From assembly GCA_017532045.1 (NCBI GenBank), contig JAFXJW010000055.1:1-38555 (forward strand): DNA of 38,555 nucleotides. The letters run 5' to 3'. Positions 1-38,555 of this stretch are shown here, in pieces. The DNA is from Clostridia bacterium (GTDB taxonomy: Bacteria > Bacillota > Clostridia > Oscillospirales > CAG-272). The notes below the pieces were generated by a model. The model was not told where the DNA came from. It ran no database searches and was given only the letters and a program-made list of their open reading frames with translations. A program made the position numbers and the translations under genes. Within the stretch, counting starts at the first letter, position 1, and the number at the start of each line of letters is the position of its first letter.

Positions 1-21
1 CTTCACTCTTCACTTTTCACT

Positions 22-58
22 AAAAAAGACGGCCTCCCCGCGGGAGACCGTCTTTTTT
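22..58 (-). terminator. Rho-independent terminator (bidirectional in form) downstream of the CBS-domain gene
   Basis: Stem GACGGCCTCCC (28-38) / GGGAGACCGTC (42-52) with one mismatch, flanked by A6 (22-27) and T6 (53-58). The T-run touches the stop codon of the minus-strand ORF. Confidence 0.7.
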
Positions 59-465
59 CAATTCTCCTCGCCCCTCTGATCCATCAGGTAGGCCATGACG
101 GAGCGGCGGGTGACGATACCCACGAACATATGGCGGTCGTCCACCACGGGCACGAAGTTCTGATCCAAAAGTCGATCCATCAGCTCCTCCACAGGGGTGT
201 TGACCCCCACGGGCGGGGTGCGATCGGACACGATCTGGTCAATGCAGGCATCCTCCAGATCCTGAGAGGCGATGCTTCCCAGACTCATGACGTTCCAAAG
301 AAAATCCCCCTCGCTGATGCTTCCCAGGTAGCGGCCGTCGGCGGCGACCACGGGAATGGCGGTATAGCCGTAGCGACGTAGCTTTTCCATGCCCTGTCGA
401 AAGCTGCTTCCCTGGGTAAGATAGGCAACGTGGCTTTTGGGGATCAGAAAAAAGGCAACGTTCAT
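58..465 (-). CDS. Small stand-alone CBS-domain pair protein
   Basis: ORF 58..534 trimmed to the ATG at 463-465, which follows a GGAGGGG RBS. The sequence IPVVAADGRYLGSISEGDFLW ... FVPVVDDRHMFVGIVTRRSV has the tandem CBS pattern. Confidence 0.7.
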   Translation of the reverse strand: MNVAFFLIPKSHVAYLTQGSSFRQGMEKLRRYGYTAIPVVAADGRYLGSISEGDFLWNVMSLGSIASQDLEDACIDQIVSDRTPPVGVNTPVEELMDRLLDQNFVPVVDDRHMFVGIVTRRSVMAYLMDQRGEEN

Positions 466-605
466 GATGGGGCCCCTCCGTGAGCCGTTGTACGGTGCGG
501 TGGATAGGTGATGGTCTGCGCCTGCGGGATCCATGATCTCACAGACGCAGTCTGTATGAGTCTATGAAAATAGGGGTCGGCGCAGAACAGCAGATGCGGA
601 CTCCA

Positions 606-2195
606 TTACCGTCTCTTTCTGCGAATCCAGATCACGATACCCGTGGTCAACAGCGCCACAGGAACAAGGATCACACCCCCAACCAGGCAAATGATCTGAG
701 CGGTTTGATCTGCCTCCAGATAACCCGACTGAAGAGCTACAGTGGACAGCTCCTCGTAGGGAGAGGTGAAGATCTCGCCCATGACGCTCATGGTGGCGGC
801 GTAGTAGTAGTAATTCACGCCCGAGGTGTCCTCTGCCGTGTCATCGGTGAGGGCATCGGCGGAGGCATACCAAGTAATGGCGGCGGTCTTAACCGTGCCG
901 TCCTCGGTGGTGATATTCTTCGAAGCGGCCACGGCCACGTCCAGGATGCCTGCGGTGTTCAGGGCTTGGCTCTTATCCAGAGAGACACGGGTTGCCTTGT
1001 CCGAGGTGGTGAACAGGGGGATGGCGGTCACGTCCGCGGGAAGGGTGGCGGCCACGGTGATGGCGTGGCTGTTGGGCATCTGAGGCTTGTAGCCGTTGGA
1101 GCTGAGGTAGGATGCGCTGGAGTGCTTGGTGGTGACCGTGGGCATCAGGGTGTACTGAGAGCCCGAGACGTAGCTTTGGTCGCCCTCCTGCACCAGACCG
1201 GGAGCGGGAGTCAGGCCAAACATAGCCGTGACGGAGGCCAGATTGGGGCAGGATTCCACCAGCTCGGGGGAGGTGTTCAGCATGAGCGTGCCGCCGCCGT
1301 TCAGGTATTCGGCGATGGCGGCCACCTCCTGAACGGTAAGATCACGGGAGGGGTTGAACAGCACCAGACAGTTCGCATCCACGGGGATCTCAGACTTGGA
1401 CAGATCCAGCGTACCCAGATCCATACCCAAGGAATACAGCAGGGTGATCAGAGAATCCGAGGGCATGCTGTCCCCAAAGCCCGTCAGAAGATAGGGGTGG
1501 GGAATGTACTCGCGGGTAACGTAGTCCAAGGCGGAGGTCAGTCTCGCCTCGCCACAGTAGGCGGTGACCGCGTTGAACTGGGAAATGTCCTCGCCGGTCA
1601 TGTCCTTCCCGTAGACCATGCTCAGGATAGTCAGCACGGTGGGGCCGTACTGGGACAGAGCAGACTGAAGAACCGTTGCGGACATGGGCTTCACAATATC
1701 GGCAGGCAGATAATTGGGATAGTACTTGTAGGCCTCCTCGAAGGCATAGTTGGTGTACAAATACGTATCCAGATTATCCACCACGGTAAAGCGGCGGGCG
1801 GACTCCACGATGAAGCTGTAGGCGCTCATGGTGGAGAGGTCGTATCGTCTGGAAACCTCCGTATCCTTTGTGGGGTCTACGATCTCAACCCTGATATGCT
1901 CCCCTGCTTCCTCATAACGGGAGAGCAGCAGACGGGTCTGGGTGTCCACCGCGCCGTTCTCGCAGAGCCAGTAAATGGTGACGTCCTCGGTCATGCCCGA
2001 AACCATCCTTTGGGTTTCGTCGGAGATCTCGGTGAGACCCCGTCCCGAGGCGTCGAATCGGGTAAGCTTGGCAGGCAGAGCGGACACAAGAAAGTTCGCG
2101 ACGATGAGCAAGGCCAGCAGGATGACCCCCGCTACGAAAACAAAGGTTCCGATCTTGACCGAACGCTTCATGCGGAAGAGTGGGCTATGATTCAT
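606..2195 (-). CDS. GldG-like auxiliary component of an ABC-2 type transport system
   Basis: 529 aa with N- and C-terminal TM helices and a large exported middle. GGAGG RBS 9 nt upstream. It lies directly downstream of the ABC-2 permease and ATPase, which is the conserved ATPase/ABC-2/GldG arrangement. Family assigned by recall only. Confidence 0.55.
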   Translation of the reverse strand: MNHSPLFRMKRSVKIGTFVFVAGVILLALLIVANFLVSALPAKLTRFDASGRGLTEISDETQRMVSGMTEDVTIYWLCENGAVDTQTRLLLSRYEEAGEHIRVEIVDPTKDTEVSRRYDLSTMSAYSFIVESARRFTVVDNLDTYLYTNYAFEEAYKYYPNYLPADIVKPMSATVLQSALSQYGPTVLTILSMVYGKDMTGEDISQFNAVTAYCGEARLTSALDYVTREYIPHPYLLTGFGDSMPSDSLITLLYSLGMDLGTLDLSKSEIPVDANCLVLFNPSRDLTVQEVAAIAEYLNGGGTLMLNTSPELVESCPNLASVTAMFGLTPAPGLVQEGDQSYVSGSQYTLMPTVTTKHSSASYLSSNGYKPQMPNSHAITVAATLPADVTAIPLFTTSDKATRVSLDKSQALNTAGILDVAVAASKNITTEDGTVKTAAITWYASADALTDDTAEDTSGVNYYYYAATMSVMGEIFTSPYEELSTVALQSGYLEADQTAQIICLVGGVILVPVALLTTGIVIWIRRKRR

Positions 2196-2217
2196 AGTAT
2201 AGTACCTCCACAGAAGA

Positions 2218-3087
2218 TCAGTCCCAACGCTTCTTGTCCGCCGACAGGACGGTCAGGAAGACGAAGAGCACGGGGTAGGACAAAAACAGCAGCAGCGAGG
2301 GAATGCTCAGGGTTCCGTAGTCGCAGAAGTCCATGAGATGCATGAAGGGAGAGACGGCGGACAGAACGTTGGGGAGAAGTCCGGCGAAAACCTCCTTGGC
2401 GAAAATGTAGAGGATCGACAGGGGCAGGATGCCGACGGCGCAGGTGATCACAGTCACGTTAAGATTACGGGTCACCAGGAACGCAATACCGCCCATAAGC
2501 AGAGCCAACACCACGAGCCCCAGGAAGGAGGCAAACGAGGTGACGGGGAACACCATGGGAATGATCATGGGAACAAACAAAAGCAGTGCGCTGGCGGCTA
2601 CGCCCAGAACAGCGGCCACTACCAGATTCTCGCTCAGGGAGGAGGTAAACTGGCAGACGGCCAAAAGGGCGGCGCCCAGCAGGAAGAAGTGAAGGATAGA
2701 CAGGTACGCCATGCCCATGTGAATCTCGCCCAGAATACTCAGAAGAAGAGGATAGACACAAAGAACGGCGCAGGGGATGGCCAGAACGGTGAGCAGAGCA
2801 AAATACTTTCCCAGCACCACCGAGGATGTTTTCATAGGAAGGGACAGATAGAACATATCCGTCTTGTTGTGCTTGTCCTCTGCCATAGAGCGCATGGAGA
2901 GAACAGGAACCAGCACCATCAGCGCATACTGGCTGTCGGACAGGGCAAACTCAAATTGGGTGTACCCATTGCGCAGATTATCCATGTAGACCATCAGGCC
3001 CACAAACATCAGAAGAGCGGCCGTGAACAGCCAGCCGTAGACGTTGTTCATGTAGGCGCGCAGCTCGCGCTTAAATACGGCAGACAT
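2218..3087 (-). CDS. ABC-2 family transporter permease
   Basis: 289 aa polytopic membrane protein. Its ATG overlaps the TGA of the upstream ATPase gene (TGATG at 3085-3089), indicating translational coupling. Confidence 0.65.
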   Translation of the reverse strand: MSAVFKRELRAYMNNVYGWLFTAALLMFVGLMVYMDNLRNGYTQFEFALSDSQYALMVLVPVLSMRSMAEDKHNKTDMFYLSLPMKTSSVVLGKYFALLTVLAIPCAVLCVYPLLLSILGEIHMGMAYLSILHFFLLGAALLAVCQFTSSLSENLVVAAVLGVAASALLLFVPMIIPMVFPVTSFASFLGLVVLALLMGGIAFLVTRNLNVTVITCAVGILPLSILYIFAKEVFAGLLPNVLSAVSPFMHLMDFCDYGTLSIPSLLLFLSYPVLFVFLTVLSADKKRWD

Positions 3088-4046
3088 CAGTCCTCTACCT
3101 CCTCATGCTTTTTTCCCTTTGCGGTCAAGGAGAGGAAGATCTCCTCCAGAGAATGCTCGCCTCTCTCCATGGAGATCACGGCGTAGCGGCGCTCAGCCAT
3201 AGCGAAGAAGATGTCGTCTCGGATATCCGCCTCGCCCACGGTGGCGACCTTGAGCTTTACGGTCTTCTTGTCGGGAGAGGGCAGAACCTTGACCTTGCCC
3301 ACGCCCTCGACGGTTTCCAGTACCTTGAGTATGCCCGCCTCGTCGCCCTTGACGGTCAGTCGAAGCTCGGTCTCGGGACTGACCTGAGCCTCCAGATCAG
3401 CCATGGGGCTATCTGCCACCACACGGCCCTCGGACAGGATGATCACGTGGTCGCAAAGCTCGGCGATCTCGGACAAAATATGGCTGGAGATGATGACGGT
3501 CATCTTATTGCCCAGCTTGCGGATCAGGGCACGGATCTCGGTCAGCTGCTTGGGATCCAACCCAACCGTAGGCTCGTCCAGAATGACGATGTCGGGGGAG
3601 CCCAAAATGGCCTGAGCAATACCCACACGCTGGCGGTATCCCTTGGAGAGATTGCGGATGAGGCGATCCTGCACGGCGGACAGATCCGTAAGGCTCATGG
3701 CCTCCCTGACCTGACGGTCCACAAGCTCTGCCGAAACGCCCTTTGCCTCGGCCACAAAGGTCAGATACTCCAGGGGGGTCATATCGGTAAAGAGCGGGGG
3801 CAGCTCGGGCAGGTAGCCGATCTGGCGCTTGGCCTCAATGGGTTGCGTACAGATGTCGTAGCCGTTGATCAAAACGGTTCCCTCGGTGGGAGATAGACAT
3901 CCTGCAATGATATTCATGGTGGTGGATTTACCTGCGCCGTTGGAGCCCAGGAGACCGTAAATACGGCCGTTACGAATCTTGAAGCTGACGTTATCCACAG
4001 CCGTCTTGTTGCCGTAGACCTTGGTCAGACCCTTTACTTCGATCAA
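3087..4046 (-). CDS. ABC transporter ATP-binding protein
   Basis: Walker A GLLGSNGAGKST, signature LSKGYRQRV, Walker B ILDEPTVGLD. TTG start at 4044-4046 with an AGGAGG RBS 8 nt upstream. Confidence 0.9.
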   Translation of the reverse strand: MIEVKGLTKVYGNKTAVDNVSFKIRNGRIYGLLGSNGAGKSTTMNIIAGCLSPTEGTVLINGYDICTQPIEAKRQIGYLPELPPLFTDMTPLEYLTFVAEAKGVSAELVDRQVREAMSLTDLSAVQDRLIRNLSKGYRQRVGIAQAILGSPDIVILDEPTVGLDPKQLTEIRALIRKLGNKMTVIISSHILSEIAELCDHVIILSEGRVVADSPMADLEAQVSPETELRLTVKGDEAGILKVLETVEGVGKVKVLPSPDKKTVKLKVATVGEADIRDDIFFAMAERRYAVISMERGEHSLEEIFLSLTAKGKKHEEVED

Positions 4047-4110
4047 GTGCTTGTCCTCCTGTTCGGTGGATTTTTTCGCCGCTGCGGAATAGATGCGACT
4101 TATCTTATAT

Positions 4111-4140
4111 ATTATATATCATACAAGGCGTTCGTGTCAA
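4111..4140 (-). promoter_or_regulatory. SigA-type promoter for the ABC-2 transporter operon
   Basis: Minus strand reads TTGACA (4140-4135), an 18-nt spacer, then TATAAT (4116-4111), inside an AT-rich divergent spacer. Confidence 0.5.
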
Positions 4141-4262
4141 GAGGATAAACGTCTTTTCAGCATCCACCGAAAAAAATTTACAGAGTAAAACCGTATGGAA
4201 GCCACGGAGATTTGTGGTTTCACACAAATCTCATAAAGTTCAGCGAAAACTTCGCCCACGCA

Positions 4263-4291
4263 TTGACAGACAGAATATTTTGTGATATAAT
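4263..4291 (+). promoter_or_regulatory. Consensus SigA promoter for glgB
   Basis: TTGACA (4263-4268), exactly 17 nt, TATAAT (4286-4291), with a TG at -15/-14. This is incompatible with the ORF-track start at 4212 and supports the ATG at 4332. Confidence 0.65.
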
Positions 4292-4331
4292 AACAATGTA
4301 CAGTTATATTTACCGAAAGGATTCGGGACAC

Positions 4332-6347
4332 ATGCCTACAAAATCGGTCAAAATAACCGAAAAAACCACCTCTCTCCGTGATTCCGCCGGCGACGGGACC
4401 CTGCCCGTATCCGAGGCGAAGACTCTTCGCCCCTATCGCCGCGAGCTGGACGAGTTTTTGTTTCACGAGGGCACGGCTCGCTATGCCTACAGCTATCTGG
4501 GCGCCCACGAGGAAATAGGTGGAGACGGGATTGAGCAAATCGTTTTCCGTGTTTGGGCTCCCCATGCCAAAGCCGTTTCGGTGGTCGGCCTTGCCGACGA
4601 CTGGGATCACGGCATTCCCATGATCCGCGCCACGGCAAACGGCATTTTCATGCTGGTGCTGGAGGGGCATCTCGTCCCCGACGGATCGGTATACAAGTAT
4701 CGCATCACCGCCGCCGACGGACAGGTTTATCTCCATGCCGACCCCTACGGACGAGCCATGGAATGCCCCCCGGGAACGGCCACCCGCTTTTTTCGGGAGA
4801 AGTCCTTCGTCTGGCACGACGGAGGCTGGCTGAAGCAGCGCAAGACCCGCGCCGCCGACGGCCGCAAATACCCCATGAACATTTACGAGGTTCACGCAGG
4901 CTCCTGGAAATACGGGCCTGACGGAAGGCCTCTTTCCTACCGAGAGCTGGCGGACGAGCTGGCCCCCTATATCAAGCAGATGGGATTCACCCACGTGGAG
5001 CTGCTCCCCGTCATGGAGCATCCCTTCGGAGGCTCCTGGGGCTATCAGGTCTGCGGCTACTACGCCCCCACCGCCCGCTACGGCGACCCCGAGGATTTCA
5101 AGGCCTTCGTGGACATCATGCACAACGCGGGCATCGGGGTCATTCTGGACTGGGTTCCCGCCCACTTCCCCAAGGACGCCCACGGTCTGTACCGCTTCGA
5201 CGGACAACCCCTGTACGAATACGAAGACCCCACCAGACAGGAAAACCGCGGCTGGGGCACCTGCTGCTTTGACGTAGGCAAGAATGAGGTTATATCCTTC
5301 CTCCTGTCCAACGCCTACTACTGGGTGGAGGAATTCCACGCCGACGGTCTCCGTGTGGACGCCGTGGCCTCCATGCTCTACCTCAACTACGACAGGCAGG
5401 ACGGAGAATGGCATCCGAACCGATACGGCAGCTATGAAAATCTGGAAGCCGTGGCCTTCTTCCGCCTGCTCAACCGAAGTCTGCGGGAGGATCACCCCGA
5501 CGTCATGACCATCGCCGAGGAATCCACCATGTGGCCTCACATTACGGATTTCACCGAAAACGGGCTGGGATTCACCTACAAGTGGAACATGGGCTGGATG
5601 AACGATACCCTCCGCTACGTAAAGGAGGATCCCATCTTCCGCAAGCACCTCCACGGACACCTCACCCACATCCCCTCCTACGCCTTCATTGAAAAGTACG
5701 TCCTCCCCATCTCCCACGACGAGGTGGTGCATCTCAAAAAATCCTTCCTGGACAAGATGCCCGGGGACTACTGGCAGAAATTCGCAGGAGCGAGAGCCTT
5801 TGCCGCCTGGATGATGACCCACCCCGGCGCCAAGCTCTGGTTCATGGGCTGTGAGATCGGTCAGTTCGCCGAGTGGAGCGAGGAGCGGGAGCTGGATTGG
5901 TACCTTCTGGACTACGAATACCACGCCAAGCTCCAGCACTACTTCGCCGCCCTGAACAACCTCTACCTCACCACCCCTGCCCTGTGGGACGAGTACACCG
6001 ACACCCCCGAAAAGTCCTTTGAGTGGCTGGAATCCCACAACGCCGAGCAGAGCATTATCGCCTACCGCCGTATCTCCCGCGAGGGGCGGGACGTAACAGT
6101 TATCCTCAATTTCACCCCCGTGGCCCACGTGGATCACAACATCAACGTTCCCCTGCCCGGAAGCTATCGGGAGATCTTCAACTCCGACGACCATCGCTTC
6201 GGCGGCAGCGGGGTGCTGAACACCGGCATCATGGAGGCCTTCCCCGTGGAGGGCAACTTCCTCCACCGCGTACGGGTCAACGTTCCCCCCATGGGTGTGA
6301 CGATACTGGAGAGAGTAGACGATAAGAACGAGGGGCTCTGCCCCTGA
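4332..6347 (+). CDS. glgB: 1,4-alpha-glucan branching enzyme
   Basis: GH13 branching-enzyme motifs: GFTHVELLPVMEHP, ILDWVPAHFPKD, GLRVDAVASMLY, IAEESTMWP, LPISHDEVVH. The start is taken downstream of the promoter at 4263-4291. The last five codons and the stop lie in a repeat-module hairpin. Confidence 0.9.
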   Translation: MPTKSVKITEKTTSLRDSAGDGTLPVSEAKTLRPYRRELDEFLFHEGTARYAYSYLGAHEEIGGDGIEQIVFRVWAPHAKAVSVVGLADDWDHGIPMIRATANGIFMLVLEGHLVPDGSVYKYRITAADGQVYLHADPYGRAMECPPGTATRFFREKSFVWHDGGWLKQRKTRAADGRKYPMNIYEVHAGSWKYGPDGRPLSYRELADELAPYIKQMGFTHVELLPVMEHPFGGSWGYQVCGYYAPTARYGDPEDFKAFVDIMHNAGIGVILDWVPAHFPKDAHGLYRFDGQPLYEYEDPTRQENRGWGTCCFDVGKNEVISFLLSNAYYWVEEFHADGLRVDAVASMLYLNYDRQDGEWHPNRYGSYENLEAVAFFRLLNRSLREDHPDVMTIAEESTMWPHITDFTENGLGFTYKWNMGWMNDTLRYVKEDPIFRKHLHGHLTHIPSYAFIEKYVLPISHDEVVHLKKSFLDKMPGDYWQKFAGARAFAAWMMTHPGAKLWFMGCEIGQFAEWSEERELDWYLLDYEYHAKLQHYFAALNNLYLTTPALWDEYTDTPEKSFEWLESHNAEQSIIAYRRISREGRDVTVILNFTPVAHVDHNINVPLPGSYREIFNSDDHRFGGSGVLNTGIMEAFPVEGNFLHRVRVNVPPMGVTILERVDDKNEGLCP

Positions 6348-6445
6348 CCCCCGCTCAAAATCTTCAAAAGCATCCATGAATATTTTGAAGATTCTTGAAA
6401 GGGGTTTGGGGAAAACTTCTTGCAAGAAGTTTTCCCCAAGCGCTC
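6331..6445. repeat. Mosaic hairpin repeat, copy R0 (glgB-glgC spacer)
   Basis: Three hairpins. (1) AGGGGC-TCT-GCCCCT at 6331-6345. (2) An 11-bp stem AATCTTCAAAA (6359-6369) / TTTTGAAGATT (6383-6393). (3) A perfect 30-nt palindrome GGGGAAAACTTCTTGCAAGAAGTTTTCCCC at 6408-6437. The linker ACCCCCGC is shared with other copies. Confidence 0.8.
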
Positions 6446-6503
6446 CCCTAACATCAGTTAAATTTATGCGGTTCTACCGCGATCACAATAAGGAGGCACC
6501 AAT

Positions 6504-7688
6504 ATGATCTTCAGAAAGAAAGAGTGCGTAGCGATGCTTTTGGCCGGTGGCCAGGGCTCCCGTCTGTACGCCCTCACCAAGAAAGTCGCCAAGCCTGCAG
6601 TACGCTTCGGCGGCAAGTACCGCATCATCGACTTCCCGCTGTCCAACTGTGTGAATTCGGGCATTGACACCGTGGGCGTGCTGACCCAGTACCAGCCCTT
6701 GGTGCTGAACGAGTACATCGGCAACGGTCTGCCCTGGGATCTGGATCGCTCCTTCGGCGGCGTGAAGATCCTGCCCCCCTATCAGGGTCAGAAGGGCGGC
6801 GACTGGTACAAGGGTACCGCCAACGCCATCTACCAGAACCTGGCCTTCATCAACCGTTACGACGCCGACTACGTCCTCATTCTGTCGGGCGATCACATCT
6901 ACAAGATGGACTACGACAAGATGCTGGACTTCCACAAGGCCAAGGGCGCTGACTGCACCATCGCCGTCATTGACGTACCTCTGGAGGAGGCCAGCCGCTT
7001 CGGTATCATGAGCACCAATCCCGACGGCTCCATCTACAAGTTCACCGAGAAGCCCAAGAACCCCGACAGCACCAATGCGTCTATGGGTATCTACATATTC
7101 AACCGCAAGAAGCTCTGCGATTACCTCATCGCAGACGAGGCCGATCCCGCCTCCTCCAACGATTTCGGCAAGAACATCATTCCCAACATGCTGGCCGCAG
7201 GGGAGAAGATGTACGCATTCCCCTTCGAGGGCTACTGGAAGGACGTGGGTACCATCTCCTCCCTGTGGGAGGCCAACATGGATCTTCTGGGTGATACGCC
7301 CGTGCTGGATCTGTCTGGCAACGACTGGCGCATCTTCGCCCGTCACTCCGCCTCGGCTCCCCAGTTCGTGGGCGCTCGCGCATCCATCGAGAACTGCTAC
7401 ATCACCGAGGGCTGTGAGATCTACGGCACCGTAAAGAACTCGGTGGTAGGCCCCGGCGTCAAGATCATGGCAGGCGCTCACGTGGAGGACTGCGTCCTCA
7501 TGGGCGACTGCGTCATCGAGACCGGCGCTACCGTTCAGTATGCCATCATTGACTCCGACGTTGTCATCGGAGAAGGCGCAACCGTGGGCGCTCCCCGCGC
7601 TACGGGCGCCGAGATCGCCGTGGTAGGCGAAAATATCACCATCGCAGCAGGCGCCACTATTGAGCCCGGCGCTATGCTGTCTGAATAA
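6504..7688 (+). CDS. glgC: Glucose-1-phosphate adenylyltransferase, catalytic subunit
   Basis: N-terminal [53 protein letters not shown] at 6489-6495. C-terminal left-handed beta-helix repeats. Confidence 0.92.
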
Positions 7689-7702
7689 AGGAGGACTGAC
7701 AC

Positions 7703-8833
7703 ATGACCGCAGCAGGATTGATCTTTGCCAACATTCATGACCAGAGCATCCCCGAGCTGACTCGGGTGCGCTCCATGGCCTCCGTGCCCTTCGGTTGCCG
7801 CTACCGCCTCATTGACTTCACCCTGTCCAACATGGTCAACTCCGGCATCAACCGCATAGGCCTCATCACCCACCACAACTACCAGTCCCTTCTGGACCAC
7901 ATCGGCACGGGTAAGGACTGGGATCTGGCTCGCCGCTCGGGCGGTATCAAGCTCATCCCTCCCTACGTGACCGCCTACGATCAGGGCGTGTCGGGCACGC
8001 CCGCTCACCGTCTGGAGACTCTCTTCGGCGCGCGGAACTTCATCGCCCACTGCAACGAGGACTGCTTCGTCCTGTCGGATTGCGACATCATCTGCAACAT
8101 TGACCTGTCCGAGGTCATTGAGTACCACGCCGCCACGGGCGCGGACATCACCTTCGTGACCAAGCGAGTGGATGCCTCCTCCATGCATCTGGCCGAGCAG
8201 GTCTCCATCATCGCCGCCGACGAAAACGGCGTTGTCACCGACTTCACCTGCACAAGACCCGAGGAGGGCATTGTCAACCTCTACACCAATATCATGATCG
8301 TCAGCCGCGCCTACCTGCTCAACGTGCTGAACAACGCCGCCGCTCACGGTCACCGCTCCCTCTTCACCGACGTGATCGCCCCCTCCCTCGGCAAGGCTAA
8401 CTACCGTGCTTACGAGTACGACGGCTGGTACGCCTACATCGGCTCTCTGGAGGGCTACTTCGCCTCCTCCATGGATATGCTGGCCAAGGAGGCTCGCGAG
8501 GGTCTGTTCGGCATCAAGAACCGCCCCGTCCTCACCAAGGTGCGCAACTCCGCCCCCACCAAGTACAAGGAGGGCGCCGACGTAAAGAACTCCTTCATCG
8601 CCGACGGCTGCGTCATCGAGGGCACCGTGGAGAATTCCATTCTCTTCCGCGGCGTAAAGGTAGGCAAGGGCACCGTAGTCAAGAATTCCATCCTCATGCA
8701 GGATACATACACCGGCTCCGACGTGACCCTGAACTGCGTGATCACCGATAAGGACGTCACCATCCGTGACGGCCGCCACCTGTCGGGTCACGAAACCATG
8801 CCCTTCTTCGTGGGCAAGGGCGTGAGCGTTTGA
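7703..8833 (+). CDS. glgD: Glucose-1-phosphate adenylyltransferase, GlgD subunit
   Basis: Paralog of GlgC immediately downstream. It lacks the GGxGxRL motif (IFANIHDQSIPELTRVRSMASVPFGCRYRLIDFTLSN). AAGGAGG RBS. The glgC-glgD pair is typical of Firmicutes. Confidence 0.88.
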   Translation: MTAAGLIFANIHDQSIPELTRVRSMASVPFGCRYRLIDFTLSNMVNSGINRIGLITHHNYQSLLDHIGTGKDWDLARRSGGIKLIPPYVTAYDQGVSGTPAHRLETLFGARNFIAHCNEDCFVLSDCDIICNIDLSEVIEYHAATGADITFVTKRVDASSMHLAEQVSIIAADENGVVTDFTCTRPEEGIVNLYTNIMIVSRAYLLNVLNNAAAHGHRSLFTDVIAPSLGKANYRAYEYDGWYAYIGSLEGYFASSMDMLAKEAREGLFGIKNRPVLTKVRNSAPTKYKEGADVKNSFIADGCVIEGTVENSILFRGVKVGKGTVVKNSILMQDTYTGSDVTLNCVITDKDVTIRDGRHLSGHETMPFFVGKGVSV

Positions 8834-8839
8834 GAACAC

Positions 8840-8872
8840 GCCATTCCCCGCGCGATTGGCGCGGGGAATGGC
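8840..8872 (+). terminator. GC-rich perfect hairpin after glgD (possible terminator or processing site, no U tract)
   Basis: GCCATTCCCCGCGC (8840-8853), loop GATTG, GCGCGGGGAATGGC (8859-8872). The stem is 14 bp. It is followed by TACATGC, not a T-run. Confidence 0.35.
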
Positions 8873-8918
8873 TACATGCAAAATGCGAAATCGTGTTTTC
8901 ATAGGTTGAAATCATCAT

Positions 8919-9016
8919 CCGTAGGGGAGGGGTTTCCCCTCCCGACACGCGTCCAAAACCTTTGTCATTCAAAGCTTTTTTGCGAATCATCGGGAGGGGA
9001 AACCCCTCCCCTACGG
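8919..9016. repeat. Perfect 27-nt inverted repeat pair, each arm itself a hairpin (GGGGAGGGG type)
   Basis: CCGTAGGGGAGGGGTTTCCCCTCCCGA (8919-8945) and its exact reverse complement TCGGGAGGGGAAACCCCTCCCCTACGG (8990-9016), separated by a 44-nt AT-richer spacer. Confidence 0.85.
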
Positions 9017-9059
9017 AAAAGTAGATTTCTTTTGCAAAAACAAGCAGGGAGATAAAGAA

Positions 9060-9455
9060 ATGAAACGCTTAAAAGGCAAATACGCCGCCATTATCGCCCT
9101 CCTCTTTGGACTTGTCAGCTGGGGGTATCTCATCGTATCTGTAATTGCCGGCAAGGTAACTACCTACGACCCGACGAATCCCTTTTCCACCAATCTCGAG
9201 CACGGTTACTTTATGTACGGCCTCATCATTTCCATCGTGAGTGTGATCCCCTTTGCGGTAGAGGGTGTCTGCTCCATCGTCCGAGCCACCCGAGGGAAGG
9301 ATATATTACTAAATTTCCTTTCGGCTCTGCTCACGCTCGGTCTAATCCCCATGGCCTTGCTGACCCCTACCGTGTGGTTCTGTTATTACAGCGTCGTTTT
9401 CGCGGCGGAAGTGATCTTTTTCATAATCTACTGTAAGAAATATGTCATCTCCTAA
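9060..9455 (+). CDS. Small hypothetical integral membrane protein (131 aa, about 4 TM)
   Basis: ATG preceded by a GGGAGA RBS. Hydrophobic segments include AAIIALLFGLVSWGYLIVSVIAG, YGLIISIVSVIPFAV and LLTLGLIPMALL. Visibly lower GC than the flanking glg genes. No family recognised. Confidence 0.6.
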   Translation: MKRLKGKYAAIIALLFGLVSWGYLIVSVIAGKVTTYDPTNPFSTNLEHGYFMYGLIISIVSVIPFAVEGVCSIVRATRGKDILLNFLSALLTLGLIPMALLTPTVWFCYYSVVFAAEVIFFIIYCKKYVIS

Positions 9456-9458
9456 AAG

Positions 9459-9483
9459 GTGGGGGAGAAGTTCCTCCCCTACA
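9459..9483. repeat. GGGGAG/CTCCCC hairpin related to the 8919-9016 repeat
   Basis: GTGGGGGAG-AAGTTC-CTCCCCTAC immediately after the stop of the 9060-9455 ORF. It shares the CCTCCCCTAC end with the arms at 8919 and 9016. Confidence 0.6.
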
Positions 9484-9579
9484 GCATCCCTCCTTGCATA
9501 GCTTCCCCCGTCTCGTTTTCGTTCATAATTTTGCATTTTGCATTTTCACACCATTTCACAATTTGGAGGACTACATACT

Positions 9580-11046
9580 ATGTCTGAAAAACTTACTCCC
9601 AAGAAGATCCTCTTTGTGGGCGCAGAGGTCATGCCCTTCGCCGCAACGGGCGGCCTGGGCGACGTCATGGGCTCTCTGCCTGCGGCGCTCCGTGCCAAGT
9701 ACGGCGAGGATGCCGACGTCCGTGTGATCTGCCCTCTGTACGACAAGATCCCCCCCGCCACCGTGGCGGCCATGAAAACCGAGGCTGTGTTCAACGTCAA
9801 GCTCGCTTGGCGCAACCAATACTGCGGCATCCGCTCCATTGTGAAGGATGACGTCACCTTCTACTTCGTGGACAACGAGTACTACTTCAAGCGAGGCGCT
9901 CTGTACGGCCACTTCGACGACGGCGAGCGCTACGCCTTCTTCTGCCGCGCCGTGCTGGATATGATGGAGCAGCTGGACTACTTCCCCGACATCCTCCACG
10001 CCAACGACTGGCAATCCGCCCTGTCCGTGGTCTATCTCAAAACGGAATACGGCTGTAGAAGAAGCGAATACGCCGCCATCAAGACGGTGTTTACCATCCA
10101 CAACATTGAGTATCAGGGTCAGTACGACTTCGCCCTGCTTCAGGACGTATTCGACATCCGCCCCGAGTTCTACACCCTCATGGCCTACGACGGATGCATC
10201 AATCTGGCCAAGGCTGCCGTGGAGTGCGCCGATCGAGTCACCACCGTGTCTCCCACCTACGCCCAGGAGATCATGACCCCCACCTACTCCCACCGCCTGC
10301 ACTTCATTCTGGCCCGTTACAGCCGCAAGGTCAGCGGTATTCTCAACGGCATTGATCAGGTCTACTACAACCCCGCCGCCGACTCCGAGATCCCCTACTG
10401 CTTCTCCGCCGAGGACGTATCGGGCAAGGCTCAGGACAAGCTGGCCTTCCAGAGAGAGTACGATCTGCCCGAGGACGCCGACGCCCCCATGATGGCGGTC
10501 ATTTCCCGCCTTGCCTCCCACAAGGGCGTGGACATCATTGCGGGTATGCTCCGTCACGTGCTGGAGACCCACCCCAAGGCGCAGTTCGTGGTGCTGGGCA
10601 CGGGAGAAGCTCAGTTTGAAAGCTACTTCCGTCAGCTGGAGCAGGACTTCCCCCGAAGAGTTCGCGCCTTCATCACCTACAACCGCGCCCTCTCCAAGAA
10701 GATCTACGCCGCCGCCGATATTTTCCTCATGCCCTCCAGGTCCGAGCCCTGCGGTCTGTCTCAAATGATCGCTTGTCGCTACGGCACCATCCCCGTGGTT
10801 CGTGAGACCGGCGGTCTGTACGACTCCATCAAGCCCTACTTCGAGGACGAGAACGGCCCTCACGGCAATGGCTTCACCTTTGCCAACTACGAGGCCTCCG
10901 AGCTGGAGGAGAGAGTCTGCGCCGCCCTCGCTCTCTACGAGCATGAGCCCGAGAAGTTCGCCGCCCTCCGCTACCGTGCCCTCACCTCCGACTTTTCTTG
11001 GGATGCCTCCGCCGAGAAGTACATGGAGATGTATCAGAATATGTGA
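9580..11046 (+). CDS. glgA: Glycogen synthase (ADP-glucose type)
   Basis: KILFVGAEVMPFAATGGLGDVMGSLP (KxGGL motif) and a GT5 C-terminal domain. The ATG at 9580 has a GGAGG RBS at 9565-9569. The ORF-track start at 9538 has none. Confidence 0.92.
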   Translation: MSEKLTPKKILFVGAEVMPFAATGGLGDVMGSLPAALRAKYGEDADVRVICPLYDKIPPATVAAMKTEAVFNVKLAWRNQYCGIRSIVKDDVTFYFVDNEYYFKRGALYGHFDDGERYAFFCRAVLDMMEQLDYFPDILHANDWQSALSVVYLKTEYGCRRSEYAAIKTVFTIHNIEYQGQYDFALLQDVFDIRPEFYTLMAYDGCINLAKAAVECADRVTTVSPTYAQEIMTPTYSHRLHFILARYSRKVSGILNGIDQVYYNPAADSEIPYCFSAEDVSGKAQDKLAFQREYDLPEDADAPMMAVISRLASHKGVDIIAGMLRHVLETHPKAQFVVLGTGEAQFESYFRQLEQDFPRRVRAFITYNRALSKKIYAAADIFLMPSRSEPCGLSQMIACRYGTIPVVRETGGLYDSIKPYFEDENGPHGNGFTFANYEASELEERVCAALALYEHEPEKFAALRYRALTSDFSWDASAEKYMEMYQNM

Positions 11047-11072
11047 GGAGCGGGAGAGCGAGTCTCCGACGG

Positions 11073-11124
11073 CTTAAGAGCCCTTTTGAAAAAGGGTTCT
11101 TAAGAATCTCCTAAAACTTTCAAA
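11073..11124. repeat. Partial mosaic hairpin repeat, copy R1
   Basis: CTTAAGAGCCCTTTT-GA-AAAAGGGTTCTTAAG (11073-11104), then AATCTCCTAAAACTTTCAAAAAG. This aligns with 19674-19725 of copy R4. Confidence 0.7.
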
Positions 11125-11161
11125 AAGAAAACCTACCGACGAAAATCGGTAGGTTTTTTTG
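11125..11161. terminator. Bidirectional rho-independent terminator between convergent glgA and the GH13 gene
   Basis: AACCTACCGA (11130-11139) / TCGGTAGGTT (11146-11155), flanked by an A-run and a T7 run. Confidence 0.85.
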
Positions 11162-11174
11162 TATTAAATAATGA

Positions 11175-13145
11175 TCACTTCAAAACGCAGAAGCTATCCG
11201 CTCCCATGGTCAGAAGTCCATCCTTGAACTCCACCTCACCGCAGGACAGGGCAATGCTTCCCTCCGTGGTTACGGGAATGGCTATCTCTCCCTCACCACG
11301 GTGGACGGCCACGGTGACGGTATCACCGCCGCCATTAGCGGCGATGCCGTCGGTGGCGGCTCTTTGGTAGACAATATAGTCCCCGCCGTGGGAAAGAATG
11401 CAGAAGTCACCGCCGTGGAATGCGGGGGACTTGCGAAGCTCGCCCAAGGAGCGGTAGTGGTTCAGCAGATCGGCACGGATGGGATCATCCAGATCGTGCC
11501 AGGGGAAGGGAAAGCGGCAGAAGGGATCGTGGAAACCCTCCATGCCCACCTCGTCACCGTAGTAGACCGAGGGAATACCGAACACCGTGAACTGCAGGGT
11601 GGAGGCCAGCTTCAAAAGGCGGGCGGCCTTCTGTCGCTTCTCGGGGGAGAGGCGCAGGGTGGCCAGCTCCTCGTTGGGACGGTCGTAATCATCCCAATCT
11701 GCACCGAGGACGGTGAGGATGCGCTCGGTGTCGTGGGTGCCGACGAGGTTCATGAGGGCATCCAGCACGGAGCGGGGGTAGGAGGCGTACAGCTCGGTAA
11801 GGGTGTGGTAGAGGGTCTCGGCGTCCCCGTCACGGATGAAGGCGAGAATGCCGGATCGGACGGGGTAGTTCATGACGCTATCCAACTGCTTACCCTGGAG
11901 GTAGCGACGACGGTTTCCGTAGGCCACCTTGTCGGCGGCATTCTCCCAGACCTCGCCAATGATCACGGCCTCCCCCTCGGGGCGGTCTGCCGATGCGCCC
12001 TTCACCGACACTCGAAGCTCATCCAAAAACTCATCACTCAGCTCGTCGGCCACGTCCAATCGCCAGCCGCCGATGCCCTTCTTCACGTAGTGGGCGCACA
12101 CACCGTTCTCCCCTGTGAAGTAGTGGCGGCACTCCTCGGTGGCATGGTTGAGCTTGGGCAAGATAGGAATGCCCCACCAGGACTCGTACTCGTCGGGGAA
12201 TTGGCGGAAGCAGAACCACTGGCGGTAGGGAGAATCCTCGGCCTGCACCGCTCCCACGGTGGGGTAGATTCCGTAGCGGTTGAAGTAGCGGCTATCGTCC
12301 CCCGTGTGATTGAACACGCCGTCAAGGATGATCTTCATGCCGTACTTCCCCGCCTCGGCAATGAGGTTGTCCAGAGCCGGCTCGCCGCCAAAGCCGCCGT
12401 CCACGGTCATGTAGTCACCCGTGTCGTACTTGTGGTTGGAGTAGGCCTCGAAAATGGGGCTAAGGTAGATAACCTTGACCCCCAAGGAGGCCAAATAGTC
12501 TAGCTTTTCGGCCACGCCCCAGAGGTTGCCGCCGAAGTGGACGTGGTTGGTCAGATGTGCCCCGGGGTAGGCGGGGTACTGGGGAATGCCCCCCTCCCAA
12601 TCGGGGTTGATCTCGGGGGCTCGTTCCCCACGTCGTCGGGTAGTCTCCCCCTCGCCCTTGGCAAAACGATCCACGAAAACGTGGTACATGACCCCCGCCC
12701 CGAACCAAGTTGGAGCGGCGTAGTCGGTCTCGTGGATGAGCAGGCGGAAGGCGGCTCCGCCGTGGGTCACCAGCTCGAAATCCACGTTGTTGACGCTATC
12801 CGAAAACAACGTATCCCCCCGACGGACGAACAGAAGGCGGTAGTAGAACAGCCCCGAGGGGGTATTGCCACAGAGGTCGGCCGTGTCCAGCGTCAGCTCA
12901 TAGGTGTCGGTGAGGGTAGACACGTCCCCGGAGACAAACTCAAAGGGAGTATCCCGCTCGGCGCAGCCGTCCCGCCACAGGCGAAGCACCACGGCAGATG
13001 CCCCCAGGGTGCGGGGACAGGCGACGGCAAGGCGCAGGGTCTCCCCCTTGGGGAATGCCCCCAGATGGGTGACATCTCGGCCGTCGGCGGTGTATTTGGA
13101 GAAGGTAATAGAAGCGGTTGAATCTATGGGAAAACGAGGAAGCAT
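11175..13145 (-). CDS. GH13 alpha-amylase family glycosidase (neopullulanase/maltogenic-amylase-like, with an N-terminal extra domain)
   Basis: GH13 conserved regions DGVFNHTG, GGWRLDVADE, IIGEVWE, LVGTHDTER. The start is taken at ATG 13143-13145 (MLPRFPID) with a GGAGCAGGG RBS. The upstream part of ORF 11175..13205 reads into a repeat. Exact specificity cannot be told from sequence alone. Confidence 0.8.
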   Translation of the reverse strand: MLPRFPIDSTASITFSKYTADGRDVTHLGAFPKGETLRLAVACPRTLGASAVVLRLWRDGCAERDTPFEFVSGDVSTLTDTYELTLDTADLCGNTPSGLFYYRLLFVRRGDTLFSDSVNNVDFELVTHGGAAFRLLIHETDYAAPTWFGAGVMYHVFVDRFAKGEGETTRRRGERAPEINPDWEGGIPQYPAYPGAHLTNHVHFGGNLWGVAEKLDYLASLGVKVIYLSPIFEAYSNHKYDTGDYMTVDGGFGGEPALDNLIAEAGKYGMKIILDGVFNHTGDDSRYFNRYGIYPTVGAVQAEDSPYRQWFCFRQFPDEYESWWGIPILPKLNHATEECRHYFTGENGVCAHYVKKGIGGWRLDVADELSDEFLDELRVSVKGASADRPEGEAVIIGEVWENAADKVAYGNRRRYLQGKQLDSVMNYPVRSGILAFIRDGDAETLYHTLTELYASYPRSVLDALMNLVGTHDTERILTVLGADWDDYDRPNEELATLRLSPEKRQKAARLLKLASTLQFTVFGIPSVYYGDEVGMEGFHDPFCRFPFPWHDLDDPIRADLLNHYRSLGELRKSPAFHGGDFCILSHGGDYIVYQRAATDGIAANGGGDTVTVAVHRGEGEIAIPVTTEGSIALSCGEVEFKDGLLTMGADSFCVLK

Positions 13146-13177
13146 GGTTCCCTGCTCCTTTCGGATTAGAATAGTGA

Positions 13178-13389
13178 ATGCAGGGGCTTCACCCCTGCAC
13201 CCCACCTAAACCCTTTTTGCAAAACCTCCTCGCTTTGCTCGGGGCAAATTCGTCTGCGACGAAGTTTGCGAGGGTTTAGGAATCCCAAAAACCTTTAAAC
13301 AACAATGCTTTAAAAGGTTTTGGGGGTCAAGGCCCTTTTCTCAAAAGGGCTTTGCGGGGAGTGGGGCAGAGCCCCACAAACCCCAATTT
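13178..13389. repeat. Mosaic hairpin repeat, copy R2 (module order A-B(core)-C-D-E-terminal motif)
   Basis: Module A: GCAGGGGCTTCACCCCTGC at 13180-13198. Module B: arms CTAAACCCT (13206-13214) / AGGGTTTAG (13271-13279) around the 55-nt core. Module C: CCCAAAAACCTTTAAA...TTTAAAAGGTTTTGGGGG at 13284-13326. Module D: GCCCTTTTCTCAAAAGGGC at 13332-13350. Module E: GTGGGGCAGAGCCCCAC at 13361-13377. Terminal motif: AAACCCCAATTT at 13378-13389. Confidence 0.9.
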
Positions 13390-13400
13390 ATTTCCCCCAC

Positions 13401-13429
13401 ATTATATCATAAAACCCATGTTCTGTCAA
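13401..13429 (-). promoter_or_regulatory. Consensus SigA promoter upstream of repeat R2 and the GH13 gene
   Basis: Minus strand reads TTGACA (13429-13424), exactly 17 nt, TATAAT (13406-13401). The predicted TSS near 13394 places all of R2 in a leader of about 250 nt. Confidence 0.6.
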
Positions 13430-13449
13430 CAAAATCCCCAAAATCACGC

Positions 13450-13482
13450 AAGGGTGGCGCACCGAGACGGTGAACCACCCTT
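13450..13482 (-). terminator. Probable terminator of glgP
   Basis: AAGGGTGG (13450-13457) / CCACCCTT (13475-13482) enclosing an inner CACCG-AGA-CGGTG hairpin. On the minus strand it is followed by GCGTGATTTTGGGGATTTTG, which is moderately U-rich. Confidence 0.4.
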
Positions 13483-13501
13483 TGTTTTGAGGATGCTTTG
13501 A

Positions 13502-15934
13502 TTAGTGAACGGGCTTAATGTGCCAGAAGCGGTCGGCGTACTCACGGATGGAGCGGTCGGCGGCGAAATGGCCGGAGGCGGCGGTGTTGAGCAGAGCCAT
13601 ACGAGTCCAGTGCGCACGATCAGAATAGGCCTTGATGCAGGACTCATGGGCAAGGCGGTAGGACTCAAAATCAGCCAGACACATATAGGGGTCGGCCACG
13701 CCGTGCTGCCCGCCCAACAGGTAGGTGGTGAGGTCCGCAAAGGACTCCCCGCCAAAGCCAATGTTAAGAGCGGCCATGATGCGACCCAGACGGTTGTTGT
13801 TGGAGTAGAACTCCACGGAGCGGTAGCCACGGAGCCAGAGCTGCTCCACCTCGGCGGCAGTCAGGCCGAAGATGAACATGTTCTCCTCACCCACGGCGGC
13901 CTGCATCTCCACGTTGGCGCCGTCCAGCGTACCCAGGGTGATGGCGCCGTTCATCATGAGCTTCATGCAGCCCGTGCCGCTGGCCTCCTTACCGGCCAGA
14001 GAGATCTGCTCGGAGATATCGGCAGAGGGGACAAGAATCTCGGCAGTGGACACGTCGTAATTTTCCAGGAACACCACGTTCAGCTTCTCACGGATGCGGG
14101 GAGACTGGTTGATCTCCTTCTGGAGCATGCACAGAAGCTGGATGATGCGCTTGGCCATATAGTAGCCGGGAGCGGCCTTGGCGCCAAAGATGAAGGTCTG
14201 GGGACGGATATCCAGATCGGGATTATCCTTGAGATCCAGATACATACCGATGATGTTCAGAGCGTTCAAAAGCTGGCGCTTGTACTCGTGGAGGCGCTTG
14301 ATCTGCACGTCGTAAACGGCGTGGGTATCCAGACGGATGCCTGCCTTGCGGTAGAGGTGGTTGGAGAACTTCTCCTTGTTGGCGTGCTTGATGGCGCGGA
14401 AACGCTCCAGAACGTCGGGATCGTCAGCAAACTTGGCAAACTCAGCAAGCTCCACGGGGTTCTTGCGGTAGCCCGTGCCGATGGTCTCGTCCAGAAGGCC
14501 TGCCAGCTCGGGGTTGGAATAGCACAGCCAGCGGCGGTGAGCGATACCGTTGGTCACGTTATCGAAGCGGCCGGGATACATACGGTAGAAGTCCTTGAAC
14601 ACGCTATCCTTAAGAATGGTGGAGTGCAGCTTGGACACGCCGTTGACCGAATGAGAGCCGATGACGGCCAGGTTGGCCATACGGATCTGACCGTAGCCAA
14701 CGACGGCCATCTTGGACAGGCGGGGCCAATTGCCGGGGAACACCTGCCATGCCTCGCGGCAGAACCGCTCGTTGATCTCCTTGATGATGGTGTAAATGCG
14801 GGGGAGCTTCAGACGGAACAGATCCTCATTCCATGTCTCCAGCGCCTCGGGCATAACGGTATGGTTGGTGTAGGAGCAGATCTCCTTTACCATCTCCCAC
14901 GCACGATCCCAAGGATAGAAGTACTCATCCACCAGAATACGCATCAGTTCGGGGATACAGAGGGTGGGGTGGGTATCGTTGAGGTGGATGGCCACCTTGT
15001 CGGCCAGATTGTCCAGGGTACCGTAGACCGCCATGTGGTCACGAATGATGGACTGCACCGAGGCGGAGCAGAGGAAGTACTGCTGGGTCAGGCGAAGAAG
15101 CTTACCCTCGGTATGGTTGTCGGCGGGGTACAACACCTTGGAAATGGCGTCGGCATTGGTGGCCTCCTCCATAGCGCGGGCATACTGTCCCTGAGAGAAC
15201 AGGCCCATGTTGAAGTTCTGAATACTGCGAGCCTTCCAGAGGCGGAGGCGGGACACGCCCACGGAATCCGCGCCCGAGATCATCATATCATAGGGGACAG
15301 CCTCGATCTCCTCGGCATCCTCGTAGATGACCTCCATACGGCCGTCGGGCTTCCACTCCTCGTGGATGCGGCCGCCGAAGCGGACGTGGAACACACGGTC
15401 GGTACGGGGCACCAGCCACACGTCACCGCCGGGGAGCCACACGTCGGGCAGCTCCACCTGAATGCCGTCCACGATCTTCTGCTTGAAAAGACCGTACTCG
15501 TAGCACAGGGAGAAGCCGGTGGCAGGGTAGTCCAGAGAGGACAGGGAGTCCATGAAGCAGGCGGCGAGACGGCCAAGACCGCCGTTGCCCAGACCCGCAT
15601 CGGGCTCGCACTCGTAGAGATCGTCCAGCGTATAGCCCAGCGTGGAGAGAGCCTCTGCGTAGGCCTTGTCAAGGCCCAGGTTGCAGACGTTGGTCTTGAG
15701 GGAGCGGCCCAGCAAGAACTCCATGCACATGTAGTACACACGCTTGCCGCCTGCCTGATTGACCTTCTTCTTGAAGGCGCCCCGCTTCTCGGTGAGAATG
15801 TCACGGATGGTCATAGCAGTGGCCTTGTAGATCTGTTCCTTAGAAGCCTCTGCAGAGGTGCAGCCAAAGAAACGGGAAAGCTTGATCTCAAGATTCTCCT
15901 TGATCTCGGCAGCGGTAGGTTTACAGTTGATCAT
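13502..15934 (-). CDS. glgP: Glycogen/maltodextrin phosphorylase
   Basis: GT35 family with the PLP-lysine motif EASGTGCMKLMMNGA, about 810 aa. The start is taken at ATG 15932-15934 (MINCKPTAAEIKENLE). The first 55 codons of ORF 13502..16099 are read-through of repeat R3. Confidence 0.9.
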   Translation of the reverse strand: MINCKPTAAEIKENLEIKLSRFFGCTSAEASKEQIYKATAMTIRDILTEKRGAFKKKVNQAGGKRVYYMCMEFLLGRSLKTNVCNLGLDKAYAEALSTLGYTLDDLYECEPDAGLGNGGLGRLAACFMDSLSSLDYPATGFSLCYEYGLFKQKIVDGIQVELPDVWLPGGDVWLVPRTDRVFHVRFGGRIHEEWKPDGRMEVIYEDAEEIEAVPYDMMISGADSVGVSRLRLWKARSIQNFNMGLFSQGQYARAMEEATNADAISKVLYPADNHTEGKLLRLTQQYFLCSASVQSIIRDHMAVYGTLDNLADKVAIHLNDTHPTLCIPELMRILVDEYFYPWDRAWEMVKEICSYTNHTVMPEALETWNEDLFRLKLPRIYTIIKEINERFCREAWQVFPGNWPRLSKMAVVGYGQIRMANLAVIGSHSVNGVSKLHSTILKDSVFKDFYRMYPGRFDNVTNGIAHRRWLCYSNPELAGLLDETIGTGYRKNPVELAEFAKFADDPDVLERFRAIKHANKEKFSNHLYRKAGIRLDTHAVYDVQIKRLHEYKRQLLNALNIIGMYLDLKDNPDLDIRPQTFIFGAKAAPGYYMAKRIIQLLCMLQKEINQSPRIREKLNVVFLENYDVSTAEILVPSADISEQISLAGKEASGTGCMKLMMNGAITLGTLDGANVEMQAAVGEENMFIFGLTAAEVEQLWLRGYRSVEFYSNNNRLGRIMAALNIGFGGESFADLTTYLLGGQHGVADPYMCLADFESYRLAHESCIKAYSDRAHWTRMALLNTAASGHFAADRSIREYADRFWHIKPVH

Positions 15935-16023
15935 ATCGGTTATCACTTTCTTAGATTGGTTTCGATGGATATACATATTATTTGTTGGCAGGAGAAATTT
16001 TATGTGTAATGGGGGAGCATGTC

Positions 16024-16229
16024 GCAGGGGTTTCACCCCTGCACCCCACCTAAACCCTTTTTGAAAAAAGGGTTTAGGAATCCCAAAAACGTTTAACAAA
16101 TATATTTTTTAAAGGTTTTTGAGATTCCAAAGAACTTCGCAAACTTTGCCGCAGGCAAATTTGCCCCGAGCGAAGCGAGGAGGTTTGCCAAAAAGTTCTT
16201 TGGTGGGGGTGTGAGGGCAAAGCCCCCAC
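16024..16229. repeat. Mosaic hairpin repeat, copy R3 (A - empty B - C - filled B with inverted core - E)
   Basis: Module A: GCAGGGGTTTCACCCCTGC at 16024-16042. Empty B: perfect palindrome TAAACCCTTTTTGAAAAAAGGGTTTA at 16051-16076. Module C hairpin: 16082-16122. Filled B: arms CCAAAGAACT (16127-16136) / AGTTCTTTGG (16194-16203) around the core at 16137-16190. Module E: GTGAGGGCAAAGCCCCCAC at 16211-16229. Confidence 0.9.
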
Positions 16230-16230
16230 T

Positions 16231-16239
16231 ATTATAGCA
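16231..16239 (-). promoter_or_regulatory. Candidate extended -10 promoter (TGCTATAAT) that would drive glgP through repeat R3
   Basis: Minus strand reads GGTGCTATAATAG. The TATAAT at 16236-16231 overlaps the stop codon of the upstream ABC ATPase gene. The -35 is poor (CCGGAC). Confidence 0.35.
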
Positions 16240-16975
16240 CCTTCGCCAGGAAGGTCCGGAGTCTTTCGCTCCTGGGGTTCTCAAAGAGCTCTCGGGGCTC
16301 GCCCTCCTCAATGATGCGGCCGTCGGCCATGAAGATCACGCGGCTACCCACCTCACGGGCAAAGCCCATCTCATGGGTGACAACGATCATGGTCATACCG
16401 TCACGGGCCAGCGACTTCATAACCTCCAGCACTTCACCCACCATTTCGGGGTCGAGTGCCGAGGTAGGCTCGTCGAAAAGCATCACATCGGGCTGCATAC
16501 ACAGGGCACGGACAATGGCAACACGCTGCTTCTGACCGCCCGAGAGCTGGCTGGGGTAGGCATTTGCACGGTCTGCCAGTCCCACCTTCTCCAGAAGCTC
16601 CATAGCCAAAGCCTCAGCCTCGGCACGGGACTTCTTCAGAAGCTTCATGGGGGCGATGGTCATGTTGCGGAGGATGGTCATATGGGGGAACAGGTTGAAA
16701 TGCTGGAACACCATGCCCATCTTCTGACGGTGGATATTGATGTCGGCCCCCTTGGCCAGTATATTCTCCCCGTTGACGTAGATCTCACCCTCGGTAGGCA
16801 CCTCCAGAAGGTTCAGGGAGCGCAGAAAGGTAGACTTACCGCTACCAGAAGGGCCGATGACCACCACGACCTCGCCGTGATGGATGACGGTGTCCACACC
16901 GTCCAGAGCCTTGATCTTATCGCCCTTGTAGTACTTTTTCAACCCGCTGACACGGATGATCTCATTAGCGCTCAT
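16232..16975 (-). CDS. Polar amino-acid ABC transporter ATP-binding protein
   Basis: [35 protein letters not shown]. GlnQ/ArtP-like, 247 aa. Confidence 0.9.
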
Positions 16976-17708
16976 TCTTACGCAGCCTCCTTTCCAGAAC
17001 TCCCACCAGTGCCGTCAGCACCACCACCAGAACAAGGTAGATGAGCGCCACGGCGATCAGAGGCAGAAAGGCCGAGAAGGTACGGCCTCGGATGAGATCT
17101 CCCGCCTTGGTCAAGTCCATAACGCCCACGTAGCCTGCGATGGAGGTCTCCTTGAGGAGCACAATGAACTCGTTACACAGGGTAGGCAGCACGCTCTTGA
17201 ACACCTGAGGAATGACGATATGAAGCATAGTCTGGACATAGTTAAAGCCCAGAGAGCGACCCGCCTCAAACTGTCCGTTGTCAATGGACATGATACCTCC
17301 ACGCAGAATCTCTGCCACGTATGCGCCCGAGTTGATACCGAAGGCGATGGTGGCGATGAGAATATCGTTACGGGAGGAGGCGAAAATAATAAAGTACATG
17401 ATGAGGAGCTGCACCATAACGGGAGTACCTCGGATAACCGTCAGATACAGCTTGCAGATGCCGTTGACAAAGGTAAACACGTAGTAGCCAAAGCCCTTGT
17501 GGAGCGCCATGGTCTCACGGTTCTTGTCGTAGGAAGAGCGGACGGCCGCTACTACGACACCCAGAACCACACCCATGAGCAGAGCAAAGAAGGTGATGAG
17601 CAGCGTGTTTTTCAGACCCTGCACCAGCCACTTCCACATAGAGCCGTCAATAAAATTCAAACGAAAGTCTGCCGCAAAATCGGCAAACCAAGCTTTCATG
17701 CCTTCCAA
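16965..17708 (-). CDS. Polar amino-acid ABC transporter permease
   Basis: HisM/GlnP-type permease with an EAA-loop region ([24 protein letters not shown]). Overlaps the ATPase gene by 11 nt. The start is TTG 17706-17708 (GGGGAAG RBS), with an alternative ATG at 17699. Confidence 0.85.
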
Positions 17709-17812
17709 ATTTCTTCCCCTTTCTTTTGAAAGAAAACAGAGGGAGGAGAGGGGATGCGAGCCCCCTCTCCTCTCGGTTTACAGTTCCCTCGGGAACGGTT
17801 GCTCAAGGACGG

Positions 17813-18661
17813 TTACTGTGCGCCACCGTCCTTGGGGATGTACTTGTTGATAATACGGTCAATGGTACCGTCAGCCTTCAGATCAGCCAAAGCCTGATTG
17901 ATCTTGTTCAGCAGCTCGGTGTTGCCCTTGTCCACGCAAATGGCGTAGTCCTCAACAGCATACTCGTTGTCGCCCTCCAGGATGTGGATGCCGTCATTAG
18001 CGGCCACGAAGGACTTAGCGGGCTCATTGTCAATGATGACGCAGTCAACCTTGCCGGTCTTCAGAGCGGAAATGGCCTCAGCACCGGTCTTGTAGCGGAC
18101 AACACGGTCAGTCTTGATGGACTCGTCGTCGTTGAGGTCGTTGAAGCCCCAACCGGAAATGGCGGAGGAGGAGTAGATGTCACCGGTGGTGTCCTGCTGA
18201 ACGCCGATCTTAATGTCGGGGTTCTTCAGAGAAACAGGATCACCGTTCTCGTCAAAGTTCCACAGATCGTCCAGAGTGGCGATGGTGGAGCCGTCGTTGA
18301 CGATGATCACCTGGATACCGGTAGCGTAAGTATTGGAGAAGTCCATGGACTCCTTGCGCTTATCCGTGACGGTGATACCGGCCATACCCATATCGTACTT
18401 ACCCTCGGCAACGCCGGTCAGAACGGCGCCGAAGTCCACGTCCACGATCTCCAGAGTCATACCCAGCTTGTCAGCAATGGCGGCAGCGATCTCGGCGTCG
18501 ATACCGACGATCTTGTCACCGTCCTTGTACTCGTAGGGAGGGAATGCGGCGTTGGTAGCCATGACGAGGGTGTTCTCTTCCTTCTTATCACAGGAAGCGA
18601 ACAGGCAAACAGCGCTTACCAGCATGCAAAGAGCCATGATAACGGCAATCAACTTTTTCAT
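17813..18661 (-). CDS. Amino-acid ABC transporter substrate-binding lipoprotein
   Basis: Start MKKLIAVIMALCMLVSAVCLFASC (lipobox FASC), preceded by an AAGGAG RBS. Type-3 SBP body (PPYEY, DMGMAGITVT). Confidence 0.85.
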   Translation of the reverse strand: MKKLIAVIMALCMLVSAVCLFASCDKKEENTLVMATNAAFPPYEYKDGDKIVGIDAEIAAAIADKLGMTLEIVDVDFGAVLTGVAEGKYDMGMAGITVTDKRKESMDFSNTYATGIQVIIVNDGSTIATLDDLWNFDENGDPVSLKNPDIKIGVQQDTTGDIYSSSAISGWGFNDLNDDESIKTDRVVRYKTGAEAISALKTGKVDCVIIDNEPAKSFVAANDGIHILEGDNEYAVEDYAICVDKGNTELLNKINQALADLKADGTIDRIINKYIPKDGGAQ

Positions 18662-18710
18662 GATATGTATCTCCTTATGGTGAATATTTTGCATCTTTAT
18701 GCACGGTAAC

Positions 18711-18739
18711 ATTATAGCACACTCACCCATTTTTTGCAA
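18711..18739 (-). promoter_or_regulatory. SigA promoter of the amino-acid ABC operon
   Basis: Minus strand reads TTGCAA (18739-18734), 17 nt, TGcTATAAT (-10 hexamer at 18716-18711). Confidence 0.6.
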
Positions 18740-18957
18740 CTATCAATATACACCAAAGGAACAAAAACATAGTCCAGGGTTTTGTGGCATATGTTACAAT
18801 TATTCAATTATGCAATCAGTTATACATAAACAGTGATTTTTCTTTTCCATCAATGCATATCCCTCACAGACCGTTTGAGTCGTCTCCATCAGCCGACAGT
18901 CATGCGCCAAGTATGCAAAAAACAGGCGCAAGCGTGGGAAAATATAGCGGATTGTGA

Positions 18958-18986
18958 TTGACATTTCCCGCAAAATGCCGTATAAT
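18958..18986 (+). promoter_or_regulatory. Consensus SigA promoter for the 19098 gene (and probably cdd-pdp)
   Basis: TTGACA (18958-18963), exactly 17 nt, TATAAT (18981-18986), in an AT-rich divergent spacer. Confidence 0.65.
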
Positions 18987-19097
18987 TGAAGTAGTAAGGA
19001 GAAGAATTTATTGTACTCATATTCTCTCCGCCCCGTTCATACCTTCCCCTCCCCCCGCATAGGATATACCAATTATCCATATACGGAGGTCACGGGT

Positions 19098-19634
19098 ATG
19101 TTCATTTACTCCTTCAAAGCCAGCAGCATCAAGTTTTTTGGGATCCTTTGCGTTGCCTTAGCGGCGCTCATTGCCCTCATTGCCTTTGTGCCCGCTTATG
19201 CGGGCGAGCAGAATACGGGCGGCGGGAACAGCGGTGGGGTAGCAGTGGATGCCCCCGAGGCAGAATCCGGCGTGACGGTATCGGTGCGCTACGACAAGGT
19301 CACGACCGCCGACGATGCGGCGGGCTTCCTCTCCCAGTTCGGCTGGGTGGTGGATGCCGGATCGGTGGAGACCAAGGAGGTCACCATTCCCGCCCAGTTC
19401 GACAAGGTGTTCGCCGGCTACAACGAGATGCAGAAGTCTCAGGGACTGGATCTGTCCAAATACAAGAAAAAGGGCGTCACCCGCTACACCTTCACCGTCA
19501 CCAACTACAAGGGGTATGAGGGAGCCGTGTACGCCAACGTGCTGACCTACCGCGGCCGTGTCATCGGCGGGGACATCTGCTCGGCAGACGTGAGCGGCTT
19601 CATCCACGGGTTTGAAAAGCCTGCGGGGGAATGA
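19098..19634 (+). CDS. Hypothetical membrane-anchored protein, DUF4830-like
   Basis: ATG with a GGAGG RBS (19086-19090), an N-terminal TM anchor FFGILCVALAALIALIAFV, and a C-terminal domain (FLSQFGWVVD ... YNEMQKSQGLDLSKYKKKGVTRYTF ... GGDICSADVSGFIHGF) that resembles DUF4830 by recall. An alternative TTG start at 19011 also has an AAGGAG RBS. Confidence 0.55.
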   Translation: MFIYSFKASSIKFFGILCVALAALIALIAFVPAYAGEQNTGGGNSGGVAVDAPEAESGVTVSVRYDKVTTADDAAGFLSQFGWVVDAGSVETKEVTIPAQFDKVFAGYNEMQKSQGLDLSKYKKKGVTRYTFTVTNYKGYEGAVYANVLTYRGRVIGGDICSADVSGFIHGFEKPAGE

Positions 19635-19877
19635 AATTGGGGTTTGTGGGGGCTCTGCCCCCACCCCCCGCAAGGCCCTTTTGAAAAAAGTTCTTTGGAA
19701 TCTCCCAAAACTTTTGAAAACCATTGTAAAACAAGAATGTTTTAAAGGTTCTTGGGATTCTTAAACCCTCGCAAACTTTGCCGTAGGCGAATTTGCCCCG
19801 AGCAAAGCGAGGAGGTCTTGCAAGAAGGGTTTAAGTGGGGTGCAGGGGTGAAACCCCTGCCCGACAAACCCAAATTT
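19634..19877. repeat. Mosaic hairpin repeat, copy R4: full-length element with terminal inverted repeats (order E-C-B(core)-A, inverted relative to R2)
   Basis: Terminal inverted repeats: AAATTGGGGTTTGT (19634-19647) and ACAAACCCAAATTT (19864-19877). Module E: GTGGGGGCTCTGCCCCCAC at 19646-19664. Module B: arms CTTAAACCCT (19760-19769) / AGGGTTTAAG (19826-19835) around the core. Module A: GCAGGGGTGAAACCCCTGC at 19842-19860. Confidence 0.9.
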
Positions 19878-19907
19878 GAAACGATTATTCAGGATTGGAG
19901 AAAGAAA

Positions 19908-20324
19908 ATGACCGATAAGGCTACCCTTTACAAATCCCTCATGGAGGCCGCCTCGGCGGCCCGTCAATACGCCTACTCCCCCTACTCGGGCTACCGCGTA
20001 GGGGCGGCTCTGCTGGGAAAGAGCGGAAAGGTCTACACGGGATGTAACGTGGAGAACGCAGGCTACTCCCCCACCAACTGCGCCGAGCGCACCGCCGTCT
20101 TCAAGGCGGTCAGTGAGGGAGAGCGGGAGTTTTTCGCCATCGCCGTGACGGGCGGGGCGAGGGACTCTGTTGATTCTGCCTGTACTCCCTGCGGCGTGTG
20201 CCGCCAGGTTCTGGCCGAGTTCTGCGACCCTGCCACACCCGTCATTCTGGGCACGCCCGACCACCTGCGAGTACTGACCCTGGGAGAACTGCTTCCCTTT
20301 GCGTTCACGTCGGGTAACCTGTAA
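19908..20324 (+). CDS. cdd: Cytidine deaminase
   Basis: Zinc-binding motifs CAERTAVF and PCGVCRQ, 138 aa, GGAG RBS at 19897-19900. The first 52 codons of ORF 19752..20324 are read-through of repeat R4. Confidence 0.9.
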   Translation: MTDKATLYKSLMEAASAARQYAYSPYSGYRVGAALLGKSGKVYTGCNVENAGYSPTNCAERTAVFKAVSEGEREFFAIAVTGGARDSVDSACTPCGVCRQVLAEFCDPATPVILGTPDHLRVLTLGELLPFAFTSGNL

Positions 20325-20342
20325 AAAGTAAAGGAGAAGACT

Positions 20343-21643
20343 ATGCGCCCATACGACATCATCAAAAAGAAACGGGACGGTCTTGAGCTGACCGATACCG
20401 AGATCCGTGATTTCATTGCGGGGTACGTAGCGGGGGACATCCCCGACTATCAGGCCGCCGCCCTGTGCATGGCATTTACTTTCAGGGCATGACCCCCGCC
20501 GAGACCGCCTCCCTCACCATGGCCATTCGGGATTCGGGAGACACCCTCCATTTTGAGGGCATCCACGGTCTCCGTGTGGACAAGCACTCCACCGGTGGCG
20601 TGGGGGACAAGACCAGCCTGGCGGTGGCTCCCATCGTGGCCTCTCTGGGCGTCAAGGTCGCCAAGATGAGCGGACGTGGACTGGGTCATACCGGCGGCAC
20701 CGTGGACAAGCTGGAGGCCATCACGGGCTTCCGTACCGACTTGACTACCGCCGAATTTGAATCCATCGTCAACGAGGTAGGCATCGCCATCGTGGGGCAG
20801 AGCGCCGATCTCGCCCCCGCGGACAAGCTGCTCTACGCCCTCCGTGACGTCACCGCCACGGTGGATTCCCTTCCCCTCATCGCCTCCAGCATCATGGGCA
20901 AAAAGCTGGCGGCCGACGACGACTGCATCCTCTTGGACGTCAAGACGGGTAGCGGCGCCTTCATGAAAACCGAGGCGGACAGCCGAGCCTTAGCCGAGGC
21001 CATGGTGGACATAGGCCGTCGGGCAGGTAAGCGTGTCCGTGCCCTGATCACGGATATGGACAGACCCCTCGGTAATGCCATCGGCAACTCCTTGGAGGTG
21101 ATCGAGGCCATTGAGACCCTGAAGGGGAACGGCCCTGCCGACTTCACCGAGCTGTGCGTGGCGCTGGCCACCCATATGCTGGTGATCTCTGACCGAGGAG
21201 ACGAGGCGACCTGCGAGGAGGCCGTCCGACGGGTCATGGCGGACGGCTCGGCTCTTGCCACCTTTGCGAGCATGGTCAAGGCCCAGGGAGGAGATCCCGA
21301 ACTGATCTACCATCCCGAGAAATTCCCCGCCGCCCCCTACTCCCATGAGGTTCTGTCCCCCGCAGACGGATACATCACCTCGGTGGACTGCGAGGGCTAC
21401 GGCACCGCCGCCCTGCTTTTAGGGGCGGGACGCAACCGAAAGGAGGATGTGATCGACCCCGTAGCGGGCATCATTCTCCACGCCAAGACGGGAGACCCCG
21501 TGAAGGCAGGTCAGCCCATCGCCACCCTGTACACCTCCAAGGCGGAGCTTCTGGATGCCGCCGAATCAAGGCTTTTGACCGCCACCTCCATAGGCCTATA
21601 CAAGCCTGCGGCACGCCCCCTGATCGTCGGGGTGGTGGAGTAA
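20343..21643 (+). pseudogene. pdp: Pyrimidine-nucleoside phosphorylase interrupted by a 1-nt frameshift near 20472-20475
   Basis: ATG 20343 (AAGGAG RBS) encodes [44 protein letters not shown], then hits TGA at 20490. ORF 20465..21643, in the -1 frame, continues [10 protein letters not shown]...DKHSTGGVGD...KMSGRGLGHTGGTVDKLE. Joined with one extra base, the length is 433 aa, the normal Pdp length. Confidence 0.8.
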
Positions 21644-21706
21644 TGGAGGGAGAGTTCCCTTCCCATAGATAGCATTTCATTTGACACCACCAAGGAAAGG
21701 ATGTTT

Positions 21707-22462
21707 ATGGCTTCTTGGATGATGCATTTCCGCATAGCGGACGCCCTGCTGCAAGCGGGGTCATGGAGGGATATGCCCCCCGAGGCAATCACCGCCTTCA
21801 TTTTGGGCAACGTGGCCCCCGACAGCGGTGTACCCACCCCCGACGGGCGGGGATATACCCCCAATAAGAACACCTCCCATTTCATGCGGCGGTTTGAGGG
21901 CGTACCCTCGGGGCAGAATCCCGAGCGATGCGACCCTCTGTGGCTGGCAGAGGCATGGCTCACCCCCGCCTTGGAGAGGGGAGACGGCGAGGCGGCGGCC
22001 TTTTTCCTAGGGTATCTGTGCCATCTGGTCACGGATAACGCATGGGTGCGGGACTTTATATACCCCGCAAAGGAGCAATTTTCCCACCTCCGGTTGGAGG
22101 AAGGAAAAGAGACCCCCGAGGGTGTGGCTCGGTTCTACGCCTTTGTCAAAAGGGACTGGTACGACATGGATTTTCTGTACGTCAAGCGGCATCCCGATCT
22201 CCCCGCATATGAACGGTTCCTGCATGCGCCCTCCCTGCAAAATCGGTTCCTTCCCTTCTTCCCCGCAGATGCCTTTGAAGCCAAGCGACGGGAGATCCGG
22301 GAATTTTACCTGCGGGGCGCGGCCACCGTGGAGGAGCGGAAGCTGTACATATCCGACACCCAGACCGAGGATTTCGTACAAAGAGTCGCCTCGGAGCTTC
22401 TTTCGGATTACCCCCACCTCTTCGGGGCGGTGACAGGCCTGTGCCAACCCCTTCCCCTTTAA
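21707..22462 (+). CDS. Hypothetical protein, zinc-dependent phospholipase C-like fold (putative metal-dependent hydrolase)
   Basis: N-terminal SWMMHFRIAD, then LGNVAPD, TSHF and GYLCHLVTDNAW resemble the W/H/D metal-ligand pattern of that superfamily (recall only). The ATG at 21707 has better RBS spacing (GGAAAGG) than the ATG at 21701. Confidence 0.45.
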   Translation: MASWMMHFRIADALLQAGSWRDMPPEAITAFILGNVAPDSGVPTPDGRGYTPNKNTSHFMRRFEGVPSGQNPERCDPLWLAEAWLTPALERGDGEAAAFFLGYLCHLVTDNAWVRDFIYPAKEQFSHLRLEEGKETPEGVARFYAFVKRDWYDMDFLYVKRHPDLPAYERFLHAPSLQNRFLPFFPADAFEAKRREIREFYLRGAATVEERKLYISDTQTEDFVQRVASELLSDYPHLFGAVTGLCQPLPL

Positions 22463-22463
22463 G

Positions 22464-22507
22464 AAAAAAATACCCACTCTGTCTTGGGGCAGAGTGGGTC
22501 CTTTTTT
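22464..22507. terminator. Bidirectional terminator between the convergent 21707 gene and metA
   Basis: ACCCACTCTG (22472-22481) / CAGAGTGGGT (22490-22499), flanked by A7 and T6 runs. Confidence 0.8.
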
Positions 22508-23423
22508 ATTGAATGTCTCGGACGTCGTAGGGGGTGGTCTGATACACGTAGTAGTTCAACCAGTTGGAATAGAACAGGTTGGCGCAGGATCTCCAGCGGA
22601 CGATGGGCTCTCTCGTGGGATCATCGTCGGGGAAATAGTGGGCGGGGGGCTGGATGGGCAGTCCCGCGTTCTTGTCACGGAGATACTCGTTTTTCAGAGT
22701 ATCGGCGTCGTACTCCGAGTGACCCATGACGTAGACCTGCTTACCACGGGAAGTCATGGCGCAGAATACGCCCGCCTCCTCCGAGCTGGTGACGATGCGA
22801 AGCTCGGGAACGGCCTCGATGTCCTCCCGCTTGGTGGTGGTATGACGGGAGTGGGGGACGTTGAACACGTCGTCGTAGCCACGGAACAGCATGGAGCGGT
22901 TGTAGTCCAGCTTATGCTCGTACACGCCAAAGAGCTTCTTCTCCAAGGGGTACTTGGGAATACCGTAGTGGTAGTAAAGCCCCGCCTGGGCCCCCCAGCA
23001 GATATGGAGGGTAGAGGTAACGTGGGTCTTGCTCCACTCCATGATCTCGCAAAGCTCGGGCCAGTAGTCCACCTCCTCAAAGGGGAGCTGCTCCACGGGG
23101 GCGCCCGTGATGATCATGCCGTCGTACTTCTTGTCCTTGACCTCGTCAAAGGTCTTGTAGAAGGCCAGCATATGCTCCTCGGAGGTGTGGCTGGATTTAT
23201 GGGTGGCGGTCTGAAGCAGCTCCAGCTCCACCTGCAGGGGAGTATTGCCGATGAGGCGTGCGATCTGGGTCTCTGTCTCGATCTTCTTGGGCATGAGATT
23301 GAGCATGAGAATGTGCAGAGGACGGATGTCCTGGGTGATGGCGCGGGTCTCGGTCATAACAAAGATATTCTCGTTGAGCAACGTGTCGGTTGCGGGGAGA
23401 AGGTTTGGTATTTTGATGGGCAT
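22506..23423 (-). CDS. metA: Homoserine O-acyltransferase (MetA family)
   Basis: [23 protein letters not shown]...[11 protein letters not shown]...HSRH, typical MetA, 305 aa. The start at ATG 23421-23423 has an AAAGGAA RBS. Confidence 0.9.
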
Positions 23424-23473
23424 AATTGTGTTCCTTTTCAGGGTGTTTTTAGAGTATAGGCTATTTGGTTGCT

Positions 23474-23546
23474 GAAAAGATTTTGGAGATTCCAAAGAAC
23501 CTTTTGAAAAAGGTTCTTTGGTGGGTGCAGGGCAACGCCCTGCATC
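23474..23546. repeat. Mosaic hairpin repeat, copy R5 (short; empty B hairpin plus A/E-type hairpin) in the metY-metA intercistronic spacer
   Basis: Perfect 30-nt palindrome CCAAAGAACCTTTTGAAAAAGGTTCTTTGG (23492-23521), then TGCAGGGC-AAC-GCCCTGCA (23526-23544). Same arms as the filled hairpin at 16127-16203. Confidence 0.85.
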
Positions 23547-23553
23547 GTCCCAA

Positions 23554-24828
23554 TCACGCTCTCAACGCCTGATCCAGATCGGCCAGAATGTCCTCGATGT
23601 TCTCAATACCGATGGACAGTCTCACCTGCTCGGGGCGAACGCCGCAGGCGTTGAGCTGCTCCTCGGTGAGCTGACGGTGAGTGGTGGAGGCAGGATGGAG
23701 GGCGCAGGAGCGGGCGTCAGCCACGTGGACGACGATGTTCATGAGCTTCAAATTGTCGAGGAACCTGGTGGCGGCGGCACGGCCTCCCTTGATACCCACT
23801 GAGATCACGCCGCAAGCGCCGTGGGGGAGGTACTTCTTGGCCAGATCGTACTGGGCGTTGCCCTCCAGCAGGGGATAGTCCACCCAATCTACGCACTCGT
23901 GGGACTCCAGGAACTTGGCCACGGCCAGGGCGTTGGCGCAGTGACGCTCCATGCGAAGAGCCAGGGTCTCCAGACCGAGGTTCAAAAGGAAGGCGGCCAT
24001 GGGGGACATGGTGTTGCCCATGTCACGGAGCATCTGCACGCGGGCCTTGGTCACGAAGGCGGCGGGGCCGAAGGACTCGGTATACACCACGCCGTGGTAG
24101 GAATCGTCGGGGGTGGTCAGCTCGGGGTAGCGACCGCCCGCGTTCCAGTCGAACTTACCGCTGTCCACGATACAGCCGCCCACCACGGTGGCGTGGCCGT
24201 CCATGTACTTGGTGGTAGAGTGGGTCACGATGTCACAGCCGTACTCAAAGGGACGGCAGAGAATGGGGGTAGCGAAGGTGTTATCCACCACCAGAGGCAT
24301 GCCGTGCTTATGAGCCAGCTTGGCGTAGCGCTCGATGTCAAAGACAACAAGGGCGGGGTTAGCCACGGTCTCGCCGAAGAGCAGACGGGTATTCTCATCC
24401 ATCATGGCCTCGATCTCCCCGTCGGTCATATCGGGGGTGGCGAATCTCACCTCAATGCCCATCTTTTTCAGGGTCACGGCGAAGAGATTCACCGTACCGC
24501 CGTAGATGGAGGCCAGGGAGATGATGTTCTGTCCCGCAGAGGTGATGTTGAGGACGGTTGTCAGATTAGCGGCCTGACCCGAGGACACCAGCATGGCGCC
24601 CACGCCCCCCTCCATCTCGGCGATCTTGGCCTCCACGCAGGCCAGGGTGGGGTTGGAGATGCGGGAATACATATGGCCGTCGGCCTTAAGATCAAAAAGA
24701 TCGCCCAAATGGTCGGCGGAATCGTACTTGTAGGTGGTGCTTTGGTAGATGGGCAGAGTTCTGGCCTCGCCGTTCCCCGGCTTGTAGCCCCCCTGTACGC
24801 AAAGTGTGTCAAGCTTGTAGTTGGACAT
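23554..24828 (-). CDS. metY: O-acetylhomoserine sulfhydrylase / aminocarboxypropyltransferase (PLP-dependent)
   Basis: Cys/Met-metabolism PLP family with the lysine motif [10 protein letters not shown], 424 aa. The start at ATG 24826-24828 has an AGGAGA RBS. The upstream 35 codons of ORF 23554..24933 read into repeat R6. Confidence 0.88.
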
Positions 24829-24862
24829 GATGGTATTCTCCTGTATATGAATTGATTTATTC

Positions 24863-25186
24863 TTCAAATTTGGGTTTATCGAGGAAGTCTCCCTGTACCC
24901 CGTTCCCCCAAGATGAAGGACGAAGCCCTTCATTAAGAGAAGTGGCCGGGGGTATTGGGGGCGGCCGTGAGCGCCCCAATGCGCGGCGGAAGCCGCAAGA
25001 AGGTTTTCGATAAACTTCCTTTTGTGGAAAAGAAAATTCCAGTTTTGACTCGTAAAGTTTCTTGCACCTGCCGGTGCGCGTCAGGGTGCTCAAGGCCGCC
25101 CCCGACACCCCAGGCCTCCTACTTTTTCTTTGCAGGGGCTTCGCCCCTGCACCCTGTTACAGAGGAAACCCAACTCCTCGATAAAC
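24863..25186. repeat. Variant mosaic hairpin repeat, copy R6 (about 320 bp)
   Basis: Terminal-motif copy TTCAAATTTGGGTTTAT at 24863-24879. Hairpins: ATGAAGG/CCTTCAT at 24913-24933; ATTGGGGGCG/CGCCCCAAT at 24954-24980; GCGGC-GGAA-GCCGC at 24983-24996; module A GCAGGGGCTTCGCCCCTGC at 25132-25150. The motif TCGATAAAC or its complement occurs at 24874-24882, 25007-25015 and 25178-25186. Confidence 0.75.
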
Positions 25187-25192
25187 TGCAAT

Positions 25193-26647
25193 TTACTCAC
25201 TCCAGCCCGTCAGGTTATCGCACTGATAGAACACCCGATCCCCCACGGTGGTGACGCCCTCGGCGGTGAGGGTGGCCAGGGAGAGGCAACCCGAGAAGCA
25301 AGAACTAGGGAGAGTGGTGACGTTTTTCGAAAGGGAAACGGTAGTGAGGGAAAGACAGCCCATGAAGGCCTGTATGCCCAGCACCGTCAGCCCTGCGCCG
25401 CTTCTGAAGGTCTGCATACGAATGCAGCCATGGAAGGCGTCATCCCCAATGGACACCACGCTATCGGGGAGGGTCATGGCCGTCAGCCGCTCACAGCCGT
25501 AGAAGGCGCGCCGACCGATGGTGGTCACACCCTGAGGGATGTGGATCTCTCGGATGGAGGAACACTCAAAGAATGCGTTGGCGGGAATGGCGGAACAGCC
25601 CTTGGAGAGCGTCACGGTGATGAGAGAGGCAGGGATATAGCCCGCCGTGAAGGTGTAGTGAGCCGCACCGAAGAGGTAGCCCAGATAGGCCGTTGCCTCG
25701 GCGGGATGCAGGGCATCCCCCTTCTCAATAGCCGCCTTTTGCTCCTCGGTAATCGGATGATCGTAGGTACAGCCTCCCACGAAGGGAATGGTGAGACTCT
25801 CCAGTCTGCCACAGCCCTCCAGCATACCCTCGCCCATGTATGCGACGGTGCTCGGGAGGGTCATATTCAAGAGGCGAATACAACTCGAAAAGGCGTGCTC
25901 GCCCAGAGTGGTCAGGGCGGTATCGGCGGTAGTGATATAGGCAAGGCCCTCACAGCCGTAAAAAGCGAAATCGCCGATCTCAACCGTCGTATCGGGCAGG
26001 GAGACGACCTCCAGTCCACGGCAGGCATAGAAGGCGTAATCGGGGATAACCGTCCCCTTGGTCAGAACGAGGGTGGAGAGGCTAACGGGCACGTAGCCGC
26101 CGCCCGCCTCGTGAGTGGTAGCGCCAAAGAGAGCGCCAAAGTAGGGTGCGCCCTCACAGGTGTAGACGGGGGTTTTCAGGGAGGTAAGATTCTTGCACCC
26201 CTCAAAGGCGGACTTGCCAACCGAGGTAACGGTATCGGGAACAGACACGGCCTTGAGGCCCGTCATGCCCTTAAAGGCGGAGTCGGCAATAGCGGTAACA
26301 GGCTTCCCCTCGATGGTATCGGGAATGACGAGAACAGACTCGCCTCCCTTGTAACCCAAAACGGTCACGCCATTCTCGTTATTCTCATAAGCGAAGTCGG
26401 GAGTACGGGCAGGCGCAGACGAAGCAAAGAGGGCCTCCAGCCGCTCGGCATAGTCGGAGACGTCCGTAAGCACACGGTCATCGGTCAGATCGGGGACGGT
26501 AACGGGAGGAAGGGTCACGACCTCCCCATCGGGAGACGTATCTCCGCCGTCGGAGTCGATCGAGCAGGCGACCATAGTCAGAAGCAGGGACACCGCCGTC
26601 AGAGCAGCCAGCATGCGGCCAAGGGTTGCGGACAAATATGTTTTCAT
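25193..26647 (-). CDS. Leucine-rich-repeat (BspA-like) surface lipoprotein
   Basis: Signal peptide with lipobox (LLLTMVAC). The body has many roughly 23-aa repeats of the form I-P-x-x-V-T-x-I-G-x-x-A-F-x-x-C-x-x-L. Confidence 0.8.
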   Translation of the reverse strand: MKTYLSATLGRMLAALTAVSLLLTMVACSIDSDGGDTSPDGEVVTLPPVTVPDLTDDRVLTDVSDYAERLEALFASSAPARTPDFAYENNENGVTVLGYKGGESVLVIPDTIEGKPVTAIADSAFKGMTGLKAVSVPDTVTSVGKSAFEGCKNLTSLKTPVYTCEGAPYFGALFGATTHEAGGGYVPVSLSTLVLTKGTVIPDYAFYACRGLEVVSLPDTTVEIGDFAFYGCEGLAYITTADTALTTLGEHAFSSCIRLLNMTLPSTVAYMGEGMLEGCGRLESLTIPFVGGCTYDHPITEEQKAAIEKGDALHPAEATAYLGYLFGAAHYTFTAGYIPASLITVTLSKGCSAIPANAFFECSSIREIHIPQGVTTIGRRAFYGCERLTAMTLPDSVVSIGDDAFHGCIRMQTFRSGAGLTVLGIQAFMGCLSLTTVSLSKNVTTLPSSCFSGCLSLATLTAEGVTTVGDRVFYQCDNLTGWSE

Positions 26648-26710
26648 GATATTTCCTTTTCACGAAGTGTTTCAAAAGCGAAGGCTTCCCACATAGGTAT
26701 ACCTTTTTAT

Positions 26711-26739
26711 AGTATAACACAAAAGAAGCTGAAATGCAA
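26711..26739 (-). promoter_or_regulatory. SigA promoter of the LRR lipoprotein gene
   Basis: Minus strand reads TTGCAT (26739-26734), 17 nt, TGtTATACT (-10 hexamer at 26716-26711). Confidence 0.55.
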
Positions 26740-26761
26740 GAGTATTTCAGCATTTTCACGC

Positions 26762-26793
26762 AAAAAACAGGCCGCACCGAGGTGCGGCCTGTT
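26762..26793 (-). terminator. Strong rho-independent terminator about 215 nt downstream of rny
   Basis: 13-bp stem AACAGGCCGCACC (26766-26778) / GGTGCGGCCTGTT (26781-26793). On the minus strand it is followed by T6 (complement of A6 at 26762-26767). Confidence 0.85.
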
Positions 26794-27007
26794 CGGGTTC
26801 GCTTTATACCAAACCGCGTTTGGGGTACCCTCGTGGGTACTACCTTGGCGGCGATCATGGACATTGGGGTTGTATGTTCAATTGTATCACAAACCGCATT
26901 TGGCTGTGCGGACAACAGCACCCGTATCTGTAATTTGATAAAGCTCGTCCCAATGGGGACAAATTCATGGGGAACGGGGTAGAATTGCGGAGCTACTCTC
27001 GCAGGTA
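26794..27007 (-). other. Structured, non-coding, transcribed region between the rny stop and its terminator (long 3' UTR or independent small RNA)
   Basis: No plausible ORF. There are several local hairpins (GTCCC-CATT-GGGAC, GTACCC-TCGT-GGGTAC) and two related palindromes: CCAAACCGCGTTTGG at 26809-26823 and ACAAACCGCATTTGG at 26889-26903. Confidence 0.4.
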
Positions 27008-28558
27008 TTACTTGGCGTAATCCGTAGCGCGGCTCTCGCGGATGAGGTTGATCTTGATCTGGCCGGGGTACTTGACCTCTTCCTGGATCTTCTGTGCCAT
27101 CTGGCGGGCGATGAGAGGCATATCCTCGTCATGCACCGTATCGGGCTTGACCATCACGCGCAGCTCGCGTCCGGCCTGAATGGCAAATGCTTTCTCGATT
27201 CCGTTGAAGCCCTCGGCGATCTCCTCCAGCTTCTCCAGACGCTTGATGTAGTTCTCCATGTCCTCTCGTCTTGCTCCGGGGCGGGCGGCCGAAATAGCGT
27301 CGGCGGCCTGAACCAGAACGGCGATAACGGTCTGGGGCTCTACGTCTCCGTGGTGGGCTTCGATGGCGTGTACCACCTCACGGCCCTCCTTGTACTTCTT
27401 AGCGGCGTTCACGCCGATCTGCACGTGTGATCCCTCCACGTCATAGGGGAAGGCCTTACCAATATCGTGCAGAAGTCCTGCCCTGCGGGCAAGAACGGGA
27501 TCCACACCCAGCTCCTCTGCCATGATGCCGGCCAGGATGGCGACCTCAATGGAGTGCTGGAGTACGTTCTGACCGTAGCTCGTGCGGTAACGCAGACGTC
27601 CCAACAGACGAACCAGATCAGGATTAATGCCATGGATGTTCACCTCGAAGGTTGCGCGCTCACCGGCCTGCTTAATAGCGGCGTCCACGTCCTTCTTGGC
27701 CTTCTCGACCATCTCCTCAATACGGGTGGGATGGATGCGGCCGTCGGAAATCAGCTTTTCCAGCGCCAGTCTTGCCACCTCACGGCGGATGGGATCAAAG
27801 CCGGAAATGGTAATGACCTCGGGGGTATCGTCGATGATCAGCTCGACACCCGTCAGGGTCTCCAGCTTCTGGATGTTACGACCCTCACGGCCAATGATGC
27901 GGCCCTTCATCTCTTCACTGGGAAGAGCAACCGAGGAAATCGTAGACTCGGCAACGAAATCACCTGCGCAACGCTGAATAGCCAGAGCCATGATGCGGCA
28001 GGCCTTATCGTCGGCCTCCTCACGGTACTCCTGCTCCAGCTCTACGATGCGCTGTGCCTGCTCGTGGCGGATCTCCTCCTCAAGCCCAGCAACCAGCTCG
28101 GCCTTCGCCTGCTCGGCGGTATAGCCCGATATCTTCTCCAGAGCCAGCCTCTGCTCCTCCAGGGTTGCGTCGATCTGCTCTCGGACTACGTCGCAATCCT
28201 TCAGCTTCTTCTCAAGCTGCTCGCTTTTCTTGTCAAGCTGCTCGCTCTTCTTGTCCAGATTCTCTTCCTTTTTGGAAAGACGGGTCTCGGTGCGAGACAC
28301 CTCAGCGCGGCGCTCCTTGATCTCCTGCTCCATGTCATTCTTCTGGCGCATGATCTCTTCCTTAGCGGTAAGCAACGCTTCCTTTTTCATGGTCTCGGCC
28401 TGCTTGGTTGCCTCGTCGACCAGCTCCCTGGCCTTATGCTCCGCGGTACCGATCTTGGCCTCTGCCACGTGCTTTCGATAGAGAATCCCCACGATGCCGC
28501 CGATAACCAAGCATGCGACGCCCGTGATCACCAGAATCAAAATCTCATTAGGATCCAT
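27008..28558 (-). CDS. rny: Ribonuclease Y
   Basis: N-terminal TM anchor, coiled-coil region, KH domain ([11 protein letters not shown]), HD domain (LLHDIGK), 516 aa. AAGGAGG RBS. Confidence 0.93.
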
Positions 28559-28595
28559 GTTTATACACCTCCTTTTCTCAAAAATAAAATCAAAG

Positions 28596-28624
28596 CCTCG
28601 CCTGCACCGTAGGAACAGGCGAGG
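28596..28624 (-). promoter_or_regulatory. 5'-proximal stem-loop in the rny leader, followed by a U-rich tract
   Basis: CCTCGCCTG (28596-28604) / CAGGCGAGG (28616-28624). On the mRNA the 9-bp hairpin starts 2-4 nt after the predicted TSS and is followed by GCTTTGATTTTATTTTTGAG before the RBS. Confidence 0.55.
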
Positions 28625-28633
28625 TCATGTTAT

Positions 28634-28662
28634 ATTATACACAAAATTTGGCGAATTGTCAA
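28634..28662 (-). promoter_or_regulatory. Consensus SigA promoter of rny
   Basis: Minus strand reads TTGACA (28662-28657), exactly 17 nt, TATAAT (28639-28634). Confidence 0.65.
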
Positions 28663-28738
28663 GTGATTTTATGCCTTTAACGAACTAAAATCATTCCTTT
28701 TTTGAAATTTTCCGCAAATTCCCCAGCAGGAGTCCGTC

Positions 28739-30259
28739 TCAGGCCAGCGCCCGCAGGGTCTCACAGACCAGACGGTAGGTGCGTTCCACAGAGGGGATGG
28801 AGAGCATCTCTCTGGGAGTGTGGATGTCTCTCATATCGGGGCCAACCGAAATGATGTCCATCTCCCCCAGCTTGTCGCAGAGGATACCGCACTCCAGCCC
28901 CGCATGAATGACCTCCACCTTGGGAGTGATACCGTACACCTCCTGACTGACCTTGATCCACAGGTCACGGAGGGGGGATGCGGGAGCGTAGTCCCAACCG
29001 GGGTAGCGGGCGCGGTGGGTGGCATTCTCATCACTGCCCGTGCAGGTCAAGGCCAGCATTTCCAGCTCACGCTCGGAATCGTCCAGATGAGAATTGGATG
29101 CGGAACGGGTGGACAGGGAGAATTTCACGGCGGTGGGCTTCCCTTCCCCGTCAGTCAGGGTCTTGACGATGCCCAGATTGCGGGAGTGAGCCACCAAGCC
29201 CTTGACGTGTGCAGACATGGACAGCACACCATCACGGACGAGGGTCAACAGGGACAAGGCGGCGTGGGTAGACCGGTCATCCATGCACAGAGCGGGGGCG
29301 TCGGGCAGGGTCTCCACGGTACAAGTGAAATTCTTGTCGGCAGGGATCATATTGGATTCCTTGCGAAGGTTCTCGGCTTCTGCCTGAATACCCATGCAGA
29401 ATCCCTTCGCACGAAGATCCGTGTATCCGGCACCGGAATGCGGGATCACCACAACCGCCTCGCAGGAGCGAGGGATGGCGTTATCCTTGCCGCCGCCATT
29501 GATCGAAACCAGCTTGAACAAGGCACCGCATATACTTTCCGCAAGGAGCAGTCTGCCCATGGCCTTGATGGCATTGGTGTGACCCTCGTGGATCTCCACA
29601 CCCGAATGTCCTCCCGTAAAGCCGTCCAGCGTCACCTTAACGGCCATACCCTCGGCGTCCTCCCGGTCCACGGGCAGAGTGATATCGGTACGCATACCCC
29701 CCGAGCAGCCGGCGGTGATGACGCCCTCGGCCTCGCTGTCCAGATTGATCATGGTACGGGCGGTAGCCCCTGCGGCGGCAGGGTCAAAGGCCCACGCCCC
29801 CTCCAGTCCCGTCTCCTCGGAAACGGTGAACAAACACTCAATGGCAGGATGCGGCTCAGGAGGACTATCCAAAATGGCCAGCATCATGGCCACGGCCACC
29901 CCGTCGTCGCCCCCCAGGGTGGTGTCGGTGGCAGAGATCCAACCGTCGTTGACCCGCAGCTTCAGCCCGTCGGTGGTGAAATCATGAGTGGAATCGGCGG
30001 TCTTTTCCCCCACCATATCCGTATGCCCCTGGAGCATGACGGCAGGGGCAGACTCGTGCCCCTCGGTAGCGGGGAGCTTGATGAACACGTTGTGGACGCC
30101 GTCACGGTAGCAGGCAAGGCCTCGGGTCTTGGCGAAGGCCTCGATGTAATCGGCGATGGCCTTTTCCTCCCCCGACACGTGAGGGATGGCGCAAATGTCC
30201 TCAAAGAAGGACAGGACGGATGCGGGCTCGTAGCCCGAAAGAATACGGGTAGCAGACAT
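28739..30259 (-). CDS. pepD: Aminoacyl-histidine (Xaa-His) dipeptidase, M20 family
   Basis: N-terminus LSFFEDICAIPHVSGEEKAIADYI, metal-site region LQGHTDMVGEK, 506 aa. AAAGGAG RBS. Confidence 0.85.
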   Translation of the reverse strand: MSATRILSGYEPASVLSFFEDICAIPHVSGEEKAIADYIEAFAKTRGLACYRDGVHNVFIKLPATEGHESAPAVMLQGHTDMVGEKTADSTHDFTTDGLKLRVNDGWISATDTTLGGDDGVAVAMMLAILDSPPEPHPAIECLFTVSEETGLEGAWAFDPAAAGATARTMINLDSEAEGVITAGCSGGMRTDITLPVDREDAEGMAVKVTLDGFTGGHSGVEIHEGHTNAIKAMGRLLLAESICGALFKLVSINGGGKDNAIPRSCEAVVVIPHSGAGYTDLRAKGFCMGIQAEAENLRKESNMIPADKNFTCTVETLPDAPALCMDDRSTHAALSLLTLVRDGVLSMSAHVKGLVAHSRNLGIVKTLTDGEGKPTAVKFSLSTRSASNSHLDDSERELEMLALTCTGSDENATHRARYPGWDYAPASPLRDLWIKVSQEVYGITPKVEVIHAGLECGILCDKLGEMDIISVGPDMRDIHTPREMLSIPSVERTYRLVCETLRALA

Positions 30260-30347
30260 AGAAAAGCTCCTTTATGCTGATGATTGGAATGGAAAGAGGA
30301 AAGAAACCCGAAAAAGCTCCTTTCCTCTCCTGTATTTGACTGTTCGT

Positions 30348-31385
30348 TTAGGATTTCACTCTGGAAGGCAGGGTAACCACGCCCTCGGGCATGCCGCTCA
30401 GGTAAGGAAGGAGGCTTCCTGCACCCAAAACGGTGCTGCTGATGGGCTTCTTGGCCACGTAGGCGGGAATGCCCGTGACCCGCTCAATGAGGCGATCCAG
30501 TCCTCGGAGCAGACTTCCGCCGCCCGTAAGGACCATGCCCTTTTGCAGAATATCTCCCACCAGCTCGGGAGGCGTTCGCTCCACCACCGAGCAGATGGAA
30601 TCCAGAATGGCGGTAATGGGCTCGTAGAGGGCCTCGATCATCTCACGGGAGCTGATGAGGACTTCCTTTTGGTAGCCCTCGGAGAGAGAGCGACCCGTGA
30701 CCTTCATGTAAGTGGTCTTTTTCTGCTCGTAGACGTCACCGATGTTGATCTTGATGTCCTCGGCGGTGCGCTCACCGATGAGGATATTGTAGCGGCGACG
30801 GAGGTAGCTCTGAATGGCCTCGTCGAACTTATCTCCTCCCACGGGAATGGAGTCGGATACCACCAGGCCGCCCATGGACAGCACCGCAATATCACTGACA
30901 CCGCCACCAATATTGACGACCATGCTTCCCACAGGGGACTTGATGTCAAGACCTGCGCCGATGGCGGCGGCCTTGGGCTCTTCGATGAGGTAGGTTCGTC
31001 TGGCACCCGCCTCACGGGAGGCCTCCATCACGGCCCGCATCTCCACCTCGGAGATGCCCGTAGGCACCGTGATCAGCACACGGGGCGGGATCCACACCTT
31101 GCCGCAAGCGCGGCGGATGAAGTAGCGGAGCATCTGGAGAGTGACCTCGTACTGGCTGATGGTGCCGTTCTTCATGGGGCGCAGAGCGTCAATGTGGTCG
31201 GGGGTACGGCCCAGCATCTCCATGGCGTCCTGACCCACCTTGACCACACGGTCGGTGGAGACGTCGATGGCCACCACAGAGGGCTCCTTGAGGACGATGC
31301 CCTGATCCTGCACGTAGACGAGGACGGAGGCCGTACCGAAATCAATGGCGATATCCCGCGTAAACTTCTCCAGCACCGTACTCAC
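30348..31385 (-). CDS. mreB: Rod-shape-determining actin homolog MreB/Mbl
   Basis: IAIDFGTASVLVY, VVNIGGGVSDIAVLSMGG, GGGSLLRGLD. 345 aa. AGGTGA RBS. Confidence 0.92.
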   Translation of the reverse strand: MSTVLEKFTRDIAIDFGTASVLVYVQDQGIVLKEPSVVAIDVSTDRVVKVGQDAMEMLGRTPDHIDALRPMKNGTISQYEVTLQMLRYFIRRACGKVWIPPRVLITVPTGISEVEMRAVMEASREAGARRTYLIEEPKAAAIGAGLDIKSPVGSMVVNIGGGVSDIAVLSMGGLVVSDSIPVGGDKFDEAIQSYLRRRYNILIGERTAEDIKINIGDVYEQKKTTYMKVTGRSLSEGYQKEVLISSREMIEALYEPITAILDSICSVVERTPPELVGDILQKGMVLTGGGSLLRGLDRLIERVTGIPAYVAKKPISSTVLGAGSLLPYLSGMPEGVVTLPSRVKS

Positions 31386-31448
31386 CTCGCTTTCCTGTGT
31401 GTGGTTTTGGGACGCGGAAACAGTATCCCAACATATATCTTTTTATAA

Positions 31449-31477
31449 GTATAACACAATACCACCCTCTGTGTCAA
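31449..31477 (-). promoter_or_regulatory. SigA promoter of mreB
   Basis: Minus strand reads TTGACA (31477-31472), 17 nt, TGtTATACT (-10 hexamer TTATAC at 31454-31449). Confidence 0.55.
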
Positions 31478-31522
31478 GGGGGTTTTGGATATTTCAAGGC
31501 GGCTTCCCCTCGGCGGCGGGAT

Positions 31523-33799
31523 TTATCGGCCTCGCCTCAGGCGAAGGGACAGTCCCGTATAGCGCAGGGTCTGACGGTTGTTGTCCACCATGGTGCGGAT
31601 CACGTCCTCCCTGCCCACCAGGATCACCATGCGCTGGGCACGGGTAACGGCGGTGTAGAGCAGGTTGCGGACAAGGAGAAGGGGCGGAGCATTGTACACG
31701 GGGATGATGACGAAGGGATACTCCGAGCCCTGACTCTTGTGGACGGTCACCGCCCACGCATGCTCCAGCTCGTCCAGCATATCCCCCGTGTAGGTAGCCT
31801 CCTTATCGTCGAAGGAAACCACCATTTCCCCCTCGGCAGGGTCAACAAAGATCACCGTACCGATGTCACCGTTGAACACGCCGCTTCCCTCGGTTCGATC
31901 CACACTGCTACCGCTCTCCCACGTAATATCATAGTTGTTCTTGGTCTGCATGACCCGATCTCCCACACGGAAGACCGTATCCCGGAAGGTAAGCTCTCGC
32001 TTTCCCTTGGCGGGGGGATTCAACTCCTTTTGCAAGCGGCGATTGAGGTTTTCCGTGCCAGCCTCTCCCTTACGGGAGGGAGTGATGATCTGGATGCCGC
32101 CCTCGGTCGCCTTCCCGTAGGCACGGGGCAGGCGGGTGGCGCAAAGCTCCACCACGGTATCTGCGATCTCACGGTCATGGCGGCGAGGGAGGAAGAAGAA
32201 ATCGTTATTCTTCACCGTCAGGTCGGGGTAGACGCCCTCGTTGATGGCGTGGGCGTTGGTAATGATGAGAGACTCCCCTGCCTGGCGGAAGATCTCGGTG
32301 AGGCGCACCGTGGAAAAGCGGCCGCTGTCGATGAGGTCGTTCAGTACCCGTCCCGCTCCCACCGAGGGAAGCTGGTCGGCGTCTCCAATAAGAATGAGCC
32401 GCGCGCCGGGCTTGATCGCCTTGCAAAGAGAGCACATGAGGGCATTGTCCACCATGGAGGCCTCGTCCACGATGATCACGGACTCCTCCAGAAGATCCTG
32501 CTCGTTACGGCGGAATCGCCCGTGTCCGCTTCCCTCCTCAAATTCCATCTCCAAAAGGCGATGGATGGTCTTAGCCTCGGTGGAGGTGGATTCCGACAGC
32601 CGCTTGGCCGCCCGTCCCGTGGGGGCGCACAGGGCCACCGTCATATCCATGGAGCGGAAAATGTGTAAAAGGGCGTGAACCACGGTGGTCTTACCCGTAC
32701 CCGGGCCGCCCGTCAAGAGCATCACGCCGCCCGACAGAGCGGCCACGATGGCCTGCTTTTGACCTTTGGCATAGGACACCCCCTGCTCCCGCTCCTCACG
32801 GGCAATGAAGGCGTTTACGTCCCCTGCGTCCACGGCGGGGCAAAGTCTGTCCAGAAGGAGGAGCTTGTCCGCAATATATTTTTCCTGCCGATCCGAGCTT
32901 TTGTCATAGATGAGATCCTGTCCCTCGAAGCGGTGGGACACCAGCGCCCCCATGTCCAGCAGGGTCGCCACGGCGTCCTCCACCTGTTTCCTTTCGGCCT
33001 GCAAAAGGCTCGTGGCGGCCTCGATCAGCTTCTCTCGGGGAAGGCAGACGTGACCGTTGCGGGCGGCGTTGGAGGTGAGGATATAGCGGACGCCGCTCAT
33101 GGCTCGCTCCTCGCTGTGAGGGTCCAGTCCCAGAGACATAGCCATCTGGTCGGCTCGCTCAAAGCCGATTCCCTCCACCTCGTCGCAGAGGCGGTAGGGG
33201 TTTTTCTTGGCCAGATCCACAGCCCCCGCACCGAGCTGCTTGTAGATCTTGACGGTCATAGCGGCGCCAAAGTAGTCACGGAAGAAAAGCATAGCCGAGC
33301 GGATCCCCGCCTTGGCCTTAAAATCCGCCGAGATCTCGGCGGCCTTTCTGCGGGAAATACCCGGCACGTCGGCCAGCCATTCGGGATGGTTCTCCATCAC
33401 GTCCAGCGTCTCGTCTCCGAAATGGGACACGATGCGCTCGGCCAGTCTGGGGCCTATGCCCTTGATGGTGCGGGAGGCCAGATACCGCAGAATGGCGGCG
33501 GAATCGGCGGGCATGTTCCGCTCGTACTGCTCCACCTTGAACTGGCGACCGTACTTGGGGTTATGCACCCAGTTTCCCCATAGGATCAGGCTATCCCCGT
33601 CGGTCACGTAGGGCAGGATCCCGCAGGCGGTGATGACGTCATCCTCCAGCCCGAAATCCATGACGGTGTACCCGTTGTCCTCGTTGGCGTATATGATATG
33701 CTCCACCGTACCCTTCAGCTGGGTGAGGGATTCCTTGGAAAAATCCTCGCCCCCCGTCATGGAGGCGTCAAGGGGCGGCAGGGGGGGATGATCGTACAT
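31523..33799 (-). CDS. recD2: SF1B ATP-dependent RecD-like DNA helicase
   Basis: Walker A LTGGPGTGKTT, Walker B IIVDEASMVD, C-terminal AVTVHKSQGSEY, and an N-terminal HhH-containing region. 758 aa. AAGGAGG RBS. Confidence 0.88.
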   Translation of the reverse strand: MYDHPPLPPLDASMTGGEDFSKESLTQLKGTVEHIIYANEDNGYTVMDFGLEDDVITACGILPYVTDGDSLILWGNWVHNPKYGRQFKVEQYERNMPADSAAILRYLASRTIKGIGPRLAERIVSHFGDETLDVMENHPEWLADVPGISRRKAAEISADFKAKAGIRSAMLFFRDYFGAAMTVKIYKQLGAGAVDLAKKNPYRLCDEVEGIGFERADQMAMSLGLDPHSEERAMSGVRYILTSNAARNGHVCLPREKLIEAATSLLQAERKQVEDAVATLLDMGALVSHRFEGQDLIYDKSSDRQEKYIADKLLLLDRLCPAVDAGDVNAFIAREEREQGVSYAKGQKQAIVAALSGGVMLLTGGPGTGKTTVVHALLHIFRSMDMTVALCAPTGRAAKRLSESTSTEAKTIHRLLEMEFEEGSGHGRFRRNEQDLLEESVIIVDEASMVDNALMCSLCKAIKPGARLILIGDADQLPSVGAGRVLNDLIDSGRFSTVRLTEIFRQAGESLIITNAHAINEGVYPDLTVKNNDFFFLPRRHDREIADTVVELCATRLPRAYGKATEGGIQIITPSRKGEAGTENLNRRLQKELNPPAKGKRELTFRDTVFRVGDRVMQTKNNYDITWESGSSVDRTEGSGVFNGDIGTVIFVDPAEGEMVVSFDDKEATYTGDMLDELEHAWAVTVHKSQGSEYPFVIIPVYNAPPLLLVRNLLYTAVTRAQRMVILVGREDVIRTMVDNNRQTLRYTGLSLRLRRGR

Positions 33800-33832
33800 G
33801 GGAAGCCTCCTTTCCGAAAAATGGTGTAGCGG

Positions 33833-34156
33833 TTATGGGGTGTCCTCCATAAAACAGAGGGTCGCGCCGTACCGCTCCAAGACCTCGGCGTAACCCTCGG
33901 TCTCCTTCATGCCCTCCTCCCACAGACTGCGGGGAAGAACCAGAACCACCCGTTTTCCCCGACCGCAGGAGGTGCGGCGAGCCTCGCAGAGCAGGATGTC
34001 CAGCTCCTCGGGAGGCAGGGAGCGGGTAACGACCACGGCCGTAGCCAGCTCACGGGGAGTGAGAAAAACCGCAAACAGGCCATGAAGAACACCGTAAAAG
34101 CCTATGACTGCCAAAGCAGCAATCGTGATCTGAAATAACGTCTCCCGAACATCCAT
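33833..34156 (-). CDS. Hypothetical small membrane-anchored protein (107 aa)
   Basis: ATG 34154-34156 with a GGGAGG RBS and one N-terminal TM helix (ITIAALAVIGFYGVLHGLFAVFL). Lies 33 nt upstream of recD2. No family recognised. Confidence 0.5.
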   Translation of the reverse strand: MDVRETLFQITIAALAVIGFYGVLHGLFAVFLTPRELATAVVVTRSLPPEELDILLCEARRTSCGRGKRVVLVLPRSLWEEGMKETEGYAEVLERYGATLCFMEDTP

Positions 34157-34220
34157 ATACCGACCTCCCAAAATGGTTTCGATAATCAGTATATGAAAGG
34201 GCGCAGGGAGGAGTGAGGGG

Positions 34221-34435
34221 TTCAAATTGGGGTTTATAGGGCCGAAGGCCCTCTCGCCCCCACTTAAACCCTTCTTGCAAGACCTCCTCGCTTTGCTCGG
34301 GGCAAATTCGCCTACGGCAAAGTTTGCGAGGGTTTAAGAATCCCAAGACCCTTCAAAAAACATTGATGAGCCAATAACAATTTGTTAAAGGTTTTTGGGG
34401 AGTCCAGAGGGGCTTTTTGCAAAAAGCCCCTTTGG
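34221..34435. repeat. Mosaic hairpin repeat, copy R7 (terminal motif - E - B(core) - C - D)
   Basis: Terminal motif: TTCAAATTGGGGTTTAT at 34221-34237. Module E: AGGGCC-GA-AGGCCCT at 34238-34252. Module B: arms CTTAAACCCT (34263-34272) / AGGGTTTAAG (34329-34338). Module D: AGGGGCTTTTTGCAAAAAGCCCCT at 34408-34431. The segment 34258-34347 is the exact reverse complement of 19751-19840. Confidence 0.9.
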
Positions 34436-34469
34436 CCGTTCTCCATATATATCCCTCGAAAGGCGCCAT

Positions 34470-34497
34470 AAGGGACGGCGGGGTAGCGCCGTCCCTT
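34470..34497 (-). terminator. Probable metK terminator hairpin (weak U tract)
   Basis: 11-bp stem AAGGGACGGCG (34470-34480) / CGCCGTCCCTT (34487-34497), 15 nt after the metK stop. Confidence 0.45.
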
Positions 34498-34512
34498 GGA
34501 ATGGGTTGCAGA

Positions 34513-35706
34513 TTACAGAAGCTCTGCCTTGAGGGTCTCGGCCAGATCGGTCTGCTCCCAAGGCGCATTCAGATCCTCACGACCCATGTGACCGTAAGCG
34601 GCCAGATCGCAATAGATGGGACGGCGAAGGTCGAATCTCTTAATGATAGCAGCGGGACGGAGATCCACGTGCTTCAGAACGGCCTCCTGAATGGCGGCCT
34701 CGGAGACCTTGGCGGTACCGAAGGTGTCCACCAGGACGGAGACGGGCTTGGCCACGCCGATGGCGTAGGCGACCTGTACCTCGCAATGGTCGGCCAGACC
34801 GGCGGCCACCACGTTCTTGGCGATGTAACGGGCGGCGTAGGAGGCGGAGCGATCCACCTTGGTGGGATCCTTACCCGAGAAAGCACCGCCGCCGTGACGG
34901 GCGTAGCCGCCGTAGGTGTCCACGATGATCTTGCGTCCCGTCAGACCCGTATCACCGGCAGGGCCGCCAATGACGAACCGACCCGTGGGGTTCACGAAGA
35001 ACTTAGTGTTCTCATCCAGCAGATGGGCAGGGACGATGGGACGGATGACCTTCTCGATCATGTCCTCGCGGATGGTCTCCAGCGTGACCTCAACAGAGTG
35101 CTGGGTGGATACCACCACGGTGTCCACACGGACAGGCTTACCCTCCACGTACTCCACGGTGACCTGGGTCTTACCGTCGGGACGGAGGTAGTCCAGCTCG
35201 CCGCTCTTGCGCACCTCGCTGAGGCGCTTGGCCATCTTATGGGCCAGAGAAATGGGCAGGGGCATCCGCTCCGGGGTCTCGTTGCAGGCGTAGCCGAACA
35301 TGAGGCCCTGATCGCCGGCGCCGATGTCCAGACCGTCGTCGGTGGTTCCCTCCTTGGCCTCCAGAGACTTGTCCACGCCCATGGCGATGTCGGGGGACTG
35401 CTCGTGAATGGAGGAAATGACGGCGCAGCTATCGCAATCAAAGCCGAATTTGGCGCGGGTGTAACCGATCTCACGGACGGTCTCACGGACGATCTTCTGG
35501 ATATCCACGTAGGCGGTGGTGGTGATCTCACCCATGATGGCCACAAGGCCCGTGGTGCAAAAGGTCTCACAGGCTACACGGGACATGGGATCCTGGCGAA
35601 GCAGCTCGTCCAGAATGGCGTCGGAGATCTTGTCGGAAATTTTGTCGGGGTGACCCTCGGTCACGGATTCGCTGGTAAACAGCACGGAACGGTTGTCGTT
35701 GATCAT
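34513..35706 (-). CDS. metK: S-adenosylmethionine synthetase
   Basis: [33 protein letters not shown]. 397 aa. Confidence 0.95.
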
Positions 35707-35749
35707 TGTATTGGGTATCCTTTCGGTTGTTTTACGGGAACAAGCCGTG

Positions 35750-35784
35750 AAAAACGCCCTCTGCCGAGAGACAGAGGGCGTTTC
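35750..35784 (-). terminator. Expression-platform terminator of the metK SAM riboswitch
   Basis: Minus strand reads AAACGCCCTCTG-TCTCTCGG-CAGAGGGCGTTT followed by TTTCAC. Lies between the aptamer and the metK RBS. Confidence 0.8.
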
Positions 35785-35795
35785 TTCGTCTGACT

Positions 35796-35880
35796 CTCAT
35801 CAAGCAGGTATTGGCACCTTACCCCACGGGGCAGGTTGTCGTGACTTCACAGGGCCTGTCCCTCCGTCACTCTTGATAAG
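35796..35880 (-). promoter_or_regulatory. SAM-I (S-box) riboswitch aptamer
   Basis: Minus strand reads CTTATCAAGAGTGACGGAGGGACAGGCCCTGTGAAGTCACGACAACCTGCCCCGTGGGGTAAGGTGCCAATACCTGCTTGATGAG. This matches the S-box hallmarks: CTTATCAAGAG, GGAGGGA, GGCCC, GTGAAG, CAACC, GGTGCCAA and closure of P1. It lies upstream of metK, as is common in Firmicutes. Confidence 0.9.
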
Positions 35881-35895
35881 CGATTTACTTCTTTT

Positions 35896-35924
35896 ATTAT
35901 ACAGGAAAACTTATATTCTGTCAA
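35896..35924 (-). promoter_or_regulatory. Consensus SigA promoter of the S-box/metK unit
   Basis: Minus strand reads TTGACA (35924-35919), exactly 17 nt, TATAAT (35901-35896). The aptamer begins about 15 nt downstream of the -10. Confidence 0.7.
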
Positions 35925-35957
35925 GAGTTTTATTCTCTTTCTTCGACGAAAAAACTC

Positions 35958-35990
35958 ACAAAAAATCCTCCGCCACAAGTGGCGGAGGAT
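35958..35990 (-). terminator. Rho-independent terminator of the 36056-36559 gene
   Basis: Minus strand reads ATCCTCCGCCAC-TT-GTGGCGGAGGAT followed by TTTTTTGTGAG. Confidence 0.8.
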
Positions 35991-36055
35991 GTGAAAAATT
36001 CCTTACGCAAACCCTCGGAAGCCTTTAGGGACACTTCAACAGGGAGAGATGCCGC

Positions 36056-36559
36056 TCAGAACAGAGCGCCGAAAGCGGCCACCACACCGTAGGAGATAAG
36101 AGTCATGACCACGCCGGCAATCAAAACACCTATGAAAACCGCCAAAAGGGACTTCCAGAACTTCATATCGAAGAGGGCGGCCACCAGCGTCCCCGTCCAA
36201 GCGCCCGTTGCGGGCAGAGGGATGGCGACGAAGAGTGTCAAGCCCCAGAATGCGTATTTTTCGATCTTAGCTCGATTCTTTTCGGCCTTTTCGAACATCT
36301 TGTTGGCAATCTTGTTGAAGAATTTGATCCTGCATTTTGCCATCCAAGTCAGCACAGACTTGACGAAGAGCAGGATGATGGGAACGGGGAGCATATTTCC
36401 GATCACGGCGATGAAGTAAGTCTGCCACCAAGGGAGGCCGAAGCCGGCTCCCAAGGGGATAGCCCCTCGCAGCTCAATGATGGGAAGCATGGAGCAGAAC
36501 AGAACGCAAAGCTCCTCTCCCACGGTTTCCAGAAAAAAGTGTGCAATAGCTTCTTTCAT
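36056..36559 (-). CDS. Small membrane protein of the putative small multidrug export family (COG2426-like)
   Basis: 167 aa, 4-5 TM. N-terminal LPIIELRGAIPLGAGFGLPWWQTYFIAVIGNMLPVP resembles that family by recall. AAAGGA RBS. Confidence 0.5.
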   Translation of the reverse strand: MKEAIAHFFLETVGEELCVLFCSMLPIIELRGAIPLGAGFGLPWWQTYFIAVIGNMLPVPIILLFVKSVLTWMAKCRIKFFNKIANKMFEKAEKNRAKIEKYAFWGLTLFVAIPLPATGAWTGTLVAALFDMKFWKSLLAVFIGVLIAGVVMTLISYGVVAAFGALF

Positions 36560-36574
36560 GGAACAATCCTTTCT

Positions 36575-37330
36575 TTATTGGGAAGCACCGAACATTTCAG
36601 TGATATTTTCAAACCAGGTAAACTCGCCCACCCAGGAGAAATCTCCGTGAAGCAGGGTCACGAACAGAATAATCACCGCCGCCAGGAACACCAGGCCGCC
36701 GATGGTCACCCACAGGGTGCGACGGGCGTTCTTTTTCTGTTGCGCGGGATCATTATGGGACTCACCGGAGGCAGACTTCGGCAGAAGCTTGGCTGCCTGC
36801 ATTGCCCGACAGACAGGCTTATAGAGGATCAACACCAGAGCGGCGTTGACCATGCCCTTAATCAAATTGAAGGGGAAGAATAATGTGGGAATCATGTCGA
36901 TGACGGCCGATCGTGGAACCTCCATGTAAAAGGGTGTCACCACCAGATTCAGAGTAAGCATGACGGCCACCAAGGCGACCACACCGGACACCAGAGCGAC
37001 GATCACTCTCGAGAGCTTCTTTTTGTTGGCATACACCACCGCGCACACGACCGAGAAGGTGAAGGAGGAGGCAAAATTCATAAGGAAGCCGTACCAACCC
37101 GTATCGCCGATCGTGATGAATTCCAGCGTCGCCACCAGCAAAGAGACGGTAGCGGCAGCCACGGGACCCAGCAAAAGGCCCGAAATGGTAATGATAGAAT
37201 CCTTCAGATCAAAGGTAAGAAACGTAACGTTGAAGCGGAATACAAACATGGCGGCAAAGGCCAACGCGGCAAAGACCGCCATCAGGACCAACGCACGCAG
37301 GCGCGCGCGCTTTTTCAAAGCAGTAGACAT
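36575..37330 (-). CDS. ECF-transporter substrate-specific (S) component; candidate riboflavin transporter given the upstream FMN-type leader
   Basis: The ATG at 37328-37330 (MSTALKKRARLRALVLMAVFAALAF) follows GGGAAAGGA. It has 6 or more TM helices in the style of ECF S-components, plus a C-terminal extra TM. Substrate is inferred only from the leader. Confidence 0.55.
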   Translation of the reverse strand: MSTALKKRARLRALVLMAVFAALAFAAMFVFRFNVTFLTFDLKDSIITISGLLLGPVAAATVSLLVATLEFITIGDTGWYGFLMNFASSFTFSVVCAVVYANKKKLSRVIVALVSGVVALVAVMLTLNLVVTPFYMEVPRSAVIDMIPTLFFPFNLIKGMVNAALVLILYKPVCRAMQAAKLLPKSASGESHNDPAQQKKNARRTLWVTIGGLVFLAAVIILFVTLLHGDFSWVGEFTWFENITEMFGASQ

Positions 37331-37337
37331 AAAATGT

Positions 37338-37575
37338 AATCCTTTCCCATCCGGACTGTGAACGTATACACGAGATGTCGGTATACGCGAAGGTCTTCTC
37401 CCTTTGCCTTCAAGGGCGAAAGTTTGCGAAGCGCAGCGGAGAAAACTTTCTGAACTCAGCAAGCTGAGTTCTACCGTCGGCGCAGGAATCTCACCTGCCA
37501 GGCACACATACCGTCGCAGCTGTGTGTTTGTGGGCTATACCACCGGTATGGAATTTCACCAATTCTCAAAGATGA
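37338..37575 (-). promoter_or_regulatory. FMN (RFN) riboswitch-like leader, apparently interrupted by a roughly 110-nt hairpin-rich block
   Basis: Minus-strand 5' part (37560 down to 37469): GGTGAAATTCCATACCGGTGGTATAGCCCACAA, then ACACACA...TGTGTG, then GCAGGTGAGATTCCTGCGCCGACGGTAGAA. Minus-strand 3' part (37357 down to 37340): AGTCCGGATGGGAAAGGA. Compare the recalled B. subtilis ribD RFN: GGGTGAAATTCCCGACCGGCGGTA..AGCCCG.., GGTGGATTCAG..CTGAAGCCGACAGTGAAAGTCTGGATGGGAGAAGGA. The J1/2 GGGG is not conserved here (GAGA). Confidence 0.55.
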
Positions 37576-37590
37576 ATAAAATAAATGAAC

Positions 37591-37646
37591 AGGAAAACCC
37601 CGCAGCAATGCGCGGGCAATGGGAGCATTGCTACGTTGCTGCGGGG
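37591..37646 (-). terminator. tuf terminator (long, branched hairpin plus U tract)
   Basis: Outer stem CCCCGCAGCAA (37598-37608) / TTGCTGCGGGG (37636-37646), inner stem GCAATG/CATTGC. On the minus strand it is followed by TTTTCC. Confidence 0.75.
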
Positions 37647-37668
37647 CGAATTTATCCTTTAGGGATAA

Positions 37669-38555
37669 TTACTTAATGATCTCGGAAACAACGCCGGAAC
37701 CGACGGTACGGCCACCCTCACGGATAGCGAAGCGCAGACCCTTCTCGCAAGCGATGGGGGCGATCAGCTCAACAGTCATCTCAACGTTATCGCCGGGGCG
37801 GCACATCTCAACGCCCTCGGGCAGCTCGATCACACCGGTAACGTCGGTAGTTCTGAAGTAGAACTGAGGACGGTAACCAGCGAAGAAGGGCTTCTGACGA
37901 CCACCCTCCTTCTCGGACAGAACGTAAACGTTGCCCTTGAAGTTGGTGTGGGGGTTAACGGAACCGGGCTTAGCCAGAACCTGACCACGGCGGATGCCAT
38001 CCTTAGCAACGCCACGGAGCAGAGCACCGATGTTGTCACCGGCCTCAGCCTGAGGCAGCAGCTTGTGGAACATCTCGACACCGGTAACGACGGTGGTGGA
38101 CTTCTCCTCGGTGATACCGACGATCTCGACGGTGTCGTTGACCTTCAGAGTACCTCTCTCAACACGACCGGTAGCACCGGTACCACGGCCGGAGATGGAG
38201 AAGACATCCTCAACGGGCATCAGGAAGGGCAGGTCAGCCTTACGATCGGGGGTAGGAATGTAAGCGTCAACCTCAGCCATCAGCTCGAGAATAGGAGCGT
38301 ACTCAGCGGAAGAAGGATCCTTAGAGTCGGAGGTCAGAGCCTCACGAGCGGAACCACGAACGATCGGAATATCGTCACCGGGGAAATCGTACTCGGACAG
38401 CAGGTCGCGAACCTCCATCTCAACGAGGTCCAGCAGCTCCTCGTCGTCAACGAGGTCGGTCTTGTTCATGAAAACAACGATTGCGGGAACGCCAACCTGA
38501 CGAGCCAGCAGAACGTGCTCACGGGTCTGGGCGAGAGGGCCATCGGTACCTGCAA
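37669..38555 (-). CDS. tuf: Elongation factor Tu, 5'-truncated by the window edge
   Basis: The frame stays open to position 38553 ([52 protein letters not shown]...[15 protein letters not shown]). The Met at 38469 in the ORF track is internal. Confidence 0.95.

Follow-up and report, generated by a model that had tools for sequence, protein, structure and literature searches.

Apparently undescribed hairpin-rich intergenic repeats that vary among strains of an uncultured species of gut Clostridia

Repeat loci in the window

The DNA analyzed here is a stretch of 38,555 nucleotides from a Clostridia bacterium, referred to below as the window, whose genes include glgB (ORF 4212-6347), glgA, an amylase gene and a DUF4830 gene. 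Eight loci of a repeat family were found in this window, amounting to 4.0% of 38.5 kb, and these are either intergenic or overlap a gene by a stop codon at most. A full element has the order T-A-B-C-B'-A'-T, measures about 180-300 bp and forms a quasi-palindrome with local hairpins. Its tips (T) are conserved and similar to each other, though not identical, and read TTCAAATTTGGGTTTATCGG (End-G) and AAATTGCWGTTTAWCGG (End-C). Just inside each end, starting about 20 nt from the tip, stands a GC-rich hairpin (A), while the interior consists of the AT-centred hairpins B, C and B', of which either B hairpin may hold a conserved core of 46 nt. The copies, their cores and one neighboring promoter are as follows, with whole elements given unstranded.

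6324-6445: R0, truncated; an A hairpin (6331-6345) with a GACCCCCGC tail, a C-like AT-rich hairpin and a coreless B-type hairpin (6408-6437)
11047-11127: R1; a left-end module (degenerate GCCTCCGGCGGC), a coreless B hairpin (11073-11104) and half a C hairpin
13179-13401: R2; A, B with core, C, B', A', then one T end (13372-13393)
13225-13271, plus strand: core of R2 (46/47 nt) in the B hairpin, its inner hairpin with a compensated GTC/GAC variant
13401-13429, minus strand: promoter of sigma-70-type consensus (TTGACA, 17 nt, TGnTATAAT; 12 of 12 matches)
16010-16232: R3; A, coreless B, C, B' with core, A'; no T ends
16137-16183, minus strand: core of R3, conserved
19634-19880: R4, a complete element; T-A-B'-C-B(with core)-A'-T
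19769-19815, minus strand: core of R4, conserved
23474-23546: R5, a fragment; C hairpin (half only), B hairpin (coreless), A hairpin
24863-25194: type II element; End-G at 24863, End-C at 25179-25194 and an A hairpin at 25131-25149
34221-34458: R8; T (End-G), A, B with core, C, B', then a non-T end
34283-34329, plus strand: core of R8, conserved

Six of the eight copies adjoin a stop codon, and most lie within a few bases of the stop of the upstream gene. The last codons and the stop of glgB fall inside the A hairpin of R0, R1 begins 1 nt past the glgA stop and upstream of an intrinsic terminator (11128-11157), and the first bases of R4 overlap the TGA stop of the DUF4830 gene. The leader that joins a consensus promoter to the amylase gene is taken up by R2; the promoter itself (13401-13429), directly upstream of R2, is context and lies outside the repeat.

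A repeat search of the window returned inverted matches between 13180-13299 and 19741-19860 (92% over 120 nt), 19740-19840 and 34258-34358 (98% over 101 nt), and 16106-16208 and 13200-13302 (76%), as well as a direct match between 13200-13307 and 34258-34365 (88%). BLAST depth over the window and related loci marks 6324-6358 (plus 6398-6437), 11052-11131, 13179-13379, 16024-16227, 19634-19881, 23475-23543 and 34219-34444. An earlier reading of the sequence alone (the sequence-only reading) had placed one repeat family at these loci and at 24863-25186. Seven of the loci listed there do have alignable modules in common, with identities of up to the 98% given above, while the locus at 24863-25186 shares with them only the terminal motifs and one A hairpin. 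Its interior is a palindrome that differs from that of the other elements (type I), and the A/B/C body is not shared. For this reason the element at 24863-25194 is a second cargo type under the same terminal motifs.

The modules that the sequence-only reading had named A to E are present as described, its D being a coreless B-type hairpin and its E an A-type hairpin. The orientations it gave are also correct, as the core lies on the plus strand in R2 and on the minus strand in R3 and R4, and R4 is the inverse of R2. Its view of a BIME- or BOX-like mosaic, assembled from few stem-loop modules in varying number, order and orientation, holds as well. It had further counted a GGGGAGG-type set (8918-9017 and 9459-9483) as relatives, for which we found no significant similarity to the family, and had placed elements in 'almost every spacer longer than 100 bp', an overstatement given that, on the gene map of the window, about 8 of ~17 spacers of at least 100 nt hold one. 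Its limits were too narrow at some loci, R8 spanning 34221-34458, R3 spanning 16010-16232 and R2 reaching to 13401.

Ends, hairpins and core

The two tips, End-G and End-C, stand inverted to each other in 27 distinct complete elements with sizes of 35-431 bp, where they form imperfect terminal inverted repeats of about 17-20 nt; R0, R1, R3 and R5 carry no terminal inverted motifs. In 417 kb of family loci we counted 54 occurrences of the terminal motif; 967 kb from other relatives gave 7 matches, all weak. The A hairpins (GCAGGGG-N5-CCCCTGC and variants) bear an ACCCCAC-type tail and occur both in inverted pairs that flank elements and singly behind stop codons.

The core is found once or never in a given B hairpin, never in tandem, and always at the same position, 3' of TTTTGAAAA. 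Its sequence is kept while the surrounding arms change, and orthologous hairpins may have it or lack it. One orthologous core indel stands, namely that between the coreless R1 of the window and its orthologue in the MAG JAZOOM (L052), which has a 46-nt core. The two strands of the core expose different strings, CCUCCU on one and AGGAGG on the other, and a conserved T.G pair renders the inner hairpin strand-specific. The core was also considered as a coding sequence, and this was rejected, as no start codon is present and the substitutions, though non-synonymous, preserve base pairs. A core that transposes independently into arbitrary hairpins is an idea weakened by the finding that, within a genome, core variants mostly go with the subfamily of their arms.

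The arms of the B hairpins are highly variable yet complementary, with 33 distinct arm pairs among 56 copies, 577 Watson-Crick pairs and about 8 mismatches. In the pairing analysis, 97.3% of cells were paired and 11 of 22 pairs had changed on both sides, the doubly changed cells numbering 198 as opposed to 63.6 +/- 12.3 in shuffles. The stems covary, and the junction sequences are conserved. With the innermost pair set aside, the arm mismatches comprise about 14 G.U and about 15 of other kinds, so that G.T is no commoner than the rest. The hairpin orthologous to R5 has other arms in relatives, with complementarity kept, and R4 folds far better than shuffled sequence (z = -6.9).

Distribution across genomes

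Among 185,579 species, the core was found 65 times in about 9 genomes, all of them uncultured gut Clostridia. It was found neither in 0.97 Mb of next relatives nor in viral contigs, and R4 had no match in plasmids or phages; an origin from phages or plasmids was rejected on these grounds. The 16-nt terminal motif gave 114 viral matches, each of them single, which by a rough estimate is about the number expected by chance and so carries no information. From our reading of the match table, ~16 of the 35 assessable core matches lie within 250 nt of a contig end, as would be expected of a dispersed repeat.

The statement of the sequence-only reading that the repeats match no described family stands. 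At the gathering threshold, the sole Rfam match in the whole window was a SAM riboswitch (35794-35882), and a search of R2 and the type II element at E-values up to 10 returned only noise, so that a ribozyme or riboswitch identity of the repeats was set aside. No tRNA or tmRNA was found in the window, and literature searches for the repeat sequences, or for MITE or REP in these taxa, yielded only coincidences with primers.

These data bear on the explanation that there is no family, only generic GC-rich terminator-like hairpins that are alike by chance. Solo A hairpins directly after stop codons do resemble terminator stems. However, copies are 88-98% identical over 100-120 nt, a covariance model recovered 81 core-bearing copies in the retrieved loci at E-values of 6e-16 to 7e-37, the core recurs across genomes as described above, and the A, B and C hairpins have no T-tracts, the promoter and terminator scan flagging separate terminators (with the exception of two weak stems of 3 GC pairs, at 6331-6345 and 13316-13334). 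The similarity thus survives alignment statistics, by which chance resemblance is refuted, and we give it virtually no weight.

Differences between strains

As an exact look-up with the MetK of the window gave no record, relatives were collected through DUF4830 and RNase Y. Among contigs 89-93% identical to the window, the R8 block of 237 nt is cleanly missing from L287 and L290, the type II block of 328 nt from L290, L266 and L271, and the R3 block of 214 nt, in its entirety, from the 90%-identical L262; a contig 99.6% identical to the window has all three. Occupants are also swapped. The site that holds the type II element in the window holds a type I element in L287 and L289, and conversely a type I site of the window is occupied by a type II element in L287. 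Across related species, the DUF4830-cdd spacer holds four different cargo types, and the R4 site in close relatives has either a solo A hairpin alone or another element. The element load is accordingly variable, from 4.0% of the window to 0% of L290 (93% identical), with 0-0.2% in relatives further removed. As some of the 'empty' sites keep a solo A hairpin, part of this polymorphism could reflect deletion or decay rather than insertion.

Taken together, the palindromic architecture with its terminal motifs, the core with its covarying arms, the narrow taxonomic range and the presence, absence and swapping of occupants show that the elements are, or recently were, mobile.

A different explanation is that the repeats are cis-acting RNAs selected by the host, hairpins in 5' or 3' untranslated regions that stabilize mRNA, mark sites of processing or modulate translation, and that owe their spread mainly to recombination. 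R2 separates a perfect consensus promoter from the amylase start codon, and R1 separates the glgA stop from its intrinsic terminator. Both positions are in line with this explanation, as are the abutting of stop codons by six of the eight copies, the covarying stems with conserved junctions and the strand-specific inner hairpin. In the window and in L068 (83% identical), moreover, both spacers flanking glgP are occupied, possibly because selection has kept the elements there and not because they inserted repeatedly. On the other hand, core orientation relative to the flanking genes is unbiased (16 sense as opposed to 14 antisense, by a crude gene call; 3 antisense and 1 sense within the window), G.T pairs are not enriched among arm mismatches, and Rfam gave no match. 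Strains of 89-93% identity, furthermore, have no elements at the same genes, indicating that the elements are dispensable. We thus consider a host-selected RNA unlikely.

Target sites and mobilization

No flanking direct repeats were found at any of the 27 complete elements, and no duplication is seen at the filled-versus-empty junctions of R8, the type II element, the type I element of L287 or R3. AAATT, at first a plausible target-site duplication, was rejected as such: near-isogenic junctions place TTCAAATT within the inserted block, the AAATT beside the GGG-type end at the R8 junction being part of that block, and the flanks are not direct repeats. These observations are central to the possibility that the repeats are classical MITEs, that is, internally deleted derivatives of DDE-type insertion sequences that move via terminal inverted repeats and generate target-site duplications. 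Imperfect terminal inverted repeats, small size, many copies, the lack of an ORF and insertion polymorphism would all fit. Nonetheless, direct repeats flank 0 of 27 complete elements and none of the clean filled-versus-empty pairs, AAATT belongs to the inserted block, no insertion sequence with these ends was seen, and R3, which has no terminal motifs, is still a clean insertion or deletion, such that the ends are not obviously required. Classical MITEs are, accordingly, improbable.

The sequence-only reading had noted no transposase gene in the window, and no transposase or recombinase domain was found there by Pfam, nor was such a gene seen among about 150 kb of annotated neighboring genes. 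A tblastn search of 538 kb with an IS200 TnpA query gave no match, which is a weak negative. An autonomous copy with the same ends was sought as well; across about 2 Mb of retrieved sequence, some 0.7 Mb of it from genomes with the family, inverted ends were never more than 431 bp apart. Two small ORFs considered as hidden Y1 transposases (9060-9455 and 33833-34225) were rejected, both being predicted membrane proteins with no Pfam match.

We consider it reasonably probable (about 0.6) that the repeats are a lineage-specific superfamily of small, non-coding, non-autonomous mobile mosaic repeats that are moved in trans and are BIME-, REPIN- or MITE-like in kind. The element ends, or the hairpins just inside them, would be recognized by an enzyme whose gene lies elsewhere in the genome. 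Three features (no duplication, asymmetric ends and subterminal hairpins) make a single-strand enzyme, or else a site-specific recombinase, more likely than a classical DDE transposase; HUH/Y1, RAYT-like or IS200/IS605-like enzymes are candidates for the former. Truncated and rearranged mosaic copies would arise later, when pieces are deleted or when hairpin modules of separate copies recombine. Pairing between the hypervariable arms, which is nearly perfect, may be maintained at the DNA level, where it could come from selection for fold-back or from between-arm repair in an extruded hairpin. A more specific proposal combines non-DDE mobilization, by a HUH/RAYT-like enzyme or one not yet linked to such repeats of Clostridia, with a core that is a separately selected or mobile structured module. 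The core could then be the recognition site of the enzyme or be among the smallest mobile modules known. This combination is speculative, and we doubt that both of its parts apply.

If confirmed, the repeats would represent an apparently undescribed mosaic repeat superfamily in a lineage of Clostridia, a class from which, to our knowledge, few REP-, BIME- or MITE-like families have been described. Given the strong turnover between strains (a load falling from 4% to 0% at 93% identity), the elements should be useful strain markers for an uncultured gut organism and, as many copies lie at contig ends, they are probably one reason why metagenome assemblies of this clade are fragmented. With strong hairpins, SD- and anti-SD-like strings and even new stop codons brought to gene ends and leaders, they are also a plausible source of regulatory variation between strains. 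Finally, asymmetric conserved ends, insertion with no duplication, exchangeable cargo and a core with hypervariable paired arms provide a defined substrate for finding the mobilizing enzyme.

Comparison with known systems

MITEs, such as Correia/NEMIS of Neisseria and bcr1 of Bacillus cereus, resemble the present elements in being small, ORF-less, dispersed, intergenic and polymorphic between strains, and in having terminal inverted repeats. The elements described here differ in that no target-site duplication was detected, the ends are systematically different, the cargo is exchangeable and no parent insertion sequence was found. The local density in the window (8 loci, 4.0% of 38.5 kb) is high; a census put the maxima at 123 per Mb and a genome share of 1.23% (PMC11602168).

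Palindrome-associated elements (PATEs) derived from IS200/IS605 likewise have subterminal GC-rich hairpins about 20 nt from the tips, asymmetric ends and no target duplication, and the present family is compatible with single-strand transposition. In contrast to PATEs, its flanks vary at either end, with no conserved target of 4-5 nt, its ends form inverted repeats, and no Y1 transposase was found in the 538 kb searched with the IS200 TnpA query.

The BOX elements of Streptococcus pneumoniae are also modular and intergenic, with a variable central module of about 45 nt and strong predicted secondary structure. BOX elements have the linear order boxA-(boxB)n-boxC, whereas the present family is symmetric, its core is never tandem, and there is no sequence similarity between the two.

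BIME/REP (REPIN) elements of enterobacteria and pseudomonads share with this family their extragenic location, mainly 3' untranslated or intercistronic, their high copy number, their make-up as mosaics of short GC-rich imperfect palindromes in alternating orientation, the lack of target duplication and the differences between strains. Sequence similarity is lacking, however, the host belongs to the Clostridia, and the present family adds terminal motifs, long AT-centred hairpins and the 46-nt core. The conserved 5' tetranucleotide used by RAYT was not identified in it, and no RAYT gene was seen in the window or the annotated neighboring contigs. The repeats are, in all, a further example of mobile intergenic repeats, a class known from other bacteria, and the window repeats apparently form an undescribed family within it, small, gene-less, hairpin-rich and variable among strains of an uncultured species of gut Clostridia.

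Repeat copies in the window

The spacers of the window carry a dispersed, polymorphic, non-coding repeat superfamily, whose members have conserved asymmetric ends and subterminal hairpins and do not duplicate the flanking sequence. A mosaic, hairpin-rich family had been proposed in a sequence-only reading, and a repeat search of the window bears this out: 13180-13299 matches 19741-19860 inverted (92% over 120 nt), 19740-19840 matches 34258-34358 inverted (98% over 101 nt), 13200-13307 matches 34258-34365 directly (88%) and 16106-16208 matches 13200-13302 inverted (76%). Chance similarity between hairpins as the source of these matches is excluded by the alignment statistics. BLAST depth, calculated for the window and related loci, marked seven loci (6324-6358 with 6398-6437, 11052-11131, 13179-13379, 16024-16227, 19634-19881, 23475-23543 and 34219-34444). 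Most window copies are partial, as listed here with T as the terminal motif, A, B and C as hairpin modules, type I as the element with an A/B/C body and type II as an element with other cargo and the same ends.

6324-6445, R0, fragment
11047-11127, R1, fragment
13179-13401, R2, one T end kept
16010-16232, R3, A-B-C-B'-A' without T ends
19634-19880, R4, complete
23474-23546, R5, fragment
24863-25194, type II element
34221-34458, R8, one T end kept
13401-13429, minus strand, sigma-70-type promoter immediately upstream of R2
35794-35882, minus strand, SAM riboswitch (Rfam RF00162, 70 bits) upstream of metK

Modules A to E are present as first described, with D being a B-type hairpin without the core and E an A-type hairpin, and the statements on module orientation were correct. 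Other parts of that description need to be narrowed. The repeat at 24863-25186 is no ordinary member, as it has just the termini and one A hairpin in common with the other copies, and the two GGGGAGG sets (8918-9017, 9459-9483) do not significantly resemble the family. Of the roughly 17 spacers that are 100 nt or longer, about 8 hold a repeat, and it was thus too strong to say that almost every spacer is filled. The eight loci sum to 1,554 nt, or 4.0% of the window.

Six of the eight window copies have the stop codon of the upstream gene within about 8 nt, and the TAAAT region at such stops is a candidate target motif. The glgB stop and last eight codons are inside hairpin A of R0 (6324-6347), and the DUF4830 TGA stop overlaps the first bases of R4 (19631-19636), while in empty alleles the stop is TAA. 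The repeats thus alter the 3' ends of genes.

Host DNA and gene content

The window is chromosomal DNA with a G+C of 57%. Genes were called by GC3 and Pfam, and the contents are housekeeping genes: glgB, glgC, glgD and glgA, then alpha-amylase and glgP; an amino-acid ABC transporter, the DUF4830 gene, cdd and pyrimidine-nucleoside phosphorylase; metA and an O-acetylhomoserine sulfhydrylase (here named metY); a BspA-type LRR protein, RNase Y, an M20 peptidase, MreB and RecD2; metK behind the SAM riboswitch; and tuf, of which only the 3' part is included. No tRNA genes were found in the window. The metA-metY pair near metK gave no riboswitch match, and the type II repeat fills the spacer upstream of metY instead. 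Close protein relatives carry only the name 'Clostridia bacterium'. A human-gut metagenome contig (L285) is 99.6% identical to the window over 13.6 kb, the value that also holds for ENA ERZ28653805 scaffold_8951.

The BspA-type LRR gene has 75 nt at 25698-25772 where the related contigs L287, L288 and L289 have just 18 nt, which is repeat-number variation within the coding region. The glgD-glgA gap is 768 nt in the window (8834-9600) versus 0-80 nt in many relatives, and contains a 131-aa ORF (9060-9455) for a predicted membrane protein with no Pfam match. A perfect 28-nt inverted repeat of GGGGAGGGG hairpins (8918-8945 / 8990-9017) lies upstream of this ORF and a further GGGGAGGGG-type hairpin (9459-9483) downstream, and a stretch of the ORF recurs, at 69% identity, elsewhere in the related MAG JAZOOM (L020). 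The 8834-9600 segment resembles a small gene cassette that has been inserted.

Element anatomy

Copies in related genomes give the order of the full unit as T, A, B, C, B', A', T', where A is a GC-rich hairpin with an ACCCCAC-type tail (replaced by GCCTCCGGCGGC in some species), B has a TTTTGAAAA centre, C is long and AT-rich, and B' is a second B-type hairpin. The whole unit is a quasi-palindrome; the DNA fold of R4 (19634-19880) reaches -59 kcal/mol versus -35 +/- 3.5 for shuffles (z = -6.9). The terminal motifs at the element ends are TTCAAATTTGGGTTTATCGG and CCGWTAAACWGCAATTT, and the two ends are systematically unlike, End-G being TTCAAATTTGGGTTTATCGG and End-C AAATTGCWGTTTAWCGG. In 417 kb of family-bearing loci there are 54 occurrences of the terminal motif, versus 7 matches, all weak, in 967 kb from relatives further away. 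The same two ends bound interiors of at least four or five kinds, hairpin-rich but unrelated to one another, of which type II (24863-25194), with internal sequence common to L021, is one. We counted 27 distinct complete elements, the shortest of 35 bp and the longest of 431 bp.

Presence, absence and exchange between strains

Beyond the first reading, the chief new result concerns mobility: strains differ in which elements they carry. Contigs of the same or sister species were reached via DUF4830 and RNase Y homologues. L290, 93% identical to the window, has zero elements in 14.4 kb, with clean gaps in place of type II (328 nt) and R8 (237 nt). R8 is also missing from L287 (89% identical), and R3 from L262 (90% identical, 214-nt gap). 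The LRR-metY spacer holds type II in the window and L285, a complete coreless type I in L287 and L289 and a 73-nt mini-element in L270, and is empty in L290, L266 and L271. The DUF4830-cdd spacer holds type II in L287 versus type I in the window, such that, at these two spacers, the types have traded places (L287 13314-13495 and 18494-18714 versus window 24863-25194 and 19634-19880). Across species, the DUF4830-cdd spacer contains four different cargo types, with a solo A hairpin alone in the closest relatives. Out-of-clade relatives have ordinary short spacers at the element positions.

Sister species also carry unrelated palindromic or tandem-hairpin elements in the same spacers (L271 ~620-830, L270 9700-9935, L278 ~340-500), including GAATTCGGAATTC-, CATATCGAG- and AATGATGT-type repeats, and the clade seems generally prone to hairpin repeats colonising spacers. 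Separately, comparison of two MAGs (L065 ~830-1950 versus L029) shows an additional 1.1-kb gene in one of them, with a conserved gene on either side; its product is Cys-rich and nuclease-like, and its borders lack repeat termini.

An AAATT target duplication, suggested by early comparisons, was contradicted by near-isogenic junctions. The inserted R8 block starts with TTCAAATT, which places AAATT within the element; at the LRR-metY spacer, the 'AAAT' of End-C falls on host TAA-AT. Direct repeats never flank the 27 complete elements. A strict MITE reading, under which the target would be duplicated, fails this test.

The 46-nt core and hairpin arms

The core is a 46-nt insert, YCTCCTCGC-N3-5-GCT-CGGGGCAAATTYGCCTNCGGCRAAGTTTGC-R, that can occur in either B hairpin, always between the TTTTGAAAA centre and the 3' arm; in L017, each B hairpin has one, in mirror orientation. 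At the hairpin downstream of glgA, the window reads CTTAAGAGCCCTTTTGAAAA|AGGGTTCTTAAG, while in JAZOOM (glgA 84.6% identical) this hairpin carries the core at the bar, a single orthologous indel. Scanning 185,579 species genomes for the exact pattern gave 67 loci, 65 of them in about nine uncultured gut Clostridia MAGs (human, goat colon, water-deer rectum); the remaining two look like chance matches. A covariance model built on the copies found 81 copies in core-bearing loci and none in 0.97 Mb from relatives with GlgP at most 79% identical. Around 16 of 35 assessable core matches (L003-L067) lie less than 250 nt from a contig end, and the repeats seem to fragment the clade's metagenome assemblies.

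In the model-based core alignment, standard pairs fill 97.3% of cells versus 27-58% with partners slid, and both sides have changed in 11 of 22 pairs. Double-change cells number 198 versus 63.6 +/- 12.3 in shuffles, with 0 of 500 shuffles reaching 198. Two variants of the inner hairpin are compensated, one C-G to T-A and the other GCC/GGC to GTC/GAC, and a T.G pair in this hairpin is conserved. The arms comprise 33 different sequences in 56 copies, with 577 Watson-Crick pairs versus about 8 mismatches. Core variants mostly follow arm subfamilies within one genome; hairpin and core, therefore, usually amplify together.

Arm G.T pairs are no commoner than other mismatches, and the core shows no preferred orientation with respect to the genes on either side (16 sense and 14 antisense by a crude gene call), which together argue against a strand-specific RNA function. 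We thus favour maintenance of arm pairing at the DNA level. Individual copies may nonetheless have an RNA-level role for the host: R1 lies upstream of the glgA terminator, and R2 fills the leader behind the promoter at 13429-13401, which has a 12/12 consensus and an extended -10. If this promoter is used, the whole 220-nt R2 repeat would be the alpha-amylase 5' leader. Against such a role, some strains do without the elements, and no bias in orientation is seen.

Possible mechanism and comparison with known repeats

The elements would be moved in trans and, judged by their features, a single-strand HUH-type enzyme or a site-specific recombinase is a more likely agent than a DDE transposase. 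No gene for such an enzyme, recombinase or transposase was found in the window or among annotated neighbour genes, and tblastn of 538 kb with an approximate IS200 TnpA sequence gave no match. Truncations, chimeric B hairpins (e.g., 19672-19698) and swapped arms at orthologous hairpins make up a mosaic that is best explained by deletion and recombination among copies. Selection for fold-back competence could keep arm complementarity perfect; alternatively, arm-to-arm repair in an extruded hairpin might do so.

The family has no match in Rfam, plasmids, phages, viral contigs or the searchable literature, and is, in kind, one more of the bacterial interspersed elements of mosaic or palindromic type. 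The highest genome fraction in a census of prokaryotic MITEs is 1.23% (PMC11602168); the local load of 4.0% exceeds this maximum, although it refers to a 38-kb window and should not be extrapolated to the genome.

Follow-up and report, generated by a model that had tools for sequence, protein, structure and literature searches.

How does a short sequence come to lie in the loop of a palindromic hairpin at several places on one chromosome, when the same hairpins also occur without it, and in what form would it be folded? The locus at 13206-13279 raises this question in the window, by which we mean the whole stretch of DNA that was analyzed (38,555 nt, a ~39-kb window). On balance, this locus probably represents one copy of a 46-nt module that is optional within a mosaic intergenic repeat of an uncultured, Ruminococcaceae-like gut bacterium of the Clostridia; the repeat resembles the REP/BIME or Correia elements and would be processed as single-stranded DNA.

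The window is a bacterial chromosome segment of 57% GC that carries housekeeping genes. The proteins nearest to those of the window genes come from metagenome-assembled genomes (MAGs) labeled 'Ruminococcaceae / Clostridia bacterium', and the window sequence is present in animal and bovine gut metagenomes. The gene content is as follows:

Metabolic genes: glgB/C/D/A, alpha-amylase, glgP, amino-acid ABC transporter, cdd, pyrimidine-nucleoside phosphorylase, metA/metY
Further genes: LRR protein, RNase Y, mreB, recD2, metK behind a SAM riboswitch, ECF transporter, tuf

No transposase, Y1/RAYT or other mobile-element gene was found among the genes of the ~39-kb window, and the genes neighboring the copies of the repeated sequence are functionally unrelated to each other.

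The repeated unit is 46 nt long

The preliminary description reported four copies of a 55-nt core. All four were found in the sequence, but the discrete unit is 46 nt long (sense strand CGCAAACTTYGYCGYAGRCRAATTTGCCCCGAGCRAAGCGAGGAGG, CGCAAAC...GAGGAGG), and the adjoining TTTGC that had been counted with it is part of the loop of the host repeat. The copies in the window are as follows:

13225-13270, minus strand, 46-nt unit copy A, with a private T-A pair in hairpin 1
16138-16183, plus strand, 46-nt unit copy B
19770-19815, plus strand, 46-nt unit copy C, in which hairpin 1 of the sense strand has a T.G wobble
34283-34328, minus strand, 46-nt unit copy D, identical to copy C

The unit contains two hairpins, at unit nucleotides 2-27 (hairpin 1) and 29-43 (hairpin 2). 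Hairpin 1 is an 11-bp stem with one bulged C (GCAAAcTTYGYC-GYA-GRCRAATTTGC), and this stem is recovered by the DNA folds of copies A and B and by the RNA folds of copy C and of L002, one of the extra copies introduced below. The 6-bp inner hairpin noticed earlier does exist in its variants TTTGCC/GGCAAA, TTTGCC/GGCGAA and TTCGTC/GACGAA, but it is only the tip of this longer, bulged stem. Hairpin 2 (CCGAGCRAAGCGAGG, CC-GA-GC-RAA-GC-GA-GG) is purine-rich, with a symmetric tandem G.A internal loop and an RAA loop, and is followed by AGG. Hairpin 2 and the GAGGAGG tract are essentially invariant, whereas hairpin 1 drifts in sequence with its pairing kept. The two ends of the unit (CGCAAAC... and ...GAGGAGG) are not inverted repeats of each other. 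Its junctions with the host sequence are T|C and G|T, and the left flanks CCCT, ACTT and CCTT have only Y-T in common.

An exact 51-mer gave one match with 0 expected by chance, and the other three copies are 90-94% identical to it. A search of genome contigs with a 23-nt core pattern returned two real extra copies, both in one Eubacteriales MAG (L002 and L003), and one chance match in coding sequence. Copy A is also present, filled and identical, in a contig from another sample (L131). Among the matches listed for a 19-mer (18 specified bases) in metagenome contigs there was no true copy, the chance matches lying in soil and sediment contigs. Viral contigs yielded no unit core and a single mini-form of the host repeat, on one IMG/VR phage contig. 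Neither BLAST searches of plasmids and phages with the element nor a protein database search with its joined open-frame translations gave a match. Furthermore, ~200 kb of sequence from relatives identified through glgP, cdd and MetK (84-99% protein identity) contained arm fragments and no additional cores.

The host repeat consists of arms and composites

The unit resides in a larger repeat, here called the arm (~75/121 nt), which occurs singly or as inverted pairs. From the inside outward, an arm consists of one half of an AT-rich inverted repeat (AAAGGTTTTTGGGATTCC), a palindromic clamp whose loop reads T5-G/C-A5, and GTGG followed by a GC-rich, REP-like hairpin (for example, GGTGGGGTGCAGGGGTGAAACCCCTGC). 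The site of the unit within the arm is fixed, between the 5' clamp arm and the T-run. Two inverted arms make a composite of 200-250 nt. The elements of the family are as follows:

13180-13400, minus strand, composite A, in the 5' UTR of the amylase gene
16020-16229, no strand assigned, composite B, inverted arms P1 (empty) and P2 (filled), between the ABC ATPase gene and glgP
19634-19880, plus strand, composite C, with end motifs AAATTGGGGTTTGT / ACAAACCCAAATTT, between the DUF4830 gene and cdd
34213-34440, minus strand, composite D, downstream of metK
11050-11126 and 23470-23545, single arms in the window; single arms also in L002, L003 and L128
13180, 16024, 19842 and 25132, hairpins of the form GCAGGGG-N3-4-CCCCTGC, with variants at 16204, 23521 and 34338

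In composite A, end motif AAATTGGGGTTTGT is followed by a GC hairpin and an empty clamp, then by the AT-rich inverted repeat, the filled clamp and, last, GTGG and another GC hairpin. The end motifs AAATTGGGGTTTGT and ACAAACCCAAATTT are both present in composite C, one of them in A and in D, and neither in B. Motif AAATTGGGGTTTGT also bounds a different element in contig L127. GTGG precedes the GC-rich hairpin in arms A, B1, B2, C and D, in the arm at 23492, in phage contig L146 and in most metagenome flank consensus sequences; it is absent from L002, L003 and 11050-11073, which have GCCGCCGGAGGC instead. In composite B, the GC hairpin of one side is accompanied by CCAC and that of the opposite side by GTGG, i.e. 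a REP and an inverted REP, and a second doublet of GTAG-REP type lies at 8918-9017. Inverted arm pairs are predicted to fold as a cloverleaf or as a long hairpin; for composite B as single-stranded DNA, the predicted fold is a cloverleaf closed by CCCCACC/GGTGGGG (z = -9.9).

Clamps occur with and without the unit

As had been described, each copy of the unit is enclosed by a palindromic clamp, the sequence of which varies with its pairing kept: three copies have TAAACCCT/AGGGTTTA as their clamp, and the remaining one has CCAAAGAAC/GTTCTTTGG. Both of these clamp types also occur empty at 16051-16076 and 23492-23521, and we found more empty clamps besides. The filled and empty clamps of the window are as follows:

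13205-13280, filled P1 clamp of copy A, CCTAAACCCT ... AGGGTTTAGG around the unit and the loop remainder TTTTGCAAAA
16127-16203, filled P2 clamp of copy B, CCAAAGAAC-TT-(unit)-TTTGCCAAAAA-GTTCTTTGG
19761-19834, filled P1-type clamp of copy C, TTAAACCCT ... AGGGTTTAA
34264-34337, filled P1-type clamp of copy D
16051-16076, empty P1 clamp, TAAACCC-TTTTTGAAAAAA-GGGTTTA, with the same flanks as arm A
23492-23521, empty P2 clamp, CCAAAGAACC-TTTTGAAAAA-GGTTCTTTGG, with flanks GGAGATTCC / TGGGTGCAGGGC of the same type as those of arm B2
11074-11103, empty clamp, TTAAGAGCCC-TTTTGAAAAA-GGGTTCTTAA, empty twin of the filled arms L002 and L003 of the other MAG
13329-13355, 19672-19698 and 34408-34431, further empty clamps

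The empty and filled palindromes might have been unrelated in their flanks, in which case the earlier pairing of 'filled' with 'empty' forms would have had no meaning. Their flanks match. Removal of the 46 nt from arm A leaves TAAACCCT|TTTTGCAAAAAGGGTTTA, a perfect palindrome, and arm A without the unit agrees with the empty arm B1 (16020-16098) at 59 of 61 positions. The filled P2 arm (16104-16232) is matched by an empty twin (23470-23545), and the filled arms of L002 and L003 by empty twins at 11074-11103 of the window and in L128. The same relationship appears in gut metagenomes, two of which (X2 and X4, of the four) contain contigs that join 13224 directly to 13271. This is an exact skip of 46 nt with 0 letters shared across the junction, indicating neither target duplication nor microhomology. 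For the P2 clamp, the metagenomes show skips of 47-52 nt with small variant loops, and a comparable skip was also seen for the L002-type clamp. Three clamp types thus exist both filled and empty, and the identical borders of the block in all three indicate that it is discrete. Altogether the unit was found in at least five different clamp sequences, and between arms the clamps diverge far more than the unit and the outer flanks do. Empty arms outnumber filled arms in three of the four gut metagenome runs.

Paired positions change together

We counted pairing over 9 clamp pairs, 11 hairpin-1 pairs and the 4 Watson-Crick pairs of hairpin 2. In the small sample of five distinct sequences behind this formal count (six assembled copies), 120 of 120 cells are paired, the clamp part of the count being partly circular because the clamp register was chosen by pairing. 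Both partners have changed in ten pairs (eight of the clamp, two of hairpin 1), and a T.G intermediate was seen at one pair. None of 500 shuffles reached the observed pairing, and no slid register came near it. The clamps of L002 and L003 differ by one clean exchange of A-T to G-C. The T.G intermediate persists in copies C and D and in extra metagenome contigs. The two hairpin-1 pairs that had been called doubly compensated have indeed changed on both sides, one of them by way of the T.G wobble of copies C and D.

The metagenomes support this pairing independently. With copy A as reference, the changes 13253 T>C and 13259 A>G occur at equal depth and in near-equal numbers of contigs across the four gut metagenomes, and 13251 C>T tracks 13261 G>A apart from a slight excess, which represents T.G pairs of the sense strand. 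With L002 as reference, the changes at 254 (C>T) and 264 (G>A) are likewise matched. These depth-coupled comparisons use copy A and L002 as their only references; the tables for copy B omit positions that are variable elsewhere. The metagenome difference tables are incomplete, and absence from them was given no weight as evidence.

The proposal that a folded form is kept thus holds up in both data sets, and the view that base pairing is maintained by compensatory change is supported. The covariation does not separate RNA from single-stranded DNA. Of the two strands, only CGCAAAC...GAGGAGG can form the T.G wobble and the tandem G.A pairs, which is weak evidence that this sense strand is the folded one. 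Predicted RNA folds of the copies have z = -3.6 to -5.5, with minimum-free-energy folds that differ between copies, and single-stranded DNA folds have z = -4 to -10.

Variation among strains and orientation of the unit

At orthologous spacers, strains differ by whole or half composites only. L131 and L132 have no composite B in their ABC-glgP spacers, and no target duplication was seen at its insertion point. Composite D is absent downstream of metK in L134 and L135 (MetK 93-95% identical), and L129 has only half of composite C, a single arm, in its DUF4830-cdd spacer. At the site of composite A, L132 and L133 carry an unrelated MITE between the promoter and the ribosome-binding site of the amylase gene. 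Among the orthologous spacers compared, no single locus was filled in one strain and empty in another.

Within the arm, the unit reads outward in six of six assembled copies. Nearly all metagenome flank consensus groups likewise have the half of the inverted repeat upstream of the unit and GGTGGGGTGCAGGG downstream of it; the single group that departs from this, before 16154 in X2, seems to be a partial match by chance. The absolute orientation of the unit in the window is two plus and two minus within 21 kb, with no GC-skew switch. Between copies A and C, 4 of the 46 unit positions differ, and their arm flanks show a similar divergence. Since the clamp is a symmetric palindrome, the constant orientation of the unit fits an optional module better than free insertion. 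We therefore favor a module that travels with the arms and is occasionally gained or lost, and disfavor free insertion. The earlier idea of a nested insertion or precise excision is borne out insofar as filled and empty forms differ by one seamless 46-nt block with matching flanks, but between strains only whole or half composites differ. Insertion or excision of the block itself would be plausible, and is better framed as gain or loss of a module within a mosaic repeat.

Transcription, translation signals and known RNAs

Copy A lies behind the following promoter:

13401-13429, minus strand, consensus sigma-70 promoter (TTGACA-17-TGnTATAAT, 12/12), directly upstream of composite A

This 12/12 promoter is conserved in L131, L132 and L133. 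An archaeal BRE/TATA bidirectional promoter was rejected, the window being bacterial with a SAM riboswitch and sigma-70 promoters. Judged from its position, copy A is certainly placed so that it would be transcribed. Five copies have a known context: A, C, D and L003 have the same sense as the gene downstream of them, and copy B runs antisense to the genes on either side. With copy A in a 5' UTR behind a perfect promoter and four of five copies in sense orientation, an RNA-level role is conceivable.

The preliminary description had assigned to GAGGAGG a Shine-Dalgarno-like or, in the other orientation, anti-Shine-Dalgarno-like role, which the arrangement of the copies does not support. From the end of the unit to the start codon downstream of it there are 80 nt (A), 93 nt (C), 58 nt (D) and ~65 nt (L003), and each of these start codons has its own ribosome-binding site; GAGGAGG is partly buried in hairpin 2, and in copy B the unit is antisense. 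The tract would rather be a piece of a conserved recognition hairpin than a ribosome-binding site.

Several known kinds of structured nucleic acid were compared with the unit. An intrinsic terminator was rejected, as scans found none that matches the clamp or the unit and the T-run lies inside the loop rather than after the stem. A small ribozyme or riboswitch was rejected as well, with no Rfam match at threshold. The Rfam GA-cis RNA (RF02987) scores 16.1 bits for copy A and 12.7 bits for copy B against a gathering threshold of 34.7, and the unit is not a member. The two share a CCGAGC-GNA(A)-GCGAGG hairpin with symmetric GA/GA loops, on the sense strand of copies A and B, whereas the 5' half of the model is unmatched. 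GCGAAGC is a classic ultrastable DNA mini-hairpin. A strict GCGAAGC role was rejected, since three of the six assembled copies (A, C and D) read GCAAAGC. For the 8-mer GCAAAAGC, the closest tabulated variant, no melting transition was reported (PMC13037366). Given both of these observations, the stability of GCGAAGC is probably not the conserved property.

Relation to known intergenic repeats

The family resembles REP/BIME of E. coli and REPIN of Pseudomonas in its sequence organization. All of these consist of GC-rich imperfect palindromes, which carry a GT(A/G)G prefix (in the present family, in many but not all arms), arranged as inverted pairs with long or short linkers, and REP/BIME are likewise intergenic and of high copy number, with modules that vary by locus and base changes that keep complementarity. 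In E. coli, TnpA-REP (a Y1 enzyme) binds folded single-stranded REP and cleaves and rejoins BIME linkers in vitro, and this cleavage and rejoining has been proposed to generate the diversity of BIMEs, which have long or short linkers (PMC3333891). The E. coli enzyme cleaves at C|T, in contrast to the T|C and G|T junctions of the unit, and a C|T lies 1-2 nt upstream. The family differs from REP/BIME as follows: the host is a gut bacterium of the class Clostridia, the linker itself consists of nested palindromes (clamps and, at the center, the AT-rich inverted repeat), what is optional is a block of 46 nt with two hairpins, placed in the loop of a hairpin, the window has no RAYT gene, and the arms of L002 and L003 are without GTGG.

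Correia elements are the closest functional parallel, with long and short isoforms distinguished by an internal block, a position between promoter and gene, and variability among strains. A defined pair of terminal inverted repeats and duplication of a TA target are features of these elements (CREE). The composites described here have no consistent terminal repeats or duplication, and their optional block is nested in a sub-palindrome. In Neisseria, Correia elements (CREE/NEMIS) are ~100-160-bp palindromic repeats, either 153-157 bp with an IHF site or ~105 bp; they often lie between promoter and gene and are transcribed, vary in presence or absence among strains, and are RNase III substrates in mRNA (PMC2649163).

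Insertion sequences that target such repeats are also known. IS1397/ISKpn1 and ISPpu9/ISPpu10 (IS110 family) insert into palindromic intergenic repeats in a site- and orientation-specific manner, and members of the IS110 family do so without target duplication (PMC1525189, PMC12288879). These REP-targeting insertion sequences are kilobase-sized and encode a transposase, whereas the unit is 46 nt long and non-coding. We rejected the unit as a MITE, as it is without terminal inverted repeats and 0 letters are shared at its junction. It has the subterminal hairpins, the lack of terminal inverted repeats and the lack of target duplication that are traits of PATEs derived from IS200/IS605. As an IS200/IS605-derived PATE it was rejected nonetheless, having no fixed tetra- or pentanucleotide on its 5' side and an orientation of two plus and two minus within 21 kb. 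BOX of Streptococcus pneumoniae and ERIC of enterobacteria are modular, structured intergenic repeats whose internal modules vary (boxB; internal insertions of ERIC). They share no sequence similarity with the repeat described here, and their modules are arranged in tandem, not nested in a hairpin loop. The repeat family, although undescribed, belongs to a familiar class of DNA, selfish or structural, and is not a new kind of system.

Explanations for the nested unit

In the reading that we prefer, the optional module of a mosaic repeat, the family would spread and be remodeled as folded single-stranded DNA through an HUH/Y1-type enzyme (RAYT or IS200-like) encoded by the host or by an element. 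By cutting and rejoining the strand within the linker, the enzyme would add the module or take it out and leave no footprint, and selection for the hairpins in the single-stranded intermediate, or in transcripts that carry the module, would explain the covariation. Much of the same evidence could describe a tiny non-autonomous mobile element, a 'nano' PATE of IS200/IS605 type or a passenger of IS110/IS1111 type, which we consider unlikely. Two subterminal hairpins without terminal inverted repeats, the junction without duplication, the occupation of at least five clamps that vary far more than the unit and outer flanks, and the empty twins with near-identical flanks all suit such an element, and insertion sequences that target REP hairpins provide precedents (Tobes & Pareja, PMC1525189; ISPpu9, PMC12288879). 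It would have to insert without terminal repeats or target duplication into the palindrome loop and excise precisely, with the arms as preferred targets, a behavior that we likewise find rather doubtful. A symmetric palindrome should accept it either way around, yet one orientation relative to the arm was found in every case seen. Lagging-strand-biased insertion of IS200/IS605 type is also at odds with two plus and two minus copies without a GC-skew switch. No same-locus polymorphism appeared among the orthologous spacers compared, copies A and C diverge alike in unit (4/46) and arm flanks as if whole arms had been copied, and the window has no transposase. Carried to its extreme, the mobile reading would make the unit the smallest autonomous-in-trans mobile DNA yet described, pasted seamlessly and in fixed polarity by a single-stranded DNA recombinase and removed without a scar, which seems to us improbable. 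It would then be a parasite of a parasite that uses REP/BIME-like repeats as landing pads, a picture with an equally small chance of being right.

Selection might also act on RNA alone. The unit would then be a structured cis-acting RNA of 5' UTRs and intergenic transcripts, its covariation reflecting selection on RNA folding. This is a reading in which we place little confidence, in spite of copy A being sense between the 12/12 promoter and the amylase start codon, of copies C, D and L003 being sense to the downstream gene as well, and of wobble and tandem G.A pairs that form only on the sense strand. The weak resemblance to the Rfam GA-cis hairpin, RNA folds of z = -3.6 to -5.5 and the processing of Correia elements in mRNA by RNase III (PMC2649163) point the same way. 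Candidate roles, each as improbable as the reading itself, would be a protein-binding tandem-GA hairpin, a target of or shield against RNases, or a 5' stabilizer acting through the Shine-Dalgarno-like GAGGAGG. Copy B, however, is antisense to its flanking genes, neighboring genes are unrelated in function, and the unit always sits inside a DNA repeat arm regardless of the genes around it. The distance of GAGGAGG from start codons is 58-93 nt, GA-cis reaches 16 bits against 34.7, minimum-free-energy folds vary among the copies, and no RNA-seq run was found to contain the locus. Finally, the compensatory changes could be a by-product of the palindromes, arising by mismatch correction in hairpins or cruciforms or by copying from arm to arm, with the empty forms left by hairpin-promoted replication slippage. 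All elements are nested palindromes, the clamp variants are perfectly symmetric and the family is DNA-repeat-like, as this account would have it; we nevertheless regard it as very unlikely. The same exact borders recur in three clamp types, slippage is not favored for a 46-nt block without a bounding direct repeat, and the persistent T.G intermediate implies that arms are not instantly homogenized.

Significance and abundance of the family

Mosaic intergenic repeats such as REP/BIME, REPIN, Correia and BOX have been well studied in Proteobacteria and streptococci and hardly at all in the uncultured Clostridia, which predominate in animal guts. The family described here sits in 5' UTRs behind strong promoters; it is nested at three levels with unusual clarity, and its optional module is seamless. 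If these genomes encode a Y1/RAYT-type enzyme, the family would offer a tractable case for the gain and loss of linker modules in such repeats. If, instead, the module proved mobile by itself, it would set a lower size limit for mobile DNA.

In four gut metagenomes, the depth over the repeat is 10-200x that of the unique flanks, indicating tens or more copies per sample. Runs X1, X2, X4 and X5 contain the species at ~4-7x. The family is abundant enough to break metagenome assemblies. Contigs end within the repeats, and one scaffold has its gap inside a repeat.

Small repeats at the amylase 5' UTR and elsewhere in the window

The position in the amylase 5' UTR that is occupied in the window by a composite of paired inverted arms (13180-13400, minus strand) is apparently a hotspot at which small repeats of different kinds occur. 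In two related strains (L132 and L133), whose GlgP is 96% identical, the orthologous site between the amylase promoter and the ribosome-binding site carries an unrelated element:
L132 4990-5170 and L133 4180-4360: element of ~190 nt with inverted ends of GCAAAAT repeats

Further repeats were found elsewhere in the window:
8918-9017: TCCGTAGGGGAGGGGTTTCCCCTCCCGA (28 nt) and its perfect inverted copy, with 44 nt between them
24944-25116: long imperfect inverted repeat with 67-nt arms, 76% complementary
25131-25154: solitary GC hairpin TGCAGGGGCTTCGCCCCTGCACCC

The TCCGTAGGGGAGGGGTTTCCCCTCCCGA unit consists of GTAG and a GC palindrome, and the pair, located in the intergenic region between glgD and the next ORF, has the classic look of a second REP doublet of the REPIN/BIME kind. 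The imperfect inverted repeat lies upstream of metY and adjoins the solitary hairpin, which is of the REP type seen in the arms; neither of these two metY-upstream repeats matched a family in Rfam.

The close relative L127 carries three further repeat families (L127 9620-9900, 12548-12790 and 230-340), namely nested palindromes of the TTCATGCGGC type, an element that shares the ends AAATTGGGGTTT and AAACCCAAAATT with some of the window composites around a different interior, and a palindrome built of GATACAAGATAC repeats.

Arm-like and module-like sequences on other contigs

An IMG/VR viral contig (L146) contains a small arm in the intergenic region that separates a terminase-like gene from its neighbour, and the REP-type arm is therefore present on phage DNA, too:
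L146 4141-4200: mini-arm, CGCC-TTTTTCAAAA-GGCG followed by GTGGGGTGCAGGGGCAAAGCCCCTGC

The module string CCGAGCGAAGCGAGG caps long perfect hairpins, such as CCCCTCTCCC...GGGAGAGAGGGG, in unrelated environmental contigs (L061 and L065 at ~1611-1680, L116 at ~28-90), and hairpins of this kind, with tandem GA and a GAA tip, may recur as a module far outside the arm family. A 24-nt identity to the core (TTGCCCCGAGCGAAGCGAGGAGGT) in two other contigs (L017 218-245 and L103 1702-1729) adjoins a duplicated tRNA 3' end, at a site that looks like the attachment site of an integrative element; the core match beside the tRNA is probably a coincidence.

Assembly breakage and the metK locus

The arm family breaks short-read assemblies: a scaffold gap (run of N) at L128 890-905 lies inside one of the repeat arms, and several contigs terminate within arms (e.g., the metK relative L134 at 4537-4556). 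Its copy number in MAGs will therefore be underestimated.

At the metK locus, a riboswitch lies directly upstream of the gene:
35794-35882, minus strand: SAM-I riboswitch (70 bits)

At 34513-35706 (protein P0121), metK was apparently called as a 597-aa product on the 39,415-nt source contig, and the 397-aa ORF has no gene product on record; this is likely a gene-calling artefact at the locus.

Follow-up and report, generated by a model that had tools for sequence, protein, structure and literature searches.

The 244-bp repeat R4 (19634-19877), which occupies the spacer separating a DUF4830 gene from the cytidine deaminase gene cdd in the 38,555-nucleotide stretch analyzed here (the window), is a mobile, non-autonomous repeat of the MITE/REPIN kind. 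It probably belongs, as one copy, to a lineage-specific superfamily of foldback elements that are neither coding nor autonomous, a superfamily set apart by an end motif that bounds many cargos, by a polar and duplication-free insertion that rebuilds stop codons, and by having no partner enzyme found in the genomes inspected. The genome under study (G000) is a 1.68-Mb MAG of 176 contigs with 56% G+C and about 80% completeness, and the records related to it are assigned to uncultured Clostridia, Eubacteriales or Oscillospiraceae of gut origin, ruminants included.

Shared ends and unrelated interiors

The 14-nt terminal inverted repeats that the preliminary description assigned to R4 are real and match at 13 of 14 positions (AAATTGGGGTTTGT at 19634-19647 against AAATTTGGGTTTGT, the reverse complement of 19864-19877); there is no indel between them as had been proposed, and the one difference, at position 6, is a substitution of G versus T. 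The contrast is systematic, as positions 6-9 agree between both ends in only 2 of 39 elements. Each member of the superfamily carries two unlike ends of ~18-21 nt in inverted orientation, a G-type (AAATTGGGGTTTRT...) and a T-type (AAATTTGGGTTTRTCGGG...), usually with a GC-rich hairpin next to each, and the interiors in between consist of exchangeable hairpin modules. The recurrence of the terminal motif at 13378-13389, 24863-24879 and 34221-34237, as reported earlier, was confirmed.

Allowing up to two substitutions, the terminal 14-mer was matched 241 times in G000 as compared with 11.7 times in shuffled sequence, and 47 of the 241 matches fall within R4-type loci. Altogether, the 1.68-Mb MAG holds about 190-240 copies of the end motif where about 12 would be expected. 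The conservation profile of 187 ends gave the consensus AAATTKGGGTTTRTCGGGGAG from +1 to about +21, with 1.3-2.2 bits at +1 to +18, ~0.6 bits at -3 to -1 (TTC) and background values beyond; since conservation is at background outside -3, the boundary of the element is sharp.

Complete elements bounded by these ends numbered 39 in G000, ranging from 41 to 514 bp with interiors unrelated to each other, among them GC-hairpin elements of 320-430 bp, long foldbacks of 510 bp, ATATCGA/GCGATAT hairpin arrays and AAATGC arrays. Clustering the interiors of 180 ends yielded 10 clusters with at least five members each. Of the traits that characterize a MITE, small non-coding size (244 bp in R4, 41-514 bp in the family) and sharp-edged terminal inverted repeats are both present, and the REPIN layout of two inverted end units around a hairpin-keeping spacer can be recognized in R4 from the copy alignment and the DNA fold.

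A profile of the R4 type gave 199 hits in G000, distributed over 114 loci and covering 16.1 kb in total. Terminal 14-mers were not recognizable in 83 of these loci, one was found in 18 and two in 13, so R4 is among the minority of complete copies. Within the window, copy R2 (13162..13401, minus strand) has one terminal 14-mer (13376-13389) and is 94-96% alike over the whole element to a copy on another contig (C97:10120-10348), and copy R3 (16014..16233, plus strand) is related to R4 and lacks terminal 14-mers. R5 (24866..25194, plus strand, 329 bp) has the same ends as R4 around an unrelated interior, and its end provides the TT of the neighboring gene's stop codon.

Distribution among species and filled versus empty sites

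The end 18-mer (at most one mismatch) was counted in 41 genomes with the reversed pattern as control, and the control gave 0 matches throughout. There were 147 copies in G000, 118-276 in each of eight congeners and 2-8 in each of six congeners; ten further congeners had 0, as had 16 other families within the order.

Comparison of orthologous spacers revealed filled and empty sites at R4, R3 and R5, the polymorphism being one between species only. The DUF4830-cdd spacer measures 274 bp in G000 and 34-64 bp, without the element, in seven congeners, while in G010 it measures 232 bp and is occupied by another, core-less variant that has the same ends. R3 is missing from the orthologous spacer of G005, G010 and G011, so that even this copy without terminal 14-mers is an insertion relative to congeners; R5 is missing from that of G005, G010, G011 and G017, and several elements of G018 are missing at orthologous sites of G011, G013 or G017. 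A difference of 1.75 kb between G013 and G018 proved to be a two-gene indel. The preliminary description had named the want of polymorphic sites and of consistent boundaries as what would reduce the ends to just another hairpin module; sites are polymorphic, and boundaries are sharp across copies with counts that run from 118-276 to 0 by species. As far as sequence comparison goes, this supports the view that the R4-type repeat is real and mobile.

An empty allele within the species was found neither by exact-protein look-up nor by a metagenome scan, the best match of which had 85% amino-acid identity. Logan contigs from eight runs held no joint skipping the whole element and showed core skips of 46-52 nt only, which derive from other copies. 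The insertion points accordingly had to be deduced from flanks of only 75-90% identity.

The spacer after the DUF4830 gene has been colonized by unrelated small repeats. In a relative with 85% protein identity (L055, JAEIGA010056502.1) it holds a different insert of 138 bp with an inverted repeat of its own, CAATGCACAATG...CATTGTGCATT. In G018, some elements (L111, L107, L119) lie between a further inverted pair, TAGCCGATTGCA...TGCAATCGSCTA, which may represent a second, outer layer of the ends or else a hairpin targeted by the insertion; in G000, neither flanking palindromes nor insertions into flanking hairpins were found.

Matches to IMG/VR viral contigs were discarded as chance matches in coding sequence or as a high-GC phage repeat. 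In two such phage contigs of 64-66% G+C (L158, L150), the 18-mer AAATTTGGGTTTGTCGGG recurs in spacers together with a GC hairpin, the copies standing ~4.3 kb apart and inverted on either side of lysis and terminase genes. So short a word probably recurs here by coincidence, though the layout of word plus hairpin is the same.

The elements also leave a mark on the assembly. In G000, 110 of 352 contig ends run into a terminal-repeat element within 600 bp, which accounts for much of the MAG's fragmentation and implies that the youngest, near-identical copies were not assembled. Assemblies of the relatives of G000 are probably fragmented by such elements too.

Insertion polarity and the proposed rebuilding of stop codons

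Target-site duplications at the boundaries, for which the earlier proposal of MITE-like behavior had called, did not emerge: among the 39 complete elements, duplications of three or more nucleotides occurred in 0 and of two nucleotides in 4, against 2.6 expected, although the AT at offset 4 and the AATT at offset 5, invariant at both ends, are not distinguishable from a duplication. At positions 6-9 the two ends of one element are anti-correlated, that is, less alike than random partners.

The flanks of the two end types differ. T-type ends (AAATTT..., n=107) have a TTC flank in 59 of 107 cases and a T stands before 57% of the G-type ends (AAATTG..., n=80), so the preferences hold for about 55-57% of ends only. 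Among the 37 G-type ends that face a gene 3' end within 150 nt, 24 complete a TAA stop codon from the flanking T and the AA of the element, and no reading frame extends deeper into an element. T-type ends complete a stop codon in 3 of 32 cases and more often face gene starts. In total, ~30 genes end at an element boundary.

R4 itself fits this pattern but for one extra G. The upstream DUF4830 gene (19011-19634, plus strand) stops with TGA at 19632-19634, and the last A of this codon is base 1 of R4, where the G-type terminal repeat, the end type that adjoins stop codons, begins (19634..19651, plus strand, AAATTGGGGTTTGTGGGG). The left flank reads ...ATG and not ...T. At the other side, the T-type terminal repeat (19860..19877, minus strand, AAATTTGGGTTTGTCGGG) is followed by GAA at 19878..19880 on the plus strand (TTC on the other strand), the preferred flank of T-type ends; the real start of cdd is the ATG at 19908. 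The joined flanks of R5 read ...AGT GAG TGA AG, and the empty orthologous sites of both R4 and R5 contain no AAATTT.

Collectively, these flank statistics point to the following mechanism, which we hold to be probable as a whole. An enzyme that recognizes the ends would move the element in trans and insert it in one orientation, free of duplication, at 5'-T^GAA-3' (TTC^A on the other strand). At a TGA-A stop serving as target, the codon would be split and rebuilt as TAA from the first A's of the element, or as TGA in the case of R4, and copies would mostly survive where the T^GAA word is such a stop or lies in a spacer. Oriented, duplication-free insertion is the habit of HUH/Y1 enzymes of the IS200/IS605 and RAYT kind, as known from IS608. 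The features that would mark such an enzyme (orientation, no duplication, unlike ends) are found statistically, not on exact empty alleles, and judged by the flanks the insertion fits the style of HUH/Y1 single-strand transposases (IS200/IS605 TnpA, RAYT) and not that of DDE enzymes.

It is unlikely, on balance, that R4 is a classical MITE, namely an internally deleted derivative of a DDE IS with a palindromic AT/AATT duplication hidden in AAATT...AATTT and a parent missing from fragmented MAGs. True inverted ends of 18-21 nt common to unrelated interiors are a hallmark of MITE superfamilies, the invariant AT and AATT at both ends cannot be separated from a duplication, and MAGs lose multicopy IS, with close to a third of the contig ends here (110/352) breaking inside the repeats. 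Nevertheless, such an origin is at odds with orthologous sites at R4 and R5 that are empty and without AAATTT, and with ends that are asymmetric and polar toward genes, which is unexpected for DDE elements with equivalent ends. In neither the nine repeat-rich genomes nor the low-copy genomes inspected was an IS of this sort seen, and the sole IS found between two ends is a nested IS30-family element with ends of its own. The MITE reading put forward in the preliminary description thus stands as regards the ends and the mobility, and falls short in that no target-site duplication and no autonomous parent were found and that the ends are systematically unlike.

Search for a parent element or driving enzyme

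A search of G000, of loci from nine repeat-rich species and of the inspected low-copy genomes detected no autonomous IS with these ends, the MAGs being incomplete. Larger end-to-end spacings proved to be host genes between two separate elements.

The IS30-family IS mentioned above lies between two ends at G017:C3:101-1427 (L095, IS at 150-1236), nested inside with its own ends. It is 1087 bp long, encodes a 320-aa HTH_38 + rve transposase and is 99.7% identical between G017 and G005 (L099, L104, L106). It was found in four places, each within a superfamily member, next to ...CCACCGCTKCGC and in both orientations, and it nests in several members at one inner palindrome. With ends of its own and nesting in both orientations, it was rejected as the parent and is considered a guest.

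IS200-type Y1_Tnp was likewise rejected as the driver; the copy in G000 (C149) is truncated, copy number shows no correlation, and none of the IS200-type Y1_Tnp/TnpA loci found carry these ends. Genes of the PF05635 four-helix-bundle family were set aside as well, with no ends within 1.5 kb and no tracking of copy number.

RAYT-like genes received particular attention. Four are present in low-GC islets of G000 (C87:4701-5372, C131:3312-3851, C3:34514-35047 and C46:2693-2914), two of them (C87 and C131) intact, one with an in-frame TAA and one a fragment, and their match to NF047646 reaches 62 bits, which is under the 80-bit cut-off. They carry a 22-nt palindrome of their own, GGACAGGCGTCCYCGACTGTCC, within and beside the coding sequence, with 26 copies in the genome and a variant that changes with the paralogue; the gene on C87 also shows a tandem 27-nt expansion (GQSGTPVTD x3). 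In G010, a 171-aa RAYT-like gene (L193, G010:C47, 642-1157) is preceded by a GTAG-headed REP doublet (487-597, GTAGGGGCGRCCCTATGTGGYCGCCCG), an arrangement seen in G005 and G017 as well. The RAYT-like genes on C87, C131, C3 and G010:C47 were rejected as drivers, having their own REPs and not the end motif. Among 25 congeners, the presence of RAYT-like genes does not track the copy number of the ends, and they occur in repeat-free congeners too.

A bolder version of the proposed mechanism can be conceived, in which the elements represent an undescribed transposition system of gut Clostridia that inserts in one orientation and free of duplication, docks at T^GAA, in very many cases within the stop codon, rebuilds the stop from its own first bases and carries at least ten unrelated hairpin cargos including heptamer arrays, the driver being neither a recognizable RAYT nor an IS-encoded transposase. 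We regard it as quite unlikely in this full form.

Internal modules and the 90-nt twin

Alignment of 13 long copies showed that R4 has a foldback layout with units mirrored around a central AT-rich hairpin. From left to right there follow the terminal 14-mer, the subterminal GC hairpin (19648..19662, plus strand, GGGGGCTCTGCCCCC), ACCCCNCC, a T-run/A-run palindrome (19671..19698, plus strand) and the central AT-rich hairpin (19697..19760, plus strand, GGAATCTCCCAAAAC...GTTCTTGGGATTC), after which the same units return inverted, including the right subterminal GC hairpin (19842..19860, plus strand, GCAGGGGTGAAACCCCTGC), and the other terminal 14-mer closes the element. By the same alignment of copies, which also defines this unit, the T-run/A-run palindrome is chimeric, with a left arm of GGCCC type and a right arm of GTTCTTT type. 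The right-hand palindrome (19760..19835, plus strand, CTTAAACCCT...AGGGTTTAAG) surrounds a conserved two-hairpin core of 46 nt (19770..19815, plus strand), of which G000 has 26 copies and which is missing from otherwise equal copies; the core-less junction 19769/19816 is also present in public gut metagenome contigs. Compensatory changes from copy to copy are seen in the stem of this palindrome, and the pairs TTTGCC/GGCAAA, TTCGCC/GGCGAA and TTCGTC/GACGAA occur in the core stem and the enclosing stem. Folded as single-stranded DNA, R4 reaches -56.4 kcal/mol (z = -5.8).

The exact inverted identity of 19751-19840 with 34258-34347 (90/90), noticed earlier, is correct. It extends to an exact run of 91 nt and to 98% over 101 nt, from 19740..19840 on the plus strand to 34258..34358 on the minus strand, the latter lying within a copy (34221-34466) whose other modules differ. 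In this 101-nt module the two are the closest of 325 core-bearing copy pairs, the next best pair sharing a longest common run of 61 nt. The earlier estimate that other copies differ by about 10-15% was too low, as they are less alike, with a median identity of 77% and a 90th percentile of 88%. Outside the module, R4 and the twin copy are 51% and 41% identical, and other near-identical module pairs have unrelated flanks as well; compared over whole elements, the closest pair of the assembled genome reaches 95.2% identity. Since the identity is confined to the inner 101-nt module, the twin does not represent a recent copy of all 244 bp. Of the two processes suggested before, recent mobilization of the whole element does not agree with such flanks, while gene conversion or module exchange does, and the comparison of the copies indicates an exchange of the inner module between them, be it by gene conversion or by module-level insertion.

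The peptide that opens both ORF 19752 (+) and ORF 34050..34346 (-), cited previously as independent support for the twin, belongs to a spurious TTG-started frame within the repeat, an artefact in R4 with no Pfam hit. Elements of this kind yield false ORFs and false 5' extensions (e.g. 19752-20324) and should be masked in annotation. Farther downstream, all covering public-run contigs (X1-X5, X13) have an extra C behind 20472, which would join both frames of the pyrimidine-nucleoside phosphorylase gene; the frameshift of the window at this point is hence suggestive of a misassembly or of a variant private to it.

Such modularity could also be accounted for by a repeat that is not transposable at all, in which the ends are a hairpin module of a REP/BIME-like mosaic that is kept for a host function (3'-end RNA stabilization, attenuation or protein binding) and that spreads and shrinks by recombination, slippage and gene conversion. 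Modular build, chimeric palindromes, patchy near-identity between copies, ends of one element that do not co-vary and the large share of R4-type loci without terminal 14-mers (83/114) all agree with it, as does the genomic context, for the loci always stand beside a gene 3' end and avoid divergent spacers. With gene positions taken from our own crude gene-calling script, 113 of the 114 loci are intergenic, and 86 lie between co-directional genes, 13 between convergent and 1 between divergent ones, where the baseline of divergent spacers is 11.5%. Yet recombination alone fails to account for hundreds of new, sharp insertions at unrelated sites that are empty in sister species, and it leaves the exact abutment to stop codons with the preferred TTC/T flank unexplained; moreover, R4 has no terminator-like site and the orientation of the core is random with respect to transcription. 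We find this account distinctly improbable and favor a mobile element whose copies exchange inner modules.

That the inner part of R4 (P1 stem and 46-nt core) could be a structured small RNA or cis-regulatory RNA whose identity is kept by selection is scarcely credible in spite of the compensatory changes in the core hairpin and enclosing stem and the strong fold, given that Rfam 15, searched up to E 10, returned no curated covariance model match in R4 and chance-level hits at E >= 0.16, that the 26 core copies are equally sense and antisense (11 and 10 relative to genes, which argues against a strand-specific RNA role), that the core is optional in otherwise equal copies, and that R4 has no promoter-like or terminator-like site. 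The sole Rfam match of the window at gathering score is a SAM-I riboswitch ahead of a metK-like gene (35794-35882, minus strand, 70.3 bits).

Relation to known systems and implications

No description of this repeat family was found in the literature. Among the closest parallels are the REPIN/RAYT systems of Pseudomonas and Enterobacteria (PMC3116915; REPINs are described in PMC3337134), which are also short and non-coding, with two inverted end units and a poorly conserved, hairpin-keeping spacer, and of which REPINs likewise occur in hundreds of extragenic copies with no target duplication (PMC3116915, PMC3337134). The lineage of G000 holds RAYT-like genes as well; unlike in REPIN/RAYT systems, these carry other REPs (GGACAGGCGTCCYCGACTGTCC or GTAG-headed) and not the end motif. 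The conserved end here differs from that of REPINs in being a 14-nt non-palindromic word plus a variable hairpin, and the interiors, up to 514 bp long, belong to many families.

With the IS200/IS605 family, for which IS608 and ISDra2 are the basis of comparison, and with its non-autonomous PATEs, the elements share oriented, duplication-free insertion by a short fixed target word, subterminal hairpins at both ends and unlike left and right ends. They differ in having true terminal inverted repeats, which those systems lack, and in that no gene for a Y1 TnpA turned up that carries the ends.

Correia elements of Neisseria and RUP of S. pneumoniae resemble them in small size, terminal inverted repeats, high copy number, intergenic location, copies that can overlap gene ends and presence/absence polymorphism. 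In Correia and RUP a TA is duplicated and a DDE parent is known or suspected, whereas the elements described here show no duplication, have polar ends and yielded no parent. A mosaic of a few hairpin modules in variable order and orientation, placed after genes, is likewise the build of E. coli BIMEs and pneumococcal BOX; the sequences are unrelated, and BIME and BOX families are not bounded by a terminal repeat common to unrelated interiors, in contrast to the present superfamily.

Overall, R4-type loci alone make up ~1% of the genome, ~190 element ends are scattered over 1.68 Mb, the assembly is broken by these elements at about a third of contig ends, and the stop codons of ~30 genes have been rewritten by them. 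The elements also set sister species apart within an uncultured lineage of the ruminant and human gut. Most descriptions of REPIN/RAYT-type systems come from Proteobacteria, and an end motif that combines many cargos with polarity, freedom from duplication and no partner enzyme offers a concrete way to test how small repeats are spread among Firmicutes.

Follow-up and report, generated by a model that had tools for sequence, protein, structure and literature searches.

Upstream of an ECF transporter S-component gene of a Clostridia bacterium (GCA_017532045.1, contig JAFXJW010000055.1), the minus strand carries the segments of an FMN (RFN) riboswitch, which is interrupted in the loop of P6 by a long block of hairpins. 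The FMN riboswitch is both a target for drugs and a textbook example of an RNA fold, and the question raised by this locus is what such an interrupted copy represents. A first-pass annotation had offered three possibilities: a working riboswitch whose P6 is unusually large, an aptamer of variant specificity, or an aptamer inactivated by insertion of a repeat. The whole stretch of DNA that was analysed (38,555 nt) is referred to below as the window.

Leader anatomy and Rfam scores

Every RFN segment named in the first-pass annotation is present on the minus strand, where positions 37573-37474 comprise the 5' strand of P1, P2, P3, P4, P5 and the 5' strand of P6 (Table 1), and the compensated changes reported for P2 and P3 are borne out by the Rfam alignment. 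P3 is reduced to 4 bp and a 6-nt loop (L3 measures 5-7 nt across the clade), and the differences in P4 among relatives are fully compensated. The remainder of the aptamer (AGU, the 3' strand of P6, J6/1 and the 3' strand of P1) lies at 37357-37339 on the same strand, 116 nt past the 5' strand of P6. With it, the leader possesses the features by which an FMN riboswitch is recognised, i.e. six helices (P1-P6) with conserved junction sequences and the T-loops of L2 and L5. Nothing else in the window matches the 3'-half consensus; this distal half departs from it at 2 positions, where ~0.19 matches at ≤3 mismatches are expected by chance. It includes the Shine-Dalgarno sequence, 9 nt before the ATG at 37330, as had been noted earlier. 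P1 forms across the insert with 6-7 bp in 19/19 leaders, showing A-U, G.U, U.G and C-G variation and compensatory changes. Within J6/1 only U100, a residue that the crystal structure shows exposed to solvent (PMC3201879), varies freely, being A in L013 and C in L020.

Table 1 Features of the interrupted leader and its neighbouring genes (window positions)
Feature	Position	Strand	Remarks
Small membrane protein gene, Sm_multidrug_ex (PF06695)	36056..36559	-	co-operonic; 16 nt downstream of S-component
ECF transporter S-component gene, FmnP/RibU family (COG3601 type)	36575..37330	-	251 aa; Pfam PF12822
J6/1 GAUGGGA + P1 3' strand AAGGAU	37339..37351	-	A99 equivalent 37350
Shine-Dalgarno GGGAAAGGA	37340-37348	-	inside J6/1 + P1 3' strand
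3' side of L6 (AGU) + P6 3' strand CCG	37352..37357	-	G93 equivalent 37356; AGU/AGC-CCG invariant in all leaders
116-nt L6 expansion: UA, helix A, domain M, helix Z, UCAC	37358..37473	-
Helix Z, GCGUAUAC...GUAUACGU	37362..37388	-
Domain M, outer stem GAAAGUUUUCUCC / GGAGAAGACCUUC	37389..37450	-	apex branched and hypervariable
Helix A, GAACUCAGC-UU-GCUGAGUUC	37452..37471	-	sequence conserved
J5/6 GCCGA (C83, G84, A85 equivalents) + P6 5' strand CGG	37474..37481	-	invariant in all leaders
P5 + L5 T-loop, GCAGG-UGAGAUU-CCUGC	37482..37498	-	Rfam alignment
J4/5 CUG (consensus aGA)	37499..37501	-	conserved G62 lost; Rfam alignment
P4 hairpin CACACAGC...GUAUGUGUG, CACACA..UGUGUG	37502..37527	-	folds
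J3/4 AA (A47, A48; consensus GA)	37528..37529	-
J2/3 (UAC), C31-G32 equivalents, minimal P3/L3 GUGG-UAUAGC-CCAC	37530..37548	-	without P3a; Rfam alignment
P3 GUGG..CCAC	37543-37530	-
P2 + L2 T-loop, UGG-UGAAAUU-CCA	37549..37561	-	Rfam alignment
J1/2 GAGAAU (consensus aGGGCa)	37562..37567	-	A10, G11, A12 in F. nucleatum numbering; ungapped Rfam alignment
P1 5' strand AUCUUU	37568..37573	-	pairs with AAGGAU at 37339-37344
Intrinsic terminator of upstream tuf gene	37594..37646	-	stem CCCCGCAGCAA...TTGCTGCGGGG, then U-tract
tuf ORF, EF-Tu domains	37669-38469		upstream of leader

The first-pass annotation had expected RF00050 to give either a hit with a large insert or two partial hits. The model indeed found the 5' five-sixths of the aptamer (52.2 bits, E 4e-11), but this is under the gathering score of 66.2 and the block is not spanned. 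At the Rfam gathering threshold there is no FMN match in the window, where only a SAM riboswitch was found; that the copy in the window escapes this threshold matters for homology searches. When the window was aligned with a permissive filter, the 3' end was forced onto hairpin A, not across the block. The leader of L007 scores 70.8 bits (above gathering), with Infernal forcing its 3' end onto the block as well, while that of L008 reaches 74.2 bits when its 120-nt block is spanned versus 69.4 with the short alignment. L019, L020 and L021 score 73.8-78.1 bits, and their 22-45-nt inserts are placed within L6. Upon deletion of the block in silico, 53/66 highly conserved consensus positions of the window leader are identical, those of the 3' half without exception, compared to 55-56/66 in the relatives above the gathering score. 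Judged by its sequence, the window leader is a genuine FMN-type aptamer, complete but interrupted.

Genes and synteny

The leader lies upstream of a riboflavin transport gene, which is the gene association of FMN riboswitches (PF12822, with many of the relatives also matching PF07155; JGI names the relatives of the window S-component 'riboflavin transporter FmnP'). The Sm_multidrug_ex gene is found 3' of the S-component gene in 8/8 loci checked, and the gene order tuf, leader, S-component, Sm_multidrug_ex is conserved in the loci of relatives that were checked. Only ~20 nt separate the tuf terminator from P1, and a search of this interval gave no convincing promoter, which counts against the explanation preferred below. 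A candidate promoter at 37362-37333 (TTCACA-18-TACATT) was dismissed as a chance occurrence, its start falling within the ORF and its -35 not being kept in relatives. Similarly, the mechanical 310-aa GTG ORF spanning the leader (36575-37507) was rejected as a coding reading: the blocks of the relatives measure 87-258 nt, with all three residues modulo 3, and therefore no reading frame through the block is conserved.

The L6 expansion

Comparison with orthologous leaders, which had been suggested as a check, shows an insert of about 23-258 nt at the same L6 site in 18/18 aptamer-bearing relatives, and an uninterrupted L6 was not encountered at any of these orthologous loci, down to 53% protein identity. 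Minimum free energy folding yields exactly three top-level helices (A, M and Z) in the window block and likewise in each of the clade's complete leaders (14/14), the window block folding at -46 kcal/mol (z -5.65 vs shuffles). The four hairpins described in the first pass exist, but by covariation the partner of GAAAGUUUUC is the distal GAAGACCUUC (the outer stem of M), not the proximal AAACUUUC. In the block helices, 94.8% of cells are paired versus 19-46% in slid controls, a percentage that is inflated by taking the helices from MFE folds of the same sequences (the partner strands of M and Z come from the MFE registers). This does not apply to the count of pairs with double changes, which is 9 versus 0-2 in the controls and is conservative, since MAFFT shifts the rows of the window and of L017 by one column in helix Z and these were counted as mispaired.

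The conserved parts of the expansion are helix A and the foot of domain M. One pair of helix A is split 7:7 between A-U and G-C, and several compensatory changes occur in L007 and L023; its loop varies (GGA, AGA, AAA or UU). The apex of domain M is a plain 10-bp hairpin in L002, L005, L014 and L007 and contains a second copy of helix A in L004 and L006; helix Z has the base CGCG/CGCG in relatives and a variable apex with compensatory changes. Hairpin A was also considered as a terminator and rejected, as its U-run is interrupted and lies 7 nt off the stem. Further out, the insert of L024 is 143 nt of unrelated sequence and those of L019-L021 are plain hairpins of 23-44 nt. Because the relatives show a conserved, covarying P6 extension, the block is to be regarded as a natural variable stem and not as an insertion. 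The shared insert site, the covarying insert helices and the compensated P1 across the insert all speak for the first of the three possibilities, a functional riboswitch with an expanded P6. A literature search did not find an extended P6 in FMN riboswitches, although most subscription journals were outside it, which makes this weak evidence.

Core variation

The non-canonical J1/2 that had been pointed out is real. It is shared by the window and eight relatives, together termed group V, which have in common a core with G10A, G12A, loss of G62 and sometimes G47A. GAGAAU is invariant in J1/2 of the 9 group-V leaders, versus GGGGAU in group C, and J4/5 is CUG or CUA in all 9, versus AGA or CGA in all others. 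The contact guanines thus read A10, G11, A12, G32, U62 and G84 in the window, i.e. the conserved set is incomplete, while the flavin-contact adenines A48 (37528), A85 (37477) and A99 (37350, within GGAUG) are kept. A47 occurs only together with A10 (7/11 vs 0/8 leaders), in agreement with the known G10-G47 tertiary pair (PMC12219259). Some relatives above the gathering score have part of these changes, namely A10+A47 in L019 and L020 and A12 in L021, and sister lineages, among them group C (with L008 and L023), have a canonical core with the same gene and synteny. The S-component proteins of group V are 77-82% identical to that of the window.

According to PMC6298564, G10, G11, G12, G62 and G84 contact the phosphate or ribityl moiety and are >97% conserved, and G32 is listed among these guanines as well. 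With three residues of the phosphate/ribityl pocket changed in group V, it is therefore probable that recognition of FMN has been weakened or replaced by phosphate-independent flavin recognition, for which riboflavin is the obvious candidate. The variant-specificity possibility of the first pass is strengthened, as a candidate reading, by the invariant A10/A12/G62-loss set at contact positions.

Proposed mechanism

It is likely that the leader is a functional RFN riboswitch with a natural L6 expansion and an altered pocket, which switches off translation of the FmnP/RibU-type gene and probably also of the small membrane-protein gene. In sequence order, P1(5'), P2, P3, P4, P5 and the 5' strand of P6 are followed by the L6 expansion, whose 116 nt would self-fold into A, M and Z and, together with the 3-bp P6, make up a four-way junction. 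This junction would rejoin the two sides of L6, allowing AGU, the 3' strand of P6, J6/1 and the 3' strand of P1 to close the six-way junction. We infer that a bound flavin would then lock the weak 6-bp P1 (AUCUUU/AAGGAU) and J6/1 and thereby hide the Shine-Dalgarno sequence, whereas in the absence of ligand P1 would open and ribosomes could load. Repression by pairing of the Shine-Dalgarno sequence into P1 is the most likely mode. The expansion itself may be seen as a tolerated but structurally constrained peripheral domain that mirrors the P3a site and is apt to enlarge by tandem duplication. Against this explanation count the window's RF00050 score under the gathering value, the loss of the riboswitch in several related lineages, the P6 of only 3 bp, which would have to close a four-way junction, and the variation (A, C or G) within the clade of the base after GGU in L6. 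In the core of the FMN aptamer, L6 provides G93 for the G12-(G93-C30) base triple (PMC12219259).

Alternative explanations

As for the ligand, it is conceivable, though we would not favour it, that the leader is a plain FMN sensor in which A10, A12 and U62 only tune affinity and the ligand would still be FMN, as in the sister lineages. The canonical-core aptamers on the same orthologous gene and synteny (group C and L019-L021) are in line with this, as are the occurrence of each change singly in relatives above gathering (L019, L020, L021), the retention of G11, G32, G84, A48, A85 and A99, and the fact that G12A or G62A on its own still permits FMN binding, 7-12-fold weaker (PMC12219259). However, group V combines changes at three positions of the phosphate pocket, without variation among 9 genomes; G12A+G62A together weaken FMN binding ~50-fold and FMN is not bound by a natural A12+A47 aptamer (PMC12219259), and published natural variants in which comparable G-to-A changes occur do not accept FMN (PMC6298564). 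If the block had no function of its own and FMN were still the ligand, the leader would belong, unusual as it is, among the ordinary members of a well-known class. A more far-reaching and equally tentative proposal is that group V constitutes an undescribed FMN-variant subtype (A10/G11/A12/U62 with or without A47, and a three-helix P6) whose ligand is now a phosphate-free flavin, for example riboflavin or a product of flavin breakdown, and in which the L2-L6 contact has been reshaped or taken over by the conserved helix A and base of M. If true, the clade would document in nature how specificity changes stepwise (A10+A47 alone, A12 alone, then the full set), since the canonical core persists in sister lineages with gene and synteny unchanged. 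The canonical-core orthologues are also built-in controls, which makes the ligand question directly testable.

Returning to a functional switch with a natural L6 expansion, three further accounts of the leader compete with it on the role of the block or of the aptamer as a whole. The three-helix domain could be a functional module of its own, serving either as a platform for protein binding or RNase processing or as a further sensor on which closing of the aptamer depends (two-input control); this is unlikely, even though helix A and the foot of M match P3 and P5 in sequence conservation (far exceeding P4 or the apices) and the three-helix architecture is fixed in 14/14 leaders. The loop of helix A is not conserved, the block has no match to an Rfam family, and no specific sequence is needed at the L6 site across the wider lineage, because the inserts of L024 and of L019-L021 differ. 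Still less probable is a decaying riboswitch, in which the aptamer of the clade binds nothing and the leader is kept for its Shine-Dalgarno sequence and mRNA structure. The score of the window under the Rfam gathering value and the lost core G residues would fit such decay, which is conceivable because regulation of the S-component gene is dispensable: the aptamer has been wholly lost at least 4 times in relatives (L010, L018, L022, L025). Yet a neutral relic would gather disruptive changes, as the hypervariable apices did, whereas across the 9 group-V genomes every junction nucleotide, T-loop and helix from P1 to P6 is either invariant or compensated, and compensatory changes are seen in P4 and in the helices of the block. 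Least probable of all, and by some distance from the preferred reading, is that the block came into L6 as a mobile or repeat-derived element akin to the intergenic repeats of the window and is tolerated there or harmful. The likeness to the intergenic repeats seen in the first pass holds for a short shared string (an 11-13-mer), without a profile match to the block. The 11-mer TCGCAAACTTT common to block and repeat family has 6 matches in the window versus 0.5 expected, blastn gives a weak match of 29 nt at 83% identity, intergenic repeats do insert beside the orthologous riboswitch in L007, L012, L020 and L021, and the block has grown by duplication in L001, L004 and L006. Against this, nhmmer with a profile of 4 repeat copies recovers all repeat copies in the window and no block at E up to 10, blastn-short finds no second copy of the block within the window, and neither terminal inverted repeats nor target duplications were found around it. 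Nor is the block a dispersed element: the A+M motif occurs 7 times in 241 million metagenome records, 5 of these being this leader in orthologous form and 2 chance palindromes. Together with the same-site insert in all aptamer-bearing relatives, this leaves inactivation by repeat insertion not supported, and the block does not appear to be the product of a mobile repeat.

Comparison with known systems

With the canonical FMN riboswitch (RF00050; F. nucleatum 3F2Q) the leader shares the six-helix junction and helix order, the L2 and L5 T-loops (GGUGAAAUUCC), ACCGG in J2/3, CCGAC in J5/6 and AGUCCGGAUG in L6/P6/J6-1, the flavin-contact residues A48, A85 and A99, the position upstream of a riboflavin-transporter gene, and RBS occlusion as the (here predicted) expression platform. 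It differs in its 116-nt three-helix L6 expansion and minimal P3, in having A for G10 and G12 and no G62, and in its score under the Rfam gathering value.

Another parallel is the variant FMN subtype 1 of Atilho, Perkins and Breaker (2019, PMC6298564). Subtype 1 occurs only upstream of COG3601/RibU-family genes, its P1 is predicted to hide the ribosome-binding site upon formation (genetic OFF), and its ribityl/phosphate-contact guanosines are replaced, mostly by adenosine, while 48, 85 and 99 are kept. The window leader likewise has a P1 3' strand that overlaps the Shine-Dalgarno sequence, and its A10, A12 and loss of G62 are substitutions of the kind described there. In subtype 1, however, it is P3 that is extended (P3a/P3b), with no P6 expansion reported, whereas the extension of the window is in P6/L6; it is found in Atopobium and metagenomes, whereas window-type leaders come from gut Clostridia MAGs; and the window leaders keep G11, G32 and G84, with U, not A, at position 62 in the window. 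The altered pocket of the window leader thus belongs to a gene of the COG3601 type, like that of these orphan variants. Variant subtype 2 (C. difficile CD3299-type) has also lost guanosines of the phosphate pocket; it binds riboflavin, lumiflavin and lumichrome and rejects FMN (PMC6298564), and by analogy it may serve as a precedent for phosphate-independent flavin sensing by the FMN-riboswitch fold. Its members differ, by the same source, in being transcriptional ON switches upstream of MFS/MATE efflux pumps and in having no L6 expansion.

In the published consensus a variable extension is permitted only in P3 (P3a, present in ~half of the members; PMC6298564), to which the window case adds L6. 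In the P3a extension (e.g. B. subtilis ribD), a variable helix lies between GGUA and AGYC of a receptor loop and points away from the core, and the L6 insert of the window is at the mirror-image position (GGUA...AGUC). On the basis of this sequence symmetry and the reported L2-L6 and L3-L5 contacts (PMC3201879), we infer that the two sites are structurally equivalent, with the difference that the former is in L3 and usually a single hairpin, whereas the latter is in L6 and forms a three-helix junction of up to 258 nt. L6, which is part of the L2-L6 contact and the source of G93 for the core triple, can thus hold about 23-258 nt of extra structured RNA, a tolerance that is relevant to the engineering of split or insertion-tolerant aptamers.

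Identity and layout of the leader

The leader upstream of the ECF S-component gene belongs to a known riboswitch class, that of the FMN riboswitches, as a real and conserved structural variant that shares their fold, gene association and platform. The segments from P2 to the 5' half of P6 that the first-pass annotation had read on the minus strand, as well as the distal 3' half overlapping the Shine-Dalgarno (SD) sequence, are present as described there (see table); the SD sequence GGGAAAGGA lies inside 37357-37339, with its end 9 nt before the ATG. The Rfam model RF00050 gave no match in the window reaching the gathering score (66.2 bits), and with permissive filters it matched 37440-37577 at 52.2 bits (E 4e-11), in an alignment that is clean over the 5' five-sixths and whose 3' end is pulled onto the first hairpin in the 116-nt insert of loop L6 (the block). 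The leader is thus missed at standard annotation thresholds. The 3'-half consensus has a single match in the window, the true 3' half, with 2 mismatches (0.19 expected at ≤3 mismatches). Once the block is deleted, 53 of the 66 highly conserved RF00050 consensus positions are identical, including all those of the 3' half, compared to 55-56 of 66 in relatives above the gathering score. The folding energy is -46 kcal/mol for the block (z -5.65) and -87.1 kcal/mol for the whole leader (z -3.46), in which P3, P4, P5 and the hairpins of the block each form independently.

Features of the leader and of the genes that follow it, read on the minus strand
Feature	Position	Strand	Basis or remark
tuf terminator	~37646-37594	-	sequence
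P1 5' strand AUCUUU	37573-37568	-	sequence
J1/2 GAGAAU	37567-37562	-	sequence
P2/L2 UGG-UGAAAUU-CCA	37561-37549	-	sequence
J2/3 and minimal P3	37548-37530	-	sequence
J3/4 AA	37529-37528, between P3 and P4	-	sequence
P4	37527-37502	-	sequence
J4/5 CUG	between P4 and P5	-	sequence
P5/L5 GCAGG-UGAGAUU-CCUGC	37498-37482	-	sequence
GCCGA and P6 5' strand CGG	37481-37474	-	sequence
116-nt block in L6	37473-37358	-	sequence
AGU-CCG-GAUGGGA-AAGGAU (L6 3' side, P6 3' strand, J6/1, P1 3' strand)	37357-37339	-	
ECF S-component ORF	36575-37330	-	PF12822
Sm_multidrug_ex small membrane-protein gene	36056-36559	-	PF06695; 16 nt after S-component gene

The two halves of the aptamer vary together across the insert. 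P1, whose two strands lie on either side of the insert, forms 6-7 bp in 19/19 leaders; one of its positions is A-U, G.U, U.G or C-G and another U-A, C-G or U.G; P4 differs fully between lineages and is always compensated. In the core (F. nucleatum numbering), A47 of J3/4 occurs only together with A10 of J1/2 (7 of 11 A10 leaders, 0 of 8 G10 leaders), which looks like covariation of a tertiary pair towards A-A and fits the non-canonical pair G10-G47 seen in the crystal structure (PMC12219259). The sole freely varying position of J6/1 is U100, a base reported as flipped out to the solvent (PMC3201879). These patterns are the traces that would be expected from selection on a folded aptamer.

Conservation and origin of the L6 insert

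For comparison, 25 related loci (23 with a homologous gene) were collected through a one-genome-per-species scan with the S-component protein, a metagenome scan with the pattern of the first two block helices (A and M), and look-ups of 8 more distant homologues. The insert occupies the same L6 site in all 18 aptamer-bearing relatives, none of which has an uninterrupted L6, so that the comparison of orthologous leaders proposed in the first-pass annotation yielded no insert-free site. Its length is 87-258 nt within the clade of the window and 23, 33 and 44 nt in L019, L020 and L021 (53-60% protein identity), which score above the Rfam gathering score (73.8-78.1 bits) with the insert placed inside L6 by Infernal; the inserts of L019 and L020 are single hairpins. 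L024 carries a 143-nt insert of unrelated sequence, and L008 reaches 74.2 bits in an Rfam alignment that runs across its 120-nt block.

Exactly three abutting top-level helices make up the minimum free energy fold of the block in each of the 14 complete clade leaders, and a 3-5-nt tail separates them from AGU-CCG. The sequence of helix A (GAACUCRGC-NNR-GCYGAGUUC) is conserved, as is the outer stem of domain M (rAAGyUUUCUCC/GGAGAAArCUUy), above which lies a hypervariable apex (a plain 10-bp hairpin in L002, L005, L014 and L007, branched in other leaders); helix Z has the base CGCG/CGCG and a variable apex. In a trimmed alignment with masked apices, 94.8% of cells hold standard pairs versus 19-46% with the 3' partners slid, a percentage inflated by taking the helices from folds of the same sequences. 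The count of double (compensatory) changes is not inflated in this way, and these occur at 9 pairs (30 cells) versus 0-2 pairs (at most 4 cells) in the slid controls. One helix A pair is split evenly between A-U and G-C (7 sequences each), and several further helix A positions are compensated in L023 and L007. The expanded P6 is therefore a natural feature of the leader, the insert being at the same site in every aptamer-bearing relative and its helices covarying.

The likeness of the block to the intergenic repeats, from which an inactivating insertion had been considered, holds only in part. These repeats form a composite family of ~180 nt in both orientations (13182-13364, 16041-16222, 19661-19858 and 34240-34440; partial at 11070-11147 and 23473-23527), made up of several palindromic units, among them CCCTTTTTGAAAAAAGGG and CTCGCAAACTTTGCCG..CGAGCAAAGCGAGGAGG, and they do have the 11-mer TCGCAAACTTT in common with the block (6 window sites versus 0.5 expected). 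However, blastn aligned at best 29 nt of block and repeat (83% identity), and none of the blocks was matched, up to an E of 10, by a profile HMM able to find all copies of the repeat. Nor is the A+M pattern dispersed, since five of its 7 metagenome matches lie in this very leader, before the same S-component gene, and the other two are palindromes that stand alone in unrelated sequence. An origin by repeat insertion is thus rejected, and inactivation by such an event is not supported. In several relatives (L007 414-503, L012 1387-1463, L020 1251-1369, L021 1035-1097) the HMM does locate incomplete copies of the repeat shortly before the aptamer start and after the tuf terminator, from which it follows that repeats colonise the intergenic region of the leader without entering the aptamer and that the P6 domain is distinct from them.

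Growth of the P6 domain seems to proceed by local duplication. Tandem duplications are seen in L001 (1-195) and in the blocks of L004 and L006; in the latter two, helix A and the base of M are present as a second copy, with the second helix A in the apex of domain M, and L001 and L004 contain repeated units ATTGAGTTTCGGCGCGGnnGACGGT, including a P6-5'-like GACGGT.

Published FMN riboswitches have their variable extension in P3 (extended in about half of them; PMC6298564), whereas that of the window leader is in L6. No description of a P6 extension was found in the literature searched, which is weak evidence. The insert site between GGUA and AGUC has its mirror image in the P3a site, which in L3 is flanked by GGUA and AGCC; given the T-loop/receptor pairs L2-L6 and L3-L5 that have been reported (PMC3201879), the insert would point away from the core.

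Two types of core and the ligand

The leaders split cleanly into two core groups. Group V (the window, L002-L006, L013, L014 and L016) has J1/2 GAGAAU, bearing out the GAGA for GGGG noticed in the first-pass annotation, with J4/5 CUG (CUA in L004), J3/4 AA or GA, and the SD within J6/1 and the P1 3' strand. Group C (L007, L008, L009, L012, L017, L023 and L024) has the canonical J1/2 GGGGAU and J4/5 AGA or CGA, and its SD is covered by a separate CCCCCC/GGGG hairpin, of which AUCCCC can alternatively pair with J1/2 GGGGAU, an arrangement that amounts to a classical sequestor/anti-sequestor platform. Four lineages (L010, L018, L022 and L025) have no FMN aptamer in the tuf/S-component spacer and still carry a CCYCC...GAAAGGGG hairpin over the SD, the sequestor half of that platform; hence the riboswitch has been lost repeatedly, leaving a constitutive SD hairpin behind.

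The ungapped Rfam alignment gives the window core as A10, G11, A12, G32, A47, A48, U62, G84, A85 and A99. The ribityl-phosphate contacts G10, G11, G32, G62 and G84 are >97% conserved among 11,603 FMN riboswitches (PMC6298564), and G12 and G62 take part in base triples of the core (PMC12219259). For L. plantarum, the loss of FMN affinity is ~7-fold with G12A, ~12-fold with G62A and ~50-fold with both, and a natural A12+A47 aptamer does not bind FMN (PMC12219259). L019 and L020 have only A10+A47 and L021 only A12, while group V combines the A10/A47 and A12 changes with the loss of G62. The altered phosphate pocket resembles that of the 'variant FMN' RNAs described by Atilho et al. (PMC6298564); subtype 1 of these, for which no ligand is known, is confined to the upstream regions of COG3601 genes and conceals the RBS in P1. 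The window leader is not filed under subtype 1, because the latter has an extended P3, unlike the window leader, and the substitution sets were compared by kind.

The ligand is probably a flavin, and its binding would close the six-way junction and fix P1 (6 bp, one G.U) and J6/1, so that the SD is occluded and translation repressed. During synthesis, the three local hairpins would fold successively and draw the two sides of L6 together. Completion of the pocket would need the 3' half, transcribed 116 nt after the 5' half, and the switch would therefore act on the finished leader (thermodynamic, translational) rather than in a transcriptional race. Given the remodelled phosphate pocket, weakened FMN or phosphate-independent (e.g. 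riboflavin) recognition seems more likely than canonical FMN sensing, and the variant leader poses a testable question of ligand specificity.

Transcription and neighbouring genes

From the tuf stop codon (37669) to the ATG at 37330 there are 340 nt, which hold the terminator and the whole aptamer. No convincing sigma-70 promoter was found between the tuf terminator and P1 (37580-37608, minus strand), the sole candidate being a weak TTGCTG-17-TTTATT overlapping the 3' arm of the terminator; L002, L003 and L005 have a better TTGCTG-16-TATTAT at that position. Alternatively, the transcript may come from tuf read-through. A 310-aa GTG ORF (36575-37507, minus strand), in frame through the leader into the S-component gene, is regarded as an artefact because the block lengths of relatives do not preserve its frame.

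Relatives of the S-component carry the JGI name 'riboflavin transporter FmnP', and many also match the riboflavin S-component family PF07155. The order tuf, leader, S-component, Sm_multidrug_ex is kept in all 8 loci for which gene calls were returned. Sm_multidrug_ex immediately follows the S-component gene both in the window and in these 8 loci, which suggests that this small membrane protein is functionally linked to flavin transport, a link of which we know no description. Further along, a SAM-I riboswitch (RF00162, 70.3 bits) at 35794-35882 lies upstream of the S-adenosylmethionine synthetase gene metK (34513-35706), both on the minus strand, an arrangement also present in L019 and L020.
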